From positions 1-64,000 of the forward strand of contig CAWVRN010000025.1 of the NCBI GenBank assembly GCA_963932905.1: a stretch of DNA of 64,000 nucleotides, given 5' to 3'. Of the stretch, positions 1-64,000 are shown piece after piece. Below the pieces are notes generated by a model that searched no databases, was not told the origin of the DNA, and was given only the letters and a program-made list of their open reading frames with translations. The position numbers and the translations under genes were made by a program. Position 1 is the stretch's first letter, and each line of letters starts with the position of its first letter. The stretch is from an uncultured Bdellovibrio sp. (GTDB lineage: Bacteria; Bdellovibrionota; Bdellovibrionia; Bdellovibrionales; Bdellovibrionaceae).

Positions 1-2
1 AA

Positions 3-239
3 TATAAAGGTCGAGCAAGCGCCATTGTGGGTCAAGGTGAGTTGAAGAAGGTTGGTTTTGACCCGTTGTTTGCGATTAACCATACGTGCGCGACTTTAAG
101 AGCTAGGACTTGTAGATTGATCCGAAGAACTTGGTGTACTACGAAGAAGCCGGAAATGCTTAAATTACATTTGGCGATAGTGTGTCTTCATCATAATTTG
201 AATTTAAAGAAATTAAATCTCCCCTTAGCTGCAGCCTAA
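3..239 (+). CDS. C-terminal end of a putative IS1-like transposase, running off the left edge
   Basis: Frame is open from position 3 (YKGRASAIVGQGELKKVGFDPLFAINHTCATLRARTCRLIRRTWCTTKKPEML...). The LR..RLxRRTxCxxK segment resembles the IS1 InsB C-terminus. The stop codon lies inside a terminal inverted repeat. Confidence 0.6.
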   Translation, partial: YKGRASAIVGQGELKKVGFDPLFAINHTCATLRARTCRLIRRTWCTTKKPEMLKLHLAIVCLHHNLNLKKLNLPLAAA

Positions 240-250
240 GGGGCCAGTTC
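224..250 (+). repeat. Right terminal inverted repeat (27 bp) of the left-edge element
   Basis: cttagctgcagcctaaggggccagttc matches the MITE right TIRs (29680-29706, 59770-59796) at 25/27 positions. Confidence 0.9.
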
Positions 251-251
251 T

Positions 252-1334
252 TTAATTAAGCGTGTACGTCAATCCCAGCATCCAAGCCAATGCATAGCTT
301 CGTAAATGTGTTCCAAAAGATTGAACTAATTCATAACGATAATTCAACCTCCAGCGAGTATCCAGATAATAGAAATAGTGAGGATTTGCTTGCGGAACAA
401 CGATGAAATTTTCTTCAACTGGCCATTTCGTTGATTTTGATTGGGCTAAAAATCCCAAGCCTAAATCGATTCGATTGTTAGCGCGCCAAAACAATCGACC
501 TCCGCCACGAAATCCTGTCCAAACAACACGGCGTTCGTAGTAATCACCAGCGTCCTTGGTTCCGGCTTGTGCATTTCCTGTTGCTGCCCCCACGTTGACG
601 GCGAATCCCCAACGTTCACGGTAAACCGTGTAATCGTAGTTAAATGAAATACCAAAATAATGAGTATTGCCTTCAACTAAACCTTTCGTTGTGAGGTTGG
701 TAAGCTTCATTGTTTCATACCAGGTAGTGTAATCCACTGTGAAACCATGACGGTTTTTAAATTTTCCTGTAGGGTCACCGATTAAATCAATAGAGCTTTG
801 AGCGTCTGAGGTGGCAGCGGCTTTGTTTGTCGGTGGTGTTGCTATTGGTTGCGGTGCCGGCGCCACCGGGCGTGTCGTTGGAACTGCGACTGGTGGCTGC
901 GTTGGCGCTGAGCCTGGGGCTGGCGCTGGGGGTGGAGTGGTTGGTAGTGGTGCTGCGGTTGTGGGAACTGGCTTACGGGCCGCTGGGGCCGCCTGTTGCG
1001 GCAATGAGCTTTTTGCAGCGGGTGCCGCCTGCTGAGGTGCTACTTGTTTGACTGGAGCCGACGGCCGAGGTGCTGTTTGTTTTGGTTGCGCCACTGGGCG
1101 CTGTGCCGGCGCGACTCGTTGGGCGGGGGACGCAGGACGTGCCGGTGGCTTTTGTGCTGGCTTAACTGCTGGCTTTTGTACAGTTTTTTTTGCTGGTGGC
1201 GACTGTTGAGGTTGTTTCGGTTTGGTCGGCGGATTTAAATCGATATCAATATATTGTTGAGCCACGCTCGTTTGCGGCCATGCTAGGCTAAGGCTCATTA
1301 CAATAATTAAGAAAACAAATTTAAAATCCATCAC
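252..1334 (-). CDS. Exported protein with a long Pro/Ala/Gln-rich linker and a C-terminal outer-membrane beta-barrel
   Basis: Signal peptide, about 140 aa of low-complexity sequence, then alternating aromatic beta-strands ending LGLTYTLN. Confidence 0.65.
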   Translation of the reverse strand: MMDFKFVFLIIVMSLSLAWPQTSVAQQYIDIDLNPPTKPKQPQQSPPAKKTVQKPAVKPAQKPPARPASPAQRVAPAQRPVAQPKQTAPRPSAPVKQVAPQQAAPAAKSSLPQQAAPAARKPVPTTAAPLPTTPPPAPAPGSAPTQPPVAVPTTRPVAPAPQPIATPPTNKAAATSDAQSSIDLIGDPTGKFKNRHGFTVDYTTWYETMKLTNLTTKGLVEGNTHYFGISFNYDYTVYRERWGFAVNVGAATGNAQAGTKDAGDYYERRVVWTGFRGGGRLFWRANNRIDLGLGFLAQSKSTKWPVEENFIVVPQANPHYFYYLDTRWRLNYRYELVQSFGTHLRSYALAWMLGLTYTLN

Positions 1335-1340
1335 TCTATC

Positions 1341-2504
1341 CTATAATGATAAATGCAGTTGTGTTTGAATCGACCACGAATCGCCCACTACCGTTTCATC
1401 CGATAAATCGCGACCATTGACTACGGTAAAACGAAACTCTGTTTTTAAATAAGGGAATGCGAGTAAACCAAATGTCCATTTTAAATTATCTGGAGATTGT
1501 GTCGATAGTGTTTGATTGTAGTATTCAATTTGTGACAAGAAGAAGTAGCCACGTTTAATCAGCGCCATACTTTGTGCCATTCCATAGCCGCCTGTTTTTC
1601 CTGAACCGCTCTTTGGTTTATTCATGATAATACCGGCTTCCGTTAATAAACTGTTACCTTTGCCGTAACCAAATTTACTATGAGCCGCCATACGTGTCCA
1701 ATTCACATAGTCATTTTCAGACAACATGAAAGATCCACCCAGACGGAAATATTGATGTATGTCTCTTTCTGTCATGAACGAGAAACCTTTTTGGCGCTGA
1801 TCTGAGTTTTGCGCTAGGTTTCCCATAAATATATGAGGTGTAAATTCCCATGGTTCCTTGCGATAGATCGCCATCACGCCGTATGTTTGATCGTTTTGCG
1901 CAACACCCACTTTAGCGCGAGAGTATGCGGTGTGGTCCACGATGCGAATACCGTAGGCTTTGTCCATTAAACCGACAAACCAAGTCAGGTTGTCGTTTTT
2001 CATCCACCGGAAGTAGTGTTCGCGTGATAAAAATTCAGACGGTTTGTTAGGATCATTTTTTAAATTCTCTGGAACTGGGTAGTAACCATAGCTGCCAATA
2101 AGTGCATATTTCTGATCTTGATCAAATAATAAAGCCACGCTCGCATCGGCCTGCATGTTAATGAATTTCTTCATCGTGCCTTCGCTACCTGGGTTTGTTT
2201 GGAACCATAGTCCGCGGTATTTAAAACCTGGACGCAGCCACCAGGGTAGTTGTTTTTTACCTAAGAAACCACTCTTTTGCGAAAGCTCGTCGTCCGTAAT
2301 TTTTGCATCCATGTAACCTTTAGAGACGATTTCAGATGCGAAAACACCACGACCGTAATCAGTCAGGGGTCCATTACCGTGCCCGTTGAAGTGACAAAGC
2401 ATGCATGAACTATAACCGTAGCCAATAAAGTCCGGATACGCGGATGCATGTCTGCTGAAAGACATAGATAAAATGAAAAATAACAAGATTCCGTTCAGGC
2501 GCAT
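1341..2504 (-). CDS. Monoheme cytochrome c-porin fusion (Cyc2-like architecture)
   Basis: Likely start ATG 2504. Signal peptide ending ASA, then YPDFIGYGYSSCMLCHFNGHGNGPLTDYGR (CxxCH), then a beta-barrel ending IQTQLHLSL. Confidence 0.65.
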   Translation of the reverse strand: MRLNGILLFFILSMSFSRHASAYPDFIGYGYSSCMLCHFNGHGNGPLTDYGRGVFASEIVSKGYMDAKITDDELSQKSGFLGKKQLPWWLRPGFKYRGLWFQTNPGSEGTMKKFINMQADASVALLFDQDQKYALIGSYGYYPVPENLKNDPNKPSEFLSREHYFRWMKNDNLTWFVGLMDKAYGIRIVDHTAYSRAKVGVAQNDQTYGVMAIYRKEPWEFTPHIFMGNLAQNSDQRQKGFSFMTERDIHQYFRLGGSFMLSENDYVNWTRMAAHSKFGYGKGNSLLTEAGIIMNKPKSGSGKTGGYGMAQSMALIKRGYFFLSQIEYYNQTLSTQSPDNLKWTFGLLAFPYLKTEFRFTVVNGRDLSDETVVGDSWSIQTQLHLSL

Positions 2505-2665
2505 AGGCAAATGATTCTTTAAACCTAGACCAAAATCAAGAAATAGTTGCGGATTTCTCAAGATGAAGGTCGTGTATTTCGGTTTTGCCTATCTGGACCT
2601 CAAGAAAACTTCGGTTTTTCTCGATGAGGCAAATGAAAAGAAAGCTTAAAAGCAAAGAGGAGACT

Positions 2666-4327
2666 ATGTCTTTCAACTACGATAAGCACAAAAATCATCA
2701 GGATGACGGTCATTTTTGGACGTCCTACTCTGACTTATTCTTGGGTCTTTCTACGATTTTCCTTCTGTTGTACGTAACTTCTTCATTGAAGACGAACACA
2801 TCGGGAATGAAGCAAGAAATGGAAAAGCAAAAGCTAACCATGGAAGTGCAAGATCTTAAGAATCAGTTAAAAATGTATGATTCTATTAAAAAAGAATATC
2901 TTAAAAAAGAGGCATCTCAAACAGAGGCGGATCAATACGCTGAGTTAATGGATAAGCTGACTTTGCTTAAAGAAGAAGCAAAAGACGAGAAAGATCGTTT
3001 AAGACAAGCGGCCAAGGAAAACGAAAAGAAAGAAGAAGCGCTTAATCAATATCAACAAATGGTTCGTAATATCGTTAATGCCAACGTTCTATCGAAAACT
3101 AAGATCAAGAAGCGTGATGATATTATCGATGAGCAGGATGACACGATCGTGTCACAAGAGGAGCAGATTTCGTCTTTGAATCAAGAAGTCGACAACAAGA
3201 AAAAGTTGATTGCTGAAAACGAGATGAAGATCGCCAAAGCCCAAGAACAACTGGAAGATAAAATGTCTGAGTTGAAAGACGCTTTGAAAAACAAAGAGAT
3301 CTCTAAAAAAGCATATGAACAAAAACTGCATGCTTTACAAAATGAGAATCAAAGCAAGATTGATCAATTGAATGAGCAAATCGCAAGCAGCGAGAAAGAT
3401 CTTAAAAACTCGCAGGCGCGTTTAGGTCAGTTGTCTTCTGATTTAGCAAAAACTCAGGGCGAGTTGAATGTTAAAAATATGGAAGTCGGCGACCTGAATA
3501 AAAAACTGAGTTCGATCGAAGGTGAGTACAATCAAAAGATGAATGCAATGAAGGGGCAATTCGAAGCCGAGAAAGCGGCGGACAAGGCAAAGCTTGAAAA
3601 CGAACTTCGTGGTGCGAAACTCAGTGCAGCTGAAAAAGCAAAACGTTTGGGCGAATTCGAAGCCAGTGCGAAAGCTAAAGAAAAAGAATTGGGTGATAAA
3701 CTGGCGGGTATGGCGAAAGACTTAGGTCAAAAAGAAAAAGAACTTAAGGCAGCCATGGCAGAACGAGATTTGCGTAAAGACGTAGCGAACGAAATTAAAA
3801 AAGGTTTCGAAAAAGCGGGTGTAAAAGCAGACATCGATTTGCAAACGGGTGAAGTTATGCTTGATTTCGGGGACGCGTATTTCGAAACGGATTCAGCGAA
3901 ACTGAATGGCGATATGAAATCTATCCTAGAAAAAGCTATGCCAGTTTACGCAAAATCATTGTTTGGTAACGATAAAGTAAAAGATAAGATCTCGGCCGTG
4001 GAGATCGTGGGTTTTGCGTCACCAACATATGGTGGTAAATTCGTAGATCCAAAATCATCAGCTAAAAAAGATAAAGAAGCATTAAAATACAATATGGATT
4101 TAAGTTATAAACGTGCGAAATCGATCTTCAGTCATATTTTAGATGATAAGACGATGGAGTTCGAACATCAGAAGGATATGTATCCGGTAATGAAAGTATC
4201 GGGACGTTCCTTCTTGGAAGTTATGAAAGTTAAAGATGTCAAGCCAGGCCAGGATTTCTGTAAAGCTAATGACTGTAAGAAATCTCAGCGTGTCGTGATT
4301 CGTTTTAGTATGGATGGAAAAAAATAA
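2666..4327 (+). CDS. MotB/ZorB-like protein: TM helix with conserved Asp, long coiled coil, OmpA-like peptidoglycan-binding domain
   Basis: FWTSYSDLFLGLSTIFLLLYV; C-terminal FETDSAKL...EIVGFAS...NMDLSYKRA...QRVVIRF. RBS gaggag before ATG 2666. Confidence 0.8.
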   Translation: MSFNYDKHKNHQDDGHFWTSYSDLFLGLSTIFLLLYVTSSLKTNTSGMKQEMEKQKLTMEVQDLKNQLKMYDSIKKEYLKKEASQTEADQYAELMDKLTLLKEEAKDEKDRLRQAAKENEKKEEALNQYQQMVRNIVNANVLSKTKIKKRDDIIDEQDDTIVSQEEQISSLNQEVDNKKKLIAENEMKIAKAQEQLEDKMSELKDALKNKEISKKAYEQKLHALQNENQSKIDQLNEQIASSEKDLKNSQARLGQLSSDLAKTQGELNVKNMEVGDLNKKLSSIEGEYNQKMNAMKGQFEAEKAADKAKLENELRGAKLSAAEKAKRLGEFEASAKAKEKELGDKLAGMAKDLGQKEKELKAAMAERDLRKDVANEIKKGFEKAGVKADIDLQTGEVMLDFGDAYFETDSAKLNGDMKSILEKAMPVYAKSLFGNDKVKDKISAVEIVGFASPTYGGKFVDPKSSAKKDKEALKYNMDLSYKRAKSIFSHILDDKTMEFEHQKDMYPVMKVSGRSFLEVMKVKDVKPGQDFCKANDCKKSQRVVIRFSMDGKK

Positions 4328-4336
4328 TTAAAGGAG

Positions 4337-5272
4337 ATGGATATGGGATCAAAAACAATGGCTGAATATTTTATTCTCAGCTTACCTTATTTCATGGGAG
4401 CCATTTTCATGTTAGGTGCGTTCTTGCGCTTCATGATTTGGTACACAGTAAAAAGACATGAATGGTTTGCTCGTGAATTTGAAAAACGAGTGGCTCAATA
4501 CATGGAATCGCAAGTTCCAGGGCAGTCAACTAAGCAATCATTTTATGTGTTGTCTAAGAAAATTTTAGAAAGAACATATTATGAAGCCTTTGAGGTTCGT
4601 GATCGTATGATGCGTCGTCAACGCGATAAAGTTATGCGTTGGTCAGATCGTATTTGGTTAGTTAAGCAAGGTTGTGCTTGGCTAGTAAAAGACATTTTAA
4701 AACAATTGAAGTTTTTGAAATGGACAAACGATACGCCAAAACTATTGCACATCACTCGTGCTACGTTCCATCATAACCCATGTTTCAACCGTGTGTTTGG
4801 AGTTTTTCCAATATCTGGGTTAAATGACATCGTTTCGATTCTTCCTGGTTTGTTCGTGGTTGCGGGTATCTTGGGTACATTCATTGGTATCGCTAAAGGT
4901 CTTCCAGAGTTAGGTAACATGAACCTGGCAGATGCAGATGCGACTAAGAACGTCATGGATCGCTTCTTGTTTGAAATCTCGTTTGCGATGAAATCGTCTA
5001 TCTTTGGTATCGCTTTTTCTTTAGCGTTAAATATGATTAACACGATGTTTTCTCCGGATCGCGTGTTTGTATCAATGGTTGATCGTTTCGAAAGTTCATT
5101 AGATTTAATTTGGTACCGCGCTGATAACAATGACTATCCATCAAATGAAAAACCATTTGATGAACACAAAGACCCACAAGAGGCATTGGCGGAAGAGTCT
5201 ATTAATTTAGAGATCGCTAAAGCCGCTCGTAGTCGTGAGTTAGACGAACTTAAGAAAACAAAAGCTTCTTAA
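4337..5272 (+). CDS. MotA/ZorA/ExbB-like proton channel subunit
   Basis: N-terminal TM plus LPGLFVVAGILGTFIGIAKGL and ISFAMKSSIFGIAFSLAL, typical of the MotA/TolQ/ExbB/ZorA TM pair. True start may be 4343 or 4358. Confidence 0.75.
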   Translation: MDMGSKTMAEYFILSLPYFMGAIFMLGAFLRFMIWYTVKRHEWFAREFEKRVAQYMESQVPGQSTKQSFYVLSKKILERTYYEAFEVRDRMMRRQRDKVMRWSDRIWLVKQGCAWLVKDILKQLKFLKWTNDTPKLLHITRATFHHNPCFNRVFGVFPISGLNDIVSILPGLFVVAGILGTFIGIAKGLPELGNMNLADADATKNVMDRFLFEISFAMKSSIFGIAFSLALNMINTMFSPDRVFVSMVDRFESSLDLIWYRADNNDYPSNEKPFDEHKDPQEALAEESINLEIAKAARSRELDELKKTKAS

Positions 5273-5283
5273 CGTGTAGTTTC

Positions 5284-5308
5284 GCCTACGGCGAAGACGT
5301 AGGCTTTT
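5284..5308 (+). terminator. Possible intrinsic terminator
   Basis: gcctacg-gcgaaga-cgtaggc-tttt. Confidence 0.45.
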
Positions 5309-5363
5309 GTAGTGACCCCTGTTGCGATGGGGGTCTAATAGAAAAGCTTTATAAGGGAATAAA

Positions 5364-8300
5364 ATGGCCAAGAGTATACAGGTATTTATAGTGACGATAC
5401 AGCAGGGCGAAGACGTCGACTACAAAATAGTTGACGATAGCTCGTTTACGGTTGGTCGCTCTTTGGACGCAACAATTGCATTTGGTGACCCGGATATCAG
5501 TCGTATCCACCTGATCGTGACCTTAAAGCATGATCGTATTTGGATTGAAGACCAAGGGTCTGCCAATGGTACATTTGTAAACGATCAAAAAATTCCAGCT
5601 CAAAAAACGGTCAGTGTTGAACCTGGCGATAAAGTCAAAGTCGGTAAATCAGAAATTTACCTATCGTTCAATCTATTAGAAAAATGCTTCAGAAAAGAAG
5701 AAATCGTTAGAAGCCAATTACCTAAAGACGAAAAAGACGGTTTACTGCGTTTGATTCAAGGGGCTCACGCCGAAGCACAAAAAATCGTAAAACTAGCTCA
5801 AGATAGTCATGACAAATTAGTTAAAATCGCTGAAAACAAAGCAGCGGGTATTGAAAATGCTACGTTGTTGAAGCAAGATGAAATTTTACAAAACGCATCT
5901 ATGCAGTCGCAGCAAATTCTTCAAGATGCCAAACGCAAAGGCGTGGGCGTTATCAATGAAGCGCAAGAAGACGCCCAGAAAAAAGTTCAAGAAATATATG
6001 AAAAAGCCAACAGCTATAAAAAAGAGGCTGATGACTATTATAAAAATAAAATCGAAGAAGCTCAAGGTGATGCAGAACGCGTTCTGAAAGAGAATGAAAA
6101 TCTATCTAATAAAATTGTTGAAGAAGCCCGCGAGAAAGTCACTGTTATGCGTGAATTTGCACAACGCGAGTTAGATCAATTTAAAAATAAATCACTATTA
6201 GAGATCGAAGAACTAAAGAAAACAATATTAAACGATGCCGAGAAAGAAAAAGAGCTTTTGTTGCAACGTACAGAGCGTGAAGCGCAAAAGAAAGTACAGT
6301 CTTTAATAAAAGAAACTGAAGAAAATAATAAGCTTGAACACGATAAAATGATCTTGAATGCTAAAAACGAGATCGATCAAATTAAAAAAGATTCGTCTAG
6401 TGATATTGAGCGTTTAAAAGACCAAATCTCGACATTGCAGATTGATATAAGAAAATTCACTGTTGAAGTGAAGGATTTGGAAGAAGAAAAGAAGCTTCTA
6501 ATGCTTCGTTATGAAAAAGAAGAGATCGAACGTCGTAAATCTTTTGAAGATGAGTTGAAAGCTAAAGATGATGCTTTGGAAAAACAGCTGGCTGAAAAAC
6601 GCACTGATTTTGAAGATAGACTTAAAAAACGTCAGGAATTGGCAGAGAAAGATATTTCTGCGCGCTATATGGATTTAGAGCTTGAAGAAGAACGCAAAAA
6701 TAAAGAATTGGCTGAATTTCATAGTGGTCTGAAGAAAAAAGAAGATGAATTCTGGGCCAAGCTTAAAATCGATCGTGAATTCAAACTTAAAGAGCTTGAA
6801 GAGCGCGAAAAGAATTTGACTGATTATGAATCTAAAATCAAAAAAGATACGAATGACTGGGTTGTGGAAACTCGAGCCAAACACGAGGCTGAATGGAATG
6901 AACGGGAAGCCGTCGTTAAGAAGCTGGAAAAAGATAAGCAAGAGGAGTTGGCTATATTTGAAAAGTCCACCAAAGAACGTACTTTGGCTTGGGAGTCTGA
7001 ATTAAGATCCAAGACGACGGCTTGGGATGCTGATTTGCGCGCTAAAACAGCAGAGTGGGATGCAGACCTGCGATCTAAAACAAATTCGTGGGAAGTTGAA
7101 ACGCGCACGAAAAATGAAAAAGATTGGAATGCACGTGAGCTTGAACTTAGAAATCTAGAGTCACAAAAACGTGTCGAGCTGCAAAAGTGGATTGAATCTG
7201 AACAGGCAAAACGGGAAGGTGATTGGAAAGATCGCGAAGTTAAGCTAGCTAATGCGGAATCCGTTAAAGAAAAAGAGTTGGATGCATGGGCTAAGGAAAA
7301 ACAGCAGGAGTTTTTCACTAAAAATAAAAATTTAGTGGAAGAAAACGGATTGCTAGAGACTCGAATTGCTGAATTAAAAACTGTTTATGGTAAGTTGCAA
7401 AGCGACCATGAAGTATTGAAGGCTGAGAATGAAAAGACGAAAACAGATACACAAATGTTTTCGTCTCAGATGATTGACTTGAAGAAAGAAGTCAGTTTGT
7501 TGATTCAGAATCGGGATCAGCTGGTTTCTGATTCAAAATCGTATGAAAAACGACTTGGCGAGATGAAGTTTGAAATAGATAATCATGCGAACAAGCTTGA
7601 CGGGTTGAAAAAAGAATTTGAAGGTCAAAAAGCGCAACATCGTACGCAAGTAGAGATGGAAAAAACGCAAATGACAAAAGATATGTACGAGCAAGTGAAT
7701 CAGTTAAAGTTGCTTGAACTTGAAAAGATGAAAGGTTTAAAAGAGGACCTGTTGTCAGAGTTGCATAAGACAAAAGAGCGTCTATCGAAAGAGATTCACC
7801 AGCAAGTTGAAAAAGCACTTGTGGGCAGTATCCCGGTGGAAAAACTGAATGCGTTATCTAATGTCGTATTGGCGAAAATCCAGTCAACGTTAGAGGAGCA
7901 AACGGCTCATATTGCTCTCAGTGCGAATGATGATGGTAATCAATTAACGGCAGATACGAAAACAGTACTTAAGAAACAAAAACGAGAACGTTTCCAACAA
8001 ATGGTCATGGGTTTTGTTATCGGTGCGATCAGTATCGGTATTTTGCAAGCGACGTATTTAAAGGTGTCTAACAATTTAAATCCAGTTAAAGATTTAATTG
8101 CAGAGCAAGCGGCGGAAGCGAAAAAGGATATGGAAGCTAAAAAGTTCAATCCTAAGCGCGAGCCTGAGGTTAAAGACTCGTATGTAGATTTAGTTCTGTA
8201 CACCGATCAATTCTATGAAATGTACTTAAGTCCGGACTTTAATGAAAAATTCGGTAAAGCCACAATGGAGTATTTACTGCGTACTTGGAGAATCGAAGAA

Positions 8301-8588
8301 GAAAAATCGATTCAAGTTGTAGCGATGTCAAAAACATTGGTTAAAACGCTTCACGAGAAAAAAGACTCTATCAGAACTGATTTCTTAGAACAAGGAATGC
8401 AAAAGCTGAAAGAAACTGAATCTGAAACAGAAGCGAAGATCGTAGAAATTCTTGGTTCTCAGGTGAAGTATGAAAGTTATAGAAAATTTGAGCGCAAGTA
8501 CTTCCGTGATGAGTTAGAGAAATTCTATTTGTCTAGAAATGCGGCTTCCGCTGAGGGTCACACTGAGCAGAGCTCGGAAGTGAAGTAA
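5364..8588 (+). CDS. FHA-domain, long coiled-coil membrane protein
   Basis: FHA motifs VGRS..ISRIH..DQGSANGTFVN, about 750 aa of coiled coil, one TM segment (MVMGFVIGAISIGIL), then a C-terminal domain. Confidence 0.85.
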   Translation: MAKSIQVFIVTIQQGEDVDYKIVDDSSFTVGRSLDATIAFGDPDISRIHLIVTLKHDRIWIEDQGSANGTFVNDQKIPAQKTVSVEPGDKVKVGKSEIYLSFNLLEKCFRKEEIVRSQLPKDEKDGLLRLIQGAHAEAQKIVKLAQDSHDKLVKIAENKAAGIENATLLKQDEILQNASMQSQQILQDAKRKGVGVINEAQEDAQKKVQEIYEKANSYKKEADDYYKNKIEEAQGDAERVLKENENLSNKIVEEAREKVTVMREFAQRELDQFKNKSLLEIEELKKTILNDAEKEKELLLQRTEREAQKKVQSLIKETEENNKLEHDKMILNAKNEIDQIKKDSSSDIERLKDQISTLQIDIRKFTVEVKDLEEEKKLLMLRYEKEEIERRKSFEDELKAKDDALEKQLAEKRTDFEDRLKKRQELAEKDISARYMDLELEEERKNKELAEFHSGLKKKEDEFWAKLKIDREFKLKELEEREKNLTDYESKIKKDTNDWVVETRAKHEAEWNEREAVVKKLEKDKQEELAIFEKSTKERTLAWESELRSKTTAWDADLRAKTAEWDADLRSKTNSWEVETRTKNEKDWNARELELRNLESQKRVELQKWIESEQAKREGDWKDREVKLANAESVKEKELDAWAKEKQQEFFTKNKNLVEENGLLETRIAELKTVYGKLQSDHEVLKAENEKTKTDTQMFSSQMIDLKKEVSLLIQNRDQLVSDSKSYEKRLGEMKFEIDNHANKLDGLKKEFEGQKAQHRTQVEMEKTQMTKDMYEQVNQLKLLELEKMKGLKEDLLSELHKTKERLSKEIHQQVEKALVGSIPVEKLNALSNVVLAKIQSTLEEQTAHIALSANDDGNQLTADTKTVLKKQKRERFQQMVMGFVIGAISIGILQATYLKVSNNLNPVKDLIAEQAAEAKKDMEAKKFNPKREPEVKDSYVDLVLYTDQFYEMYLSPDFNEKFGKATMEYLLRTWRIEEEKSIQVVAMSKTLVKTLHEKKDSIRTDFLEQGMQKLKETESETEAKIVEILGSQVKYESYRKFERKYFRDELEKFYLSRNAASAEGHTEQSSEVK

Positions 8589-8650
8589 GGCGCTAGGTAA
8601 GCAGATGCTATAAAACTGTCAGACCGATCAGTTTACAAAAAATTCGATAC

Positions 8651-8682
8651 AAAGCGACTCAATCACGAGTCGCTTTTTTTTT
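8651..8682 (+). terminator. Intrinsic terminator
   Basis: aaagcgactc-aatcac-gagtcgcttt followed by a T run. Confidence 0.85.
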
Positions 8683-8726
8683 GAGTACCGTTTGTGGGGC
8701 TTTTAAATCAGAGCATCATAATAAAA

Positions 8727-8765
8727 GTAAACACTGTTGACATATATATTCAAGCTCGCTAGACT
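8727..8765 (+). promoter_or_regulatory. Sigma70 promoter with an overlapping palindromic operator
   Basis: TTGACA (8737)-N17-TAGACT (8760). Near-palindrome gtaaaca-c-tgttgac (8727-8741) overlaps the -35 box. Confidence 0.65.
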
Positions 8766-8785
8766 CCTTTAAATTAAGGGAGGTT

Positions 8786-9379
8786 GTGGTGAAGTTTTTT
8801 CTTTTTGTGTTCTTGGTTGCGTTTGGTGCGTTGGTTGCGTGGTCTAATCCTAACGATGTTGGAACAATGGCGGGGAATTCGAAATCCGATTTAAAGATGG
8901 AAAGTTTTGAAGTGAATTTGTTGTGGCCCTTTTATCCCGGCGGTATTAGTGAGTTTCGGTACCTGATACCTATCGGTAAATCTTCGTCCTTCCAAGATGG
9001 CAGGGTGGGCAAATTAGTTTTAGGACTATATTCAGATTATGCGTCTAAAGTTGTCAGAACTGACGAATATGGAAAGGTTTCTTTACTGGCTTTTAAATTT
9101 GGTTATCGATATTATTTTATGTCGGGATGGCAAGTTGAAATCAGTAATAATTTAGGATGGCGACAAGAGCGAAATCGGCCGGGAGTCGACAAAGAGAATA
9201 TTGAAGGGATTTCTTCCCGATTGTGGACCATGTTCGGCTATGAGCATTCCCTGTCTCCACTATTTTATTTAAATTACCGCTTGGGCGTTGGTGTTCATCT
9301 TTATCGAAGCGATGAATATTCGCACCTCGAGAAAAAGAATGTGGCTGGAGGTGATGTAAATTTAGGTATCCGCTTTTAA
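8786..9379 (+). CDS. Small outer-membrane beta-barrel protein
   Basis: Signal peptide, amphipathic strands, C-terminal VNLGIRF. Confidence 0.7.
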   Translation: MVKFFLFVFLVAFGALVAWSNPNDVGTMAGNSKSDLKMESFEVNLLWPFYPGGISEFRYLIPIGKSSSFQDGRVGKLVLGLYSDYASKVVRTDEYGKVSLLAFKFGYRYYFMSGWQVEISNNLGWRQERNRPGVDKENIEGISSRLWTMFGYEHSLSPLFYLNYRLGVGVHLYRSDEYSHLEKKNVAGGDVNLGIRF

Positions 9380-9427
9380 CTTCAATTTGCCATTGAAAGC
9401 AGCGTCAATCAGCGCTATTTTGTTTTT

Positions 9428-10054
9428 ATGAAAAGACAAAAGAAAGGTGCTCAGTATCATCACGGCGATTTGGCTGACGCTATATTGACTGTTTCTGAAA
9501 AGTTAATTTCTCAGAAAGGGATTGAAGCTTTTTCGTTGCGAGAAGCGTCCCGTGCTATCGGTGTAGACCCTTCGGCTTTCTATAAGCATTACAAAGACAA
9601 GAGCGAAATTTTGGTGGCCTTGGCACGGATTGGATTTACCCAGCTCTCGGCAATGATGGTCGATGAGTTAAAGAAGAAGCCAAACTTAAAATCTGAAGAG
9701 AAAATTTTGGCGTTGGCAAACGCATACTATAAGTTTGCGTCTGCTAAGAGCGCTCTTTTCGGGGTGATGTTTAAAGGTGTTGGTGTGGATTCTCGCGACA
9801 TATCCCTTGCGGGCCAGTATTCAAACAACGTTGGTCCTTACGATCTGCTTTTGTCGATAGTAAAAGAATGGTCCGCGGAAAGAAAATTGACCGGAGATAT
9901 AAATATTATGGCGATTGAGCTTTGGGCCTCGATTCATGGAATGATAGGCTTAATTTTGGATGGAACTATCCGAAACGATCTTGTGTCGAAAAGTCCCGCT
10001 CTTTTGATTGCAAATATTGTGGGAACGGTTTTGACTGGGCTTGAACAAAAATAA
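9428..10054 (+). CDS. TetR/AcrR-family regulator with WHG-type C-terminal domain
   Basis: YHHGDL..FSLREASRAIGVDPSAFYKHY helix-turn-helix; WASIHG motif. Confidence 0.92.
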   Translation: MKRQKKGAQYHHGDLADAILTVSEKLISQKGIEAFSLREASRAIGVDPSAFYKHYKDKSEILVALARIGFTQLSAMMVDELKKKPNLKSEEKILALANAYYKFASAKSALFGVMFKGVGVDSRDISLAGQYSNNVGPYDLLLSIVKEWSAERKLTGDINIMAIELWASIHGMIGLILDGTIRNDLVSKSPALLIANIVGTVLTGLEQK

Positions 10055-10077
10055 AAAAAGCCGGTTCGTCACCGGCC
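10053..10077. terminator. Terminator between convergent genes
   Basis: A-run then gccggt-tcgtc-accggc; the U-tract is on the minus strand. Confidence 0.65.
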
Positions 10078-10132
10078 TTCATGTAATTTAAATTTATCAA
10101 CGAAACTGAATCCGAACTGTCTAAAGAGAAAT

Positions 10133-10870
10133 CTAAAAATTCAATCCAATAATCAATAGCAGATCCATCAAATCCCCATTGATTTTATTTTCCAGCAATT
10201 CATTCGTGCTTCCGTTGTACAAGAAATCTTTGTTTTCATCCGCGAAATTGATGTAGTGGTAAGTCGCTTGAAAGCCAAGAAAGGCTTTACGACGCATCAG
10301 CGGAATTTCTACGCCCAGGCCTACGTCGGCACCCATTACATTTTCACGCGATGAGGCGCTGCTCAGGTCTGAAATCGTTACGGTTCTATACCACTGCGAG
10401 AAGCCACCTAGAATATAAGGATTGATATCGGCAAGCCCCTTAGTCACGTTTTGGGTGTTCATAAAGTATTTAATGTTGAAATTGATCGACGTGAACGAAA
10501 CGTTACCCGAGTAGTTATTTATGGAATTGCCTGACTGAGTGGCGAATTTCAGTGGGCTGTCGCCCGTCATGATCCCAACGCCCAGAGCCGTTTTTAGATC
10601 AAAGAAATAACTGATCTGAATCCCGAAGTTAGGGCCAGATCCATACGCCTTAGCCATACCTTCTGTAAACTGGCGGGGACCCGTTGCTAAGCCTAAAGTC
10701 AGCAAGCGACCATTGCGGAAGAAATTGACGTCAGCTTCTTCGTCTGAGTCTTGGTCAAACTCAGAGTAATCTGAGAAAGGGTCGAAAGCATCAGATGACT
10801 CCGATTGAGCATAGACACGTCCGGAAACTAAAAATAATAGTAAAAATAAATAGACGAATAGTGATTTCAC
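10133..10870 (-). CDS. Outer-membrane beta-barrel protein with an acidic N-terminus
   Basis: Signal peptide; INPYILGG, GADVGLGVEIP; terminal Phe. Confidence 0.75.
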   Translation of the reverse strand: MKSLFVYLFLLLFLVSGRVYAQSESSDAFDPFSDYSEFDQDSDEEADVNFFRNGRLLTLGLATGPRQFTEGMAKAYGSGPNFGIQISYFFDLKTALGVGIMTGDSPLKFATQSGNSINNYSGNVSFTSINFNIKYFMNTQNVTKGLADINPYILGGFSQWYRTVTISDLSSASSRENVMGADVGLGVEIPLMRRKAFLGFQATYHYINFADENKDFLYNGSTNELLENKINGDLMDLLLIIGLNF

Positions 10871-11090
10871 TCGGCCCCCGTAGCTCTATTATGAACCAGG
10901 GTAGGATGCAAATCAATTCGAATTAATCATACAGCGATGTTGGTGTTTTGTTGTCTCACTTTGAGATTCCGCTGAAGAAATTGTAATCGTTGTCTATCAA
11001 AAAGTTGAACAGCTGACTGAACGTTGTTCGCAAACCTAAATTCTACGGCTAGACTAAGGCATGGCTCCGCCGCGTAACCTTAGTTTAGCA

Positions 11091-11117
11091 TTAAGTTTAA
11101 ATTACATACGCCGACAG
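11091..11117 (+). promoter_or_regulatory. Sigma28 (FliA)-like promoter
   Basis: TTAA-N15-GCCGACAG upstream of ATG 11151. Confidence 0.5.
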
Positions 11118-11150
11118 ACTAAGGGTATAGAAAGATGAGTTGGGGGAAAT

Positions 11151-12875
11151 ATGGTGGCGATTAAGCGATATTTTAGCTTTGTATTTTGCGCATTGTTTTT
11201 ATTTCAGACCTCGGCAATTGCCGGAACTGAAAAAGCGGATAACTTTGATGTATCTGCTTACAAAAACTATAAGTTTTCTGATTTGTTCTTAACAGAAAAT
11301 GAAATCGCTAAGCTGAACGATGACGACCGTACCGTTTATATGATATCGATTATCCAATTGGCGTCTGTGGTTGAAATATCTCAAAATTTTCACGTCGGTC
11401 TTCATGATCGTGATAACGTTTCCAGTGTAGAATCTCAAAATTTTCAAGATGTTGTAAAGCAAACTGAAGGTTTCAAGGTCAACACTCCAGAAAAACTAAA
11501 AGCTTTGTCGAAAATTTTTATTGGCCCCGATGCAAATGCCTTAATTGGGATTGCTGCCCGCTTATTATGGTCGGCTAAGTCGACAGTCAAGTACGTGTGG
11601 TCAGCCGGTAAGCCTGCGGTTCAAAAACTGTCCACTGCTGAATTGTCGTGGTTAGAGAAAAAAGCTGTTACGCGTGCCGCGCAGCTGGAAGTCAACGCCG
11701 TCAAGAAAGGTCGCGCGGCCGTTACGGCCGTTAAAAATTCGAATAAAGAAATTGGAATTCCTCGAAAAGCCATCGATGCTGAAGTGAAGAGAATTAAAAA
11801 TTCTAAGGCACTAGAGGCCGTATCTAACAAGTTAGTTGATGCTGAGAAAAAATATGCGGCTCTGAGTGATGAATTGACAGCGGCAAGAAGCGCCGTGAAA
11901 CCAAGCAAGGCGAAAATTGCGCAACTTGAACGACAAATGAAAGCAATCCAGGTTCAGCAAGCAAAAGACTACGGTAAGTTTAATGCTATGGGCGGCAGCC
12001 GTGTTGAATTAAATAGATTAGCGTCTGCAAAAAATAGGAGCACAGGCCAAAAAGCATTCGCGGTGGCTGGTGCCGGGGTGCTTGGTTATGAGGTCGGTTC
12101 CATAGGAATGGATGTTTACAATTCGACAGGGATGGCGGAAGCATTTCGTGATAAAGTTGAAAAAGTAAAAAGCAACCGCAAGACAAAGCACAAAGCCATA
12201 AACGGCGAGATCGTTGGTGAAGAAGTGACTGATTCTGTAAAGAAAGAAGAAGGTTATGGATGCTTATTTGGTGGTTACCCATCGAAGTTATTAAATTTCA
12301 ACGGTGATATTAGATGTACTGAGCCTAAAGAGCTTTCTTCAACTCCGTCGTGTAATAAACCAGGTAAATTCAAATGTAACAATTACGGTTTAACAGAAGA
12401 TGGAAAAGGCTTAGATGTTGAGCTTTGTATTAATAAAGGCCCCTTGGAATCGTTGACTTTCCGTTGCAGCGTCAAATTGGCTGAAATCCACGAAACTACT
12501 AAGAGTAAGTTAGTTCAAGATTCAGAAGAGTGGATGGCTTACCAAAACAAAGTAAAAGAGATCGTTGTGAAAATGGAAGAATCACCATTTATGCAAGATT
12601 CTGAAGGTCGTGTAAGAACAATTGGAAGTTATTGCCAGACTACGAATGATTTGCAGAAAGTAGAGTGCGAAGCTGTGGGTACATTGTTGAAACAGTTAGG
12701 CGGAAATGGTCATTTCGACGCCAGCCAAGTTCGTGCTGCGGCAGCCGCACAAGCAGAAATCGATGCTCAAGCTGGTCAATCTAATGGAGTTGAGGTTGGC
12801 AGCGGAGTTCCGGTGCAGCCGATGCCGTCACTGACAGAACCTCCAAAAGAAAAGCCAGCTGGCGCTGTCAAATAG
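11151..12875 (+). CDS. Secreted hypothetical protein with a Cys-rich C-terminal domain
   Basis: Signal peptide, Lys/Ala-rich helical middle, CLFGGYPS and further Cys; shares motifs with 56887..59001. Confidence 0.8.
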   Translation: MVAIKRYFSFVFCALFLFQTSAIAGTEKADNFDVSAYKNYKFSDLFLTENEIAKLNDDDRTVYMISIIQLASVVEISQNFHVGLHDRDNVSSVESQNFQDVVKQTEGFKVNTPEKLKALSKIFIGPDANALIGIAARLLWSAKSTVKYVWSAGKPAVQKLSTAELSWLEKKAVTRAAQLEVNAVKKGRAAVTAVKNSNKEIGIPRKAIDAEVKRIKNSKALEAVSNKLVDAEKKYAALSDELTAARSAVKPSKAKIAQLERQMKAIQVQQAKDYGKFNAMGGSRVELNRLASAKNRSTGQKAFAVAGAGVLGYEVGSIGMDVYNSTGMAEAFRDKVEKVKSNRKTKHKAINGEIVGEEVTDSVKKEEGYGCLFGGYPSKLLNFNGDIRCTEPKELSSTPSCNKPGKFKCNNYGLTEDGKGLDVELCINKGPLESLTFRCSVKLAEIHETTKSKLVQDSEEWMAYQNKVKEIVVKMEESPFMQDSEGRVRTIGSYCQTTNDLQKVECEAVGTLLKQLGGNGHFDASQVRAAAAAQAEIDAQAGQSNGVEVGSGVPVQPMPSLTEPPKEKPAGAVK

Positions 12876-12900
12876 ATTTAGGATTTTATCTAAAACCCAA

Positions 12901-12931
12901 AAAAAAGCTTTCTTTAATAGAAAGCTTTTTT
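12901..12931. terminator. Bidirectional intrinsic terminator
   Basis: aaaaaagctttct-ttaat-agaaagctttttt between convergent genes. Confidence 0.85.
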
Positions 12932-12956
12932 ATTTGCACCTTAAGTGAAGAAACCT

Positions 12957-13403
12957 TTAATTGTTCTCGCCAAACGAGAATTCAACAGACTGTCCCGGAG
13001 TTTGATCGGCATTCCGAGCGGGCTGGCCTTCGCGATTGGCGGCGCGCGATTTTTCAATTTCGTTTTGTTTTAAGCAGCTCTCAAAACCTGAATCCGTAGG
13101 TAAATACTGAATACCTGTGGAGGCTCGGCATTTAACAGTCGCTGTAGAGTTTGTCTTAATAGGCTTGTTCACCTCATTGAATGGTTTTAGATCAATTTTA
13201 GTGTAACCCTCTTTAGTTATCACTGTTGTGGCTGCGGGAGACGCCTCACCATCAGCTTCTGTTTCTTCGGGCTTCACTTCAGGGTCAGCCGATTTAGGTA
13301 CGGGTTTACTGATCGTTGTTAAATCTAGTTTTTTATTTTCTGTTTTAGCTAACGCGCAGATAGCTAAGGTAAGCGCAAGACCTATGACTATTAAAAACTT
13401 CAT
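12957..13403 (-). CDS. Secreted hypothetical protein
   Basis: RBS aaggag, signal peptide, one Cys pair in the mature region. Confidence 0.7.
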   Translation of the reverse strand: MKFLIVIGLALTLAICALAKTENKKLDLTTISKPVPKSADPEVKPEETEADGEASPAATTVITKEGYTKIDLKPFNEVNKPIKTNSTATVKCRASTGIQYLPTDSGFESCLKQNEIEKSRAANREGQPARNADQTPGQSVEFSFGENN

Positions 13404-13489
13404 GAAAAACTCCTTCGTGATTCACAAATATAGCTATCATAGATCGCCTATGCTTGTGAATACGACTGAAAATAATATAGACTTGAAAC

Positions 13490-14071
13490 TTACTTTAACG
13501 CCGTCTCAATCTTTTTAATGATGCTTTCCGATGTTGGCGACGTTGTTGATGACCATCGATCGATCACTTTGCCATCTTTTCCCACTAAAAACTTTTCGAA
13601 ATTCCATTTAACGTCGGTAAAAAGCAAACCGGGTTTAGCTTCTGTTAAGAACTTATAGACAGGTTGAATAGCGGCTCCGGAAACAGGGTTTTTATCCATC
13701 AAAGGAAAGGTGATTTGATATTTATCGTGGGCAAATTTTGAAATTTCTTGGTTATTGCCTGTGTCTTGCTTAAAATCGTTTGAAGGGAATGCTAAAACAG
13801 TGAATCCTTTAGGACCGTATTTAGTCTGTAATTCTTGTAGGTCTTTCATTTGCGGAGTGAACCCGCAGGCTGATGCTGTGTTCACGACCAGAGTCACTTT
13901 GCCTTTATATTGAGCTAAGTCGACGTCTTTGCCGTCGATATCTTTAACTTTGAAATCAAATAGAGTTTTTGCTGATGAAGAGGACGAGTTCTGTTTTTCC
14001 TCCGCGCTCCATGCTGCCGTCACGTTTAGCGTGAGAAACAGTGTTGCCATCGTAATTAAAAAACTTTTCAT
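13490..14071 (-). CDS. btuE: Glutathione peroxidase family protein with a signal peptide
   Basis: VVNTASACGFTPQ, LAFPSNDF, WNFEKFLV. Confidence 0.92.
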   Translation of the reverse strand: MKSFLITMATLFLTLNVTAAWSAEEKQNSSSSSAKTLFDFKVKDIDGKDVDLAQYKGKVTLVVNTASACGFTPQMKDLQELQTKYGPKGFTVLAFPSNDFKQDTGNNQEISKFAHDKYQITFPLMDKNPVSGAAIQPVYKFLTEAKPGLLFTDVKWNFEKFLVGKDGKVIDRWSSTTSPTSESIIKKIETALK

Positions 14072-14151
14072 TATTATCCTCCATGTTAGAGATTTAGTTT
14101 TGACAAAAAAATCGAACCCGACTACATATTACATCCATACCAAGGGTGATT

Positions 14152-15309
14152 ATGAACAAATTTCGTGCTAATGCAAACACTAGCGGAACGTTCACTAGCA
14201 CAGACGCTGCTGGCGTCAAAAACCCGAGCCTAAAATCTTCCAAAAAACAGTCAAAACACAAAGATAAAACAAATACAGCATCTCGATCATCGATCACCTA
14301 CAAAAACGCAGGTGTTGATATTGTAAAAGGCGATGAATTTGTGGATTGGATCGGTAAGCGATCTAATAAAAAATCACCACATCGAACGCAAATTGTCGAG
14401 GCTGTGGGCGGCTTTGCCTCTCTATTTAGATTACCAAAAGGTGTTAAAAACCCATGCATCGTTAGCTGTACTGATGGTGTGGGGACGAAAGTTAAACTAT
14501 CGGTTGAACTTAAGCACTATGAAGGTATTGGCCAAGATTTGGTCGCAATGTGCGTAAACGACCTTATGTGCACCGGCGGATCGCCACTTTTCTTTTTGGA
14601 TTATCTAGCGATGGGTAAATTAGATCTGAATCAAGCTAAACAAATTTTAGCGTCGATTAAAAATGCCTGTGATCAAAGTGATCTGGCTTTAATCGGCGGT
14701 GAAACGGCAGAGATGCCCGGCGTGTATGCGGGCAGCGACTATGATTGTGCCGGATTTGCTGTAGGCGTAGTGGACGAGAAAAAACGTTGGGGTGCTCATA
14801 ATGTAAAAGCGGGCGATGTTTTAATTGCACTGCCAAGTTCAGGCTTTCATTCAAACGGATTTTCTTTGGTTAGAAAAATCTTTGCGAACGAATCCTCGAG
14901 CTTCAAGAAAACCCTTCTAACTCCGACATTTTTGTATGTTGAATTCTTAGAAGCTTTGAAAAAGAAAACTAAAATCAAAGCGGCCGCTCACATCACGGGT
15001 AGTGGTATCGAAAATATTCCGCGTGTTATCCCTCAATCTATGTATTGTGAATTAACTAAATGGGAATTCCCTGAGTTGTTCAAAAAAGCTCAAGATAAAG
15101 CCGGCATTGGTCACGATGATATGCTGACGACGTTTAACTGCGGTGTTGGCATGGTGTTGGTGGTTAGTAAAAAAGATAAAGCCAACGTGTTGAAAGCGGC
15201 TCAGGCGTACTTCAATAAAAAGAACGTATTGATGAGTCCGTTTGAACTGGGCTCTGTCAAACGGAAGAAACGTAGCAAAGACAAAGACTTTGTCTTCGCT
15301 AGGACCTAA
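14152..15309 (+). CDS. purM: AIR synthetase
   Basis: YKNAGVDI, TDGVGTK, GQDLVAMCVND, GGETAEMPG, SSGFHSNG, TFNCGVG. Confidence 0.97.
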   Translation: MNKFRANANTSGTFTSTDAAGVKNPSLKSSKKQSKHKDKTNTASRSSITYKNAGVDIVKGDEFVDWIGKRSNKKSPHRTQIVEAVGGFASLFRLPKGVKNPCIVSCTDGVGTKVKLSVELKHYEGIGQDLVAMCVNDLMCTGGSPLFFLDYLAMGKLDLNQAKQILASIKNACDQSDLALIGGETAEMPGVYAGSDYDCAGFAVGVVDEKKRWGAHNVKAGDVLIALPSSGFHSNGFSLVRKIFANESSSFKKTLLTPTFLYVEFLEALKKKTKIKAAAHITGSGIENIPRVIPQSMYCELTKWEFPELFKKAQDKAGIGHDDMLTTFNCGVGMVLVVSKKDKANVLKAAQAYFNKKNVLMSPFELGSVKRKKRSKDKDFVFART

Positions 15310-15321
15310 AGGAGTCTATAG

Positions 15322-15849
15322 GTGAGGAAGATGGCCGTTTTGGTATCGGGTAGAGGAAGTAATATGCACGCTCTGCTAGACCAAGAAGGTTGTAACATAA
15401 GGCTTGTTTGTTCTCATCGATCTCAGGCTGCGGCAAACTTCAAAGCACGGCGAAATTTTATTCCCGTTTTTAAGACAAAAAAAATCGATTTTTCTGAATG
15501 GAAACAGTTTCTAAAGTCGCGACAAATCAGTAGACTGTTTTTGCTGGGATTTATGCGGATTGTGCCTGCGGAATTTATTAACTCGTTCCGAGGTCAGATA
15601 TTAAACTTACATCCTAGTCTATTGCCGCTGTATCCGGGGCTTGAAGCGATTGAAAAGTCCTTTCAAGATAGAGCGCCCATGGGAATCACGGTTCATCATG
15701 TTATTCCAGAAATGGATGCCGGTGAGTCGATAGTAAAGTCTTTGGTTTTCAGACCAAATGAAAGAATTGAAAATATAGAGAAGGCATCATTGATGATGAC
15801 CTTTCGCGAACATTATTTAGTTCGTCGAGTGGGAGAAAAATGGAATTGA
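15322..15849 (+). CDS. purN: Phosphoribosylglycinamide formyltransferase
   Basis: SGRGSN, ILNLHPSLLP, GITVH..MDAG. Confidence 0.9.
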   Translation: MRKMAVLVSGRGSNMHALLDQEGCNIRLVCSHRSQAAANFKARRNFIPVFKTKKIDFSEWKQFLKSRQISRLFLLGFMRIVPAEFINSFRGQILNLHPSLLPLYPGLEAIEKSFQDRAPMGITVHHVIPEMDAGESIVKSLVFRPNERIENIEKASLMMTFREHYLVRRVGEKWN

Positions 15850-17123
15850 AAAAATACGACGTCGCCGTCGTTGGGTCCTTTTACAATGTTGGTTGGGTGG
15901 CGAGCGAACTCTCTCGGCAAGGCTGGAGCGTTTTATATATTGATTTACATTCGGGGTTAGGTCGTTGGCCCATGGAAGACATCGAAGGTCCATTTGGATT
16001 TTTCTCTTCGGAAACGATGAACCCATTTTTCGTAGAAAAGCTAAACAATGAAGAAGCCATGGTGTCGCAAGATTCTGGTTTTACGGTGTGCTTGGGTTCG
16101 GGGCCATTAGAATTTAAATCTAGCTTTATTCAGTATCAATTGAAAGAATTGGGTGTGTCGCCCGAATTTATCACCCGTTTAGAATCCTCGACAGAAAATT
16201 TCTATACGACAGGGCAGCGTTCATTAGGTCTTGATTCTCAATTTAAAAAATCATGGCTAGAATTTCTAAGCCGATCTTTAAGCAGTCACAAAGATGTCAC
16301 CTTTGGTGACCCTGTGGATTCGGAATTTCCTTTGCCTTTAATGAATCCATTTTTCACTCGTTTCTTGAGTCGTCGATCGTTAGAACGAAACCACCAGTGG
16401 TTGCAACGACAGAATATCGATGCCTTTGAGCAAACTCAAATTTTAGACTTTGCTTTGAATTCAAATAAAGAAGTCACCGGATTTGAAGCTAAAGGGGAAT
16501 TAAATGGGATCACGCATTTTAAGACATTAGTGTGGGGTCTTTCGTCGGAGGAAACGTATTACTATAAACCTCAGTTAGGAAAAATTTTATTTCCTAAAGG
16601 TGTTGTTGAACCTGTGTGGACTTGGGCTCGGTACTCCATCGAAGTTTTGGTGGACAGAGAAGCTCAGCAGTTGCCACTGCATTCCGTATGGATTGAAGAC
16701 CTGTATGGACCATGGACTCATGAAAACATGTTGATTTGGCAGCGTACGACTTATGAGAATCGTTTTGACGTGTGGATATTGATTCCAAATAATCAGCGAT
16801 TCAACAAAGACTATATTAAATACTACGGCGAGAAAATCACTCAAAAGTGGGAGGCTCGTTTTACAACTTCGTCTGCGAAAATTCAAAATTATCCGCAAGA
16901 GTATGTTTATACCTATCAAGACTTGGGACCTAGTCGCTGGGTTCGTTATCCAAAAAAACATCAGCGTGCTGTTGAATCTAAGGAATTCACAAATACATTT
17001 TTCAACAGTTATGAAGTGTGGGATCAATTAAATCGCGAAACGCAGTTTCAATCACAAAAGAAAATGATTAGCAAAGTGACAGATAAACTTAAAAAAGAAA
17101 CGACGAAGGAATTAGCAAGATGA
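15840..17123 (+). CDS. Hypothetical protein with a degenerate FAD/NAD Rossmann-like N-terminus
   Basis: YDVAVVGS..ELSRQGWSVLYID; overlaps both purN and purB. Confidence 0.7.
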   Translation: MELKKYDVAVVGSFYNVGWVASELSRQGWSVLYIDLHSGLGRWPMEDIEGPFGFFSSETMNPFFVEKLNNEEAMVSQDSGFTVCLGSGPLEFKSSFIQYQLKELGVSPEFITRLESSTENFYTTGQRSLGLDSQFKKSWLEFLSRSLSSHKDVTFGDPVDSEFPLPLMNPFFTRFLSRRSLERNHQWLQRQNIDAFEQTQILDFALNSNKEVTGFEAKGELNGITHFKTLVWGLSSEETYYYKPQLGKILFPKGVVEPVWTWARYSIEVLVDREAQQLPLHSVWIEDLYGPWTHENMLIWQRTTYENRFDVWILIPNNQRFNKDYIKYYGEKITQKWEARFTTSSAKIQNYPQEYVYTYQDLGPSRWVRYPKKHQRAVESKEFTNTFFNSYEVWDQLNRETQFQSQKKMISKVTDKLKKETTKELAR

Positions 17124-18436
17124 TAGATCGTTATTCACGACCAGAGATGTCTGTGTTGTGGTCAGTAGAAAATAGATTCAGTAAAATGTTGCAAGTGGAA
17201 ATCGCAGTCGCTAAAGCCCAAAGCGAATTAGGTATTATCCCGCGCAAAGCCTATAAAGCTATCGCACGTAAATCAAAATTCAGTGTTAAGCGCATTTTAG
17301 AAATCGAAAGTGTAACTAAGCATGACGTGATTGCCTTTGTTAGTAACGTCGCGGAAAACGTTGGTAAAGATGGAAAATATATCCATTACGGAATGACCAG
17401 TAGTGATGTTTTGGATACGGCGTTTAGTTTGCAAATTCAAGAAGCCGGTGCTGTTTTATTAGCGTCTATCGATCGTTTGAAAAAATCATTGCAGAATAAG
17501 ATCGCAAAAAACGAGGAAACTCTATGTGCGGGTCGCACCCACGGTATGTTTGCAGAGCCGACCTCATTCGGAATGAAATTGATGGGTTTTTTGGCCGAAA
17601 CCATTCGGAATGAAAGACGGGTCGTGGAGGCACTTGAAGAACTTAGAATCTGTAAACTGTCGGGAGCGGTAGGAACGTATTCCAGTCAAGAGCCAATCGT
17701 GGAAAAGAAAGTCAGTGAATATTTAAATTTAAAACCAGAATGGGTAGCGACTCAAGTAGTTCCTCGTGATCGTCACGCAAATTTACTCAATCAAATTTCA
17801 TTGCTAGGGGCAGGACTTGAGCGCTTAGCTATTGAATTCAGGCACTTGCAGCGCAGTGAAGTAGCCGAAGTAACGGAAGGGTTTTCAAAAGGGCAGAAAG
17901 GGTCATCGGCGATGCCACATAAAAAGAATCCAATCAGTGCCGAGAACATTTCAGGCTTGTCACGCTTGCTTCGCTCCTACGCATTATCTGGCATGGAAAA
18001 TATTCCGCTATGGCACGAACGCGATATTTCGCATTCGTCGGTTGAACGTGTTGTGTTCCCCGATAGTTTTATCGTTGCCGATTACGCGTTGAACCGCATG
18101 GCTGTGTTAGTTGACGGCTTAGAGGTAAATGCAAAACGCATGTTAGATAATATCGAGCAAGCGCAGGGTCAGTTGTACAGTTCTCATGTGTTACTTCATT
18201 TAGTAAAGAAAGGCCTTTCTCGTGAGGTAGCATATGCTCATGTTCAACGTTTATGTCATTCTTTAGGTTTTGGCGAACACTTGAAATACAAAATCAATGA
18301 AGATGAAGTTATTTCGCCTTATTTCACGAAGAAAGATCTAGAAGATATTTTCAGTGGAAAAAAGCATCGCGATACTATTTTAAAGGTAATAAAAAAACAA
18401 AAGAAAGTTCTTCAATACGAGGATAATAAAAAATGA
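17120..18436 (+). CDS. purB: Adenylosuccinate lyase
   Basis: MIDRYSRPEM, TKHDVIAF, GSSAMPHKKNP, ERDISHSSVER. Confidence 0.98.
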   Translation: MIDRYSRPEMSVLWSVENRFSKMLQVEIAVAKAQSELGIIPRKAYKAIARKSKFSVKRILEIESVTKHDVIAFVSNVAENVGKDGKYIHYGMTSSDVLDTAFSLQIQEAGAVLLASIDRLKKSLQNKIAKNEETLCAGRTHGMFAEPTSFGMKLMGFLAETIRNERRVVEALEELRICKLSGAVGTYSSQEPIVEKKVSEYLNLKPEWVATQVVPRDRHANLLNQISLLGAGLERLAIEFRHLQRSEVAEVTEGFSKGQKGSSAMPHKKNPISAENISGLSRLLRSYALSGMENIPLWHERDISHSSVERVVFPDSFIVADYALNRMAVLVDGLEVNAKRMLDNIEQAQGQLYSSHVLLHLVKKGLSREVAYAHVQRLCHSLGFGEHLKYKINEDEVISPYFTKKDLEDIFSGKKHRDTILKVIKKQKKVLQYEDNKK

Positions 18437-19152
18437 GTTTACATCAAGAGTTGTTATATGAAGGCAAAGCAAAAAAAGTATTTAAAACGTCAATTGCTGA
18501 TCAGTACTATCTAGAATTCAAAGACAGTTTGACCGCGTTCAACGCTTTAAAGAAAGGGACCTTTGAAAACAAGGGGCAAGTCAATCGTGATATCGCGGCT
18601 CGTTTGTTTGAATATCTTAAAGGTCGTGGAATCGCGTCTCACTATGTGAGCTCCGAAGGTACTAATGGAATGGTGGTTAAAAAAGTAGAAATCATTCCTT
18701 TTGAAGTTGTGGTTAGAAATGTTTTGGCTGGCTCTACGGCTAAGAAATTGGGCTTTGAAGAAGGCGTCGCTTTGACGGAACCTTTGGTTGAATTCTACTT
18801 AAAAAATGATGAACTTGCGGATCCTTTTGTTTCGGAGGAGCAAATTAGAATCATCTACAAAATACCAACAGCGCAAATGCAAGAAATTAAAAATTACGCA
18901 CTTAAAATCAACGATCATTTAAAAGAATTATTTGTCGGAATTGGTATTAAGCTGATCGATTTCAAAGTTGAGTTCGGTAAGGACGGACGAAACCAAATTC
19001 TGCTCGCGGACGAGATCACGCCAGACTGTTGTCGTTTATGGGACATTAAAACAAATGAAAAACTAGACAAAGATCGTTTTCGTCGTGATTTAGGTTCTAT
19101 TAAAGAAAGTTACGAAGATGTTAAACAACGCTTAATGCAAGCATTGAAATAG
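18433..19152 (+). CDS. purC: SAICAR synthetase
   Basis: LYEGKAK, IDFKVEFG, LADEITPDCCRLWD, DKDRFRRDLG. Confidence 0.98.
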   Translation: MSLHQELLYEGKAKKVFKTSIADQYYLEFKDSLTAFNALKKGTFENKGQVNRDIAARLFEYLKGRGIASHYVSSEGTNGMVVKKVEIIPFEVVVRNVLAGSTAKKLGFEEGVALTEPLVEFYLKNDELADPFVSEEQIRIIYKIPTAQMQEIKNYALKINDHLKELFVGIGIKLIDFKVEFGKDGRNQILLADEITPDCCRLWDIKTNEKLDKDRFRRDLGSIKESYEDVKQRLMQALK

Positions 19153-19163
19153 GTGAGGCCAAA

Positions 19164-19400
19164 ATGAAATGGGGAATTAAAATATTACCACGCGAAGTTT
19201 TGTTAGATACTCAAGGTCGCGCTGTTCAGGACTATTTGAATCAAAATACTCAAACAGTGAATCAGTGTCGAGTTGGCAAGTATATCGTTTTGGATTTGAA
19301 ACAGACGGATGCGGCTGAATCGAAAAAGAAAGCGATTGAAATCACAGAGCAAACTTTAATAAATCCATTAATCGAAACTTACACCATCGAGTCGTTATGA
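19164..19400 (+). CDS. purS: FGAM synthase subunit PurS
   Basis: LDTQGRAV, RVGKYI, LINPLIETY; located between purC and purQ. Confidence 0.93.
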   Translation: MKWGIKILPREVLLDTQGRAVQDYLNQNTQTVNQCRVGKYIVLDLKQTDAAESKKKAIEITEQTLINPLIETYTIESL

Positions 19401-20029
19401 AGGTAGGCGTCGTTACTTTCCCTGGAACGAATTGTGATCAAGACGTCGTCAAGATGTCACAAGTGCATGGTTATCAGGTTGTTCCGTTGTGGCACAAAGA
19501 TCGATTCGATATTAAATCAGTTGAGATGGTGATTGTGCCAGGTGGATTTAGTTACGGAGATTACTTGCGATGTGGTGCTTTAGCTGCGCGTTCAGCGGTG
19601 ATGGCATCCGTGAAAGAATTGGTAAAAACAGGTAAGCCTGTGCTTGGTATTTGCAATGGTTTTCAAATACTTTGTGAAACCGGTTTGCTTCCAGGTGTTC
19701 TAGTAAGAAATGATCATGGTCGTTTTACAGACAAGTGGATCGAGATTGAAACTGTAAATTCAACTCAGCATTTTGCGAAATCAAATAAGAAAAAATTAAA
19801 ACTACCAGTGGCACATGGCGAAGGACGCTTTTTTGCTGAAAAATCGGAATTAGAAAAAATTGAAAGCCAAGGTCAAGTTTGGTTTCGTTATACAGAAAAT
19901 ATCAATGGATCATTGAATAATATTGCTGGGGTAATGAATAAAGAAAAAAATGTAGCGGCATTAATGCCTCATCCAGAGCGAGCCATGTTTGATTGGATGG
20001 GTGGTAGTGATGGATTTAAGTTTATCTAA
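19397..20029 (+). CDS. purQ: FGAM synthase glutaminase subunit
   Basis: FPGTNCD, PGGFSYGDYLR, GICNGFQ, MPHPER. Confidence 0.98.
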   Translation: MKVGVVTFPGTNCDQDVVKMSQVHGYQVVPLWHKDRFDIKSVEMVIVPGGFSYGDYLRCGALAARSAVMASVKELVKTGKPVLGICNGFQILCETGLLPGVLVRNDHGRFTDKWIEIETVNSTQHFAKSNKKKLKLPVAHGEGRFFAEKSELEKIESQGQVWFRYTENINGSLNNIAGVMNKEKNVAALMPHPERAMFDWMGGSDGFKFI

Positions 20030-20056
20030 ACGATAGTTTGTGATTGGGAGCTATTT

Positions 20057-22171
20057 ATGGCGGAGCGGACGTTGACTGAAAAATTAAAACATTATCGTAT
20101 TTCTCAAAATGAATACGAGCGCATCACTGGTCTTTTGGGGCGTCCCCCGCAAGGTTTGGAATGGGCGTTGTTTTCTGCGTTGTGGAGTGAACATTGTTCT
20201 TATAAAAGTTCAAAAGTACACTTACGCAAGTTTTCCTACCGTAATGGAATGACTCGCGATGATTCTGACGAAAATGCAGGTGTCGTCGATATTGGTTTTG
20301 GCGAGAAAATAGTTTTTAAAATGGAAAGTCACAACCACCCTAGTTTTATCGAACCGTATCAGGGAGCTGCGACGGGAGTCGGTGGAATCTTGCGTGATAT
20401 ATTTACGATGGGCGCTCGACCCATTGCTTTGGCTGATTATCTTTGCTTCGGTGATGAAAATGCACCTCGCATGAAAAGTCTGGTTAAGGGAGTCGTTTCT
20501 GGTATCAGTGGTTATGGCAACTGTGTTGGGGTCCCAACGATTACAGGCTATACAGAATACGATGAAAATTATAATAAAAATATCTTAGTCAATGCGATGG
20601 CGGTTGGTTTGCTTGAAGGACAAATGCAGTTGGCCAGCAGCAAAGCTGAAGGTGTCGGTAACTTAGTTGTGTATGTTGGGGCGAAGACGGGCAAAGATGG
20701 TGTCCATGGGGCCGCTATGGCCAGTGAATCTTTTGACCAAGACATTGATAGCAAAAAACCAAATATTCAAATTGGTGACCCGTTCTTAGAAAAACTACTC
20801 ATTGAATCATGCTTAGAAGTTCTTTCTAAGAATCTAGTCGTTTGCATGCAAGACATGGGTGCGGCTGGTTTAACATCAAGCACGTTCGAAATGGCTTCTA
20901 AAGGTAAAGTCGGAATGGATTTGCATTTAGACAAAGTACCACAGCGGGATTCTTCAATTACTCCGGAAGAAATTTTGTTATCAGAAAGCCAAGAACGTAT
21001 GGTTCTGGTGTGTGTACCGAAAAATTTAGAGGCGATTCAAGCTGTATTTAAAAAATGGGATTTGGATGCGGCACCGATTGGAACTATTACAGATTCAAAA
21101 AAAATGCGACTTTTCTGGAAGGGGGACGTCGTTACAGAAATTGATCCGACACTCATTACTGATTCAGCACCTCGCTATGAACGTCCCTATACAGCTTACA
21201 AATCAAAAAACAAAAAAGATAAAATTAAACCTGTTTTTAATCATGATCAAACGCAGATGTTAGAAACTTTGAAACAGAATGCGTTTTTTAAAAATAAAAA
21301 CTGGATATACGAGCAGTATGATCAGCGTGTCGGAACTAGAACTGTAAAAGATGCGTCGAATACGTTAAGCGTTGTGCGGTTAAATTCCCGTCGTGATTTA
21401 GCGATTTCGGTTGGATGTCGTCCTTCATTTATGAGACTGGACACGCGCATAGGTTCCATCGATGCCATTATGTATCCCGCTCTACAGCAGGCAGTTAAAG
21501 GGTTTAAGCCCATCGCAATCACAGATTGTTTAAATTTTGCAAATCCAGAGCGAGTAGAGGTGATGACTGACTTTGTGACGACATGTGATCTTTATGCGGA
21601 AATGGCGCAAAAGTTAGATGCTCCTATTATCTCGGGCAATGTCAGTTTTTACAATGAAACCGAAGGAAAGGGAATTACACCGACACCAGCTGTGGGGGTT
21701 GTCGGATTAAAAGAGAATGAGCAGCGCATCCCAGACTGTGTATTTACAGAGGCGGAGCTAACTGTGTACTTGGTTCAAATGCCTGGTATTGTTAGCTATG
21801 CAAAAACAGCTGAAGTATTGAAAAAAGAAATGTCATTTAGTGGTGATTTGTCGGTAGGTTATTTGGCAGATTTAGTAACTTCGCTGGCAGCTTTTGTTTC
21901 TAGAGCAAAGCCACAAGTTAGTCGTGTTGTAGGGCAGGGTGGACTAGCTGTAACACTCGACAAAATGAAGTCGGCAGGTTTTGAATGTGCCATTGAAGTG
22001 GATAGTAGCCATTTGTTTAGCAGTTCAAGTTTTTTATTTGAAGAGCGTCTTTATGATTTTGTTTTTGCAGTGGAAAGAAACCACCGTAATTCGTTCGAAA
22101 AAGAATTAGATGAATTGGTGAAAAAATGGAACTTAGTTTCGTACGTGCTTGGTAGCAGTCGAAAGGGGTAG
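20057..22171 (+). CDS. purL: FGAM synthase subunit (small PurL)
   Basis: WSEHCSYKSS, ESHNHPS, QDMGAAG, SESQERM, GNVSFYNE. Confidence 0.98.
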   Translation: MAERTLTEKLKHYRISQNEYERITGLLGRPPQGLEWALFSALWSEHCSYKSSKVHLRKFSYRNGMTRDDSDENAGVVDIGFGEKIVFKMESHNHPSFIEPYQGAATGVGGILRDIFTMGARPIALADYLCFGDENAPRMKSLVKGVVSGISGYGNCVGVPTITGYTEYDENYNKNILVNAMAVGLLEGQMQLASSKAEGVGNLVVYVGAKTGKDGVHGAAMASESFDQDIDSKKPNIQIGDPFLEKLLIESCLEVLSKNLVVCMQDMGAAGLTSSTFEMASKGKVGMDLHLDKVPQRDSSITPEEILLSESQERMVLVCVPKNLEAIQAVFKKWDLDAAPIGTITDSKKMRLFWKGDVVTEIDPTLITDSAPRYERPYTAYKSKNKKDKIKPVFNHDQTQMLETLKQNAFFKNKNWIYEQYDQRVGTRTVKDASNTLSVVRLNSRRDLAISVGCRPSFMRLDTRIGSIDAIMYPALQQAVKGFKPIAITDCLNFANPERVEVMTDFVTTCDLYAEMAQKLDAPIISGNVSFYNETEGKGITPTPAVGVVGLKENEQRIPDCVFTEAELTVYLVQMPGIVSYAKTAEVLKKEMSFSGDLSVGYLADLVTSLAAFVSRAKPQVSRVVGQGGLAVTLDKMKSAGFECAIEVDSSHLFSSSSFLFEERLYDFVFAVERNHRNSFEKELDELVKKWNLVSYVLGSSRKG

Positions 22172-22173
22172 TC

Positions 22174-23544
22174 ATGAAAGAGGCACAGGACGGTTTTCGC
22201 GAAGAGTGCGCAGTGTTCGGCATTTGGAATCATGAAGAAGCCAGTCGAATGACTTACCTGAGTTTGTACGCCATGCAACATCGCGGACAAGAGTCAGCCG
22301 GAATCGTCACACTGAATGAGGGTGAGCATCTGATCCATAAAGGTCTAGGCTTAGTCGGCGATGTTTTTTCTGAAGAAGAGCTGAAGCGATTAAAAGGCAA
22401 AGCGAGTATTGGACACACTCGCTATTCAACAACGGGTCAGAATTTGTTGGCCAATGCGCAACCATTTCATGCTGAGCTTGTGCGTGGTCCGGTAGCCGTG
22501 GCTCATAATGGAAATGTTGTGAATCATAAGACTTTAAAGTCTAAGTTGCGATCTTCGGGTGCAATTTTTCAAGGTACTAGCGACACAGAAATATTTCTAC
22601 ATTTGTTATCTAAAAACCAAGATATTCCCATAATCGATGCGCTCAAACTGGCGCTGCCAACGGTTGAGGGCGCGTTTAGTTTAGTTTTCCTAACTCAAAA
22701 GAAATTAATTGCTTTGCGTGATCCTTGGGGTTTTCGACCACTTTGCATTGGTAAGCTTGATAACAGTTGGGTTGTTGCCAGTGAAACATGTGCATTTGAT
22801 TTGATTGGTGCTACCTATATTCGTGATGTAGAGCCGGGTGAAATTGTATCAATGGATGACGATGGTTTGCAGTCGACTTTTTATGCGAAAAAAGAAACTA
22901 AAGCTCAGTGCGTGTTTGAGCATGTATACTTTGCTCGACCGGATTCAAAAGTCTTTGGAATCAGTGTTTACGAGTCCCGACGCAATTTAGGAAAAATTTT
23001 AGCCCGGGAATCGGCAGTTGAGGCGGACCTAGTAATCCCCGTGCCCGATAGCGGAACCCCTGCAGCCATAGGATACTCGCAAGAAAGTGGAATTCCGTTT
23101 GAGTTTGGTATTATTAGAAATCACTATGTGGGACGTACGTTCATTCAGCCCTCGCAAAGTATTCGCGATTTTGGTGTGAAAATTAAGTTGAATCCTCAAT
23201 CTGAAATATTGCGAGGTAAGCGAGTTATCGTGATTGATGATTCTTTGGTGCGTGGTACAACCAGTAAAAAAATTATTAATTTAATTCGCAGTGCTGGGGC
23301 TAAAGAAATCCATTTTCGGATTGCCTCCCCTCCGACGGTAAGTCCGTGTTACTATGGTGTCGATACGCCTCAAAAAAATCAATTGATTGCTTCTTACCGT
23401 ACCCAAAAAGAAATCCAAGATTATGTGGGCGCTGATTCGCTGGCCTATTTGTCAATGGAAGGTTTGTATAAATCAGTCAATGGCGACAATAAAAAGTTTT
23501 GTGCGGCTTGTTTCGGAGAGAAGTATCCAACCGCGATAGAATAG
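22174..23544 (+). CDS. purF: Amidophosphoribosyltransferase
   Basis: EECAVFG, QHRGQE, GHTRYST, VIDDSLVRGTT, CAACF. Confidence 0.98.
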   Translation: MKEAQDGFREECAVFGIWNHEEASRMTYLSLYAMQHRGQESAGIVTLNEGEHLIHKGLGLVGDVFSEEELKRLKGKASIGHTRYSTTGQNLLANAQPFHAELVRGPVAVAHNGNVVNHKTLKSKLRSSGAIFQGTSDTEIFLHLLSKNQDIPIIDALKLALPTVEGAFSLVFLTQKKLIALRDPWGFRPLCIGKLDNSWVVASETCAFDLIGATYIRDVEPGEIVSMDDDGLQSTFYAKKETKAQCVFEHVYFARPDSKVFGISVYESRRNLGKILARESAVEADLVIPVPDSGTPAAIGYSQESGIPFEFGIIRNHYVGRTFIQPSQSIRDFGVKIKLNPQSEILRGKRVIVIDDSLVRGTTSKKIINLIRSAGAKEIHFRIASPPTVSPCYYGVDTPQKNQLIASYRTQKEIQDYVGADSLAYLSMEGLYKSVNGDNKKFCAACFGEKYPTAIE

Positions 23545-23622
23545 AGACAGTGACAGCTGATCGGCTAAAAATGCCGCTTCTTTACCTTTCGGCGTACTGA
23601 TTGCAGTGTAGTCTTCAGTGCG

Positions 23623-23650
23623 GACACCAAACGAATTTGGGGTCATTTTT
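23623..23650 (+). terminator. Probable terminator of the pur operon
   Basis: gacaccaaa-cgaa-tttggggtc followed by attttt. Confidence 0.55.
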
Positions 23651-23729
23651 ATATATTAAGCAGGCCTGTTTTGCCACAGTCTATTAAGGTAGTTGAGGCG
23701 ATAACGAACAGCTCGTTAAGGAGGGTAAG

Positions 23730-24236
23730 ATGAAAGAAGCGGTAACAACTGACATTGCTCGTTTTGCAAAAATCATTAAGGATATCAAGTTTGCCATGCT
23801 AACTACGCGAGAGGTGGGTGGGAATACTTTGGTGAGTCGTCCGATGACATTGCAGCAAATGGAATTCGATGGAGATCTGTGGTTTTTTGCAGCCTGGGCT
23901 TCCGAACTAGTTAATCAAATCGAGAACAACCCTTATATTAATTTAGCGTTTTCAAACCCTAAAGATTTATCGTTCCTCTCCGCACAAGGTGTAGCGGAAA
24001 TAACAACTGATGAAGAAAAAGCGAAAGAGTTATGGAATCCAGCGTATAAAGCCTGGTTTCCGGAAGGTTTGGATGATCCTAATTTGTGTTTAATTAAAGT
24101 AAAAATTGAAAGCGCAGACTACTGGAGGTCGCCTGATTCTGCTCTTGTTCGTTTAGTTGGATTTGCGACGGCGATACTAACAGGTCAAAAGGCAAATTCG
24201 GCGCTAGGTAGGCAAGGTCATCTAGAAATTAACTAG
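23730..24236 (+). CDS. Pyridoxamine 5'-phosphate oxidase-like / general stress protein 26 family
   Basis: SRPM, DGDLWFF, LWNPAYKAWFPEGLDDPNL. Confidence 0.88.
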   Translation: MKEAVTTDIARFAKIIKDIKFAMLTTREVGGNTLVSRPMTLQQMEFDGDLWFFAAWASELVNQIENNPYINLAFSNPKDLSFLSAQGVAEITTDEEKAKELWNPAYKAWFPEGLDDPNLCLIKVKIESADYWRSPDSALVRLVGFATAILTGQKANSALGRQGHLEIN

Positions 24237-25917
24237 GTGGAGGAGTGAATTTATTAAAAATCAAATTCACTTGAGTCTGAGGCGCATCAAAATTAAATTT
24301 TAAAGTGCCTTGGTGTTCTTCCATAATTGACTTAGAAATGCTAAGACCTAGTCCCGTGCCTTTACCAACAGACTTCGTGGTAAAGAATGGGTTCAAGATT
24401 TTTTCTTGCGACTCTTTTTCGATTCCTTTTCCTGTATCGGTTATTACGATAGTAAATTGCTGATTTGTAACTAATGTGTTGATTTCAATAAAATCAACTG
24501 AGTGATATTCAGCGTTCTGATATAGGTTTCTTTTTTCTACAATGGCATCATAAGCATTGTTCAAAATATTTAAAAGCACCTGCGAGATTTGAACAGCTCG
24601 GCATAAAATAAAAGCATCCGTATTGTAGTTCTTTTTAACATCAATATTTGAATTTTTAAAACGGCTTTCGCAAATGAATAAAGTTTCATCGATGATCTGT
24701 TTAGCGGAAACATAGTCAAATGGATCATGAGACCCTTCGCGGGCAAACGACCGTAAGCCTTTGATAATTTTGGTTATTCTTATTGTCATTAAGTCGATTT
24801 TGCTCGTCAAACGATCGACATCGGAGCGGATATTTTCAGGAAGCGAGGGCCCCAGGCGACTGAGTTGACGAGTTGACCCCTGAATTATAGTGAGTGGATT
24901 GTTGATTTCGTGAGCGATACCGGACGACATCTCGCCTAAAGATGCCATTTTGGATGATTCAATTAATTTTATGTTTTGCTCAGCTATTTTTCGCTCATTG
25001 CTACGCTTTTCATCAATATCTAAACTCAGAATCATTATTTTGTTTTCATGGAGTTTTTTTAGGACGACCCAGAATGTTTTTTGGCCAGAAGATGTCATTA
25101 GGTCAGTTTCGAATTCTTCGTCAGATCGAATGGATACTTCGAAAAGTTTAATGCGATCTATCAACGCCTGATTGATATGGTGTAAACCAAGACTGTCGTT
25201 GTTGATATTTAGAGAGGTGTCTCCCATCAAAGAAATAAGTTTTTGATTCCTATAAAGATAGCGGCCGTTTTGTACCAATGAAATTGCCCCTGGGAAACCT
25301 TCTAAGATCTGAATTAAGTCTTGTTGGCGATTGTAAATTTCGGAGTAAAACAACGCTGTTTTGCTCCGAAGTACTGTAATAAAAAAGAAAAACAAAACTC
25401 CAACTAGAAGAAAAATGATTCGCCCAGATACTGAATTTTGAGTAACAACGCTGGATAGTGATAGTGAAACTAAAATCGGTGTGCAGTAAAAGAAAAAATC
25501 ACGTTTAGAAATTCCGATATTAAATAATGAGGATGCAATCAGTCCGCTTGCTAAAAAATATACAAACGGATTCCAAAAATTGGAATCGATTCTCAAAAAC
25601 GCGGGAAGTCCGATGATGATAGCCCAGCAAAACCCTGTAGTTCCAACGAGAAGGCTGAAGTAATTTAGGTCTTGCTTCAATTGTTGATGGGAAAGAGTGG
25701 GATAAGCCCGGTGATAAGATTTTTTATAAAAACGAACTCTAAGAGCAAAAAGAATTACGAAAAGCGTATACACTAAAATATGAGGGAACGACAACGAAGA
25801 GGTGATTAAGGTTATAGCAAAAACGATAACAGCTAGCGCTGTATTCACCCAAGTCGATGGACCTAGACGATCGATAAGGTGCTGAAGGGTGTATCTTTGG
25901 TATTCGATGCTGTTCAT
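24229..25917 (-). CDS. Membrane sensor histidine kinase
   Basis: Multiple TMs; SLGEMSSGIAHEINNPL, DTGKGI, PFFTTK..GKGTGLGLS. Confidence 0.93.
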   Translation of the reverse strand: MNSIEYQRYTLQHLIDRLGPSTWVNTALAVIVFAITLITSSLSFPHILVYTLFVILFALRVRFYKKSYHRAYPTLSHQQLKQDLNYFSLLVGTTGFCWAIIIGLPAFLRIDSNFWNPFVYFLASGLIASSLFNIGISKRDFFFYCTPILVSLSLSSVVTQNSVSGRIIFLLVGVLFFFFITVLRSKTALFYSEIYNRQQDLIQILEGFPGAISLVQNGRYLYRNQKLISLMGDTSLNINNDSLGLHHINQALIDRIKLFEVSIRSDEEFETDLMTSSGQKTFWVVLKKLHENKIMILSLDIDEKRSNERKIAEQNIKLIESSKMASLGEMSSGIAHEINNPLTIIQGSTRQLSRLGPSLPENIRSDVDRLTSKIDLMTIRITKIIKGLRSFAREGSHDPFDYVSAKQIIDETLFICESRFKNSNIDVKKNYNTDAFILCRAVQISQVLLNILNNAYDAIVEKRNLYQNAEYHSVDFIEINTLVTNQQFTIVITDTGKGIEKESQEKILNPFFTTKSVGKGTGLGLSISKSIMEEHQGTLKFNFDAPQTQVNLIFNKFTPPPS

Positions 25918-25985
25918 AGCGTTGGCTTTTATCTGTTAGAGAAGGACATTGTTGTTCCTTTTTAGTTAAAAATTATTCATAATAG

Positions 25986-26912
25986 ATGGGTATGTCAACA
26001 CGAGCTAAAAATGAAATCAATGTCGCTGTCGTTGCCCCTGGGTTTTCTCCTTCTCTAGAAGTTCAAAAGAAATTCAAGGAATTTGCTGGCAGGCATGATG
26101 GGTTTAACTTTATTTTCCCTCCGCGTCTTATTCAAAAAAATCCTTTGTTCTCTAATGATGAAACAAAGCGCGCTGAGTTTTTGGTGAATGCTCTTCATGA
26201 TGATAAAGTGGATGTTATTTGGTGTTTGCGAGGCGGGTATGGATCGCTTCCCTTGCTAAAGTACCTAAAGATGATAGTTAAGCCTAAAAAACAAAAAACT
26301 ATAGTAGGGCTAAGCGACATTACATCGTTGCACTTATTTGTGAATGAGTTTTGGGGCTGGACGTCGATCCACGGTTCTAATTTAGATCGCTGGATATCAG
26401 ATCAGCTGCCAAAGCCAGTTTTGAAAGAACTTACGTCTATAATAAAGAATGAAAGCGATACGAGTATTTATAAAAACCTTAAGCCGGTTAATGATTTAGC
26501 AAGACAAGTTAAATCAATTAAGGCGCCGATGACCGGGGGGAACCTTGTGACATTGACCAGTCATTTAGGCACTCCATTTCAAACCAGTTTTAAAAACCGA
26601 TTTTTATTTATCGAAGAAATTGGTGAACGGGCGTATCGAATTGATCGCTGTTTAACTCAGTTAAGCTTATCGGGAGTCCTTAATGGATGCCGGGGGATTG
26701 TGTTTGGCCAGTTCACAGCATGCAACGAACCCAATGGTAAAAAGCTATGGCCATGGGTAGTTCGTGAATGGGCAAAGAATCTTGAAATCCCAGTCTATAG
26801 TGGGGCTCCCAGTGGGCATGAAAAAGCCCAGTGGCCGCTGAGTTTTGGGACACCGGCTGAAATTAAAATAGTTAATGACCGCTGCCATTTAATCATCGAA
26901 AATAAAAGATAG
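25986..26912 (+). CDS. ldcA: LD-carboxypeptidase (peptidase S66)
   Basis: RGGYGS, GLSDITSL, GGNL, EEIGERAYRIDR, SGH. Confidence 0.93.
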   Translation: MGMSTRAKNEINVAVVAPGFSPSLEVQKKFKEFAGRHDGFNFIFPPRLIQKNPLFSNDETKRAEFLVNALHDDKVDVIWCLRGGYGSLPLLKYLKMIVKPKKQKTIVGLSDITSLHLFVNEFWGWTSIHGSNLDRWISDQLPKPVLKELTSIIKNESDTSIYKNLKPVNDLARQVKSIKAPMTGGNLVTLTSHLGTPFQTSFKNRFLFIEEIGERAYRIDRCLTQLSLSGVLNGCRGIVFGQFTACNEPNGKKLWPWVVREWAKNLEIPVYSGAPSGHEKAQWPLSFGTPAEIKIVNDRCHLIIENKR

Positions 26913-26920
26913 CGGATAAT

Positions 26921-27985
26921 ATGAAATACTCAGTTTTAGAAAAAACATTAATCAAAAATATCGAAGATAACATTAAAGACGTAACACCGGGCGTGTTAGT
27001 TCGCGCTTATCAAAATGGTCGTTTGGTTTGTGATGTAGGTGTTGGTTCAACCTACGCGTACTATGATTTAGCTAGCTTGACTAAAATCATTTTTACAGTG
27101 CAGACAATGATGCATGCTTTTGAAGAAGGAAAATGGCAAGTCGATTCAAAAGTCAGTCAATTCTTAAGCTGGTATCCTCATAAGGAAACTAAAATCACAG
27201 AACTTCTCAATCACTCGGCGGGGTTAGTTTGGTGGAAACCATTTTATAAGGATTTGAATTTATCAGATACGTGGCAAAAACGCCGCGAAGATTTGCGCAA
27301 GATGATTGCAGATATTCCCATGACACCATCAGAGGTCAGTGTGTACAGTGATGTTGGATTTTTGGTGTTGGGTTTTGTTTTGGAAGAATTCTACAAAATG
27401 GATTTGGTGAGTCTTTGGAATAAAATTAAAGATCAATACTATCCGGGTACGACATTAGAGTTTCATCCACGTAACCAGACAACCATTCGCGCCAGCCTAT
27501 TTGCGCCCACTGAAGAATGTCCGTGGCGTAAAAAGTTATTACAAGGCGAAGTTCACGACGAAAACACTTGGGCGCTGGGCGGAGTTTCCACTCACGCCGG
27601 TTTGTTTGGCAGCATTGATGATCTGGGGTGGTATTCGCTTCATTTGCGTTCTCAGCTGATGGGGATCGCCCGTTATTTTATCAAACAAAAGACCACTCAG
27701 TTCTTTACTAAACGTTCACGACCTGAAGGTAAGGGAGATTGGGCACTTGGGTATATGTTGCCAACACCAGGATCAGCCAGTTGTGGTGGTTATTTTTCAT
27801 TGAATTCGATTGGACATACTGGATTTACCGGCACGTCAGTTTGGTATGATCCAAAATCAGATTTATCAGTGGCCATATTAAGCAATCGCCTTGTATATGG
27901 GCGTGAAACAAATCGTTTTGCTAATTTACGTCCACAAATTCATAATTGGATTGTTGAAGGTTTAAGGAAATCATCGTTAGGGTAA
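26921..27985 (+). CDS. Beta-lactamase-fold serine hydrolase (AmiE-like)
   Basis: YDLASLTK (SxxK), YSDVGF, GEVHDEN, HAGLF, GHTGFTGTS. Confidence 0.9.
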   Translation: MKYSVLEKTLIKNIEDNIKDVTPGVLVRAYQNGRLVCDVGVGSTYAYYDLASLTKIIFTVQTMMHAFEEGKWQVDSKVSQFLSWYPHKETKITELLNHSAGLVWWKPFYKDLNLSDTWQKRREDLRKMIADIPMTPSEVSVYSDVGFLVLGFVLEEFYKMDLVSLWNKIKDQYYPGTTLEFHPRNQTTIRASLFAPTEECPWRKKLLQGEVHDENTWALGGVSTHAGLFGSIDDLGWYSLHLRSQLMGIARYFIKQKTTQFFTKRSRPEGKGDWALGYMLPTPGSASCGGYFSLNSIGHTGFTGTSVWYDPKSDLSVAILSNRLVYGRETNRFANLRPQIHNWIVEGLRKSSLG

Positions 27986-28013
27986 TAGGGGAGCAAATGG
28001 ATTTAGGTGCTAA

Positions 28014-29444
28014 ATGGATCTAAAGAGTGGAAGTCATGTATACTTAATGGGAATTTGTGGAACAGCTATGGCATCACTTGCCGGCCTATTGGAAGCAAAG
28101 GGCTTTCAAGTTTCAGGATCTGATTCAAACCCCTATCCTCCGATGTCTACGCAGTTAGAAAGCTTAGGTGTTAAGATCAAAACGCCATATAAGGCAGAAA
28201 ATTTAAATCCAAAACCAGATTTTGTAGTCGTTGGAAATGTAATTTCGGCAAATAATCCAGAAGCGGTTGAATTGATGAAGTTAGGAATTCCCTATTCATC
28301 CTTGCCAAAATCATTAGGTGAAATGATTTTAAAAAACCATTCTACCATCTGCATTTCTGGAACTCATGGTAAAACCACAACGACTTCGATGATGTCGTGG
28401 GTTTTGGAATCCGCTGGTAAAAAACCCGGTTTTCTGATTGGTGGTATTCCTAAAAATTTCAATAATAGCTTTCGCAATCCCGAAAAAGATTCTCCATTCT
28501 TCGTTATTGAAGGAGACGAATATGACACAGCTTTTTTTGATAAGGTTCCCAAGTTTGTTCACTATCATCCAAAGCACGTAATATTAACTAGTATTGAATT
28601 TGATCATGCCGATATCTATAAAGATTTAGATGCTGTGAAAGCCGCGTTTCGAAAATTGTTGAAGTTAATACCGGTTAATGGATCGCTGATTTACCACCAA
28701 AAAGAAAAAAATATCAAAGATTTATTGAGTGATGCTAATACCGCCAACATCTATAGCTATGGCTTTGAAAACATAGACGGCGATACCCACGCACGCTGTG
28801 AAGTCACTTCTGTCACAGAAAAAGAAACAGAGTTTAAAGTAGTCTTCAAAGGCCAAACATTAGGTCCCTATCATTTGCACCAACCAGGGGATTACAACGT
28901 GTTAAATGCAACTGCAGTGGCTTTGCAGGCGCATTTATTAGGGGTCGATAGCGGTATTATTCAAAAGGCGCTTGATGGGTTCTTGGGGGTTAAACGCCGT
29001 CAGGAAATATTGGGTGAGCCCGGTGGTCGTTTAGTGATCGAAGATTTTGCTCATCATCCAACAGCTGTGATGGAAACTCTAAAAGGGATCAAGAAGAAAT
29101 ACCCCGCAAAAAAACTAATTGCTATCTTTGAGCCAAGATCGGCCACGAGTCGCCGTAAAGTTTTCCAAAAGGACTATGCAGCGGCATTTCAATCCGCAGA
29201 GAATGTTCACCTGATGCAAGCATTTGATACATCAAAAATTGCTGAAGATGATCGATTTTCTGTTGATGAATTGATTCAGGATCTGAATAAAACGAAATCG
29301 CAACCATGGGCGGTAGCTCACACTAATGTTGAATCTATCGTTAAGCAAGTTCGCCAAGAATCTAAAGCTGGGGATTTGATTGTTATCATGAGTAATGGTG
29401 GTTTTGACGGTATTTATGATAAGCTGATGAGTGCTTTGAAGTAA
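28014..29444 (+). CDS. mpl: Murein peptide ligase
   Basis: GICGTAMASLA, YPPMST, GTHGKTTT, EGDEYDTAFFDK, DFAHHPTA, MSNGGFDG. Confidence 0.95.
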   Translation: MDLKSGSHVYLMGICGTAMASLAGLLEAKGFQVSGSDSNPYPPMSTQLESLGVKIKTPYKAENLNPKPDFVVVGNVISANNPEAVELMKLGIPYSSLPKSLGEMILKNHSTICISGTHGKTTTTSMMSWVLESAGKKPGFLIGGIPKNFNNSFRNPEKDSPFFVIEGDEYDTAFFDKVPKFVHYHPKHVILTSIEFDHADIYKDLDAVKAAFRKLLKLIPVNGSLIYHQKEKNIKDLLSDANTANIYSYGFENIDGDTHARCEVTSVTEKETEFKVVFKGQTLGPYHLHQPGDYNVLNATAVALQAHLLGVDSGIIQKALDGFLGVKRRQEILGEPGGRLVIEDFAHHPTAVMETLKGIKKKYPAKKLIAIFEPRSATSRRKVFQKDYAAAFQSAENVHLMQAFDTSKIAEDDRFSVDELIQDLNKTKSQPWAVAHTNVESIVKQVRQESKAGDLIVIMSNGGFDGIYDKLMSALK

Positions 29445-29446
29445 TA

Positions 29447-29706
29447 GAACTGGCTCCTTAGCTTGCGGCTAAGAAGCTAAATTTTATTGGAAAGACAGTT
29501 GTTTAGTTGAAATTTAAAAGGGCTGTCTTGAAACAGTTTTTCAAAAGAAAAATTATTATCCGAATTAACTCGTAATACATTCGAGTTTCGATCCCTCAAA
29601 AAAAGCGAGCGTGTTGAATCTTTCTGGATTTTAGATAGCACGTTTTAAATTCACTTGATTTGACGATATTTTACTTGGCCTTAGCCGCAGGCTAAGGGGC
29701 CAGTTC
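29447..29706. mobile_element. MITE-like element, copy 1 (260 bp, 27-bp TIRs)
   Basis: gaactggctccttagcttgcggctaag ... cttagccgcaggctaaggggccagttc; about 10 substitutions and no indels relative to copy 2. Confidence 0.9.
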
Positions 29707-29709
29707 AGT

Positions 29710-31023
29710 TTACTTAACAATAAACTCTTTCCATTTGTTAATCTGCTGCGTAGTCAAAGACGCATAGCAAACCGTCCCTTCGGTAGCCGCTTCTTTACGG
29801 GCAATGCGAGTATCTCGATCTAAATCGAAAATTTTATATTCGGATGATTTAGGAAAGAACAATTGAACACTTTTTTGCATTTCTAGAACTGAATCCGCCA
29901 TCAACTGTTTCAATTGATCCATTCCTTGGCCAGTCAGGGCGCTGACGAAAACTCTAGGGTAGTGTTTAACTTTGAATTTACGATCAGGGCTGGCGATATC
30001 AAATTTGTTAAAGACGTGGATAATTTTTTTATCCTGCCATTTAAATTCTTCGATCAGTTTCTCAACGACCTCGATTTGTCGTTCCATATTTGGCGATGAT
30101 AAATCGACAACATGAAGTAACACATCGGCCTCACCAGACTCTTCCAGTGTGGCTTTGAAGGCTTCGATTAATTGTACCGGTAATTTGCGGATGAACCCAA
30201 CCGTGTCTGTCACAACAGACGGTGGTCCGTCTTGAAGGAATACCTTGCGAGTCGTGGGATCTAGTGTTGCGAACACTTGATTCTTGGCTAGGACTTGTGC
30301 GCCAGTTAAGCGATTTAAAATCGAACTTTTCCCCGAGTTCGTATAACCAATTAATGCAAAACTTGGAATTTCGTGACGACGTCGTGCGGACCTGTGTTGT
30401 GACCGGTTTTTGCTAACCGAATCTAACTTTTTCTTGATCAATGAAACACGCTCGCGAATTCGACGACGGTCGTTCTCTAGAGCCGATTCGCCGGGACCGC
30501 GTGTTCCAATACCGCCACCTTGGCGAGATAATGATCCCATCCACGCGTCGACCATGCGAGGCATTTGATCTAGCAGCATGGCTAGTTCCACCTGAAGTTT
30601 TCCTTCAAATGTTTGTGCTCGCTGCGAGAAAATATCTAAAATAATTTGATTGCGATCTAAAACTTTAACGCCAATAGCTTGTTCTAAGTTTCTCGTTTGC
30701 ACGCCAGACAAAATATGATCCACAACAACCAGTTGTGCTTGAAACTCGATAGCGAGTTCGCGCACTTCTTGAACTTTTCCTGTTCCGATTAAGGTAGCTG
30801 GGTTCCAAGAGGGTAGGATTTGAGTGATTGAGGCAACAACGGAGCCGCCTGCGGCGCCTACGAGCTCTTCCAGCTCGAATAAGTTTTCTTTTACTTCCAT
30901 CAGGGAGTCAGATTTTAAACCGACACCGATAACAATCGTTTTTTCGTTATTGAATATGCGCGACTTCTGGAATGTATCTAACTTTTCCTTGTCGTTCTTT
31001 TCATATTTGTCATTACCTCTAAT
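29710..31023 (-). CDS. hflX: GTPase HflX (start uncertain; ATT at 31023 proposed, first ATG is at 30900)
   Basis: GGGIGTRGPGE, GYTNSGKS, FATLDPT, DTVGFI, NKFD. The HflX-type EKTIVIGV lies upstream of the first ATG. Confidence 0.93.
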   Translation of the reverse strand: MRGNDKYEKNDKEKLDTFQKSRIFNNEKTIVIGVGLKSDSLMEVKENLFELEELVGAAGGSVVASITQILPSWNPATLIGTGKVQEVRELAIEFQAQLVVVDHILSGVQTRNLEQAIGVKVLDRNQIILDIFSQRAQTFEGKLQVELAMLLDQMPRMVDAWMGSLSRQGGGIGTRGPGESALENDRRRIRERVSLIKKKLDSVSKNRSQHRSARRRHEIPSFALIGYTNSGKSSILNRLTGAQVLAKNQVFATLDPTTRKVFLQDGPPSVVTDTVGFIRKLPVQLIEAFKATLEESGEADVLLHVVDLSSPNMERQIEVVEKLIEEFKWQDKKIIHVFNKFDIASPDRKFKVKHYPRVFVSALTGQGMDQLKQLMADSVLEMQKSVQLFFPKSSEYKIFDLDRDTRIARKEAATEGTVCYASLTTQQINKWKEFIVK

Positions 31024-31189
31024 TGTGCTACCCCTGTTAAACGTTTAAGCCGACCAAGGCCTATATAAATAGGATAGACCCGGGCGCAGAAAAAACAAAG
31101 ATTTTTTTCGTTAGGATTGCCTTAAAATGCATAAAATATACTTATATGAAAGATAATGGGCGAGACGAGATAGAAATGACGATATCGTT

Positions 31190-32224
31190 TTAGGAAATTT
31201 TCGAGTGAGGGGAAAACGGCGGATAAGGCGCATTTTCTGGTTTTTCGCGTGTTTCCATTCGATAGCTATTGCCTTCAAATGTGCGCGGTGAAGACTGTTT
31301 CTTAAATTTTAAAATCTTCTCTATCCATTGTGCGCAGTAAAGAGGAGCTTGTTCAAAAATCAAATGTTCGCCATCTTTAATATTCAGCCAGCTGCTTTTT
31401 TTAGAGTCTGGCAGGCGAGTCCAAATTTCGTAGTATAAAGATTTGGGTACAAGGGTATCGTGCTCAACAGTAATTAAGTGAACCGAATGATCGGGAAGTA
31501 GGTCAAAATACTCGAACGCATTAAATGGCATGATCCCTTCAGTTAGATCCATAGATACACGGCGAATATTATTGTCGGGAATGTGTTTAGAAAAACGAAA
31601 ATTCATATAATCCCGAATCATTTTTTTATAGCCGTCGCCCAGTACACTCATTTGTGGTTTGAACATATTAAGGTTTTTCAAAAATCCCATTTGCCCGGCC
31701 CAGATTCGCTGAATAGGAAAAGCTAAATCCAATCGAATGATATACGGAAGAAACAGAATCAACTTATCAATTAAATCTGGAAACAAAGTTGCTGTTCGAA
31801 TAGCGACGCCGCCGCCGTAAGAGAAGCCAAGTAGATGAAACTTAGTTTTAATTTTTAAAGAATCCCAAACCTCTTTTACGGCTTGAGCCTGTTCGTCGAC
31901 CGAGATTACAAAATCTAACTCTTTACCATTGCTTGCTGCGATTTCTTCATCCAGCGATTTACCTTGGCCGATGAGATCAATAAATAAGGTGGACTGATTG
32001 TCGCTGAGGTACGACTTAACGGGTGCCCATGATTCGATGGAGTCGGCTAACCCATTTAGAAAAACAACGACCTCGGTGTTATCTCTATAGTCCAACTCGT
32101 AGTAGACAGTTCGATTTCGGCTAGTTTTGAAGAAAGACTTTTTTACTGTTTTCTGAATAACGTTTGCCTCTGTTAATGCTTGGGAGTGTCGATTCGAGTC
32201 AGCCAGTTTGTAATTTGTGGCCAC
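31190..32224 (-). CDS. Alpha/beta hydrolase, possible PHA depolymerase or oligomer hydrolase
   Basis: FLNG, DLIGQGKS, GFSYGG nucleophile, GEH; directly downstream of phaC. Start uncertain. Confidence 0.75.
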   Translation of the reverse strand: MATNYKLADSNRHSQALTEANVIQKTVKKSFFKTSRNRTVYYELDYRDNTEVVVFLNGLADSIESWAPVKSYLSDNQSTLFIDLIGQGKSLDEEIAASNGKELDFVISVDEQAQAVKEVWDSLKIKTKFHLLGFSYGGGVAIRTATLFPDLIDKLILFLPYIIRLDLAFPIQRIWAGQMGFLKNLNMFKPQMSVLGDGYKKMIRDYMNFRFSKHIPDNNIRRVSMDLTEGIMPFNAFEYFDLLPDHSVHLITVEHDTLVPKSLYYEIWTRLPDSKKSSWLNIKDGEHLIFEQAPLYCAQWIEKILKFKKQSSPRTFEGNSYRMETREKPENAPYPPFSPHSKIS

Positions 32225-33228
32225 ACACTCTTTTGGGCGCGAGATCCTAAGATAGATCCAATATGCCCACCTTGAGATGTGATGGATTCAAAATCAACGT
32301 CCTTATCAAGATGATAGTTTTGCATTGTGGAATTGAAAAGAACTATATGATCGTCGGAGGCTGCAATGTTTAAAACAGGACTTTGGAGTTGTTTTAGAGA
32401 AAGAGTTTGGCCATGGAAATACATATCGCCTTTTAATAGGGCGTTCTTTTTATATAATTCGTCGATCAACGTTAAAAAACAACGACCGGGGAAAGAAACA
32501 TTATCTTGGCTCCAGACTTCAAGAGCCCAGAAATTTTTCATAAATTCAGGGTTGTTCATTTCTTTGACTAGTTTTTCTAATTTGTGCCAAGGCAACATAG
32601 GCTTTAACATTTGAAATGAAGTCTGTAAAACCCACCAAGGCATGCTGCCGTAGGCCTTGGTTACGCTTTCTGGGCGGAATTGATTTTGTTTTACCCAAAG
32701 ACCTAATTTTCCACCATGTTCAAAATCAATAGGCGCTGTTAATAACATCAAACCATTTACGCGATCACCGAAGAGTAATGTGTAGATAGTTGCTAAAGTT
32801 CCTCCGAGACAGTGACCTAATATATTAACTTTATCTGTTTTTGCATCGGCCGTAACTAAATCGACAAAATAATCTAGGCGTTGTGCAACTAGCTGCTCTA
32901 AAGTCAACCAGTTGTCCTCATCATAAGGCGTACCCCAGTCTAATAGATAAATATCAACCCCTTGAGAAAGTTGATATTCGATAAAGCTTTTTCCAGGAAG
33001 TAAATCCAAAACGTAGTATCGATTGATCATGGATGGGATGATGAATAAAGGAGTTCGTAGTGACGTTGCGGCGGCTGAAGCTGGTTTTTTAAAACGCAAA
33101 AGTTTCATTCCGCTAATTTGCGCTATAACATCGTAGGGAGTTGGCGCAATGGGAAGTTTATCTTTTAAGAAGGGTTTAAGTTTTTCTTTTAAATTAAGTC
33201 CTTCGGGAGCTAAATTAAACAAATTCAT
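32173..33228 (-). CDS. phaC: PHA synthase, class III/IV size
   Basis: PSMINRYYVLDL, YLLDWGTP, lipase box GHCLGG with Cys, DDHIV, GGHIG; 351 aa. Confidence 0.9.
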   Translation of the reverse strand: MNLFNLAPEGLNLKEKLKPFLKDKLPIAPTPYDVIAQISGMKLLRFKKPASAAATSLRTPLFIIPSMINRYYVLDLLPGKSFIEYQLSQGVDIYLLDWGTPYDEDNWLTLEQLVAQRLDYFVDLVTADAKTDKVNILGHCLGGTLATIYTLLFGDRVNGLMLLTAPIDFEHGGKLGLWVKQNQFRPESVTKAYGSMPWWVLQTSFQMLKPMLPWHKLEKLVKEMNNPEFMKNFWALEVWSQDNVSFPGRCFLTLIDELYKKNALLKGDMYFHGQTLSLKQLQSPVLNIAASDDHIVLFNSTMQNYHLDKDVDFESITSQGGHIGSILGSRAQKSVWPQITNWLTRIDTPKH

Positions 33229-33231
33229 AAA

Positions 33232-33672
33232 TTACACCATCTTTGAAATCGGCTGATCGGCTTTTCTTTTTTCTAGAACAGTGATTGTTCGAGGCTCAGC
33301 TGATTTTTGGTTGATGTTTGAAATGTCACCGTAAGGACGTTTTAGGCGCAAAACTTCTTTTTCCATTTGATGAATTTTGAATTGTAGTTCGTGTAGCATG
33401 TACAATGTGCGCTCTTGATCTTTCTTGTTTGGGAGTTGCACGTTTTTCCAAAGTTTTTCAAAACTAAAATTAACTAATGATTTAATCTGCGATTGAGTGT
33501 TAAGGACAATCGACAAAGTATTTAAAAGCTGCGGGTTCGTGCTGAGCTTTTCTAAAATCGCTTCCATTTTAAGTTCGAATTCTTTTGTCGACTTTGAAGA
33601 AAGTAAATTAGACATTTCTGTTTTTGCTTGTTGAAGTTTAGGTATTTGAAGCTGATCCATCCATTTAAACAT
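33232..33672 (-). CDS. PhaE-like PHA synthase accessory subunit
   Basis: RBS gaggtgg before ATG 33672. LPNKKDQERTLYMLHELQFKIHQME resembles the PhaE C-terminal LP..L.ELE motif; immediately upstream of phaC. Confidence 0.65.
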   Translation of the reverse strand: MFKWMDQLQIPKLQQAKTEMSNLLSSKSTKEFELKMEAILEKLSTNPQLLNTLSIVLNTQSQIKSLVNFSFEKLWKNVQLPNKKDQERTLYMLHELQFKIHQMEKEVLRLKRPYGDISNINQKSAEPRTITVLEKRKADQPISKMV

Positions 33673-33783
33673 AGCCACCTCACTTAATAAGATGTAGATA
33701 GTTAAGCATGGACTAAAACCGAGTTGCAATCTTTTAAAGCATTAAAATAAATTGTTGGCGTGAGTTAATGTAAGAAAATAAAT

Positions 33784-34230
33784 ATGAAAAAAACTAAAGC
33801 AAATACTGCAAAAAATAAAAACGAAAACACGAAAGAAAATAGCAGAGACAGAAACGATGAGTTGGAAATTGGAGCAGATATTCTAATTAGAAAATATGAA
33901 AATCGTAGGCTCTATAGCGTGAATCACAAGAGTTATATTAACCTGGATGACATCTCTAGCTACATCAATGATGGTAAAAAAATAAAAGTCGTGGAAGTGA
34001 CGACTGACAAGGATATTACGTGCGACATACTTTTGCAGATCTTGCTACAGCAAGGCAAGGCGGATTTAATTCCTCAAGAGGTGTTGGAAATTATGGTTCG
34101 TATGAATAATGCCTGGTTAAGAAAATTTTGGTCACCGTATTTTGATAAATCAATCAGAATGATTTTTGAATTGAATCCTTTGCTGAATGGTTCAACTAAG
34201 GATATATTTAAAAACTGGTTCCTAAAGTAA
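33784..34230 (+). CDS. phaR: PHA synthesis regulator
   Basis: IRKYENRRLYS..SYINLDDI...KDIT..ILLQIL, the PhaR DNA-binding domain. Confidence 0.9.
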   Translation: MKKTKANTAKNKNENTKENSRDRNDELEIGADILIRKYENRRLYSVNHKSYINLDDISSYINDGKKIKVVEVTTDKDITCDILLQILLQQGKADLIPQEVLEIMVRMNNAWLRKFWSPYFDKSIRMIFELNPLLNGSTKDIFKNWFLK

Positions 34231-34261
34231 ATACTCATTAGAATTTTCGCTCTATACATCA

Positions 34262-34316
34262 TGCTGCAAACGCAGCAAAAAATGTTTTGACGTTGTTTTT
34301 AAAATAGTCGCATACT
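34262..34316 (+). promoter_or_regulatory. PhaR-type operator and sigma70 promoter of the phasin gene
   Basis: TGCTGC-aaac-GCAGCA (34262-34277); TTGACG (34287)-N18-CATACT (34311). Confidence 0.7.
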
Positions 34317-34337
34317 TGGAAAAAAGGCGAGGAAAGT

Positions 34338-34691
34338 ATGACTACTAAAGATACGACCTTAGAACGAAGACCGCATAAAGAAGTAAAAACAATAAACATA
34401 GCCAAGGAGGAATCAATGGCCGCTCACAAAGAATACTCTGCAGAAAATCCACTTTTAAATTACGCTGGACAAGCACAAGATGTTTGGAAAGAAATTTATG
34501 GATACCAAGTTAAAACTACACAAACATTGCTTGATCAAGTAATGAAGTGGGGTCAGACATACACAGACCACGTGTACACTCAAGTGAACGAAGCTTCTCG
34601 TTTATCTCAAGAGTACTTAAAATCAGGCGCGCACATCGCTGATGAAATCAGAAAAAACTACTCTCAAATGTCAGAAAAAATGACTAAATAA
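34338..34691 (+). CDS. Probable phasin (PHA granule protein); alternative start 34416
   Basis: Small amphipathic helical protein after phaR, preceded by the PhaR-type box. Strong RBS aaggagg before 34416. Confidence 0.6.
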   Translation: MTTKDTTLERRPHKEVKTINIAKEESMAAHKEYSAENPLLNYAGQAQDVWKEIYGYQVKTTQTLLDQVMKWGQTYTDHVYTQVNEASRLSQEYLKSGAHIADEIRKNYSQMSEKMTK

Positions 34692-34739
34692 TCTCCCCTA
34701 AGATTATTGGTTACCCTAATCAATTCAATTTGATTACCT

Positions 34740-34763
34740 AGGAGGCTCCGGCCTCCTTTTTTT
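34740..34763 (+). terminator. Intrinsic terminator
   Basis: aggaggc-tccg-gcctcct followed by a T run. Confidence 0.9.
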
Positions 34764-34853
34764 ATCCTAAATGACTACTTATTGCTAAGACCGTCTCATT
34801 TTGGCATTTTTAAAAATTCAAGTTGATCTAAGAGATTCCCGAACAGTCGTGGT

Positions 34854-35507
34854 ATGCTTATATGCGCGCGAATCGCTTTATTCTTTATTTTTGTTTGTCT
34901 ATCTGCGTGCGACGGTCCTAATGGTACGACTGATGCTAAAACATCAAATAGCGGCGCTCACAATGACGATGGTTTTCAAGTTTCTTTCAAAGTTAACAAT
35001 GGCGCCAGTATCACGTCTGAGCTGGTTGTTGCATTACAGTTCTCAGTTTCTGGAGTTGATGAAATGTATATTACCCAGGAAAGCGCTTGTAATATTGGCG
35101 GCACCTGGGAACCCTATAAAACTTTTAAGCAGTGGACGTTGCAGAAGTCAAATGACATGAACTTTTTTTATTTGAAAGTACGAAAAGGGAATCATGTGTC
35201 AGATTGTCATTTCGCCAGTATCGAACATGACGCTACTGTTCCTAGTTTTCAATTGGTAACTCCAGCGGATAATTCCACGTTAGTAAATGCAAATCAGCTA
35301 TCTTTGGCTGGCACTTGCAGCGAAGATTCTGTTATTACGATAGTGATTAATAGTGTAGCGGCCACGACAGCTTCGTGTACGGGTGGAGTCTGGGGTAAGC
35401 TGATAGACGTAACTTTATTACCATCTGGCTCATTTTCTGTGCAAGTCAAAGCAACGGATCTGGTTGCGAACAATTCGCCAGTTCAAAACTTCACTTTTAT
35501 AAAATAG
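34854..35507 (+). CDS. Lipoprotein with Ig-like domain(s)
   Basis: Lipobox LSAC; VNNGASIT, GTCSE, ATDLVANNS. Confidence 0.7.
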   Translation: MLICARIALFFIFVCLSACDGPNGTTDAKTSNSGAHNDDGFQVSFKVNNGASITSELVVALQFSVSGVDEMYITQESACNIGGTWEPYKTFKQWTLQKSNDMNFFYLKVRKGNHVSDCHFASIEHDATVPSFQLVTPADNSTLVNANQLSLAGTCSEDSVITIVINSVAATTASCTGGVWGKLIDVTLLPSGSFSVQVKATDLVANNSPVQNFTFIK

Positions 35508-35510
35508 TTT

Positions 35511-37205
35511 TTAGGAGGCCGGTGAAATTTTCGGTTTCTGCGTGTGCTTAATCGGTAGGTCGATTCCGAAACATGTATTGGATTTTGATTCATCTATATA
35601 GAATCGGCCTTTGTGATTTTCTACAATTGTACGACACAGACTTAAACCGATGCCAGTTCCTTTTCCGGCTTCCTTTGTGGTGAAGAATGGTAACATGATT
35701 TTATCTTTGATAACTGCTGGAATCCCGTTACCGGAATCGCTGAAAGAAATTTTAATCATTCCATCGGCAATCTGGGAATTAAGACGAATCCATCGTTCTC
35801 CGTTTTGATCTTTGATCGCATCCACGGAATTGTTAATTAGGTTTATAAAAACTTGCGACAATAACCCTGGGTTGCAATCAATCTCTAACATGGATTCTAA
35901 GTCTATTTCGATTTTAATTTCGTGTTGTTTTAAGTTGTCGCTGGACACTGTTACAATGTCGTCAATGATGCCTCGTAAGTTAGTGCGAACAAATTCATTT
36001 GTGTTGTTTTCGCGTGACAATGACCTCATGCTTTTTACGATTTTCGAAATTCTTAAGGTAGTTGATTCGATTTTTAATATAGTTTGATTCATTTCAGACG
36101 GACTTATTTTGTTTTCCTCAATCAAACGTTTGACGTGTTCGACACGTCCTAAAATAATTGTCAGTGGATTATTAATTTCATGAGCGATGCCAGCGGCCAT
36201 TTCTCCCAGGGCTGTTAATTTAGAGTGAGCCAAGGTATGCAGCTTTTGGTTCTCAATTTCCTCTTGGGCCTTTTTTAGTTCGGTTATATCTCGGCAGGTG
36301 AGCAGTACGAATTCTACTTGGTTTGGAATCTCTGCATGAAAGATTGGATTCGCCGTTAGTTCTAAATAGGATACTGTGTGGTCGGGCTTTTTGACAATAA
36401 CAGGAAAGTTTTTAATAGTCTTGCCCGTCAATCTCGCCACTGTGGAGGGGTACTGTTCGGGATGCAGTGGCGTCACGCCATCAGCAGCCATTATGGACCA
36501 TTGCGGGTTTAAAAAGTGATGGTTAAGAATTTCGTCTGTTGTTAAACCCACAACTCGGCTCATTGCTTGGTTTAGTGTTAGTATTTCACCCGCCTGGTTA
36601 AGCAAGCTAACGCCTTCATGCAGATTTGCCATGACAATATTTTTATGTAATTCAAGTGCGACACTTTTATTAATCAGAAAAACTTTTTGCCACGTTAAAA
36701 AATAGCCGACGATTGCCGCACAAATTAAACAAATAATACCTAGTTCCGAAGGCATGTTTGGGTTGGGCGGTAGATGGACTGTAGTGTAAAAAATGAATGC
36801 CAGTGAAGGAAGGTTGAGAATCACTAAGGATGTTTTGTAAATAAAAACACCAGATAGGCCAACTACAGCCAATACACAAACTACAATATGTATTGGTGTC
36901 AGTCCTGACTCGTAATATAGAACTACCATTCGTGTTAAGAACGCGGAGCCTGCCAATGCTAAACCCGACTCTACTATACGGTAGCTCTTTGTCTTTTTTG
37001 AAGTCATATACGCAGCTAAACAAAAAAGTATTACAAAAAATATTCGATGCGTATTTCCCATTGTGCTGCCATTGGGTACGAAAAGTTGAATCGCGGTGCC
37101 TGATACCAATACAACGGCGGCTGCCGCTAGCGAAATCGTTTTAATCAGTGACCTCTGAATATCGAAAAGTTCACTTTTGCTTTGGACGCGTAATTTTAAC
37201 TTCAT
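35511..37205 (-). CDS. PAS-domain membrane histidine kinase
   Basis: TMs, PAS ending RDITELK, LGEMAAGIAHEINNPL, DSGNGI, GKGTGIGLS. Confidence 0.93.
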   Translation of the reverse strand: MKLKLRVQSKSELFDIQRSLIKTISLAAAAVVLVSGTAIQLFVPNGSTMGNTHRIFFVILFCLAAYMTSKKTKSYRIVESGLALAGSAFLTRMVVLYYESGLTPIHIVVCVLAVVGLSGVFIYKTSLVILNLPSLAFIFYTTVHLPPNPNMPSELGIICLICAAIVGYFLTWQKVFLINKSVALELHKNIVMANLHEGVSLLNQAGEILTLNQAMSRVVGLTTDEILNHHFLNPQWSIMAADGVTPLHPEQYPSTVARLTGKTIKNFPVIVKKPDHTVSYLELTANPIFHAEIPNQVEFVLLTCRDITELKKAQEEIENQKLHTLAHSKLTALGEMAAGIAHEINNPLTIILGRVEHVKRLIEENKISPSEMNQTILKIESTTLRISKIVKSMRSLSRENNTNEFVRTNLRGIIDDIVTVSSDNLKQHEIKIEIDLESMLEIDCNPGLLSQVFINLINNSVDAIKDQNGERWIRLNSQIADGMIKISFSDSGNGIPAVIKDKIMLPFFTTKEAGKGTGIGLSLCRTIVENHKGRFYIDESKSNTCFGIDLPIKHTQKPKISPAS

Positions 37206-37500
37206 GTCTGCTATAAATCGACGTTTTTTGACACTTTCTTAATGGAGTTGAGCTTTAAAACACAGCTAATCCAGAGATCTTGATAGTTCGTTTTTAGATG
37301 GGCTTGCGGTGCGCTAACTTCATGGGCTGCCGATTCTGGGACACAAAGGGACACTGGCTGTAGTCAAATTTTGTGTGCCATTTGCAGAAAGTGTGGGGGA
37401 TTTAAATGGTTTTCCATTTTTGACACATGTTTTCGACCCTAGTGTTTCAAACTGAAATAGGCCGGGGTTTTGCTGTGTGTATAGGTAAGAGGATGTATTT

Positions 37501-37893
37501 ATGAGCCACATGTTATTGTGTTTACTTTTTATTTTCATTTCAACGTTCGCGCTATCTGCAGAGAAACAAAATCGCATTAAATGTTCGATCTTGGGTCCTG
37601 AAGATAAAGTGTATTATTTCGACACTCAGACAAAACGATATCGTTTAAGTATTCATGAGAAAGGTCGTCCAAAAACATCTCTTTCGCGCCAAATCAGGCA
37701 GCAAGTGACGCCGATAGAGACCACTAAAAAAGTTTCCTATGCGTTTCATATCGACGACCGTACAGAAGTCAGTGTGGACATGGATATGGATACAAATCGT
37801 GGAACGGGTGAGATCAAATTAAGGGCTAAAGGTCACACTAAAAAATTCGACGAATGCGAATTTGTTGCGGCCACTAACGACAATTCTATCTAA
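37501..37893 (+). CDS. Secreted hypothetical protein
   Basis: RBS gagga, signal peptide, Cys pair. Confidence 0.65.
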   Translation: MSHMLLCLLFIFISTFALSAEKQNRIKCSILGPEDKVYYFDTQTKRYRLSIHEKGRPKTSLSRQIRQQVTPIETTKKVSYAFHIDDRTEVSVDMDMDTNRGTGEIKLRAKGHTKKFDECEFVAATNDNSI

Positions 37894-37962
37894 ATTATTT
37901 TCCTCTCGACTTCATATAAGTTTTTGGATATCTAAATTCACAACCTAAAAAGTGAGTGGAAA

Positions 37963-39216
37963 ATGTCTGAAAAATCAGTGTCTACTAAGTCTTCTTTTTC
38001 TCAATTTCTTTCTGCGATTAACCTGACAGTTTTGGTAGCTGGCCTTGGGTATTTCGTGGATATGTTTGATATTACTTTATTCGGTGTTGTTCGTGTTGCG
38101 AGCCTTAAGGACCTAGGTATTAGCGATCCTCAAGAGATTCTGCGTTCGGGTGTTCTGCTTTACAATGCGCAAATGATAGGGATGATGATCGGCGGCCTGT
38201 TATGGGGCGTGTGGGCAGACAAGCGCGGTCGTTTAAGCGTGATGTTTGGATCGATAGTTCTTTACTCACTGGGAAATATTGCCAATGCATTTGTTTGGGA
38301 TGTTAACAGTTACGCAATATGTCGCTTTGTTACCGGGATCGGCTTAGCGGGCGAGCTTGGTGCAGCAATTACTCTAGTTGCGGAATCTCTGCCAAAAGAG
38401 ACTCGCGGTTATGGAACTACCATAGTCGCGACGCTGGGATTGTTAGGTTCTGTGACAGCGGCTTATTTTGGACAACACATCACGTGGAAGGCGGCCTATA
38501 TTATGGGCGGGGTGATGGGTTTACTACTGCTTGTGACTCGATTCCGAGTTTTTGAAAGTGGCATGTTTGAAAAGACGCAAAACAATAAAGTAGAACGTGG
38601 TGATCTGACGATGCTTCTAAAGAAAGGTCGTCTACTGAAATATTTAAAATGTATCTTTATGGGTATCCCTGTTTACTTTATTACTGGCGTGCTATTTACA
38701 TTTTCACCAGAGTTGACTCAAAGTCTAAATGTGCAAGGTACGGTGAGTGCGGGCGGAGCGCTTCTGTGGGGATCCGTCGGCCTAGCAATGGGTGACTTTA
38801 TTTCCGGAATGTTAAGTCAGGCGTTAAAGTCTAGAAATAAGGCAATTACGGTATGCCTGGTTGCCGCGTTCATGTTGATTTTAGCTTATTTAAACATTCA
38901 AGGGTTAACTCCGGACGGTATCTATCTAATTTGCTTCTTGTTGGGATCGGCGGCTGGTTACTGGGCGGTATTAGTGACCGTATCAGCCGAACAATTTGGA
39001 ACTAATATTCGTGGAACCGTAGCAACGACAGTTCCTAATTTTGTTCGTGGTGCTGCCGCACTGGTTGTTAGCTTGTTCTTGTACTTAAAAACTAATTTCT
39101 TTACCGCAGATAAGGCCGCACTGGTCGTTGGTGGTTTGTTTTTCGTACTCGCACTTTTGGCGATTTGGACATTGCCTGAAACGTACGGCAAAGATTTAGA
39201 CTACTTTGAAGAATAG
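37963..39216 (+). CDS. MFS transporter
   Basis: LGYFVDMFD, WADKRGR, GELG, EQFGTNIRGT, LPETYGKDL. Confidence 0.93.
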   Translation: MSEKSVSTKSSFSQFLSAINLTVLVAGLGYFVDMFDITLFGVVRVASLKDLGISDPQEILRSGVLLYNAQMIGMMIGGLLWGVWADKRGRLSVMFGSIVLYSLGNIANAFVWDVNSYAICRFVTGIGLAGELGAAITLVAESLPKETRGYGTTIVATLGLLGSVTAAYFGQHITWKAAYIMGGVMGLLLLVTRFRVFESGMFEKTQNNKVERGDLTMLLKKGRLLKYLKCIFMGIPVYFITGVLFTFSPELTQSLNVQGTVSAGGALLWGSVGLAMGDFISGMLSQALKSRNKAITVCLVAAFMLILAYLNIQGLTPDGIYLICFLLGSAAGYWAVLVTVSAEQFGTNIRGTVATTVPNFVRGAAALVVSLFLYLKTNFFTADKAALVVGGLFFVLALLAIWTLPETYGKDLDYFEE

Positions 39217-39217
39217 T

Positions 39218-39901
39218 ATGAAATTCACAAAAGCCACGTTTAAATATTTTGATATGGCAAGGAAAAACTCGAATAGCCGTGAATGGTTTGATAAAAACAA
39301 AGGCCTCTATGAAGAGGCGGTCAAAAAGCCGCTTCAAGCTTTGTTGATTGAGCTAAATAAAAAATATCAGCGTCAATTACCTAGAATTCAAATTGGTCCC
39401 GATAAAATCAGTCGACCTTTAAGACCAAAAAATCGTGCTGAAGACGGCGGTTTGGTTAAAAATAATGTTCATTTTAGTTTGGCGGAAAAAAGGACGTCCT
39501 TGTTCGAATGGAATCCTGGGATTTACTTCCAAATGGGTGCCGATAAAGACGATAATTTTTTTGGTTTAGGTTTGTATATGACGTCTAGTCGTCAAACCAG
39601 CTTGCTTAGAAACGCTTTAGTGGAGGATTTTGATCGCATTGATGAAATTCTGTCAGATCGAAGACTAAAGAAAACTTGGGGCGGATTAAAGGGTGATGTC
39701 TACAAACGGTTTCCTAAGGGTTTTAACCCTGACAGTGAAGCCGCAAAGTATTTAAAATATAAACAGTTCTATTTAGGTAAGAACTATACGCGTGCCGAAA
39801 TAATAAGTCCCAAATTCGCTAGTCAATTGATGAAAGATTTAGGAGTCGCTTTAGATTTTTTTGCATGGATTAGAGGTACGGTAGGAACCTATTCGCGCTA
39901 A
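39218..39901 (+). CDS. DUF2461 family protein
   Basis: NSREWFDKNK..YEE.VKKP, KRFPKGF..D...YLKYK. Confidence 0.75.
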   Translation: MKFTKATFKYFDMARKNSNSREWFDKNKGLYEEAVKKPLQALLIELNKKYQRQLPRIQIGPDKISRPLRPKNRAEDGGLVKNNVHFSLAEKRTSLFEWNPGIYFQMGADKDDNFFGLGLYMTSSRQTSLLRNALVEDFDRIDEILSDRRLKKTWGGLKGDVYKRFPKGFNPDSEAAKYLKYKQFYLGKNYTRAEIISPKFASQLMKDLGVALDFFAWIRGTVGTYSR

Positions 39902-39914
39902 CGAAACAAGTTCC

Positions 39915-41102
39915 CTATTTTTTACCTTGAGTCGTCACTAGAGTTAAGAAATCTCTTAATGATATCGCTTTAGAGAACAAGAAACCTTGTCCTTGCTCAA
40001 CGCCCAAAGCTTTAAGCAGTGATTTTTCTTCTTCGCGTTCAATACCCTCCGCAATAACTTTCATGCGGAGAGACTGCGCTAGGTAAATTAGCGATTTTAC
40101 GATCGCTAATGCTTTGTCATCGCGAAGCATATCGCGAACAAATGATCTGTCGATTTTGATATTATCCAAAGGCATTCTAAATAAATATTGTAAGCTGGAA
40201 AAGCCAGTTCCGAAATCGTCGATAGATAGGCCATATCCAATATCGTGGAACCGTTTCAGTGTATCTAGAGCCAAGGTGCCGTCCATCATCACTCGTTCCG
40301 TCATTTCAAGTTTTATGGTGTTAGCATCAAGGCCTTGAGTTGTTCGCATTTTTTCAACGTCTTCGATGAAGTTTGGCTGGCTAAACTGTTTTCCGGAAAT
40401 GTTGATAGACAGAGAGAATTTTTTGTCGCCTTTCTTTTCTTGAATACTTTTTAAATCTTTAAAGCATTCTTCTAAAATCCAACGTCCAAATGGAATCATG
40501 AATGACGAACTTTCAATAACATCCATGAAAATAGCAGGGGAGATCTGTTCACCAGTTTGAGGAAACCAACGAATCAAAGCTTCGGCGCCGACGATTTTGT
40601 CACGTGATAGGTCTAAAATAGGCTGGTAATACATAACAAATTCACGATTATTAAAGGCATCTTTCAGTCGTGATTCCAGTTTGATTTTTTGAACGGCTTC
40701 AATATCTTCCTGTTGAACTACCTGTGTGCTAAAAAATTCTTTCTTGGGTTCGCGAGTGATAAGGTCATTTTGCGAGCGTAGACGTTTTAGTAAAACGCGC
40801 AAAAGTAGTCGCACGACCGTGTCGGTGGCATGCACGCGCTCCATTAACATGTCTTTAGTAACAGGAATCAATTCGCAGTCATCAAGTGTCTTGGCTGATG
40901 CTGAGCGGACTTGATTGTCCAGAATAGCCATTTCACCGAAAATTTCACCTTCACCCAAAACGCTTAAAGGAAAATCCTCTTTGTCTTTAGTCAGATAGAT
41001 TAATACGCGGCCTCTTTCGATAATAAATGCAGATTCGCCCATTTCTCCTTGAAGAAATAGGACGGTGTCCTTGGGGTACTTAACAATAGCAGTTGACGAC
41101 AT
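39915..41102 (-). CDS. cNMP-binding + EAL c-di-GMP phosphodiesterase
   Basis: GEIFGEMAILD..RSASA; YYQPI, EALIRW, IDDFGTGFSSL, KIDRSF, AEGIE, QGFLFS. Likely start 41102. Confidence 0.92.
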   Translation of the reverse strand: MSSTAIVKYPKDTVLFLQGEMGESAFIIERGRVLIYLTKDKEDFPLSVLGEGEIFGEMAILDNQVRSASAKTLDDCELIPVTKDMLMERVHATDTVVRLLLRVLLKRLRSQNDLITREPKKEFFSTQVVQQEDIEAVQKIKLESRLKDAFNNREFVMYYQPILDLSRDKIVGAEALIRWFPQTGEQISPAIFMDVIESSSFMIPFGRWILEECFKDLKSIQEKKGDKKFSLSINISGKQFSQPNFIEDVEKMRTTQGLDANTIKLEMTERVMMDGTLALDTLKRFHDIGYGLSIDDFGTGFSSLQYLFRMPLDNIKIDRSFVRDMLRDDKALAIVKSLIYLAQSLRMKVIAEGIEREEEKSLLKALGVEQGQGFLFSKAISLRDFLTLVTTQGKK

Positions 41103-41228
41103 AGGACAAGAATACGGTATCCCTTTAATTTTAATCAATATCGTGCGTGAAAACTGGCCTTTAACGCGCCTCGACCAAGGTAGAAGTTGGTGGTGGACCG
41201 AAAGACTCATTTTTCATAGAAAGACTAA

Positions 41229-43829
41229 ATGATTAAATCTACTGAACGTGCCGGATCTGAAAAGCCCGATAAAAAAACCACCCCACTGATGAAGCAATAC
41301 TGGGAAGTTAAGAATCAACACCACGATAAGATTGTGTTTTTTCGAATGGGTGATTTTTACGAGTTGTTTTATTCCGACGCACAGACGGCGGCACCTTTTT
41401 TAGGAATTGCGCTGACATCGCGAAATAAAAAAGATGCCGATTCGCCGCCCATGTGTGGGTTTCCTCACCATTCTGTTGCAGGTGCCGTGAACAAATTACT
41501 AAATCATGGATTTAAGGTCGCACTGTGTGATCAAGTTGAAGATCCTAAGTTGGCCAAAGGTATCGTCAAACGAGAAGTGACTAAGATTCTAACGCCGGGT
41601 ATGGTGTTTGATTTCGATTTGCTGGAATCGTACCAGTCTCATTACATAATGGCGTTTGATGCCTATCGAGTATCGTTCGTTGAAACTTCCACTTTTGAAA
41701 ACTTCAGTATCCCTTGGAAAGATTGGCCAGAATTTGAGAAAATCATCAATAGTTACGAGATATCTGAGTACGTGTGGCACGGTCAGAATGAGGTGTTTCC
41801 GTCGAAAGAAGTAAAAGAAGGTTTTCTGAGAAATCTAGGCAAACGTGGTATTGCGGTTTCTGAATTGCCGGCACCGGAAGCGATAGAATCTGAATTGGAC
41901 GCGAATCGAACTTTGATTGCTTATATCAAATACGTGAATCCTAATTGGAACGAAGAAAAAATAATTCAATTTCCAGAGCGTTTGCTGTTTTCAAAGATGA
42001 AGTTAAATACGCAAACGATTAAACAGCTTGAATTGTTTGATTCCTTCCGTGGACAAACCGAGACATCGTTGTTTGGTGTTTTGAATCAGTGTAAAACAGC
42101 GTTGGGTGCTAGAAAGCTACGTGACTGGATTCGTTTCCCTTTGACTCATTTGCCGGAAATTGAAGCTAGGCAAGATAGAGTTCAATTCTTCGCGGATAAA
42201 CTGCATATTAACAAAAAAGTCAGAGAGTTATTAGGTTCGGTATATGATATCCAGCGCAAGCTAGGAAAAGTATCACAGGCTCAATGTTCTATTTCTGATA
42301 TTCAGGGACTATCGGAATCGACGATCCACTGTTTTGAGTTAATGATGGTTTTAGAATCGTCGGGTTACTTTGAGCAAAAACCACAGGTTCTTGCGGGTCT
42401 GCAGACGTTAGAGAAAAACGTGCGTCCACTGTGTGAACATTTAGCTGATGTATTTGTTGAAAACCCGCCCGTAAATACCAAACAAGGTGGGTTGTTTAAG
42501 CGCGGTGTGTTTACTGATTTAGATGAATGGATCGATTTATCAACTAATGTCCAAAAACTAGTTCAGGATTTGGAAAGTGCTGAAAAACAAACGACAGGAA
42601 TTAGTTCGCTTAAAGTTCGTTACAATAATGTTTTTGGTTTTTATATCGAGGTAACAAATTCACATGTCGACAAAGTTCCGCCGCATTATAAACGCAAACA
42701 AACTCTGACGAATGCGGAACGTTTTTATACAGACGAATTGATGGAGCTAGAGAAAAAAGTTCTTCTAGCGCAATCACGTCGCGCCGAACTTGAAGTCGAG
42801 TATTTTGAAAAATGTAAGAAAAATATATTGGCATTAACCAGTGAGTTTTTGCAGATTTCAGAATTTGCTTCAGAGGTTGACGTTTATGCGGCCCTTTCGT
42901 GGGTAGCTATCGAAAATAATTACGTTCGCCCTCAAATGGCTAAAGTATCAGAAATGAATTTGGTTCATTGTCGCCATCCAGTTGTCGAGAAAAACATCAG
43001 TTCGCGATTTATTCCCAACTCTATTCAGATGAGTTCGGGACAAACTTGGGTTCTAACAGGTCCCAATATGGCGGGTAAGAGTACTTTGATGCGCCAAGTG
43101 GCTTTGATTCAAATCATGGCGCAAATCGGATCTTACGTGCCAGCGGAATCAGCAAAGTTGCCGGTGATGGATGCTGTGTATACCCGAATCGGCGCAAACG
43201 ATTCACTTTCGGAAGGCCTATCTACATTCATGGTTGAAATGAAGGAAACGGCCGAATTATTGGCGGAGGCAACATCGTCGTCGTTAATTTTGCTGGATGA
43301 AATCGGTCGTGGAACTGCCACATACGATGGTTTGAGTTTGGCGGAAGCGATCATTGAATACATTGTGCAAAAAATAAAAGGCTTTACGTTATTTGCCACT
43401 CACTATCACGAAATTACGGCGCTAGCTAAAACGTTTCCACAGTTGATTCGCAACGGTCATATGGAAATTCAGCAGGGCAAAGATAACGATATTGTATTTA
43501 GTTACGTATTTAAAGAAGGTTCTGTGGGTCGCAGTTACGGTATTCAAGTTGCCGAACTAGCTGGCTTACCCGATTCATTAATTCAACGAGCCAAGCAGTC
43601 GTTGGCATTAAAAGAATCCCAAAAAATGGGATCTAGAAAAGCTAAAGACGTTGAAAATCAGCTGAGTTTATTCGTCGAGGCTCGTAGCGAGGCAAGTGAA
43701 TTCGCAGATATCATAATTAGACTTAAGTCTTTGGATTTGAATTCGCTAAGCCCGATAGAATCACTATTGTTTTTGAGTAATCTTCAGAAGGATTTAAAAG
43801 CGAAAGAAGCTATAGGCTCACGAGGATAA
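41229..43829 (+). CDS. mutS: DNA mismatch repair protein MutS
   Basis: TPLMKQY, FRMGDFYELF, TGPNMAGKST, STFMVEM, DEIGRGT, ATHYHE. Confidence 0.98.
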   Translation: MIKSTERAGSEKPDKKTTPLMKQYWEVKNQHHDKIVFFRMGDFYELFYSDAQTAAPFLGIALTSRNKKDADSPPMCGFPHHSVAGAVNKLLNHGFKVALCDQVEDPKLAKGIVKREVTKILTPGMVFDFDLLESYQSHYIMAFDAYRVSFVETSTFENFSIPWKDWPEFEKIINSYEISEYVWHGQNEVFPSKEVKEGFLRNLGKRGIAVSELPAPEAIESELDANRTLIAYIKYVNPNWNEEKIIQFPERLLFSKMKLNTQTIKQLELFDSFRGQTETSLFGVLNQCKTALGARKLRDWIRFPLTHLPEIEARQDRVQFFADKLHINKKVRELLGSVYDIQRKLGKVSQAQCSISDIQGLSESTIHCFELMMVLESSGYFEQKPQVLAGLQTLEKNVRPLCEHLADVFVENPPVNTKQGGLFKRGVFTDLDEWIDLSTNVQKLVQDLESAEKQTTGISSLKVRYNNVFGFYIEVTNSHVDKVPPHYKRKQTLTNAERFYTDELMELEKKVLLAQSRRAELEVEYFEKCKKNILALTSEFLQISEFASEVDVYAALSWVAIENNYVRPQMAKVSEMNLVHCRHPVVEKNISSRFIPNSIQMSSGQTWVLTGPNMAGKSTLMRQVALIQIMAQIGSYVPAESAKLPVMDAVYTRIGANDSLSEGLSTFMVEMKETAELLAEATSSSLILLDEIGRGTATYDGLSLAEAIIEYIVQKIKGFTLFATHYHEITALAKTFPQLIRNGHMEIQQGKDNDIVFSYVFKEGSVGRSYGIQVAELAGLPDSLIQRAKQSLALKESQKMGSRKAKDVENQLSLFVEARSEASEFADIIIRLKSLDLNSLSPIESLLFLSNLQKDLKAKEAIGSRG

Positions 43830-43975
43830 GTGGGAAGATAGCTCGTTTATTTTGAAATGAAATATTTAATGGGCGCACGCGTTCTGCAATGGCTTATCTG
43901 CGCGACTACTTTGGCGTTGTGCTTTGACGATTACTTTTGGGGTCGCTCTAACGGCTGCCTAAAAGTAATAACTTA

Positions 43976-44167
43976 TTATTTCTTTTTGGTGTAATTGCTG
44001 GTGCGGCCCGTGTGTGAGCGCCAGTTGTGGTGTGGGTCGATCTTAGTACGTTGGTGCCAAGCTTCCCATTTTTTGCGAGGTAGATTGTGAGAAACGTTTC
44101 CTTTTTCATCAAAAATATCTGGATCTTTACCAAACAAGAAATCAAGTAATCCTTTAAACAATGACAT
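43976..44167 (-). CDS. Small hypothetical protein
   Basis: RBS gaggag; 63 aa. Confidence 0.6.
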   Translation of the reverse strand: MSLFKGLLDFLFGKDPDIFDEKGNVSHNLPRKKWEAWHQRTKIDPHHNWRSHTGRTSNYTKKK

Positions 44168-44223
44168 ATTCTCTCCTCTGAGTATTTATAGCATCGCTTA
44201 ATTTTGTCTTCAAAACATTTTTA

Positions 44224-44475
44224 TTAAGATCTTGGGTTAGCGCAGACGTCAATCAAGTCTATACCTTTTTGGTGGCTTGATTTTGCTTTAGATTTAAAGT
44301 GAGTGAAACAGCTTTTTGCGGCTTTAGTTAGGGCTGCGTAATAGTCAGGCGCTTCTTGGCTGATGGATAGTTTTTCTCCATCGAACGAATATTTAAAATC
44401 AAATTTCTGAGAGGCTAAAGTGACTTCACTTAAGATCACTAACAGAATAAGAGTTTTAATTTTACCAGCTAACAT
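44224..44475 (-). CDS. Small secreted hypothetical protein
   Basis: RBS aaggag, signal peptide, Cys pair. Confidence 0.65.
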   Translation of the reverse strand: MLAGKIKTLILLVILSEVTLASQKFDFKYSFDGEKLSISQEAPDYYAALTKAAKSCFTHFKSKAKSSHQKGIDLIDVCANPRS

Positions 44476-44700
44476 ATTTAGCTCCTTGGTTTTGGTTTCT
44501 GCTTTCTAAATATGCAAGCATAGTACCGACAAATCGATTTTGACAGTTGGTAAGTTATTGAAATTACTAACTAATATAATCTCATCGTGAGGCGATCAAA
44601 ATGAGTCGTTTAAGCCTAAACGGAATGACGAATTTGGCGGGCCATAGGTGGTCGATTTGCATTTTGAGATCAAGAAGTCTTGAGGTGAGAAACCTTGTTT

Positions 44701-44727
44701 TCAGTCGAACATTGAAGGGGCCGAATA
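44701..44727 (+). promoter_or_regulatory. Sigma28-like promoter
   Basis: TCAG-N15-GCCGAATA. Confidence 0.45.
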
Positions 44728-44746
44728 TTAAGAATATGGAGAATTT

Positions 44747-45232
44747 ATGAAATTAGCAAAATCGATGCAGAAAATTCTAGTTATAGATGACGAGCCTGAT
44801 ATTGGAGAACTGATCTGCGAAATTCTGATTCCTCATTTTGAAACTATTCATTACATTAGCGAAGCCGATAAGGTCGCAGAGCATTTAGATCAGGTAAATT
44901 ATGACTTGGTCTTGTCAGATATTAACATGCCTAAGCTGGATGGAACGGGTTTGGTGGCGCTTTTGCGTTCTAAAGGTCATTTGACATCGACTGTGTTTGT
45001 TTCGGGTAATATAACTCTGGAGAAAGCTTTAATGGCGCTGCGATTGGGCGTGGCAGATATTCTAGATAAACCGTTCACAGCAGATCAGTTGTTAGAAACA
45101 GTTCGCCACGTGATTGAAATTAAAAAACGCAGGCATCAGCTGTATGAGCTGCATCGTGATCCGGAACGCGCTCATGCTGAATCAAAAATGATCGGCTTGT
45201 TTCAAGCTAAACGCGCACGCAAGAGAGCCTAA
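44747..45232 (+). CDS. Response regulator (receiver domain plus short tail)
   Basis: ILVIDDE, SDINMPKLDG, LDKPF. Confidence 0.92.
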   Translation: MKLAKSMQKILVIDDEPDIGELICEILIPHFETIHYISEADKVAEHLDQVNYDLVLSDINMPKLDGTGLVALLRSKGHLTSTVFVSGNITLEKALMALRLGVADILDKPFTADQLLETVRHVIEIKKRRHQLYELHRDPERAHAESKMIGLFQAKRARKRA

Positions 45233-45274
45233 GTCCATTGACATTGGTGGTAGCTGTCGTTAGAACGGTGGTCG

Positions 45275-45730
45275 ATGACTGCAGCGCCCTTATCTTCTAT
45301 AGATATTAAACAAAATAAAATAATCGAAATGTTTCCTGATACTTTAGATTGGGAGCAAAAATACAAAAAGATTATCGAACTGGGGAAGGCGCTGCCGGAG
45401 CTTGCTGAACAACACAGACAAGAGAAAAATATTATCAAAGGCTGTCAATCGCAGGTATGGCTGGCGGCTGAACTAGACAAAGATAAAGGTGTGATTCATT
45501 TTCAAGGTGACTCGGATGCCTTGATTGTTAAGGGTCTAGTAGCGCTGTTGATTTCGGTGTATGACGGTGAAAAACCAAGTGATATTCTAAATTCGCAACT
45601 GTATTTTATCGAAAAGACAGGGCTTAAGAATCACCTAACTCCCTCTCGTACCAACGGTCTTACGTCGATGGTCCAGCAAATTAAAAACTACGCAATCGCG
45701 TTCCATTATTTATTAAATAAGGGAAACTAA
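45275..45730 (+). CDS. sufE: SufE-family sulfur acceptor
   Basis: IKGCQSQVW, DSDALIVKGL, LTPSRTNGL. Confidence 0.95.
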   Translation: MTAAPLSSIDIKQNKIIEMFPDTLDWEQKYKKIIELGKALPELAEQHRQEKNIIKGCQSQVWLAAELDKDKGVIHFQGDSDALIVKGLVALLISVYDGEKPSDILNSQLYFIEKTGLKNHLTPSRTNGLTSMVQQIKNYAIAFHYLLNKGN

Positions 45731-45901
45731 TAGGTCCAATTCTTTACGAATCCTTTGTTCTCAAGGTGTTTCCGCGTTTGAATAATAATGAATTCAATAA
45801 ATTTAAATAATTTCTCGGCTTTGTTTTTGTAGAAAACGAATAATTACTGAGTCAGTTTTTTTACTTTTTCTCACGGAAGAGAAAACCAATGGAGGGGATT
45901 T

Positions 45902-46795
45902 GTGAAAGGGATTTCAAAAGTTTTGCGAGTCGGTATCAAGTTCGCAGTAGCCGCATCATTCATCAGTGTTGGTGCACATGCATTTGATAAACGAACGAAA
46001 GTAGTTTACGGCAAAGATGATCGTTTGGATGTTTACCAAGTTTCTGACCCTGCATTGTTAGCGATGGCTGACTCAACGGCAGCGATGATTCCTAAAGCTA
46101 ATTTAAAGGCCAATGTGATTGCAAACGCGGTGCAAATTGCACAGAGTTCATTCGGTGCGGATTATGGACTATGTAAAGATGAACCGTTCTATAGCCAACC
46201 CAACGGAGCCATGTGTTCTGGAGTTCTTGTTGGTCCAGACTTGCTCGCAACGGCAGGGCACTGTGTTTCTGACTTTGATTGCTCATCTCAATCATTTGTA
46301 TTTAATTACAAAATGGGTGGCCCTGGTTTAAATCCGGTGGCTGCGGCAACAGATGACGTGTACGACTGTAAAAAAGTAGTGGCTCGTGAATTAACACGCA
46401 ATCAAGATTATGCATTGATTCAATTGGATCGCCCTGTTGTTGGTCATGCGATCGCAAAATTATCTGCGACGCCAGCTAAGCAAGGTGATTCTTTAATTTT
46501 GATTGGTCATCCTGCTGGTTTGCCTACTAAAATTGCTGGCGGCGCCAATGTAAGAAAAGATGAAACAGGCTACTTTGTGGCGAATACAGATAGCTACGGC
46601 GGTAACTCGGGTTCTGCGGTATTTAGCGCAGTGACTGGCGAAGTTGTCGGTCTTTTGGTTCGCGGTGAAGAGGATTTTAAATACGATACAGGTGGTCAAT
46701 GTACACGTTCTAATTACTGTGCTGATGGTGATTGTCGTGGTGAAGATATCACCCACATTGATTACATCATTAATGCTTTAAAAACTGTGCAATAA
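45902..46795 (+). CDS. Secreted trypsin-like serine protease
   Basis: CSGVLV, TAGHC, DYALI, DSYGGNSGS. Confidence 0.92.
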   Translation: MKGISKVLRVGIKFAVAASFISVGAHAFDKRTKVVYGKDDRLDVYQVSDPALLAMADSTAAMIPKANLKANVIANAVQIAQSSFGADYGLCKDEPFYSQPNGAMCSGVLVGPDLLATAGHCVSDFDCSSQSFVFNYKMGGPGLNPVAAATDDVYDCKKVVARELTRNQDYALIQLDRPVVGHAIAKLSATPAKQGDSLILIGHPAGLPTKIAGGANVRKDETGYFVANTDSYGGNSGSAVFSAVTGEVVGLLVRGEEDFKYDTGGQCTRSNYCADGDCRGEDITHIDYIINALKTVQ

Positions 46796-46819
46796 TATAG
46801 GTATAGACATTTGGCATTG

Positions 46820-46864
46820 AAACCCTAAAGGTGTCTCAAAAAGAGGCAAATTTAGGGTTTTTTT
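46820..46864 (+). terminator. Probable terminator hairpin
   Basis: aaaccctaaa ... tttagggttt followed by a T run. Confidence 0.6.
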
Positions 46865-46885
46865 ATTTTTGTAGATGACAATCAA

Positions 46886-47830
46886 ATGACACTAGAAGAT
46901 CTAGAGTTTGTTAGATTGAGTCAAATGGATCTTCATATTGTTCATATACCCAAACTTGGAATTAAAAACTCCTTAGGCCGTTCTCTGAATGTGTGCGGAC
47001 TGGGACCATTGGTATTTGAAACATGTTTGCGTCAGATTGCGCTTTTGGAGTCAGATTTATTTCTGAATACTTCAGAATATAAAAGCTTTGCGGCTGTTCA
47101 CCCGGGTCCGATCGAAATATTTAAAGGTGAGCGTGCTTATCAATTTATTTTAGAAGTCATTTGTGGCCTGCATTCATTGATTAAAGGCGAAACTGAAATC
47201 TTTGGGCAATTTAAAGAATTCTCTGTGCAAAATAAAACTGTAATTGAAAATTTGAATATGGCAGATGTATTCAAACAACTCTTAACTGATTGTAAAACTC
47301 TCAGGAGCACGCGCATTCAAAATTGGAGTCATAACACGTACGGCTCAGTGACTCGCAAACTTCTGACGGCTCAGGACGGAGTCGCGCTTTTAGGTGCCGG
47401 TCAGTTGGCGGAACAAATTGCGCCTTGGTTGAAGCAAGTTAAAAACAAGTCTGTATTGTTACGTCGCCCTAGAAATTTAGCGGCGCCTTTTGACAGTTTT
47501 CAGGTGGAATTGACTAACGAATTAAGTTCTTCAAAAGACATCACCGTCTTGGTTATAGCAGCTAATGTCACAAATACAGAGGTTGAATCTTTTGTCAGCT
47601 TCTGGCCCAACCTGAGAATGATTGTGGATTGGCGAGGTGATGAACAATGGATTCCTCAGAAGATGGAACAAGTATTTTTGTTACATGATCTTAAAGCCAA
47701 TGATGAAAAGTCGAAGGATGAGCAACAAAAACGCATCCAATTGGTCAGTGAAGATATTCAAATGAAGGCGCTTGAATTTAGCCGGAAAGCGAAACATAAT
47801 CCTTGGGGATGGGAAGACTTCTGCGCCTAG
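46886..47830 (+). CDS. hemA: Glutamyl-tRNA reductase, short divergent form
   Basis: ETCLR (catalytic Cys), GLHSLIKGETEIFGQ, LGAG; first gene of the heme operon. Confidence 0.8.
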   Translation: MTLEDLEFVRLSQMDLHIVHIPKLGIKNSLGRSLNVCGLGPLVFETCLRQIALLESDLFLNTSEYKSFAAVHPGPIEIFKGERAYQFILEVICGLHSLIKGETEIFGQFKEFSVQNKTVIENLNMADVFKQLLTDCKTLRSTRIQNWSHNTYGSVTRKLLTAQDGVALLGAGQLAEQIAPWLKQVKNKSVLLRRPRNLAAPFDSFQVELTNELSSSKDITVLVIAANVTNTEVESFVSFWPNLRMIVDWRGDEQWIPQKMEQVFLLHDLKANDEKSKDEQQKRIQLVSEDIQMKALEFSRKAKHNPWGWEDFCA

Positions 47831-47881
47831 ATTGGATCTAAATATTCGGGTATAGATAGTCGGGAGCCGGGGGAATCACCA

Positions 47882-49384
47882 ATGAAATCAACCATAAAAA
47901 TTTCGGCGCGCAAAAGTGATCTGGCGCGATTACAGGCCTATATGGTTGGTGATGCTATCAGAGCGCAATTTAAAAATACAAAAATCGAATATTCATTTCG
48001 TGAATCACTAGGTGATAAGAACTTAGAAAACCCGTTATGGAAAATGCCAGAGAAGGGCGTGTTTACTCAAGATTTCAAAGACGACTTGATTCAGAACCGA
48101 ACGGATATGGTTGTTCATTCATGGAAAGATATTCCGATTGAAGAAAATGCAAACACTTCCATTGCTGGAACCTTAAGTCGAGCGGACGAGCGTGATATTC
48201 TTCTTCTTAAAAAGAAGTTTTTACCGAACGGTATTGATAATCTTAAAATTTTTTCTTCATCACCACGTCGTGAATTTAACTTAAAACCGTTCTTTGCTTG
48301 GAGCCTGCCATTTAAACCGGCGACGATCGACTTTATTCCCGTGCGTGGAAATATTCAAACCCGTGTTTTAAAGACGATTGAATCAAATGAAGTCCACGGC
48401 ATCATCGTAGCTAAAGCGGCTTTAGATCGTTTGCTATCAGCAAAACGAAAAGAGTTTTTACCGACCCAGAAATTTCTTCGAAACGCTTTAAAGGAATTAG
48501 TTATTCAGATAATTCCTTTAAGTCAAAGTCCCACATCCGCGGCTCAAGGAAGCCTAGCTATTGAAATTAATTCTAGTAATATTCAGGTGAAAAAGATTTT
48601 AAAGAAAATTAGTGCGGAATCAGATTTTAAATTGGTGAATCAAGAACGCACTCAGTTCAAGCAATGGGGTGGTGGCTGCCACCAGAAAATGGGTGTTTCC
48701 TTTAAACGTCAAGGATCGCATGTTTTAAAATTTGAACGTGGTTTGGATCAAAAAGATAACTTTGTTTGGAATCAAGATATTATCGATTCTGGGTATCATG
48801 TAGTAGATAAAAAAATTCCAGCCGGAGCGATGGTTGAATTTCATAATTTACTTGAAAAAAAGATTTTAAATTTAAAGCCTTATAAATCTAAAAAAGCCGA
48901 TGCGATCATTGCTACCAAAGGCAATTTGTTAGCTGAGGGCAGCGTTCAGCCGCAGTACTTATGGACTAGCGGAGTGGAAACATGGAAACAATTGGCTGAA
49001 CAAGGTTACTGGGTGATGGGATCTTACGATTCTTTAGGTGAACATCAACGTCCTGAAATTGATATTTTGGCGGGCGTAAAACCCAAATGGAAAAAGTTAA
49101 CTCACAGTCAGGGGCATTCAAAAAAGTGGACCAAGACTTTAAAGATGTACCAAGTTAGCTATTCGGGATTTGAAAAATTAGCTGAATATCAGAGCAAAAC
49201 TCATTTCTATTGGAGTCATGGTGATTTGTTCTTATCTAGTTTGAAAAAGTTCCCGTGGCTTAAAAAGAAAACTCATATTTGCGGTCTAGGATCTACGTTA
49301 GATGTGATCGCAAAACATATTCCTAAGAAGAACATAATAACTGTCTACAATTACAAAGAATGGAAAAAGAAATGGATTCTGTAA
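47882..49384 (+). CDS. hemC: Hydroxymethylbilane synthase with a C-terminal HemD-like extension
   Basis: [37 protein letters not shown], plus about 200 extra aa. Confidence 0.9.
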
Positions 49385-50652
49385 AATCATCAAATGAACT
49401 ATTTGAACGCGCTAAAAAAGTGGCTCCGGGCGGAGTTCATTCACCGGTTCGTTCTTTCAAAGGTATGGATCGTTCACCCATATTTTTTGCCAAATCAGAA
49501 GGTCCCTATTTATGGAGCGTTGAAGGCACTAAATATATCGATTTCTGCCAAAGCTTTGGTCCGTTGATTTTGGGTCACAGAGATCCGGACGTGACCGAGA
49601 AGGTAAAGGAGCAAATTAATTCTGCATGGACATTCGGAGCGTGCGAACCCTATTCCTTGGAACTAGCAGAATGGATCACATCGAAAATCCCTAACGTTGA
49701 AAAATTAAGATTCGTATCCAGTGGAACAGAGGCTGTGATGTCGGCCATTCGTTTGGCGCGTGCCTATACTAAGCGTGACAAAATTTTAAAATTTGAAGGC
49801 TGTTACCATGGTCATTATGACGGTTTGTTGGTTAAAGCTGGCAGCGGACTTGCGGGTGAATCCGCAGCTTCAAGTGCCGGTATTAGCGCGGCGATGGCTA
49901 ACGAAACGTTGGTTGCGGATTTAGATAACGAAGAACAGTTGGAAGCGGTATTTAAGGTTCATGGTTCTGAAATCGCTGTGGTTGTCATCGAACCCTTGCC
50001 AGCGAACTATGGATTGTTGATCCAACGTAAAGAATTTATTTTAAAGATTCAAGAATTAGCAAAAAAACACGGTGCTTTGTTCATGGTCGATGAAGTGATA
50101 AGTGGTTTCCGCGTAAACTTAAAAGGAATGATTCAAGATTTAGGATTGTCGCCAGATTTAGTGTGTTACGGTAAAATCTTAGGTGGTGGTTTTCCGGTCG
50201 GTTGTTATGGTGGTCGCCGCGATATCATGGACTTTGTAGCGCCTTTGGGTCCTGTTTACCAAGCGGGGACACTATCAGCTAATCCAGTAGGTATGGTCGC
50301 TGGTCTAGCCACTCTTCAAAAGATGGACAAAAACAACGGATGGGCTAAGCTTAATAAAACGTCCGCTGAATTTTGTGCAAAACTAAAAACAGTTTTAAAT
50401 CAGCACTCGGACTTGGATCTATCTTCCTATTCATCGTTATTTTGGATTCACTCTAAAACGTCCACTCCGATTCGTGATTTAAATCATATTCCTAAAGGCC
50501 AAGGCGAAACATTTAAAAAATTGTTCTTAAAGCTGCTTGAAAGTGGCGTGTATTTGGCTCCGAATGCGTATGAAGTTGGATTCTTGTCTGTGGCGCATTC
50601 CGATTCAGTTTTAGAAGAAACATTGTCCAAAGTGAAAGGTGCTTTAATTTAG
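49360..50652 (+). CDS. hemL: Glutamate-1-semialdehyde aminomutase
   Basis: [43 protein letters not shown]. Start may be 49372. Confidence 0.97.
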
Positions 50653-50653
50653 A

Positions 50654-51484
50654 ATGAAATGGAAAGGAATATTTGTTTTACTTTGGATACTATTTACCAC
50701 TTCGATGATCGGCTGGTGGTGGTTCTATGGTATTGAACAGTTATCCGTTCCTGCGGAAGTCCTTGATTTTGAAAAACGTCGCCGCATGCTATTCTGGGAA
50801 GGATCATTTTTCTTGTTAGCTCAAGTCCTAGGCGGCATGATGATGTTTTATTTTATGAAGCGAGAAGAAAAAAAGAATAAATCCATCCGCAATTTCTTTG
50901 CTGGTTTTTCACATGATTTAAAGACGTCGATATCTAGACTCAGACTACAAAGTGAAGTGTTGAGCGAAGATGAAAAATTTAAAAACAATAAGCAAATTGT
51001 TCGTTTAGTAAAAAACATTAATCAACTGGATTTGCAGCTAGAAAACTCGTTGTGGATGTCGCAACTTGATAGCATCAAGACCTTGAAAGAAAGTTTTCCT
51101 ATTTCAAAGTTGATCAGCGGCATCAAAAATGAGTTTCAGGAAGTCACAATTGAGTTAAACAAAGATCAAAATTTGGAAACAGATTACCGAGCTTTGTATT
51201 TTATATTTCGTAACTTGATTCAAAATGCACTCATTCATGGTGGTTCAAGTCGTATTGAAATTAAAATCGATGAAGCGGGCTCGCAAAAGTTGATTACCCT
51301 AGTCGATGATGGTGTTGGTGTTCAGGAAAAGTTGTCCGTCAGCGATGTCATTCATTTTCGATTCAACGACAAGAAAACATCGGGTATCGGTTTGTACTTA
51401 TGTTCCGAAATTATTAAAAAATTGAATGGGCGATTAGAATTCTTTAATCCCAAGCAAGGCTTTGGAGTGAAAATCTACCTATGA
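50654..51484 (+). CDS. Two-TM sensor histidine kinase
   Basis: SHDLKT, NLIQNALIHG, DDGVG, SGIGLYL. Confidence 0.9.
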   Translation: MKWKGIFVLLWILFTTSMIGWWWFYGIEQLSVPAEVLDFEKRRRMLFWEGSFFLLAQVLGGMMMFYFMKREEKKNKSIRNFFAGFSHDLKTSISRLRLQSEVLSEDEKFKNNKQIVRLVKNINQLDLQLENSLWMSQLDSIKTLKESFPISKLISGIKNEFQEVTIELNKDQNLETDYRALYFIFRNLIQNALIHGGSSRIEIKIDEAGSQKLITLVDDGVGVQEKLSVSDVIHFRFNDKKTSGIGLYLCSEIIKKLNGRLEFFNPKQGFGVKIYL

Positions 51485-52164
51485 AAAAGATTTTAATCGT
51501 CGAAGACGACTTAACATTAGGTGAAACACTTAAAGAACGTCTTGAACAAGATTTCGAAGTGGTTTGGGCTGCTAATCAGGCTCAAGCCGTTAAAAGGATT
51601 TCAGAGAACGAGTTTGATTTAGTGATTTTAGACATAGGACTTCCGGATGGTGATGGGTTTCAGGTCGCTAAACACCTAAACAAATCAAAAAGCAGTATCT
51701 TATTCCTAACTGCCCAAAGTGATGCGGAAAACCGCTTGCAAGGCTATGAGCTGGGCGCCGAAGAATTTATTCCAAAGCCATTTCATTTAAAAGAACTCAT
51801 GATTCGTATTCGTCACGTACTGACAGATCACTCTGTGAAACCGCATAGGCTGAACGTCGATGGGATCGAAGTTGATTTTAATCAAATGTCAGTACGTAAA
51901 CGTGACGGGACTATCGAATACCCCGCACAATCTGATCTGAAGATTGTTGAATTTCTTATTAAAAAATCGCCGCAGCCAGTGACTCGTGATGAAATCATGG
52001 ATTTTGTCTGGGGTCAGGATAAGAACGTAAATATTCGCAGTATCGATAATGCGATTGTCAGAATTAAAAAGTTTTTAGATTTAAATAACGATGATGTAAT
52101 TAGAAACGTCCGAGGAATCGGCTACCAGTGGACTTCCACAGATAGGATTAAAAATGAATATTAA
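51481..52164 (+). CDS. OmpR-family response regulator
   Basis: IVEDD, LDIGLPDGDG, KPF, NVRGIGY. Confidence 0.93.
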   Translation: MKKILIVEDDLTLGETLKERLEQDFEVVWAANQAQAVKRISENEFDLVILDIGLPDGDGFQVAKHLNKSKSSILFLTAQSDAENRLQGYELGAEEFIPKPFHLKELMIRIRHVLTDHSVKPHRLNVDGIEVDFNQMSVRKRDGTIEYPAQSDLKIVEFLIKKSPQPVTRDEIMDFVWGQDKNVNIRSIDNAIVRIKKFLDLNNDDVIRNVRGIGYQWTSTDRIKNEY

Positions 52165-53194
52165 TTTTCAAAACGCGATCAACAATGTTCCGCAATCTGT
52201 GCCGCCTATTTGGTTTATGCGCCAAGCCGGTCGTTATCATTCCCATTATCAAGCACTTCGTAAGAAAAATTCATTTATGGATTTATGTCGCCTTCCAGAT
52301 CTTGCGGCCGAAGTTACAATGGGACCAATTCAAGATTTTGATTTTGACGTGGCGATTATCTTTTCAGATTTATTGTTTCCACTTCAAGCTATGGGATTTG
52401 GTCTACAGTACGCAGATGATGGTCCTAAGCTAGATATTCATTTAACTCCGGACGTGATGGGTAAAATCACTCCGTTTGAAGAGGCTTGGCCACAGCTGAT
52501 GTTCCAAAAGAAAGCTTTGGAATTAGCTCGTAAACGATTACCAGGAAACAAATCATTAATTGGCTTCGTGGGTGGCCCTTGGACTTTGTTTGTGTACGCT
52601 GTGGAAGGCTCACATAAAGGCAGTTTAACATTATCTAAAAAATATTTGCCTTTGTATCCGCAGTTTTGCGCAAAATTAATTCCGTTACTTAAAAAGAATA
52701 TTGAATTGCAATTAGAGGGCGGTGCGGAAGTCGTGATGTTGTTTGATACTGCGGCTGGCGAGATCGATCCGCTGCTGTATTCTCAATTTATCATGCCTCA
52801 ATTGATGGATTTAGCGCAGACATTCCCTAAAAAATTAGCTTACTATTCGAAAGGAACGATGGGTGGCTACTTCCCGAAAGAATTTTTTATGGCGCCGTGG
52901 GCGGGATTAGGTTTCGATCACCGTTGGAATTTGCCTTCACTTTTGAAAAATTTAAACGGCTACAATAATCCATTTTTTGCTCAAGGAAATTTTGATCAAT
53001 CGTTACTTCATCAAGAACCCGCTGATTTTGAAAAATCACTGCGTTTTTATATAGAACCATTTAAAAACATGCCTCCCGAAGAACGCGCTCGCTGGGTCTG
53101 CGGTTTAGGTCATGGTGTTCTTCCGAACACACCCGAACAGAATGTTCGTAAGTTTATCGAAGTCATCAGAAAGGAATTCAGCCATGGTGGCTAG
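52154..53194 (+). CDS. hemE: Uroporphyrinogen decarboxylase
   Basis: PIWFMRQAGRY, FSDLL, GFVGGPWTL, GLGHGVLP. Confidence 0.97.
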   Translation: MNINFQNAINNVPQSVPPIWFMRQAGRYHSHYQALRKKNSFMDLCRLPDLAAEVTMGPIQDFDFDVAIIFSDLLFPLQAMGFGLQYADDGPKLDIHLTPDVMGKITPFEEAWPQLMFQKKALELARKRLPGNKSLIGFVGGPWTLFVYAVEGSHKGSLTLSKKYLPLYPQFCAKLIPLLKKNIELQLEGGAEVVMLFDTAAGEIDPLLYSQFIMPQLMDLAQTFPKKLAYYSKGTMGGYFPKEFFMAPWAGLGFDHRWNLPSLLKNLNGYNNPFFAQGNFDQSLLHQEPADFEKSLRFYIEPFKNMPPEERARWVCGLGHGVLPNTPEQNVRKFIEVIRKEFSHGG

Positions 53195-54539
53195 CTTTAA
53201 AGAGTTATATCGCAAATACGATATTCCGGCTCCACGTTATACCAGTTACCCAACCGTTCCGTTCTGGTCGGAAACGCCCGCGCGTGACGAATGGGTTAAA
53301 CATTTAAGTTCCGCTTTAAACAAAGATCAATCCAGCTGGGCTCTGTATGTTCATTTGCCTTACTGTGAAACGCTATGCACGTTTTGCGGTTGCAACACAT
53401 CGATCACTAAGGATCATTCCAAAGAACGTCCCTATGTAGATCTAGTTATTAAAGAATTAGATTTGTATTTACAACAGGTCCCAGAGCTAAAAACCAAACC
53501 ACTGAAGCAAATTCATTTCGGTGGTGGTTCGCCTACATTTTTCTCGGCCCAGGCATTGGGGTATCTGGTAGATGAAATTGATAAACGCGTTGTACGCCAA
53601 AAAGATCATTTCGAAGGTGCTATCGAGGTAGATCCACGCCGAACTAAAATCGAACAATTGCAGGAACTTAAAAAGCGCGGATTTAATCGCATCAGTCTAG
53701 GCGTTCAAGATTTCGATCCTGAGGTGCAACGGTTAGTAAACCGTATTCAGCCGTTTGAGCAGACGAAACAAGTCACGGACTGGGCGCGCAGTATGGGGTA
53801 CGATTCAGTTAATTTTGATTTGATTTATGGTCTTGCGAAGCAGACGCCAGAATCGATCAAAAAATCGGCCGAGTTAACGGTTGCCTTGAAGCCTGATCGC
53901 ATCGCCTTGTACAGTTTAGCGATCGTTCCTTGGATTAAGCCGGCTCAAAAACTGTTTAAAGACGAAGACCTTCCAAAAGGGGAGGATAAGCGCAAACTAT
54001 ATGAAATTGCGCGCGAGGTATTAACTCAAAATGGATATGTTGAAATCGGTATGGATCATTTTGCTTTAAATACCGATGCTTTGTATGAAAAAACTAAGGC
54101 CAAATCTCTGCATCGTAATTTTATGGGTTACACGGACCAACGCACCGATGTTCTGCTAGGACTTGGGGTTAGTTCTATCTCTGAAACGCCTGATTCATTT
54201 CATCAAAACGAAAAAGTCTTGAATATTTACGAGCAAAAAATTGTTAAGGGTGAAATACCGACTTTGCGTGGCCATGTTTTGACAGATGAAGATAAAACTC
54301 AGCGTCAGAAAATTTTGAAATTCATGACTCAGTTTGAAATTACTTTATCGGATAAAGAAAAATCAGAGGCTCAAGTTTTTTTAAAAGAAATGTTGCAAGA
54401 TAAACTGATCGAGTTCGATGGCTCCACATTGAGGTTAACCGAGCTGGGTAAACCCTTCTTACGTAATGCGGCCTTGTTTTTTGATGCTCGCTTACAACGA
54501 TCGCAGCCGCAAACACGGATTTTTTCGTCGTCGATATGA
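53184..54539 (+). CDS. hemN: Oxygen-independent coproporphyrinogen III oxidase
   Basis: PRYTSYPT, HLPYCETLCTFCGC, RNFMGY. Start 53184 follows RBS aagga. Confidence 0.97.
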   Translation: MVASFKELYRKYDIPAPRYTSYPTVPFWSETPARDEWVKHLSSALNKDQSSWALYVHLPYCETLCTFCGCNTSITKDHSKERPYVDLVIKELDLYLQQVPELKTKPLKQIHFGGGSPTFFSAQALGYLVDEIDKRVVRQKDHFEGAIEVDPRRTKIEQLQELKKRGFNRISLGVQDFDPEVQRLVNRIQPFEQTKQVTDWARSMGYDSVNFDLIYGLAKQTPESIKKSAELTVALKPDRIALYSLAIVPWIKPAQKLFKDEDLPKGEDKRKLYEIAREVLTQNGYVEIGMDHFALNTDALYEKTKAKSLHRNFMGYTDQRTDVLLGLGVSSISETPDSFHQNEKVLNIYEQKIVKGEIPTLRGHVLTDEDKTQRQKILKFMTQFEITLSDKEKSEAQVFLKEMLQDKLIEFDGSTLRLTELGKPFLRNAALFFDARLQRSQPQTRIFSSSI

Positions 54540-55735
54540 TTCGCATTATAGGTGCTGGGTTTTCCGGTCTTTCTTTAGCTTATTTTTTCACAAAGCTTGG
54601 CTACCCGGTGACAGTCATTGAGAAAAATAGTCGGACAGGTGGAGTTATCAGTTCAGAATATAAAAATAATATGCTGATTGAATCAGCTGCCAATGGTTTT
54701 TTGGCGTCTGAAAAACTGGAAGATATGTTTGCCGATATTGGCGTTCAGGCTCTAGTGCCTAAGTCAGAATCTCGGAAAAAGTATATCTTTCGAAATGGAC
54801 TACGGCGTTGGCCTTTATCGCTTGATGAAACAGTTGTACTTGTTGGACGAGCTGTCTTTGCTTTTATTTCTGGTAGATCAAAGCCACGCGAAGATGAAAG
54901 CTTAAAGGATTGGGCTCAGCGAGTTTTGGGTTTAGCGGGAAATGATTATCTGATTCAACCAATGGTTAATGGCATTTTCGCTCAAAAAACAGAAATCCTC
55001 AGCGCCAAGATGGTCTTGGGGTCGATGTTTTTTAAGAAGAAACGGAAAACCTTGAAAGGTTTAATCAGCGCACCCAATGGAATGGGAGAAGTAATACAAA
55101 AATTAGAAAGCTATTTAAAGATCAAAGGTGTTCGATTTGAACTATCGACCGACGAAAAAATGCACTCGAGTGTTTTGCAACATAATACTTTTTTAGCAAC
55201 AGACCTCTTTTCTGCAAAATCTTTCTTCGCTATGTCGAACACAAAACAGCCAGAAATAAAAAAAGATGATCTGACTTGCCTCTCTCTGGTTCGTGTGACA
55301 TTGAATTTTAAAAATCAGGTAAATCAGATCGATGGATTCGGGGTTTTGTTTCCAAATAAAGAGAAGTTTTTTACATTGGGCGTTTTAGCTAACTCAAAAA
55401 TTTTCGAAAATCGAGGAGACTACAATGAAAGCTGGATACTGGGCGATTCGGTTTTACCTGATTTAATGAATTTATCGGATGATCAGATTATCGAGAAAAT
55501 AAAACAAGATCGATTGCGCCTTTTCCCGCAAGCAATTGAAATCAAAGACGTGTCTATTCATCGCTGGAAAGAGGTTGTTCCTTGTTATGACCATCTTTTA
55601 CAGCGATTTTTGAAAGAAAATGCAGCTTTAACGTCGAATTTAGCGGGAAATTATCTGGGTGTACTAGGTTTAACGGGTATTCACGAACGAAATTCACAAA
55701 TTGCCAGTGCGTATGCAGAAAGAAATAAAAAATGA
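54536..55735 (+). CDS. hemY: FAD-dependent protoporphyrinogen oxidase (HemY type)
   Basis: IIGAGFSGL, EKNSRTGG, GFGVL, LAGNYL; between hemN and hemH. Confidence 0.82.
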   Translation: MIRIIGAGFSGLSLAYFFTKLGYPVTVIEKNSRTGGVISSEYKNNMLIESAANGFLASEKLEDMFADIGVQALVPKSESRKKYIFRNGLRRWPLSLDETVVLVGRAVFAFISGRSKPREDESLKDWAQRVLGLAGNDYLIQPMVNGIFAQKTEILSAKMVLGSMFFKKKRKTLKGLISAPNGMGEVIQKLESYLKIKGVRFELSTDEKMHSSVLQHNTFLATDLFSAKSFFAMSNTKQPEIKKDDLTCLSLVRVTLNFKNQVNQIDGFGVLFPNKEKFFTLGVLANSKIFENRGDYNESWILGDSVLPDLMNLSDDQIIEKIKQDRLRLFPQAIEIKDVSIHRWKEVVPCYDHLLQRFLKENAALTSNLAGNYLGVLGLTGIHERNSQIASAYAERNKK

Positions 55736-56772
55736 AGATGGGTGTGATTTTAAATAATATTGGTTCTCCGGATGCGCCCGATACAAAATCAGTTCGTCGC
55801 TATTTACGCGAATTTTTGATGGATCCTGGGGTGATTGAGTTACCGTTTATTTTTAGATTTATTTTGGTTTATCTGATTATTACTCCGTTTCGGGCCCCAA
55901 AATCGGCAGCGAAATATCAGAAAATATGGACCCAGGCGGGTTCGCCATTGGTTTCGATCACGGAATCGATCGCACGTAAACTTGAAAAATATAGAAATAC
56001 ATTCAGTGTGGAATCAGGAATGGTATTTCAAAACCCATCGCTGCTGACGGCGATTAAAAAGCTTCAACAGAGAAATCCAGACTTAGAAAAAATCTATTTT
56101 ATCCCTATGTATCCACAGTTTTCCGTCGCAACGACGGAAGCCAGCGAAAAAAAATTCAAAGACGTATTTGAGAAAAATAAAAATAAAATTTTTAAAAATT
56201 CTAAAGCTCCAGAGATCTACACTCTGAAGCCTTTCTACGATCATGCGAGCTTTATCCAGAATACAGTTGAAAAAATTAAAACATTCGATTTAGACACGTA
56301 CGACACTATCTTGTTTTCGTATCATGGATTGCCAAAGTCAGCGATTTTAAAAAATCCGCATTGTAGGCTTGATACTAAATGCTGTGAAACGGGAATGAAA
56401 AAGAATTGCTATCGTAGTCAGTGTTTTGAAACGACTCGTTTGATTAATATTAAGTTAAATTTAAATTTAAAAACCGCATCCGTCACGACATTTCAATCAC
56501 GTCTAGGTCCTGCGGAATGGATTAAACCTTATACCGATGAAATATTGGTCCAGCTAGCTCAGCAAAATAAGAAACGTGTTTTGGTTGTTTGCCCGGCTTT
56601 CACTGTCGACTGCTTAGAAACGCTTGAAGAAATTCAACTTGAAAACCGCAAAGCCTTTATGAATGAGGGCGGTGAGGCGTTTGACTACGTTCCGTGTTTA
56701 AACGATGACGATCAATGGTGTCAGGACCTGGCCACGCTGATTGAAGATCAGTCTCAGTTCACACAATTATAA
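55732..56772 (+). CDS. hemH: Ferrochelatase
   Basis: GSPD, PMYPQFS, FSYHGLP, FQSRLG, DCLETLEE, PCLND. Confidence 0.97.
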   Translation: MKMGVILNNIGSPDAPDTKSVRRYLREFLMDPGVIELPFIFRFILVYLIITPFRAPKSAAKYQKIWTQAGSPLVSITESIARKLEKYRNTFSVESGMVFQNPSLLTAIKKLQQRNPDLEKIYFIPMYPQFSVATTEASEKKFKDVFEKNKNKIFKNSKAPEIYTLKPFYDHASFIQNTVEKIKTFDLDTYDTILFSYHGLPKSAILKNPHCRLDTKCCETGMKKNCYRSQCFETTRLINIKLNLNLKTASVTTFQSRLGPAEWIKPYTDEILVQLAQQNKKRVLVVCPAFTVDCLETLEEIQLENRKAFMNEGGEAFDYVPCLNDDDQWCQDLATLIEDQSQFTQL

Positions 56773-56825
56773 GCTAGAACTTGGTCTAGTATTTAAGGCT
56801 GACGGAGCCAATCTATCGTCGAACT

Positions 56826-56852
56826 TAAAGTTTTCTCATTTTAAACCGATAT
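56826..56852 (+). promoter_or_regulatory. Sigma28 (FliA)-like promoter
   Basis: TAAA-N15-ACCGATAT. Confidence 0.6.
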
Positions 56853-56886
56853 AAATTATGTAAAAATAATATTAAATGAGGATATT

Positions 56887-59001
56887 ATGCCAAAATACGT
56901 TTTAAATTCGCTTCTAGCCGGAGTTTTTTCTATTACTTTTTCTGCGGCTCCTTATGCACACGCAGCAAATGATAAGTCTCCGGTTAATCAGGTTAAAACA
57001 TTTATTAAAGACTCTAAAATAACGACAACTAAATCGTATCCTGAACTGTTTGCAAAACTGCAAAAGCAAAACTCGAAAGTAAACCCTCTGGTGTTCAAGC
57101 AGATCGCAGAAGCGATGTCGGGTGAAAAATTCCCCAACATTCAAGTTCAAGAATTCACGTACAAAGGCAAAGAAGCTTTAAAAGTCATGCTTAACATGAG
57201 CGGCGAGCAAGTGGTTATTGAATACTTGTTCCACGGCGATGAAGTGATGAAGATCAATGGTACTGTTTTTAAAACCGCTGATACGACTTCATCTGAAGCT
57301 TTTGATGCTAAGTTAAAAACAATTGAAGTGTTCCATAAAATCTACCAACAGTTCCAAAAGAAAGTTTTCAGTGCCGCTACCGTTCCCACTCTGCAACAAT
57401 GGAACAAATTAACTAAAGCTCAACGTGCAGAGTTCTTCTTGCGTCATCGTCAATTACTTGAAGCTGCATACAAAGTTCACAACACGGGGCGATTTAAAGT
57501 AATTTCGGCCAATGAAAAAACATTCGACCAATGGGTTCAATCTACGTTCCTAGGTAACGAGGCGTATGCCGGTCGCGCAGAGGGAACAATTGGCGGCACC
57601 CCAGCCGGTGATAAACCAGCAAAACCTCCAGGAGCAACCGATGTACAAGCGCAGCAAGAAGCCGCTGTTGTTGAGGGCGCGAAAAAACTCACTGCTAGCA
57701 TGGGCAATATGGATCCCTTTGTCGACAATGAGGATAAAACCAGGGGGCCTAGTTGTATAGTTGCCGGACATGCTCGAAAATGGAAAAATAGTGCCTGTCC
57801 ATGGGATGGCGGAAGCGAAGCATCCAAAAAAAAATTCTATGAGGAAGAGGATCCACTCTCGAAAGAATGTTTAACAAAAGGCCCTGACGGAAGAGGCGGC
57901 AAGGGCTGGATAGCTTGTAAAGCAGTAGTTTACGGTTTTAGCGGGAAAGAAAACAATAACAGACCTTACTGCATAGATACTAACCAAAAAACTGGTACGA
58001 AAGAAAATTTTAATTTTGCTACACACGGTGATGGCCCATGCGAAGCTTTGTCACCGCTAAAAACGCCACAAGACAAAATGAAATTTATAAAAAACATTTT
58101 AGACCGTGAAGCAATACCTGGTGGAGACACCTTAAAATGCAAAGACACCAATGGTAAACTTAAGGAGTCCAAAGATTGCAATAATCAAGACAAATTGGTA
58201 ACTACGGATCCAGATCTTTTTAAAAGAATCATGGGTGAGCTAAGTGGACCGATTGCAAAGTATATTAACTCAGCAGAAAAAATCTGTGAGAAAAAAGCGG
58301 GAAAGTGGAACTACAAAGCACCAAATCCACCAAGCGGAAAATCTACTAAGAAAGATCCGGCCTACCAAGATGAGGCGTGTGATGCGTTAATGAAACGTGC
58401 CATCGCGGTTCAGAACTTGTTAACAACTGAAGAAACAAAACCAGCAGATCCAGTTCTTGCGGGTCCATGTTCTGGTTGGACACCGGCTGATGGTGTAGAA
58501 GAAGTGACTGGTTCAAATGGTACCAAAACCTGCGGTTGTAAAAACAAAGACAAATGCCGTATGGATACAGCGAACAAAGCATGCCTTCCTTTGGATACGC
58601 CAGCGCCGGGCGGCGAAGAAGTAGCCGATTTAGCAAAACCTGAAACGATTAAGGATGGAGCCGATTGCGGTAGTTTCTGGACTCGCATGAATCCAATGGT
58701 GAGCGAATGCTCTTCTACAAGCGGAGATTGGTTTAAAACTATACTTGGTGTACTAGGGGGTATCTGCTTAACAAATGCCGTGTTCGACACCCACATCACG
58801 GGATTGTGCACAAACAAACGTAAAACGGCTTCGACACCAACATACACAGATCCGGCGGTTCCTTGCCCAGCAACGGGTTGTCCAACAACGACTCCAACGA
58901 CTCCAACGACCCCAACAACTCCTACTGAGCCTCGCACCTCAGAAGAAACGACGAACCAAAGCACTCCGGTGTATAACCCGTTTCAGGTTCCACCGAGATA
59001 A
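56887..59001 (+). CDS. Secreted Cys-rich hypothetical protein with a Thr-Thr-Pro repeat tail
   Basis: Signal peptide ending AHA, many Cys, a hydrophobic segment, and TTPTTPTTPTTP near the C-terminus. Confidence 0.8.
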   Translation: MPKYVLNSLLAGVFSITFSAAPYAHAANDKSPVNQVKTFIKDSKITTTKSYPELFAKLQKQNSKVNPLVFKQIAEAMSGEKFPNIQVQEFTYKGKEALKVMLNMSGEQVVIEYLFHGDEVMKINGTVFKTADTTSSEAFDAKLKTIEVFHKIYQQFQKKVFSAATVPTLQQWNKLTKAQRAEFFLRHRQLLEAAYKVHNTGRFKVISANEKTFDQWVQSTFLGNEAYAGRAEGTIGGTPAGDKPAKPPGATDVQAQQEAAVVEGAKKLTASMGNMDPFVDNEDKTRGPSCIVAGHARKWKNSACPWDGGSEASKKKFYEEEDPLSKECLTKGPDGRGGKGWIACKAVVYGFSGKENNNRPYCIDTNQKTGTKENFNFATHGDGPCEALSPLKTPQDKMKFIKNILDREAIPGGDTLKCKDTNGKLKESKDCNNQDKLVTTDPDLFKRIMGELSGPIAKYINSAEKICEKKAGKWNYKAPNPPSGKSTKKDPAYQDEACDALMKRAIAVQNLLTTEETKPADPVLAGPCSGWTPADGVEEVTGSNGTKTCGCKNKDKCRMDTANKACLPLDTPAPGGEEVADLAKPETIKDGADCGSFWTRMNPMVSECSSTSGDWFKTILGVLGGICLTNAVFDTHITGLCTNKRKTASTPTYTDPAVPCPATGCPTTTPTTPTTPTTPTEPRTSEETTNQSTPVYNPFQVPPR

Positions 59002-59003
59002 TT

Positions 59004-59537
59004 TTGGATATCATTCGCGAGCCAGTTAGGTCAGGCAGCAAGTCAACTCTCACTGATAAATCCGCTAACCAGCGGATTTATCACGAGTTGGGTTTCCATA
59101 GTGGCTCTAGGAAGCGCCAAGGCCGCAGACTTATTGAATTCCAAATATTAAGCGCACTGGTAGATTCGTTATTAATTTTAGCCATGAGCCTACTCGTTTG
59201 TTTTTTGTATTTGGTTTCACTAAAAACAGACCTCGTTCGTATATTACCGCACCAAATTTATTTCGCTGAATTATTTGGCGTGATTTTTCTATGGATTCAG
59301 TTTTGTTATCTTGTCGTCTTAAGAACATTTGGCGGAGCTACGTTTGGTGAAAAAGTTTTTGATGTCCGCCTAGGAATCTTTCAAGAACGTTATCTTTTGT
59401 CGTACCCATTTCGAGTGATTTACAGAACGTTCATTATTTATCTTTGCGGAATCGTTGTGTTACCAATTCTTTCTTGGTTTTTCAAACGTGACTTAGCGGG
59501 CGAAATTTCGGGCTTAAAGCTGACTTCAAACGTCTAG
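59004..59537 (+). CDS. RDD family membrane protein
   Basis: ALVDSLL, GATFGEKVFDVRL, RDLAGEISG. The TAG stop is completed by the first base of the MITE. Confidence 0.7.
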   Translation: MDIIREPVRSGSKSTLTDKSANQRIYHELGFHSGSRKRQGRRLIEFQILSALVDSLLILAMSLLVCFLYLVSLKTDLVRILPHQIYFAELFGVIFLWIQFCYLVVLRTFGGATFGEKVFDVRLGIFQERYLLSYPFRVIYRTFIIYLCGIVVLPILSWFFKRDLAGEISGLKLTSNV

Positions 59538-59796
59538 AACTGGCCCCTTAGCTTGCGGCTAAGAAGCTAAAATCTACTGGAAAGACAGTCGTTTAGTTGA
59601 AATTTAAAAGCGCTGCCTTGAAACAGTTTTTCAAAAAAAAAATTATTATCCGAATTAACTCGTAATACATTCGAGTTTCGATCCCTCAATAAAAGCGAGC
59701 GTGTTGAATCTTTCTAGATTTTAGATAGCACGTTTTAAATTCACTTGATTTGACGATATTTTACTTGGCCTTAGCCGCAGGCTAAGGGGCCAGTTC
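59537..59796. mobile_element. MITE-like element, copy 2 (260 bp, 27-bp TIRs)
   Basis: gaactggccccttagcttgcggctaag ... cttagccgcaggctaaggggccagttc (TIRs match 26/27); about 96% identical to copy 1. Confidence 0.9.
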
Positions 59797-60892
59797 ATTT
59801 TACAAAATAACTTAAAATTTCAAAATGGTTGGCGTGTGGAAACTGGTCAAACAGGGTGGCTTTAGATAGTCGAAATCCTTGTTTAGCTAACTTTACCGTA
59901 TCAAACAAGAAACTATCTAAATGACAGCTTACGTAGGCTACATGGTTGGCATCAATATTAGAATCAAACAAAGATCCTACACCACTGCGAGCCGGGTTCA
60001 CAAAATATAACTTACTACCTTTATCTTTAACAGCAGCGGCAATAAACGTATTCACATTTTCAAAAATGGAAACTGTTTCAGTTAAACCATTTTGCTCAAG
60101 ATTTTGCCGTAGTGGAATTAGATTTCTGAAATCATTTTCAATCACGCTCATATTTTTGCCATATTCTGACAAAAATAATGTAAAGTTACCAACCCCACTC
60201 CCAAATTCCACCACTCTATCAAACGAGGATACACCCAGGAACGTTTTTAAAATTTTAATCATGCGAATGCTTAGCTCTGGATTGGTTTGCGTAAATGAGC
60301 TAATAAGTGCATTCAAGGGTACCGTAGCGTCTTTAAACACGGTTTGAAACCAAGGATATGGTTCTGGATCTGATAATTTAAAGCCGTTTTCGATTGAAAC
60401 GACTCGCTTACCTTTCTGACCCATCTCGACAACAACACCAGATTCAAATAGGGGAGCTAAATATTTTATATCTGACAAAATGTGTTTAATATCAAGATTG
60501 GCCAAATCTAACCAAACACCCTTTTTCCCGTCTGGGCTAACACGAAGTCGCATTGAACCTAAACGTATTGGCCACTGTATTTTAGTTATCTCTTTTGTTA
60601 GTTCCACCAGATCTTTGGTGTGCAGCGGGCATTCATCAATAGGAAGAAACGTCTTCTGCTGATCGTACCAACCTAAACGGCCTTCAGCATAAACAAAATC
60701 GCTACGAGTTCGATAACCGTCAAAAACGGGAAATACATAGTCAAATTCAGTATGAGCTAACACAACGGGCGCAAACTTTTGATTCAAATGATCAATGAAT
60801 TTCTTCTTTTTAAGATTCTTTTGTTCTTCAAATTCCAGATGACCTAAAGGACAGCCACGACAAGAACCGATGTATTTACATGCCAGCTTCAT
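59795..60892 (-). CDS. RNA m5U methyltransferase (RlmD/RlmC/TrmA family), no TRAM domain
   Basis: CKYIGSCRGC, SFTQTN, EFGSGVGNF, YVSC, DQFPHANHFE. Confidence 0.85.
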   Translation of the reverse strand: MKLACKYIGSCRGCPLGHLEFEEQKNLKKKKFIDHLNQKFAPVVLAHTEFDYVFPVFDGYRTRSDFVYAEGRLGWYDQQKTFLPIDECPLHTKDLVELTKEITKIQWPIRLGSMRLRVSPDGKKGVWLDLANLDIKHILSDIKYLAPLFESGVVVEMGQKGKRVVSIENGFKLSDPEPYPWFQTVFKDATVPLNALISSFTQTNPELSIRMIKILKTFLGVSSFDRVVEFGSGVGNFTLFLSEYGKNMSVIENDFRNLIPLRQNLEQNGLTETVSIFENVNTFIAAAVKDKGSKLYFVNPARSGVGSLFDSNIDANHVAYVSCHLDSFLFDTVKLAKQGFRLSKATLFDQFPHANHFEILSYFVK

Positions 60893-62157
60893 TATTCCAC
60901 TATCATATCCAAGACTCGCATATAAGGCAACTCGATGACAAACTCAGTATGAGCGGATTTCGAATTGTAAAACAAACGGCCTTCGTGATTTTCAACAATG
61001 GCCTTTGATAGACTTAGCCCTAAACCGGTGCCTTGCCCACGCTCTTTCGTCGTGTAGAAAGGATTCATAATTTTATCCGCAACATCGGAAGCTAACCCGG
61101 AACCAGAATCGCGGACGATAACATTCAACGACTCAGCTTCAATTTTATATTCGATCTCAATCCATTTCTCTGACAGATTTTTAATTGCATCTAGTGAATT
61201 AATTATTAAATTTAATAGAACCTGAATCATTTGCGTATCATAGGCAGAAATTTCAACGTCGAATGCGGGCTTTTTTATTTTTAGCTCAATGTCATTCTTC
61301 TTTAAGCGCTCCTGACACAATTCAAGCGAATCTGAAATTACTTTGGTTAATACGACCGGAGATTTCTTTTCTTCACCATTGTAGGCAAAGTGACGAAGTC
61401 CATTAATGATTTTCACTATTCTTTCAACTGTTTGATTTACTTTCACAATGGAATCAGCAATTTCTGGCAGCAACATATTTTTTTTCAATAAATTCTTTTC
61501 CAGATTACCCAGGCGTGAAACGATTATTGTTAGTGGATTATTAATTTCATGGGCAATGCCAACAGCCACCTCACCTAACGTCGCCATTTTTCCAGCCTGC
61601 ATATGAGCCCGTTTTTCATGCTCCAATGAAAGATCAATTTGCGTAACCTTGTTTTCTAGAGTCTGATTCAGCTCCATCAAAGTATCGATAGCATTATTTT
61701 TCGCACTAACTTCTAAAACCTTAACAAATCGTTTAGCGGCGATAAAGAAATAGGGTAGTCGGGTCTTCCAAGCTGACATTGATTTGCTTTTTCTGGCCGA
61801 TACCGCCACACAGCCAGACAGCACATTCTCAATAAACAAAGGAATCAAGATGCGTTTTTGTTTTTTAGAATCGAAAGCATAAAAAGGCTTTGATTTTGAT
61901 CGCAACAGATTTTCATACTTAAATTGGGACAATGGAAATTCTTTTACTTTTATGTCGCCGTCGCTCAAGGCAAAGATTTTAATTTCATTCTTTCGTGGAT
62001 TCACTACCCAAAATTTTAACCGATAATGAGGGAACACGGCCTGATATTCCTCGATGATAGTCTGTATAGACTTAGAAAAATCGGTTCCAGTTTCTTTAGT
62101 ATCAAATAGACGAATCAGAAAATCGTTCAACACAGTCATTAGCCACCCACGAGTCAA
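60892..62157 (-). CDS. Histidine kinase, probably cytoplasmic with a GAF-like N-terminus
   Basis: LGEVAVGIAHEINNPL, DSGSG, PFYTTK, GTGLGLS. Confidence 0.9.
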   Translation of the reverse strand: MTRGWLMTVLNDFLIRLFDTKETGTDFSKSIQTIIEEYQAVFPHYRLKFWVVNPRKNEIKIFALSDGDIKVKEFPLSQFKYENLLRSKSKPFYAFDSKKQKRILIPLFIENVLSGCVAVSARKSKSMSAWKTRLPYFFIAAKRFVKVLEVSAKNNAIDTLMELNQTLENKVTQIDLSLEHEKRAHMQAGKMATLGEVAVGIAHEINNPLTIIVSRLGNLEKNLLKKNMLLPEIADSIVKVNQTVERIVKIINGLRHFAYNGEEKKSPVVLTKVISDSLELCQERLKKNDIELKIKKPAFDVEISAYDTQMIQVLLNLIINSLDAIKNLSEKWIEIEYKIEAESLNVIVRDSGSGLASDVADKIMNPFYTTKERGQGTGLGLSLSKAIVENHEGRLFYNSKSAHTEFVIELPYMRVLDMIVE

Positions 62158-62206
62158 TCTTCCCCATCTTAACCGTTTTTTTATAAAATGCTAGGATTGG
62201 TTGTTT

Positions 62207-62866
62207 TTACTGGGCTTTAAGCTGCGTATCAATCAAGCAACTTGCTTTAGATTTAATCACCCCGTCGGACGCATGCAAATCGCGTTCTGTAAAACCCACG
62301 GTGATATGCGGATAGAAATCTTCAGGATTGAATCCCGACGCTAGACCACCACGGGTCTTGTAAAGCGTGGCGATAGTACGACGTAAAGATAACAATTCTG
62401 GCGCGTCCACGACGATAAAGTAGGTTGAGAGCGTCTTTTTATCCTCTTTTATTTGACCACGACCAACACACAAAATTTCAAACGGTGTTTCTTGAATCCG
62501 ATTCAACAACGCAACTTCATTTAGTAGCTCCATTGTTAAGACTGATTTTAGTTGTTCAAATTCTGGTGGTGTGATCACGGTGATGTGAGCCTCCCCACGA
62601 TTTTGCAAAATCACTTTTTCTTTTTTTTCGACATCTTTTCTAATCACTGCGATGGGATCAAACGCGATATTCATCGACAGATATGGAGCCGGTATTTTTG
62701 AATTATCAATAAATGTAATTTTCTTATAAATTTCCGAATCTATAGCAATGGCGGCTGGATTTATATCGACCGGAGCTGATGACTTTGTCGCCACTTTCTT
62801 TTGAACGCAATTCATTAGGCCACAAGCAATAATTACGGCCATAATCGCTTTAAGTATATCGAGCAT
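62207..62866 (-). CDS. 2H phosphoesterase family, probable lipoprotein
   Basis: Two HxT motifs (AHITVI, PHITVG); N-terminal hydrophobic stretch followed by Cys. Confidence 0.8.
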   Translation of the reverse strand: MLDILKAIMAVIIACGLMNCVQKKVATKSSAPVDINPAAIAIDSEIYKKITFIDNSKIPAPYLSMNIAFDPIAVIRKDVEKKEKVILQNRGEAHITVITPPEFEQLKSVLTMELLNEVALLNRIQETPFEILCVGRGQIKEDKKTLSTYFIVVDAPELLSLRRTIATLYKTRGGLASGFNPEDFYPHITVGFTERDLHASDGVIKSKASCLIDTQLKAQ

Positions 62867-62906
62867 TCCATTGACCTTTCAGAAAGGTTTTGATTTAGTC
62901 TTACCT

Positions 62907-64000
62907 ATGAAAACAAACTCAACGCCAAGACACAAATTCATTCTTCTATGTTTTATCATTACCTTCACTTTATTTCCAATTGGTTCTCGTTTAGCGCCCA
63001 ACCCCACAGATGCTAAGGACGCGACTCGCGATCTTGGTATTGAGCTCTACACCAACCAACGGCAACTTACCTTCGAAGGTCCTAAATCTGGAGAGGGCTA
63101 CTTTAGTGCTGACGGGAACAAGATGATTCTTCAGTCAGAACGTCATCCAAACAACCCATTCTATCAAATGTACATTTTAGATTTAAAATCAGGCAAGATT
63201 GACCGCCTTTCCCCGGGGCAAGGAAAAACAACGTGTGGTTGGATTCATCCTAATCTAAAGAAAGCAATGTGGTCATCAACCCACCTAGACCCTGAATGGG
63301 AAAGAAAACAAAAAGAAGAAGTTGAATCACGCAAAAATCCGGTCAAAGGTAAATATTCATGGTCATACGATGAACAATATGACATTTTTGAATCATCCCT
63401 AGATGGCAAGAATGTTAAACGCCTTACCAAAGAACTTGGCTACGATGCAGAGGGGTCATATTCTCCAGACGGTCAATGGATCGCCTTTGCTAGCAACCGC
63501 ACCGGTTACAGCCCTCCCCTAAACCCGGAAGACAAGGCCCTTTTCGAAAAAGATCCGTCTAGCCAAATGGAAATATATATCATGAAAGCTGACGGCACCG
63601 GAGTTCGCAGACTAACGAACAATATTGGCTATGACGGAGGACCGTTCTTCAGTGCCGATGGTAAAAAGATCACTTGGAGACGATTTGATCGCACGGGTGC
63701 GACAGCGGAAATCTATACAATGAATATCGACGGTACCGATCAGAAACAAATCACTCATTTGAGCGCGATGTCGTGGGCCCCATACTATCATCCATCTGGA
63801 AAATATGTGATATTTGCAACTAGTGTTCTAGGTTATTCTAATTTTGAACTGTTTATTGTTGATAGTGAAGGCAAACAAAAACCGATACGTGTTACCAACG
63901 ATGAAGGTTTTGATGGTCTAGCTAGCTTTTCACCTGATGGAAAGAAATTAACATGGACACACCGAAATGAAAAAGGGGAGAGTCAGATTTATTTAGCTGA
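62907..64000 (+). CDS. TolB-like PD40 beta-propeller protein, partial (runs off the right edge; absent from the ORF track)
   Basis: Hand translation: MKTNS...RQLTFEGPKSGEGYFSADG..GYDAEGSYSPDGQWIAFAS..GYDGGPFFSADG.. Confidence 0.85.
   Translation, partial: MKTNSTPRHKFILLCFIITFTLFPIGSRLAPNPTDAKDATRDLGIELYTNQRQLTFEGPKSGEGYFSADGNKMILQSERHPNNPFYQMYILDLKSGKIDRLSPGQGKTTCGWIHPNLKKAMWSSTHLDPEWERKQKEEVESRKNPVKGKYSWSYDEQYDIFESSLDGKNVKRLTKELGYDAEGSYSPDGQWIAFASNRTGYSPPLNPEDKALFEKDPSSQMEIYIMKADGTGVRRLTNNIGYDGGPFFSADGKKITWRRFDRTGATAEIYTMNIDGTDQKQITHLSAMSWAPYYHPSGKYVIFATSVLGYSNFELFIVDSEGKQKPIRVTNDEGFDGLASFSPDGKKLTWTHRNEKGESQIYLA

Follow-up and report, generated by a model that had tools for sequence, protein, structure and literature searches.

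Among insertion sequences (IS), the IS1595 family includes groups in which the catalytic E is replaced by N or H. A paper on the transposition of IS1 circles is said to describe circle junctions with a spacer. The target duplication of IS1 is given as 8 or 9 bp (PMC12428005). Bacterial MITEs derived from DDE insertion sequences, with the Correia elements and MITEAba12 as examples, are covered in a review (PMC10969869). Studying full copies of IS150, IS5 and IS481 during laboratory evolution, Ngan et al. 2024 (PMC11708052) report IS movements that come with deletions or duplications and lack a target duplication, and adjacent deletions figure in that paper as a classic IS outcome. Here we describe an insertion sequence of an uncultured Bdellovibrio, IS-A (~990 bp), together with a 260-bp non-coding derivative that would be moved in trans. 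Taken as a whole, with the mechanism proposed below, we give this explanation a probability of about 0.8.

The window, by which we mean the entire 64-kb stretch analysed, contains five matches to a 27-nt terminal repeat, where 100 shuffles lead one to expect none (Table 1). The first-pass annotation described two 260-bp elements with about 10 substitutions and no indels, and the alignment agrees (260 of 260 bases, 96.15% identity, 10 mismatches, 0 gaps). Its statements that the IS end shares the terminal repeat at 25 of 27 positions and that CTTAGC-N5-GCTAAG lies within each MITE repeat (4 of 4 ends) also proved accurate. As the window covers the contig's opening 64 kb, bases 1-250 are just the final 250 bp of an IS whose interior is unassembled; contigs C17, C51 and C9 begin with the same 250 bp. 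The fragment is 94% identical to the C-terminus of a 305-aa ORF in L004, which belongs to the same genus, and the transposase stop codon (TAA, 237-239) falls within the 3' arm of the right-end stem. In relatives whose target duplications are intact, the element ends lie one base beyond GAACTGG, so each MITE is taken to include one tip base per side.

Table 1. Features of the element family in the window (positions are those of the window).
Feature	Position	Strand	Remarks
Terminal repeat matches	224-250, 29447-29473, 29680-29706, 59537-59563, 59770-59796	-, +, -, +, -	at most 3 mismatches
IS-A copy, last 250 bp and tip base at 251	1..251	+	copy cut by contig start
Transposase C-terminal 78 codons (ORF 3-239)	inside IS-A fragment 1..251	+	
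IS-A right terminal repeat	221..250	+	8-bp stem 221-228 / 236-243; repeat match 25/27
Host ORF, 360 aa, converging on IS-A	252..1334	-	stop codon 252-254 abuts IS tip base
MITE copy 1	29446..29707	+	core 29447-29706 plus one tip base per side; repeats 29447-29473, 29680-29706
MITE copy 2	59536..59797	+	core 59537-59796 plus tips; repeats 59537-59563, 59770-59796

A genome-wide search with the terminal repeat revealed a family far larger than two copies. In the assembly (G000) there are 20 full MITE copies, 257-260 bp long (mean pairwise identity 96.7%), with further ends at contig termini, and the 40 left and ~39 right ends correspond to ~40 MITE copies genome-wide. IS-A (~10 copies) contributes 10 left ends and 11 right ends, most of them at contig termini, and a second related IS (IS-B) is also present. 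IS left ends were found both here (C2:289747) and in L004 (position 760). The IS-A left end, which has no hairpin, shares just the first 14 bases of the repeat, so it is the IS right end that both MITE termini resemble. Over its first 22 bases, the right end of the MITE agrees with that of IS-A at 21 positions and with IS-B ends at 20. Searching with the transposase (tblastn) detected no transposase coding inside the MITE copies, whose ends are cut at the same base in 19 of 20 copies on each side. An autonomous IS with non-autonomous derivatives that share its ends, as had been proposed from the window, is supported by these left ends and by the full-length ORF in L004 with its DDE-type fold. 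In nine other genomes of the genus we found no copy of the 260-bp MITE, just matches to pieces of the end repeat. No intact IS-A occurs in the contigs of this genome, all of which lack transposase residues 95-213 except 145-163, and an active transposase here is thus deduced from the 94%-identical relative. One strain, in run X7, carries a MITE left end at a flank that continues unbroken in our assembly (C20:4770-4799), which we take as recent activity.

The transposase of L004 is encoded by a single full-length ORF and comprises a zinc ribbon (four cysteines, C9, C12, C46 and C49, conserved in 23 sequences), an HTH (residues 59-114) and an RNase-H-like core (119-303). D128, D207, N253-H254 and R260 are invariant in all 23 sequences, and D128, D207 and N253, followed by R260, are the predicted active residues (D-D-N). 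The third catalytic position, an invariant N253 rather than E, is assigned from the order of secondary structures in an AlphaFold model (pLDDT 77; beta1-3/alpha/beta4/alpha/beta5). In structural comparisons the model came closest to the ISCth4 transposase (Foldseek E 1e-5; VIA Z 11.7), retroviral integrases and Mos1, and both HTH and core match transposases or integrases at Z 8-11.7.

The first-pass annotation had called the ORF IS1-like. All 23 homologues match the NCBIfam IS1 model NF033558 (best E 1.7e-15), the fold is of DDE type, and among named Atlas clusters the closest are IS1 transposases (scores 0.92-0.96). However, the first member reaches just 46.9 bits (E 3e-12), with the match limited to residues 37-161, and no score above the curated cut-off of 100 bits was seen among the 23 homologues. 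Pfam DDE_Tnp_IS1 (PF03400) matches none of the 23 at E ≤ 0.1, nor anything in the whole genome, and similarity to E. coli InsB was not detected (hhalign probability of 0.5% for the 23-sequence profile; best BLASTP E 0.18 over 7 residues). The IS1595 models NF033547 (8.5e-5) and PF12762 (0.042) are each matched by two of the 23, and the zinc-ribbon N-terminus model NF050000 by six. A protein search returned 4267 homologues, with no Pfam domain in any of the 120 matches listed, so annotation of predatory bacteria currently leaves this family as hypothetical protein. Among species genomes there were 518 confirmed stretches, and the 80 kept are almost all from Bdellovibrionota. We assign IS-A to a large branch of the IS1 superfamily that is centred on Bdellovibrionota and has no Pfam family, although the case for IS1 membership is weak.

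Could the hairpins instead define a REPIN-like or IS200/605-like system, as was initially suggested? On that view a Y1 (HUH) transposase or RAYT would recognise the hairpins and handle them in folded single-stranded form, and the DDE protein would be either a bystander or a novel partner of REP-type repeats. Each MITE end does contain a 6-7-bp palindrome, and in close relatives the hairpin is kept despite changes on both arms (TTAGC/GCTAA vs CAGCC/GGCTG). Two ORFs of the genome match Y1_Tnp weakly (35 and 30 bits), and most MITE copies lack a target duplication, as do IS200/605 insertions. However, all 80 CTTAGC-N3-7-GCTAAG palindromes in the genome adjoin the GAACTGG terminal motif and none stands alone. 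The contigs with Y1-like ORFs have only distant hits to the terminal motif (C12:111967 and C5:183240), and the two ORFs have no similarity to each other at the DNA level. REP/REPIN sequences served by a RAYT were rejected on the same two observations, the lack of standalone palindromes and the distance of the Y1_Tnp-like ORFs from terminal motifs. The hairpin, with a stem of 7-8 bp whose 3' arm contains the transposase stop codon, is part of the IS right end and has no equivalent at the left. It is also lineage-specific, being confined to the closest relatives and mostly missing at ≤55% identity, with best stems across 76 right ends distributed much like those of shuffles. Given also the 9-bp duplications made by the family, this reading is largely refuted, and we regard it as very improbable. 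Because each of its ends carries a hairpin like that of the right end, the MITE gives a transcript whose two ends pair (z = -9.0).

Perfect 9-bp target duplications flank 14 of 59 distinct full IS copies vs 0.1% of mismatched flank pairs, and these duplications in relatives show that the family inserts with a 9-bp stagger. Other full IS copies lack a duplication (≤6/9 matches in 40 of 58 in other genomes). Among the MITE copies, 19 of 20 have no 9-bp duplication, with a mean match of 3.1/9 vs 3.05 in mismatched pairs, and no displaced duplication was found hidden within 40 nt. The sole MITE with a 9/9 duplication is part of a tandem pair, and one further copy reaches 7/9. Missing duplications of this kind are not predicted by plain DDE insertion. 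The genome contains three junctions in which a right end abuts a left end, and the spacer is 11 nt in every case (9 bp and the two tip bases). A fourth, in run X7, has as its 9 nt the left flank of the C7 copy, and the spacer of the C7 tandem pair is the final bases of a C19 gene that abuts another MITE. Junctions of right end, 9 bp and left end, in which the 9 bp are the left flank of some copy, point to right-end attack outside a left end. We suggest that the transposase recognises the terminal repeat N-GAACTGGCCCCTTA (~15 bp) and that a right end may attack 9 bp outside a left end, generating circles or tandem dimers.

Host stop codons adjoin MITE ends at a rate far above chance. At 12 of 40 MITE sides, the stop codon of an inward ORF of at least 80 codons lies within -7..+2 of the end, and at a further four sides the host ORF ends at a TAG inside the repeat. 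Abutment occurs on both sides in 3 of 20 copies, whereas 120,010 random non-ORF positions give 4.5% per side and 0.36% for both. Both copies in the window illustrate the pattern. The stops of the ORFs flanking copy 1 lie 2 nt before and 3 nt past its core; at copy 2, the left ORF ends at a TAG made of the flanking TA and the element's G, and the right ORF at a TGA made of the tip base and the element's GA. In relatives with intact duplications, host stops lie near 14 of 14 copies (21 of 28 sides within -12..+3). Copies lie at gene 3' ends, and often the two flanking genes converge with hardly any spacer. In two of the three reading frames, the element's own ends bring in a stop codon after no more than 15 nt. 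A bolder reading, which we hold to be rather unlikely, is that this Bdellovibrionota-wide IS1-like family is a stop-codon-seeking transposon that replaces host stops, often overlapping convergent ones, with its own terminal stops, and that in this species its MITE acts as a deletion engine through right-end / 9 bp / left-end junctions, with loss of adjacent genes and no duplications left behind. If true, a non-coding parasite would shape gene ends and streamline the genome.

At three loci, relatives carry a gene where this genome holds the MITE alone (C4:51928, ~1.2 kb; C4:79602, ~0.58 kb; C22:60138, ~1 kb). The MITE thus probably marks three gene losses, deduced solely by comparison with other species. 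Transposase-mediated adjacent deletion, or insertion coupled to deletion, may account for the missing duplications. At the site of MITE copy 2, an empty counterpart is present in G003; the closest empty site shows a difference of just 2-4 nt, and a large deletion therefore does not explain that copy. In G008 this site is occupied by a 350-bp element and in G009 by an IS, and the counterpart of the C4:43538 junction in G006 holds an IS end. Within the species we saw no empty site.

These observations could also be read as showing that the MITEs did not spread by ordinary transposition and were captured at DNA breaks or deletion junctions, or arose by gene conversion over older elements, with the missing duplications as the primary state. 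The 19 duplication-free copies, the three that sit exactly at gene-sized deletions, the two sites occupied by other family elements elsewhere and the duplication-free IS movements reported by Ngan et al. 2024 (PMC11708052) are all in keeping with such an origin. Yet such an origin sits poorly with ends cut at the same base in 19 of 20 copies on each side and with abutted junctions that show the exact 9-bp spacing of the family, and conversion of a 1-kb IS to a 260-bp MITE through 27-bp ends is unlikely in itself. Moreover, 40 of 58 full IS copies elsewhere lack duplications while 14 have perfect ones, so one enzyme could yield both outcomes. We consider capture or conversion improbable and favour transposition in trans by the IS-A enzyme.

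A more mundane concern is that contigs spanning repeats join the wrong flanks, which would erase duplications and fake deletions. Joins through MITE copies do come from short-read assembly, and many of the 58 contigs end inside a MITE or IS; such copies, found at most contig ends, probably account for most contig breaks. The spacer of the C7 tandem pair belongs to a gene on C19, and another assembly of this strain is broken at each of its 33 left ends, so the backing for left-right pairing comes solely from synteny, at 6 of 10 loci checked. At these six (MITE 1, MITE 2, the C7 pair, C4:51928, C4:79602 and C22:60138), however, the flanks are adjacent or near and in the same order in related genomes, yet none has a duplication. 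For MITE 1, whose flanks hold no target duplication, contigs from two other runs extend from each flank into the element. Misassembly is accordingly a very unlikely source of the pattern as a whole.

Taken together, the precise placement at stop codons and the clean 9-bp duplications in relatives, set against nearly none at the MITE, offer a tractable case for how a DDE transposase chooses gene ends and how IS-type elements produce deletions that leave no such footprint.

How, then, does the family compare with described systems? It resembles the IS1 family, from E. coli IS1 to the one-ORF members that NF033558 describes, in its small size, in a zinc ribbon and HTH ahead of a DDE-type core, in an ORF that terminates within the right terminal repeat, in the 9-bp target duplication, in its putative circle or dimer junctions and in its proposed adjacent deletions. 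Unlike IS1, IS-A has one ORF without a frameshift, scores below the curated cut-off, lacks DDE_Tnp_IS1 and detectable InsB similarity, carries a hairpin at its right end, is strongly placed at host stop codons and belongs to a family with an invariant N at the third catalytic position. A zinc-ribbon N-terminus is common to the IS1595 family, and shared also with IS1 (NF050000), but the two IS1595 models each touch 2 of 23 members whereas the IS1 model matches all. Compared with the IS movements of Ngan et al. described in PMC11708052, the likeness lies in an element centred in a deletion with no duplication; here the element is non-autonomous, the genome is natural and the deletions are deduced across species. 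As in bacterial MITEs such as Correia elements and MITEAba12, the copies are short, non-coding and intergenic, number in the tens, have inverted repeats copied from an IS and give transcripts that fold end to end. They differ in that nearly all are without the target duplication, a defining trait of MITE insertions, in that their ends abut or replace host stop codons, and in that both ends come from the IS right end.

The 27-nt terminal repeat matches the window five times at ≤ 3 mismatches, with none expected by chance. As the first-pass annotation had described, the two 260-bp elements (MITE 1 and MITE 2) differ by 10 substitutions without gaps, and each of their ends carries a CTTAGC-N5-GCTAAG palindrome. 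Bases 1-250 correspond to the right end of an IS copy (IS-A), with an ORF that reads into the terminal repeat. Contig C25, whose first 64 kb make up the window, belongs to a genome of 4.55 Mb and 58 contigs, and a genome-wide search showed that the family extends far beyond the window. A 14-nt core query (≤ 2 mismatches) returned 114 matches, 101 of them element ends, which were sorted by eye into 40 MITE left ends, about 39 MITE right ends, 10 IS-A left ends, 11 IS-A right ends, and 4 ends that belong to another, related IS (IS-B). Complete MITE copies number 20 (257–260 bp), with a mean pairwise identity of 96.7% and 2–11 changes from the consensus per copy. Nine further genomes from the genus gave no match to a copy of the 260-bp MITE, just to segments of its terminal repeat.

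Coordinates of family elements and associated features. Rows without a contig name give window positions; C numbers are contigs of the same genome, L numbers extracted DNA stretches.
Feature	Position	Observation
IS-A right end	1-250	ORF 3-239
IS-A hairpin stem	221-228 / 236-243	transposase stop codon within the 3' arm
ORF abutting the IS-A end	252-1334 (-)	360 aa; its stop codon abuts the IS end at 251
MITE 1 core	29447-29706	the same two genes lie 64-147 bp apart in relatives
MITE 2 core	59537-59796	
Internally deleted IS-A	C2:289747-290303 (L001:1247-1803)	both ends plus zinc-ribbon / C-terminal coding fragments
Internally deleted IS-A	C4:1-449 (L002)	right end plus zinc-ribbon / C-terminal coding fragments
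IS-B left ends	C27:64056-64171; C53:1-116	
IS-B right ends	C3:1-53; C49:1-53	
Shortened MITE	C9:96754-96871	first 120 bases; inverted, ~ 840 bp from a full copy
MITE locus	C4:43538	right junction coincides with an IS left-end junction in G006
MITE locus	C4:51928	gene of about 1.2 kb in relatives
MITE locus	C4:79602	gene of about 0.58 kb in relatives
MITE locus	C22:60138	gene of about 1 kb in relatives, old-yellow-enzyme-like ORF by our reading
MITE locus	C3:165485	flanks on separate contigs in relatives
MITE locus	C16:4465	one flank alone matched in relatives
MITE locus	C29:33721	partial match in relatives
MITE left end in run X7	C20:4770-4799	flank unbroken in this genome; two codons before a stop
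Y1_Tnp-like ORF	C12:65907-66104 (L204)	35 bits
Y1_Tnp-like ORF	C5:25107-25307 (L205)	30 bits

The proposed pairing of an autonomous IS with non-autonomous dependants holds: the MITE shares its ends with the IS, and a full ORF with a transposase fold exists in a same-genus relative, where a 990-bp element encodes a 305-aa protein that is 94% identical across the window's fragment. This protein has no match in Pfam, and among NCBIfam models it matches the IS1 family model alone, at 46.9 bits (below the cut-off of 100) over residues 37–161. The same NCBIfam model matches all 23 aligned homologues (best E 1.7e-15) and Pfam DDE_Tnp_IS1 matches none of them. The closest named clusters in a protein atlas are IS1 transposases, and neither direct profile comparison nor BLASTP found significant similarity between the family and E. 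coli InsB. In the AlphaFold model (pLDDT 77), an N-terminal beta ribbon is followed by a helical HTH region and a beta1-beta2-beta3-alpha-beta4-alpha-beta5 core; structure searches matched it best to the ISCth4 transposase, retroviral integrases, Mos1, TnsB and Mu. D128, D207, N253-H254 and R260 are invariant in the alignment of homologues, and in the model the positions of D128, D207 and N253 would be compatible with a D-D-N triad. We found 4267 homologues at E ≤ 1e-5, with no Pfam domain on any of the 120 matches listed, and 518 confirmed stretches in species genomes, of which the 80 kept are nearly all from Bdellovibrionota. IS-A is an insertion sequence whose branch of the IS1 superfamily is distant and unmodelled, and it is accompanied by its own MITE. 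Literature searches on Bdellovibrio IS and MITEs, the IS1 family and IS1595 turned up no account of the element; ISfinder was outside this search, and a named entry may exist there.

No intact IS-A occurs in any assembled contig of this genome. Four contigs begin at one shared point, 250 bp from the IS-A right end, and transposase residues 95–213, except 145–163, are missing from all contigs. Two internally deleted IS-A copies look like intermediates between IS and MITE. IS-B has a hairpin at each end and a transposase ORF that starts MIHIKCPRC..., and is present in at least two copies, every one cut by a contig end. The flank of the shortened MITE on C9 differs slightly in a same-strain metagenome assembly (L237).

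The IS-A left end is hairpin-free and has just GAACTGGCCCCTTA in common with the right end; the MITE therefore bears the IS right-end hairpin twice. Among the six nearest right ends (≥ 62% protein identity) the hairpin is kept and its arms co-vary (TTAGC/GCTAA, CAGCC/GGCTG, TAGCC/GGCTA). More distant relatives retain the terminal TAAGGGGCCAGTT, which contains the stop codon, and the stem is mostly absent. A family-wide hairpin was rejected, as the best perfect stems over 76 right ends resemble those of shuffled sequence and the hairpin is confined to the closest relatives. All 80 palindromes of the CTTAGC type in the genome adjoin the terminal motif (GAACTGG). Together with the stems of the relatives, this indicates that the hairpin belongs to the IS right end specifically in this lineage and is not a REP-type unit. 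The suggestion of a REPIN-like system is accordingly unsupported, since the palindromes never occur apart from the terminal motif and the Y1-transposase-like ORFs are unrelated to them. These two ORFs (~ 215 aa, weak Y1_Tnp (PF01797) matches) are mutually unrelated at the DNA level, and the sole terminal-motif matches on their contigs lie far off. Possible roles of the hairpin are marking the 3' end of the mRNA, masking the stop codon and providing a binding site. In an RNA fold of the MITE, its two ends pair with each other over ~ 32 bp (z = -9.0). A terminator role for the hairpins is unsupported here, because no intrinsic-terminator-like site lies within or beside MITE 2. The single Rfam match was a sub-threshold chance match (rliA, 19.7 bits; gathering score 50).

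Contigs from X7, a public sequencing run with a strain of the same species, place a MITE left end at a site that is uninterrupted in this genome, and the MITE has therefore moved within the species. No joint skipping MITE 1 was found over 27500–31700 in the contigs of four public runs, although contigs cannot show absence. Summed depth over the MITE, which is not a copy number, was tens of times the flank depth in public runs. A metagenome scan for left ends returned 33 stretches, all from one assembly; this is the same strain and not an independent one, because its flanks match this genome at 100% identity.

Perfect 9-bp direct repeats flank 14 of 59 distinct full-length IS copies from many genomes, compared with 0.1% of mismatched flank pairs. 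Most lie two bases outside AACTGG, which places the true element end one base outside GAACTGG. This tip base is variable (A and T in IS-A of this genome, G and C in that of G006, a same-genus genome); the MITE tips both read A on the top strand, and in 19 of 20 copies an A adjoins the core on the left and on the right. Copies without duplications are common across the whole family, because 40 of 58 re-examined IS copies in relatives show ≤ 6 of 9 flank matches. Among the MITEs of this genome, the flanks match at 9/9 in a single copy and at 7/9 in a second, and the mean match is the same as for mismatched pairs. A search for hidden duplications (8–10 bp at offsets 0–2, or 9 bp at any offset ≤ 40 nt of the ends) found none except in the tandem copy. 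When the 9-mers beside all 101 ends were compared, shared or as reverse complements, the clear 9/9 matches were tandem-pair cases and a few AT-rich, low-complexity ones, and pairing of IS-A ends by their flanks was dropped for this reason.

Twelve of 40 MITE sides have the stop of an inward ORF (≥ 80 codons) within -7 to +2, and on four further sides an ORF ends at a TAG within the repeat. Three copies, including MITE 1 and MITE 2, have stop contact on both sides. At random non-ORF positions in this genome (120,010 sampled), such contact occurs on 4.5% of sides and on both sides at once in 0.36% of cases; this control applies to the MITE count and not to the -12 to +3 window or ORF length used for relatives. 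In relatives, a converging stop lies within -12 to +3 in 14/14 copies (21/28 sides) with a perfect 9-bp duplication, and in 34/40 copies (51/80 sides) with ≤ 6 of 9 matches. Erosion of the flanks by repeated adjacent deletions could by itself have brought ends and stop codons together, but relatives with intact duplications show the same contact. We therefore dropped erosion as the sole cause: later erosion is not the only source of stop contact, which was set at insertion, through target choice or through selection on the sites at which insertions persist. On each side, the element termini themselves supply a stop codon no more than 15 nt in for two of three frames, as read from the MITE sequences. 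The ORF that abuts the IS-A end encodes a long Pro/Ala/Gln-rich middle and, by eye, a C-terminal part resembling a beta-barrel outer-membrane domain.

Ten MITE loci were compared with up to five or nine same-genus genomes, and the flank pairs, which come from a short-read assembly, are backed by synteny in relatives at six of the ten. The MITE 2 site is empty in G003, where convergent stop codons overlap (CTAA); the two genomes differ there by 2–4 nt, without a duplication. The left junction of this site holds an IS in G009 (L124, L129). In G008 (C46, L130) the same junction holds a 350-bp MITE-like element, inserted between orthologues of the two genes next to MITE 2; its left end is of IS type and its right end has decayed. 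The C4 site that is IS-occupied in G006 is empty in G003 and G008, again with overlapping stops (TTAA, CTAA). A MITE pair on C7 directly follows a stop codon, where relatives have a 4–14-nt spacer. At three loci where relatives carry a gene, all that this genome retains is a few initial or terminal codons flanking the MITE.

Four features are less ordinary: placement at stop codons, the scarcity of duplications around the MITE, its location at gene-sized deletions, and the fixed 9-bp junctions. We infer that the last three reflect transposase-made junctions and adjacent deletions. This genome contains three abutted right-left junctions, each with an 11-nt spacer composed of tip, 9 nt and tip. 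For two of these junctions, the 9 nt repeat the sequence to the left of the upstream copy; for the third, they correspond to the final bases of a gene that lies on a different contig and itself abuts a MITE. A metagenome scan for abutted junctions returned no matches. A fourth junction lies in contigs of run X7, its 9 nt identical to the left flank of the C7 copy. Such a pattern would be expected if the right end attacks 9 bp outside the left end, generating circles or tandem dimers. IS1 circles reportedly have a spacer of similar length.
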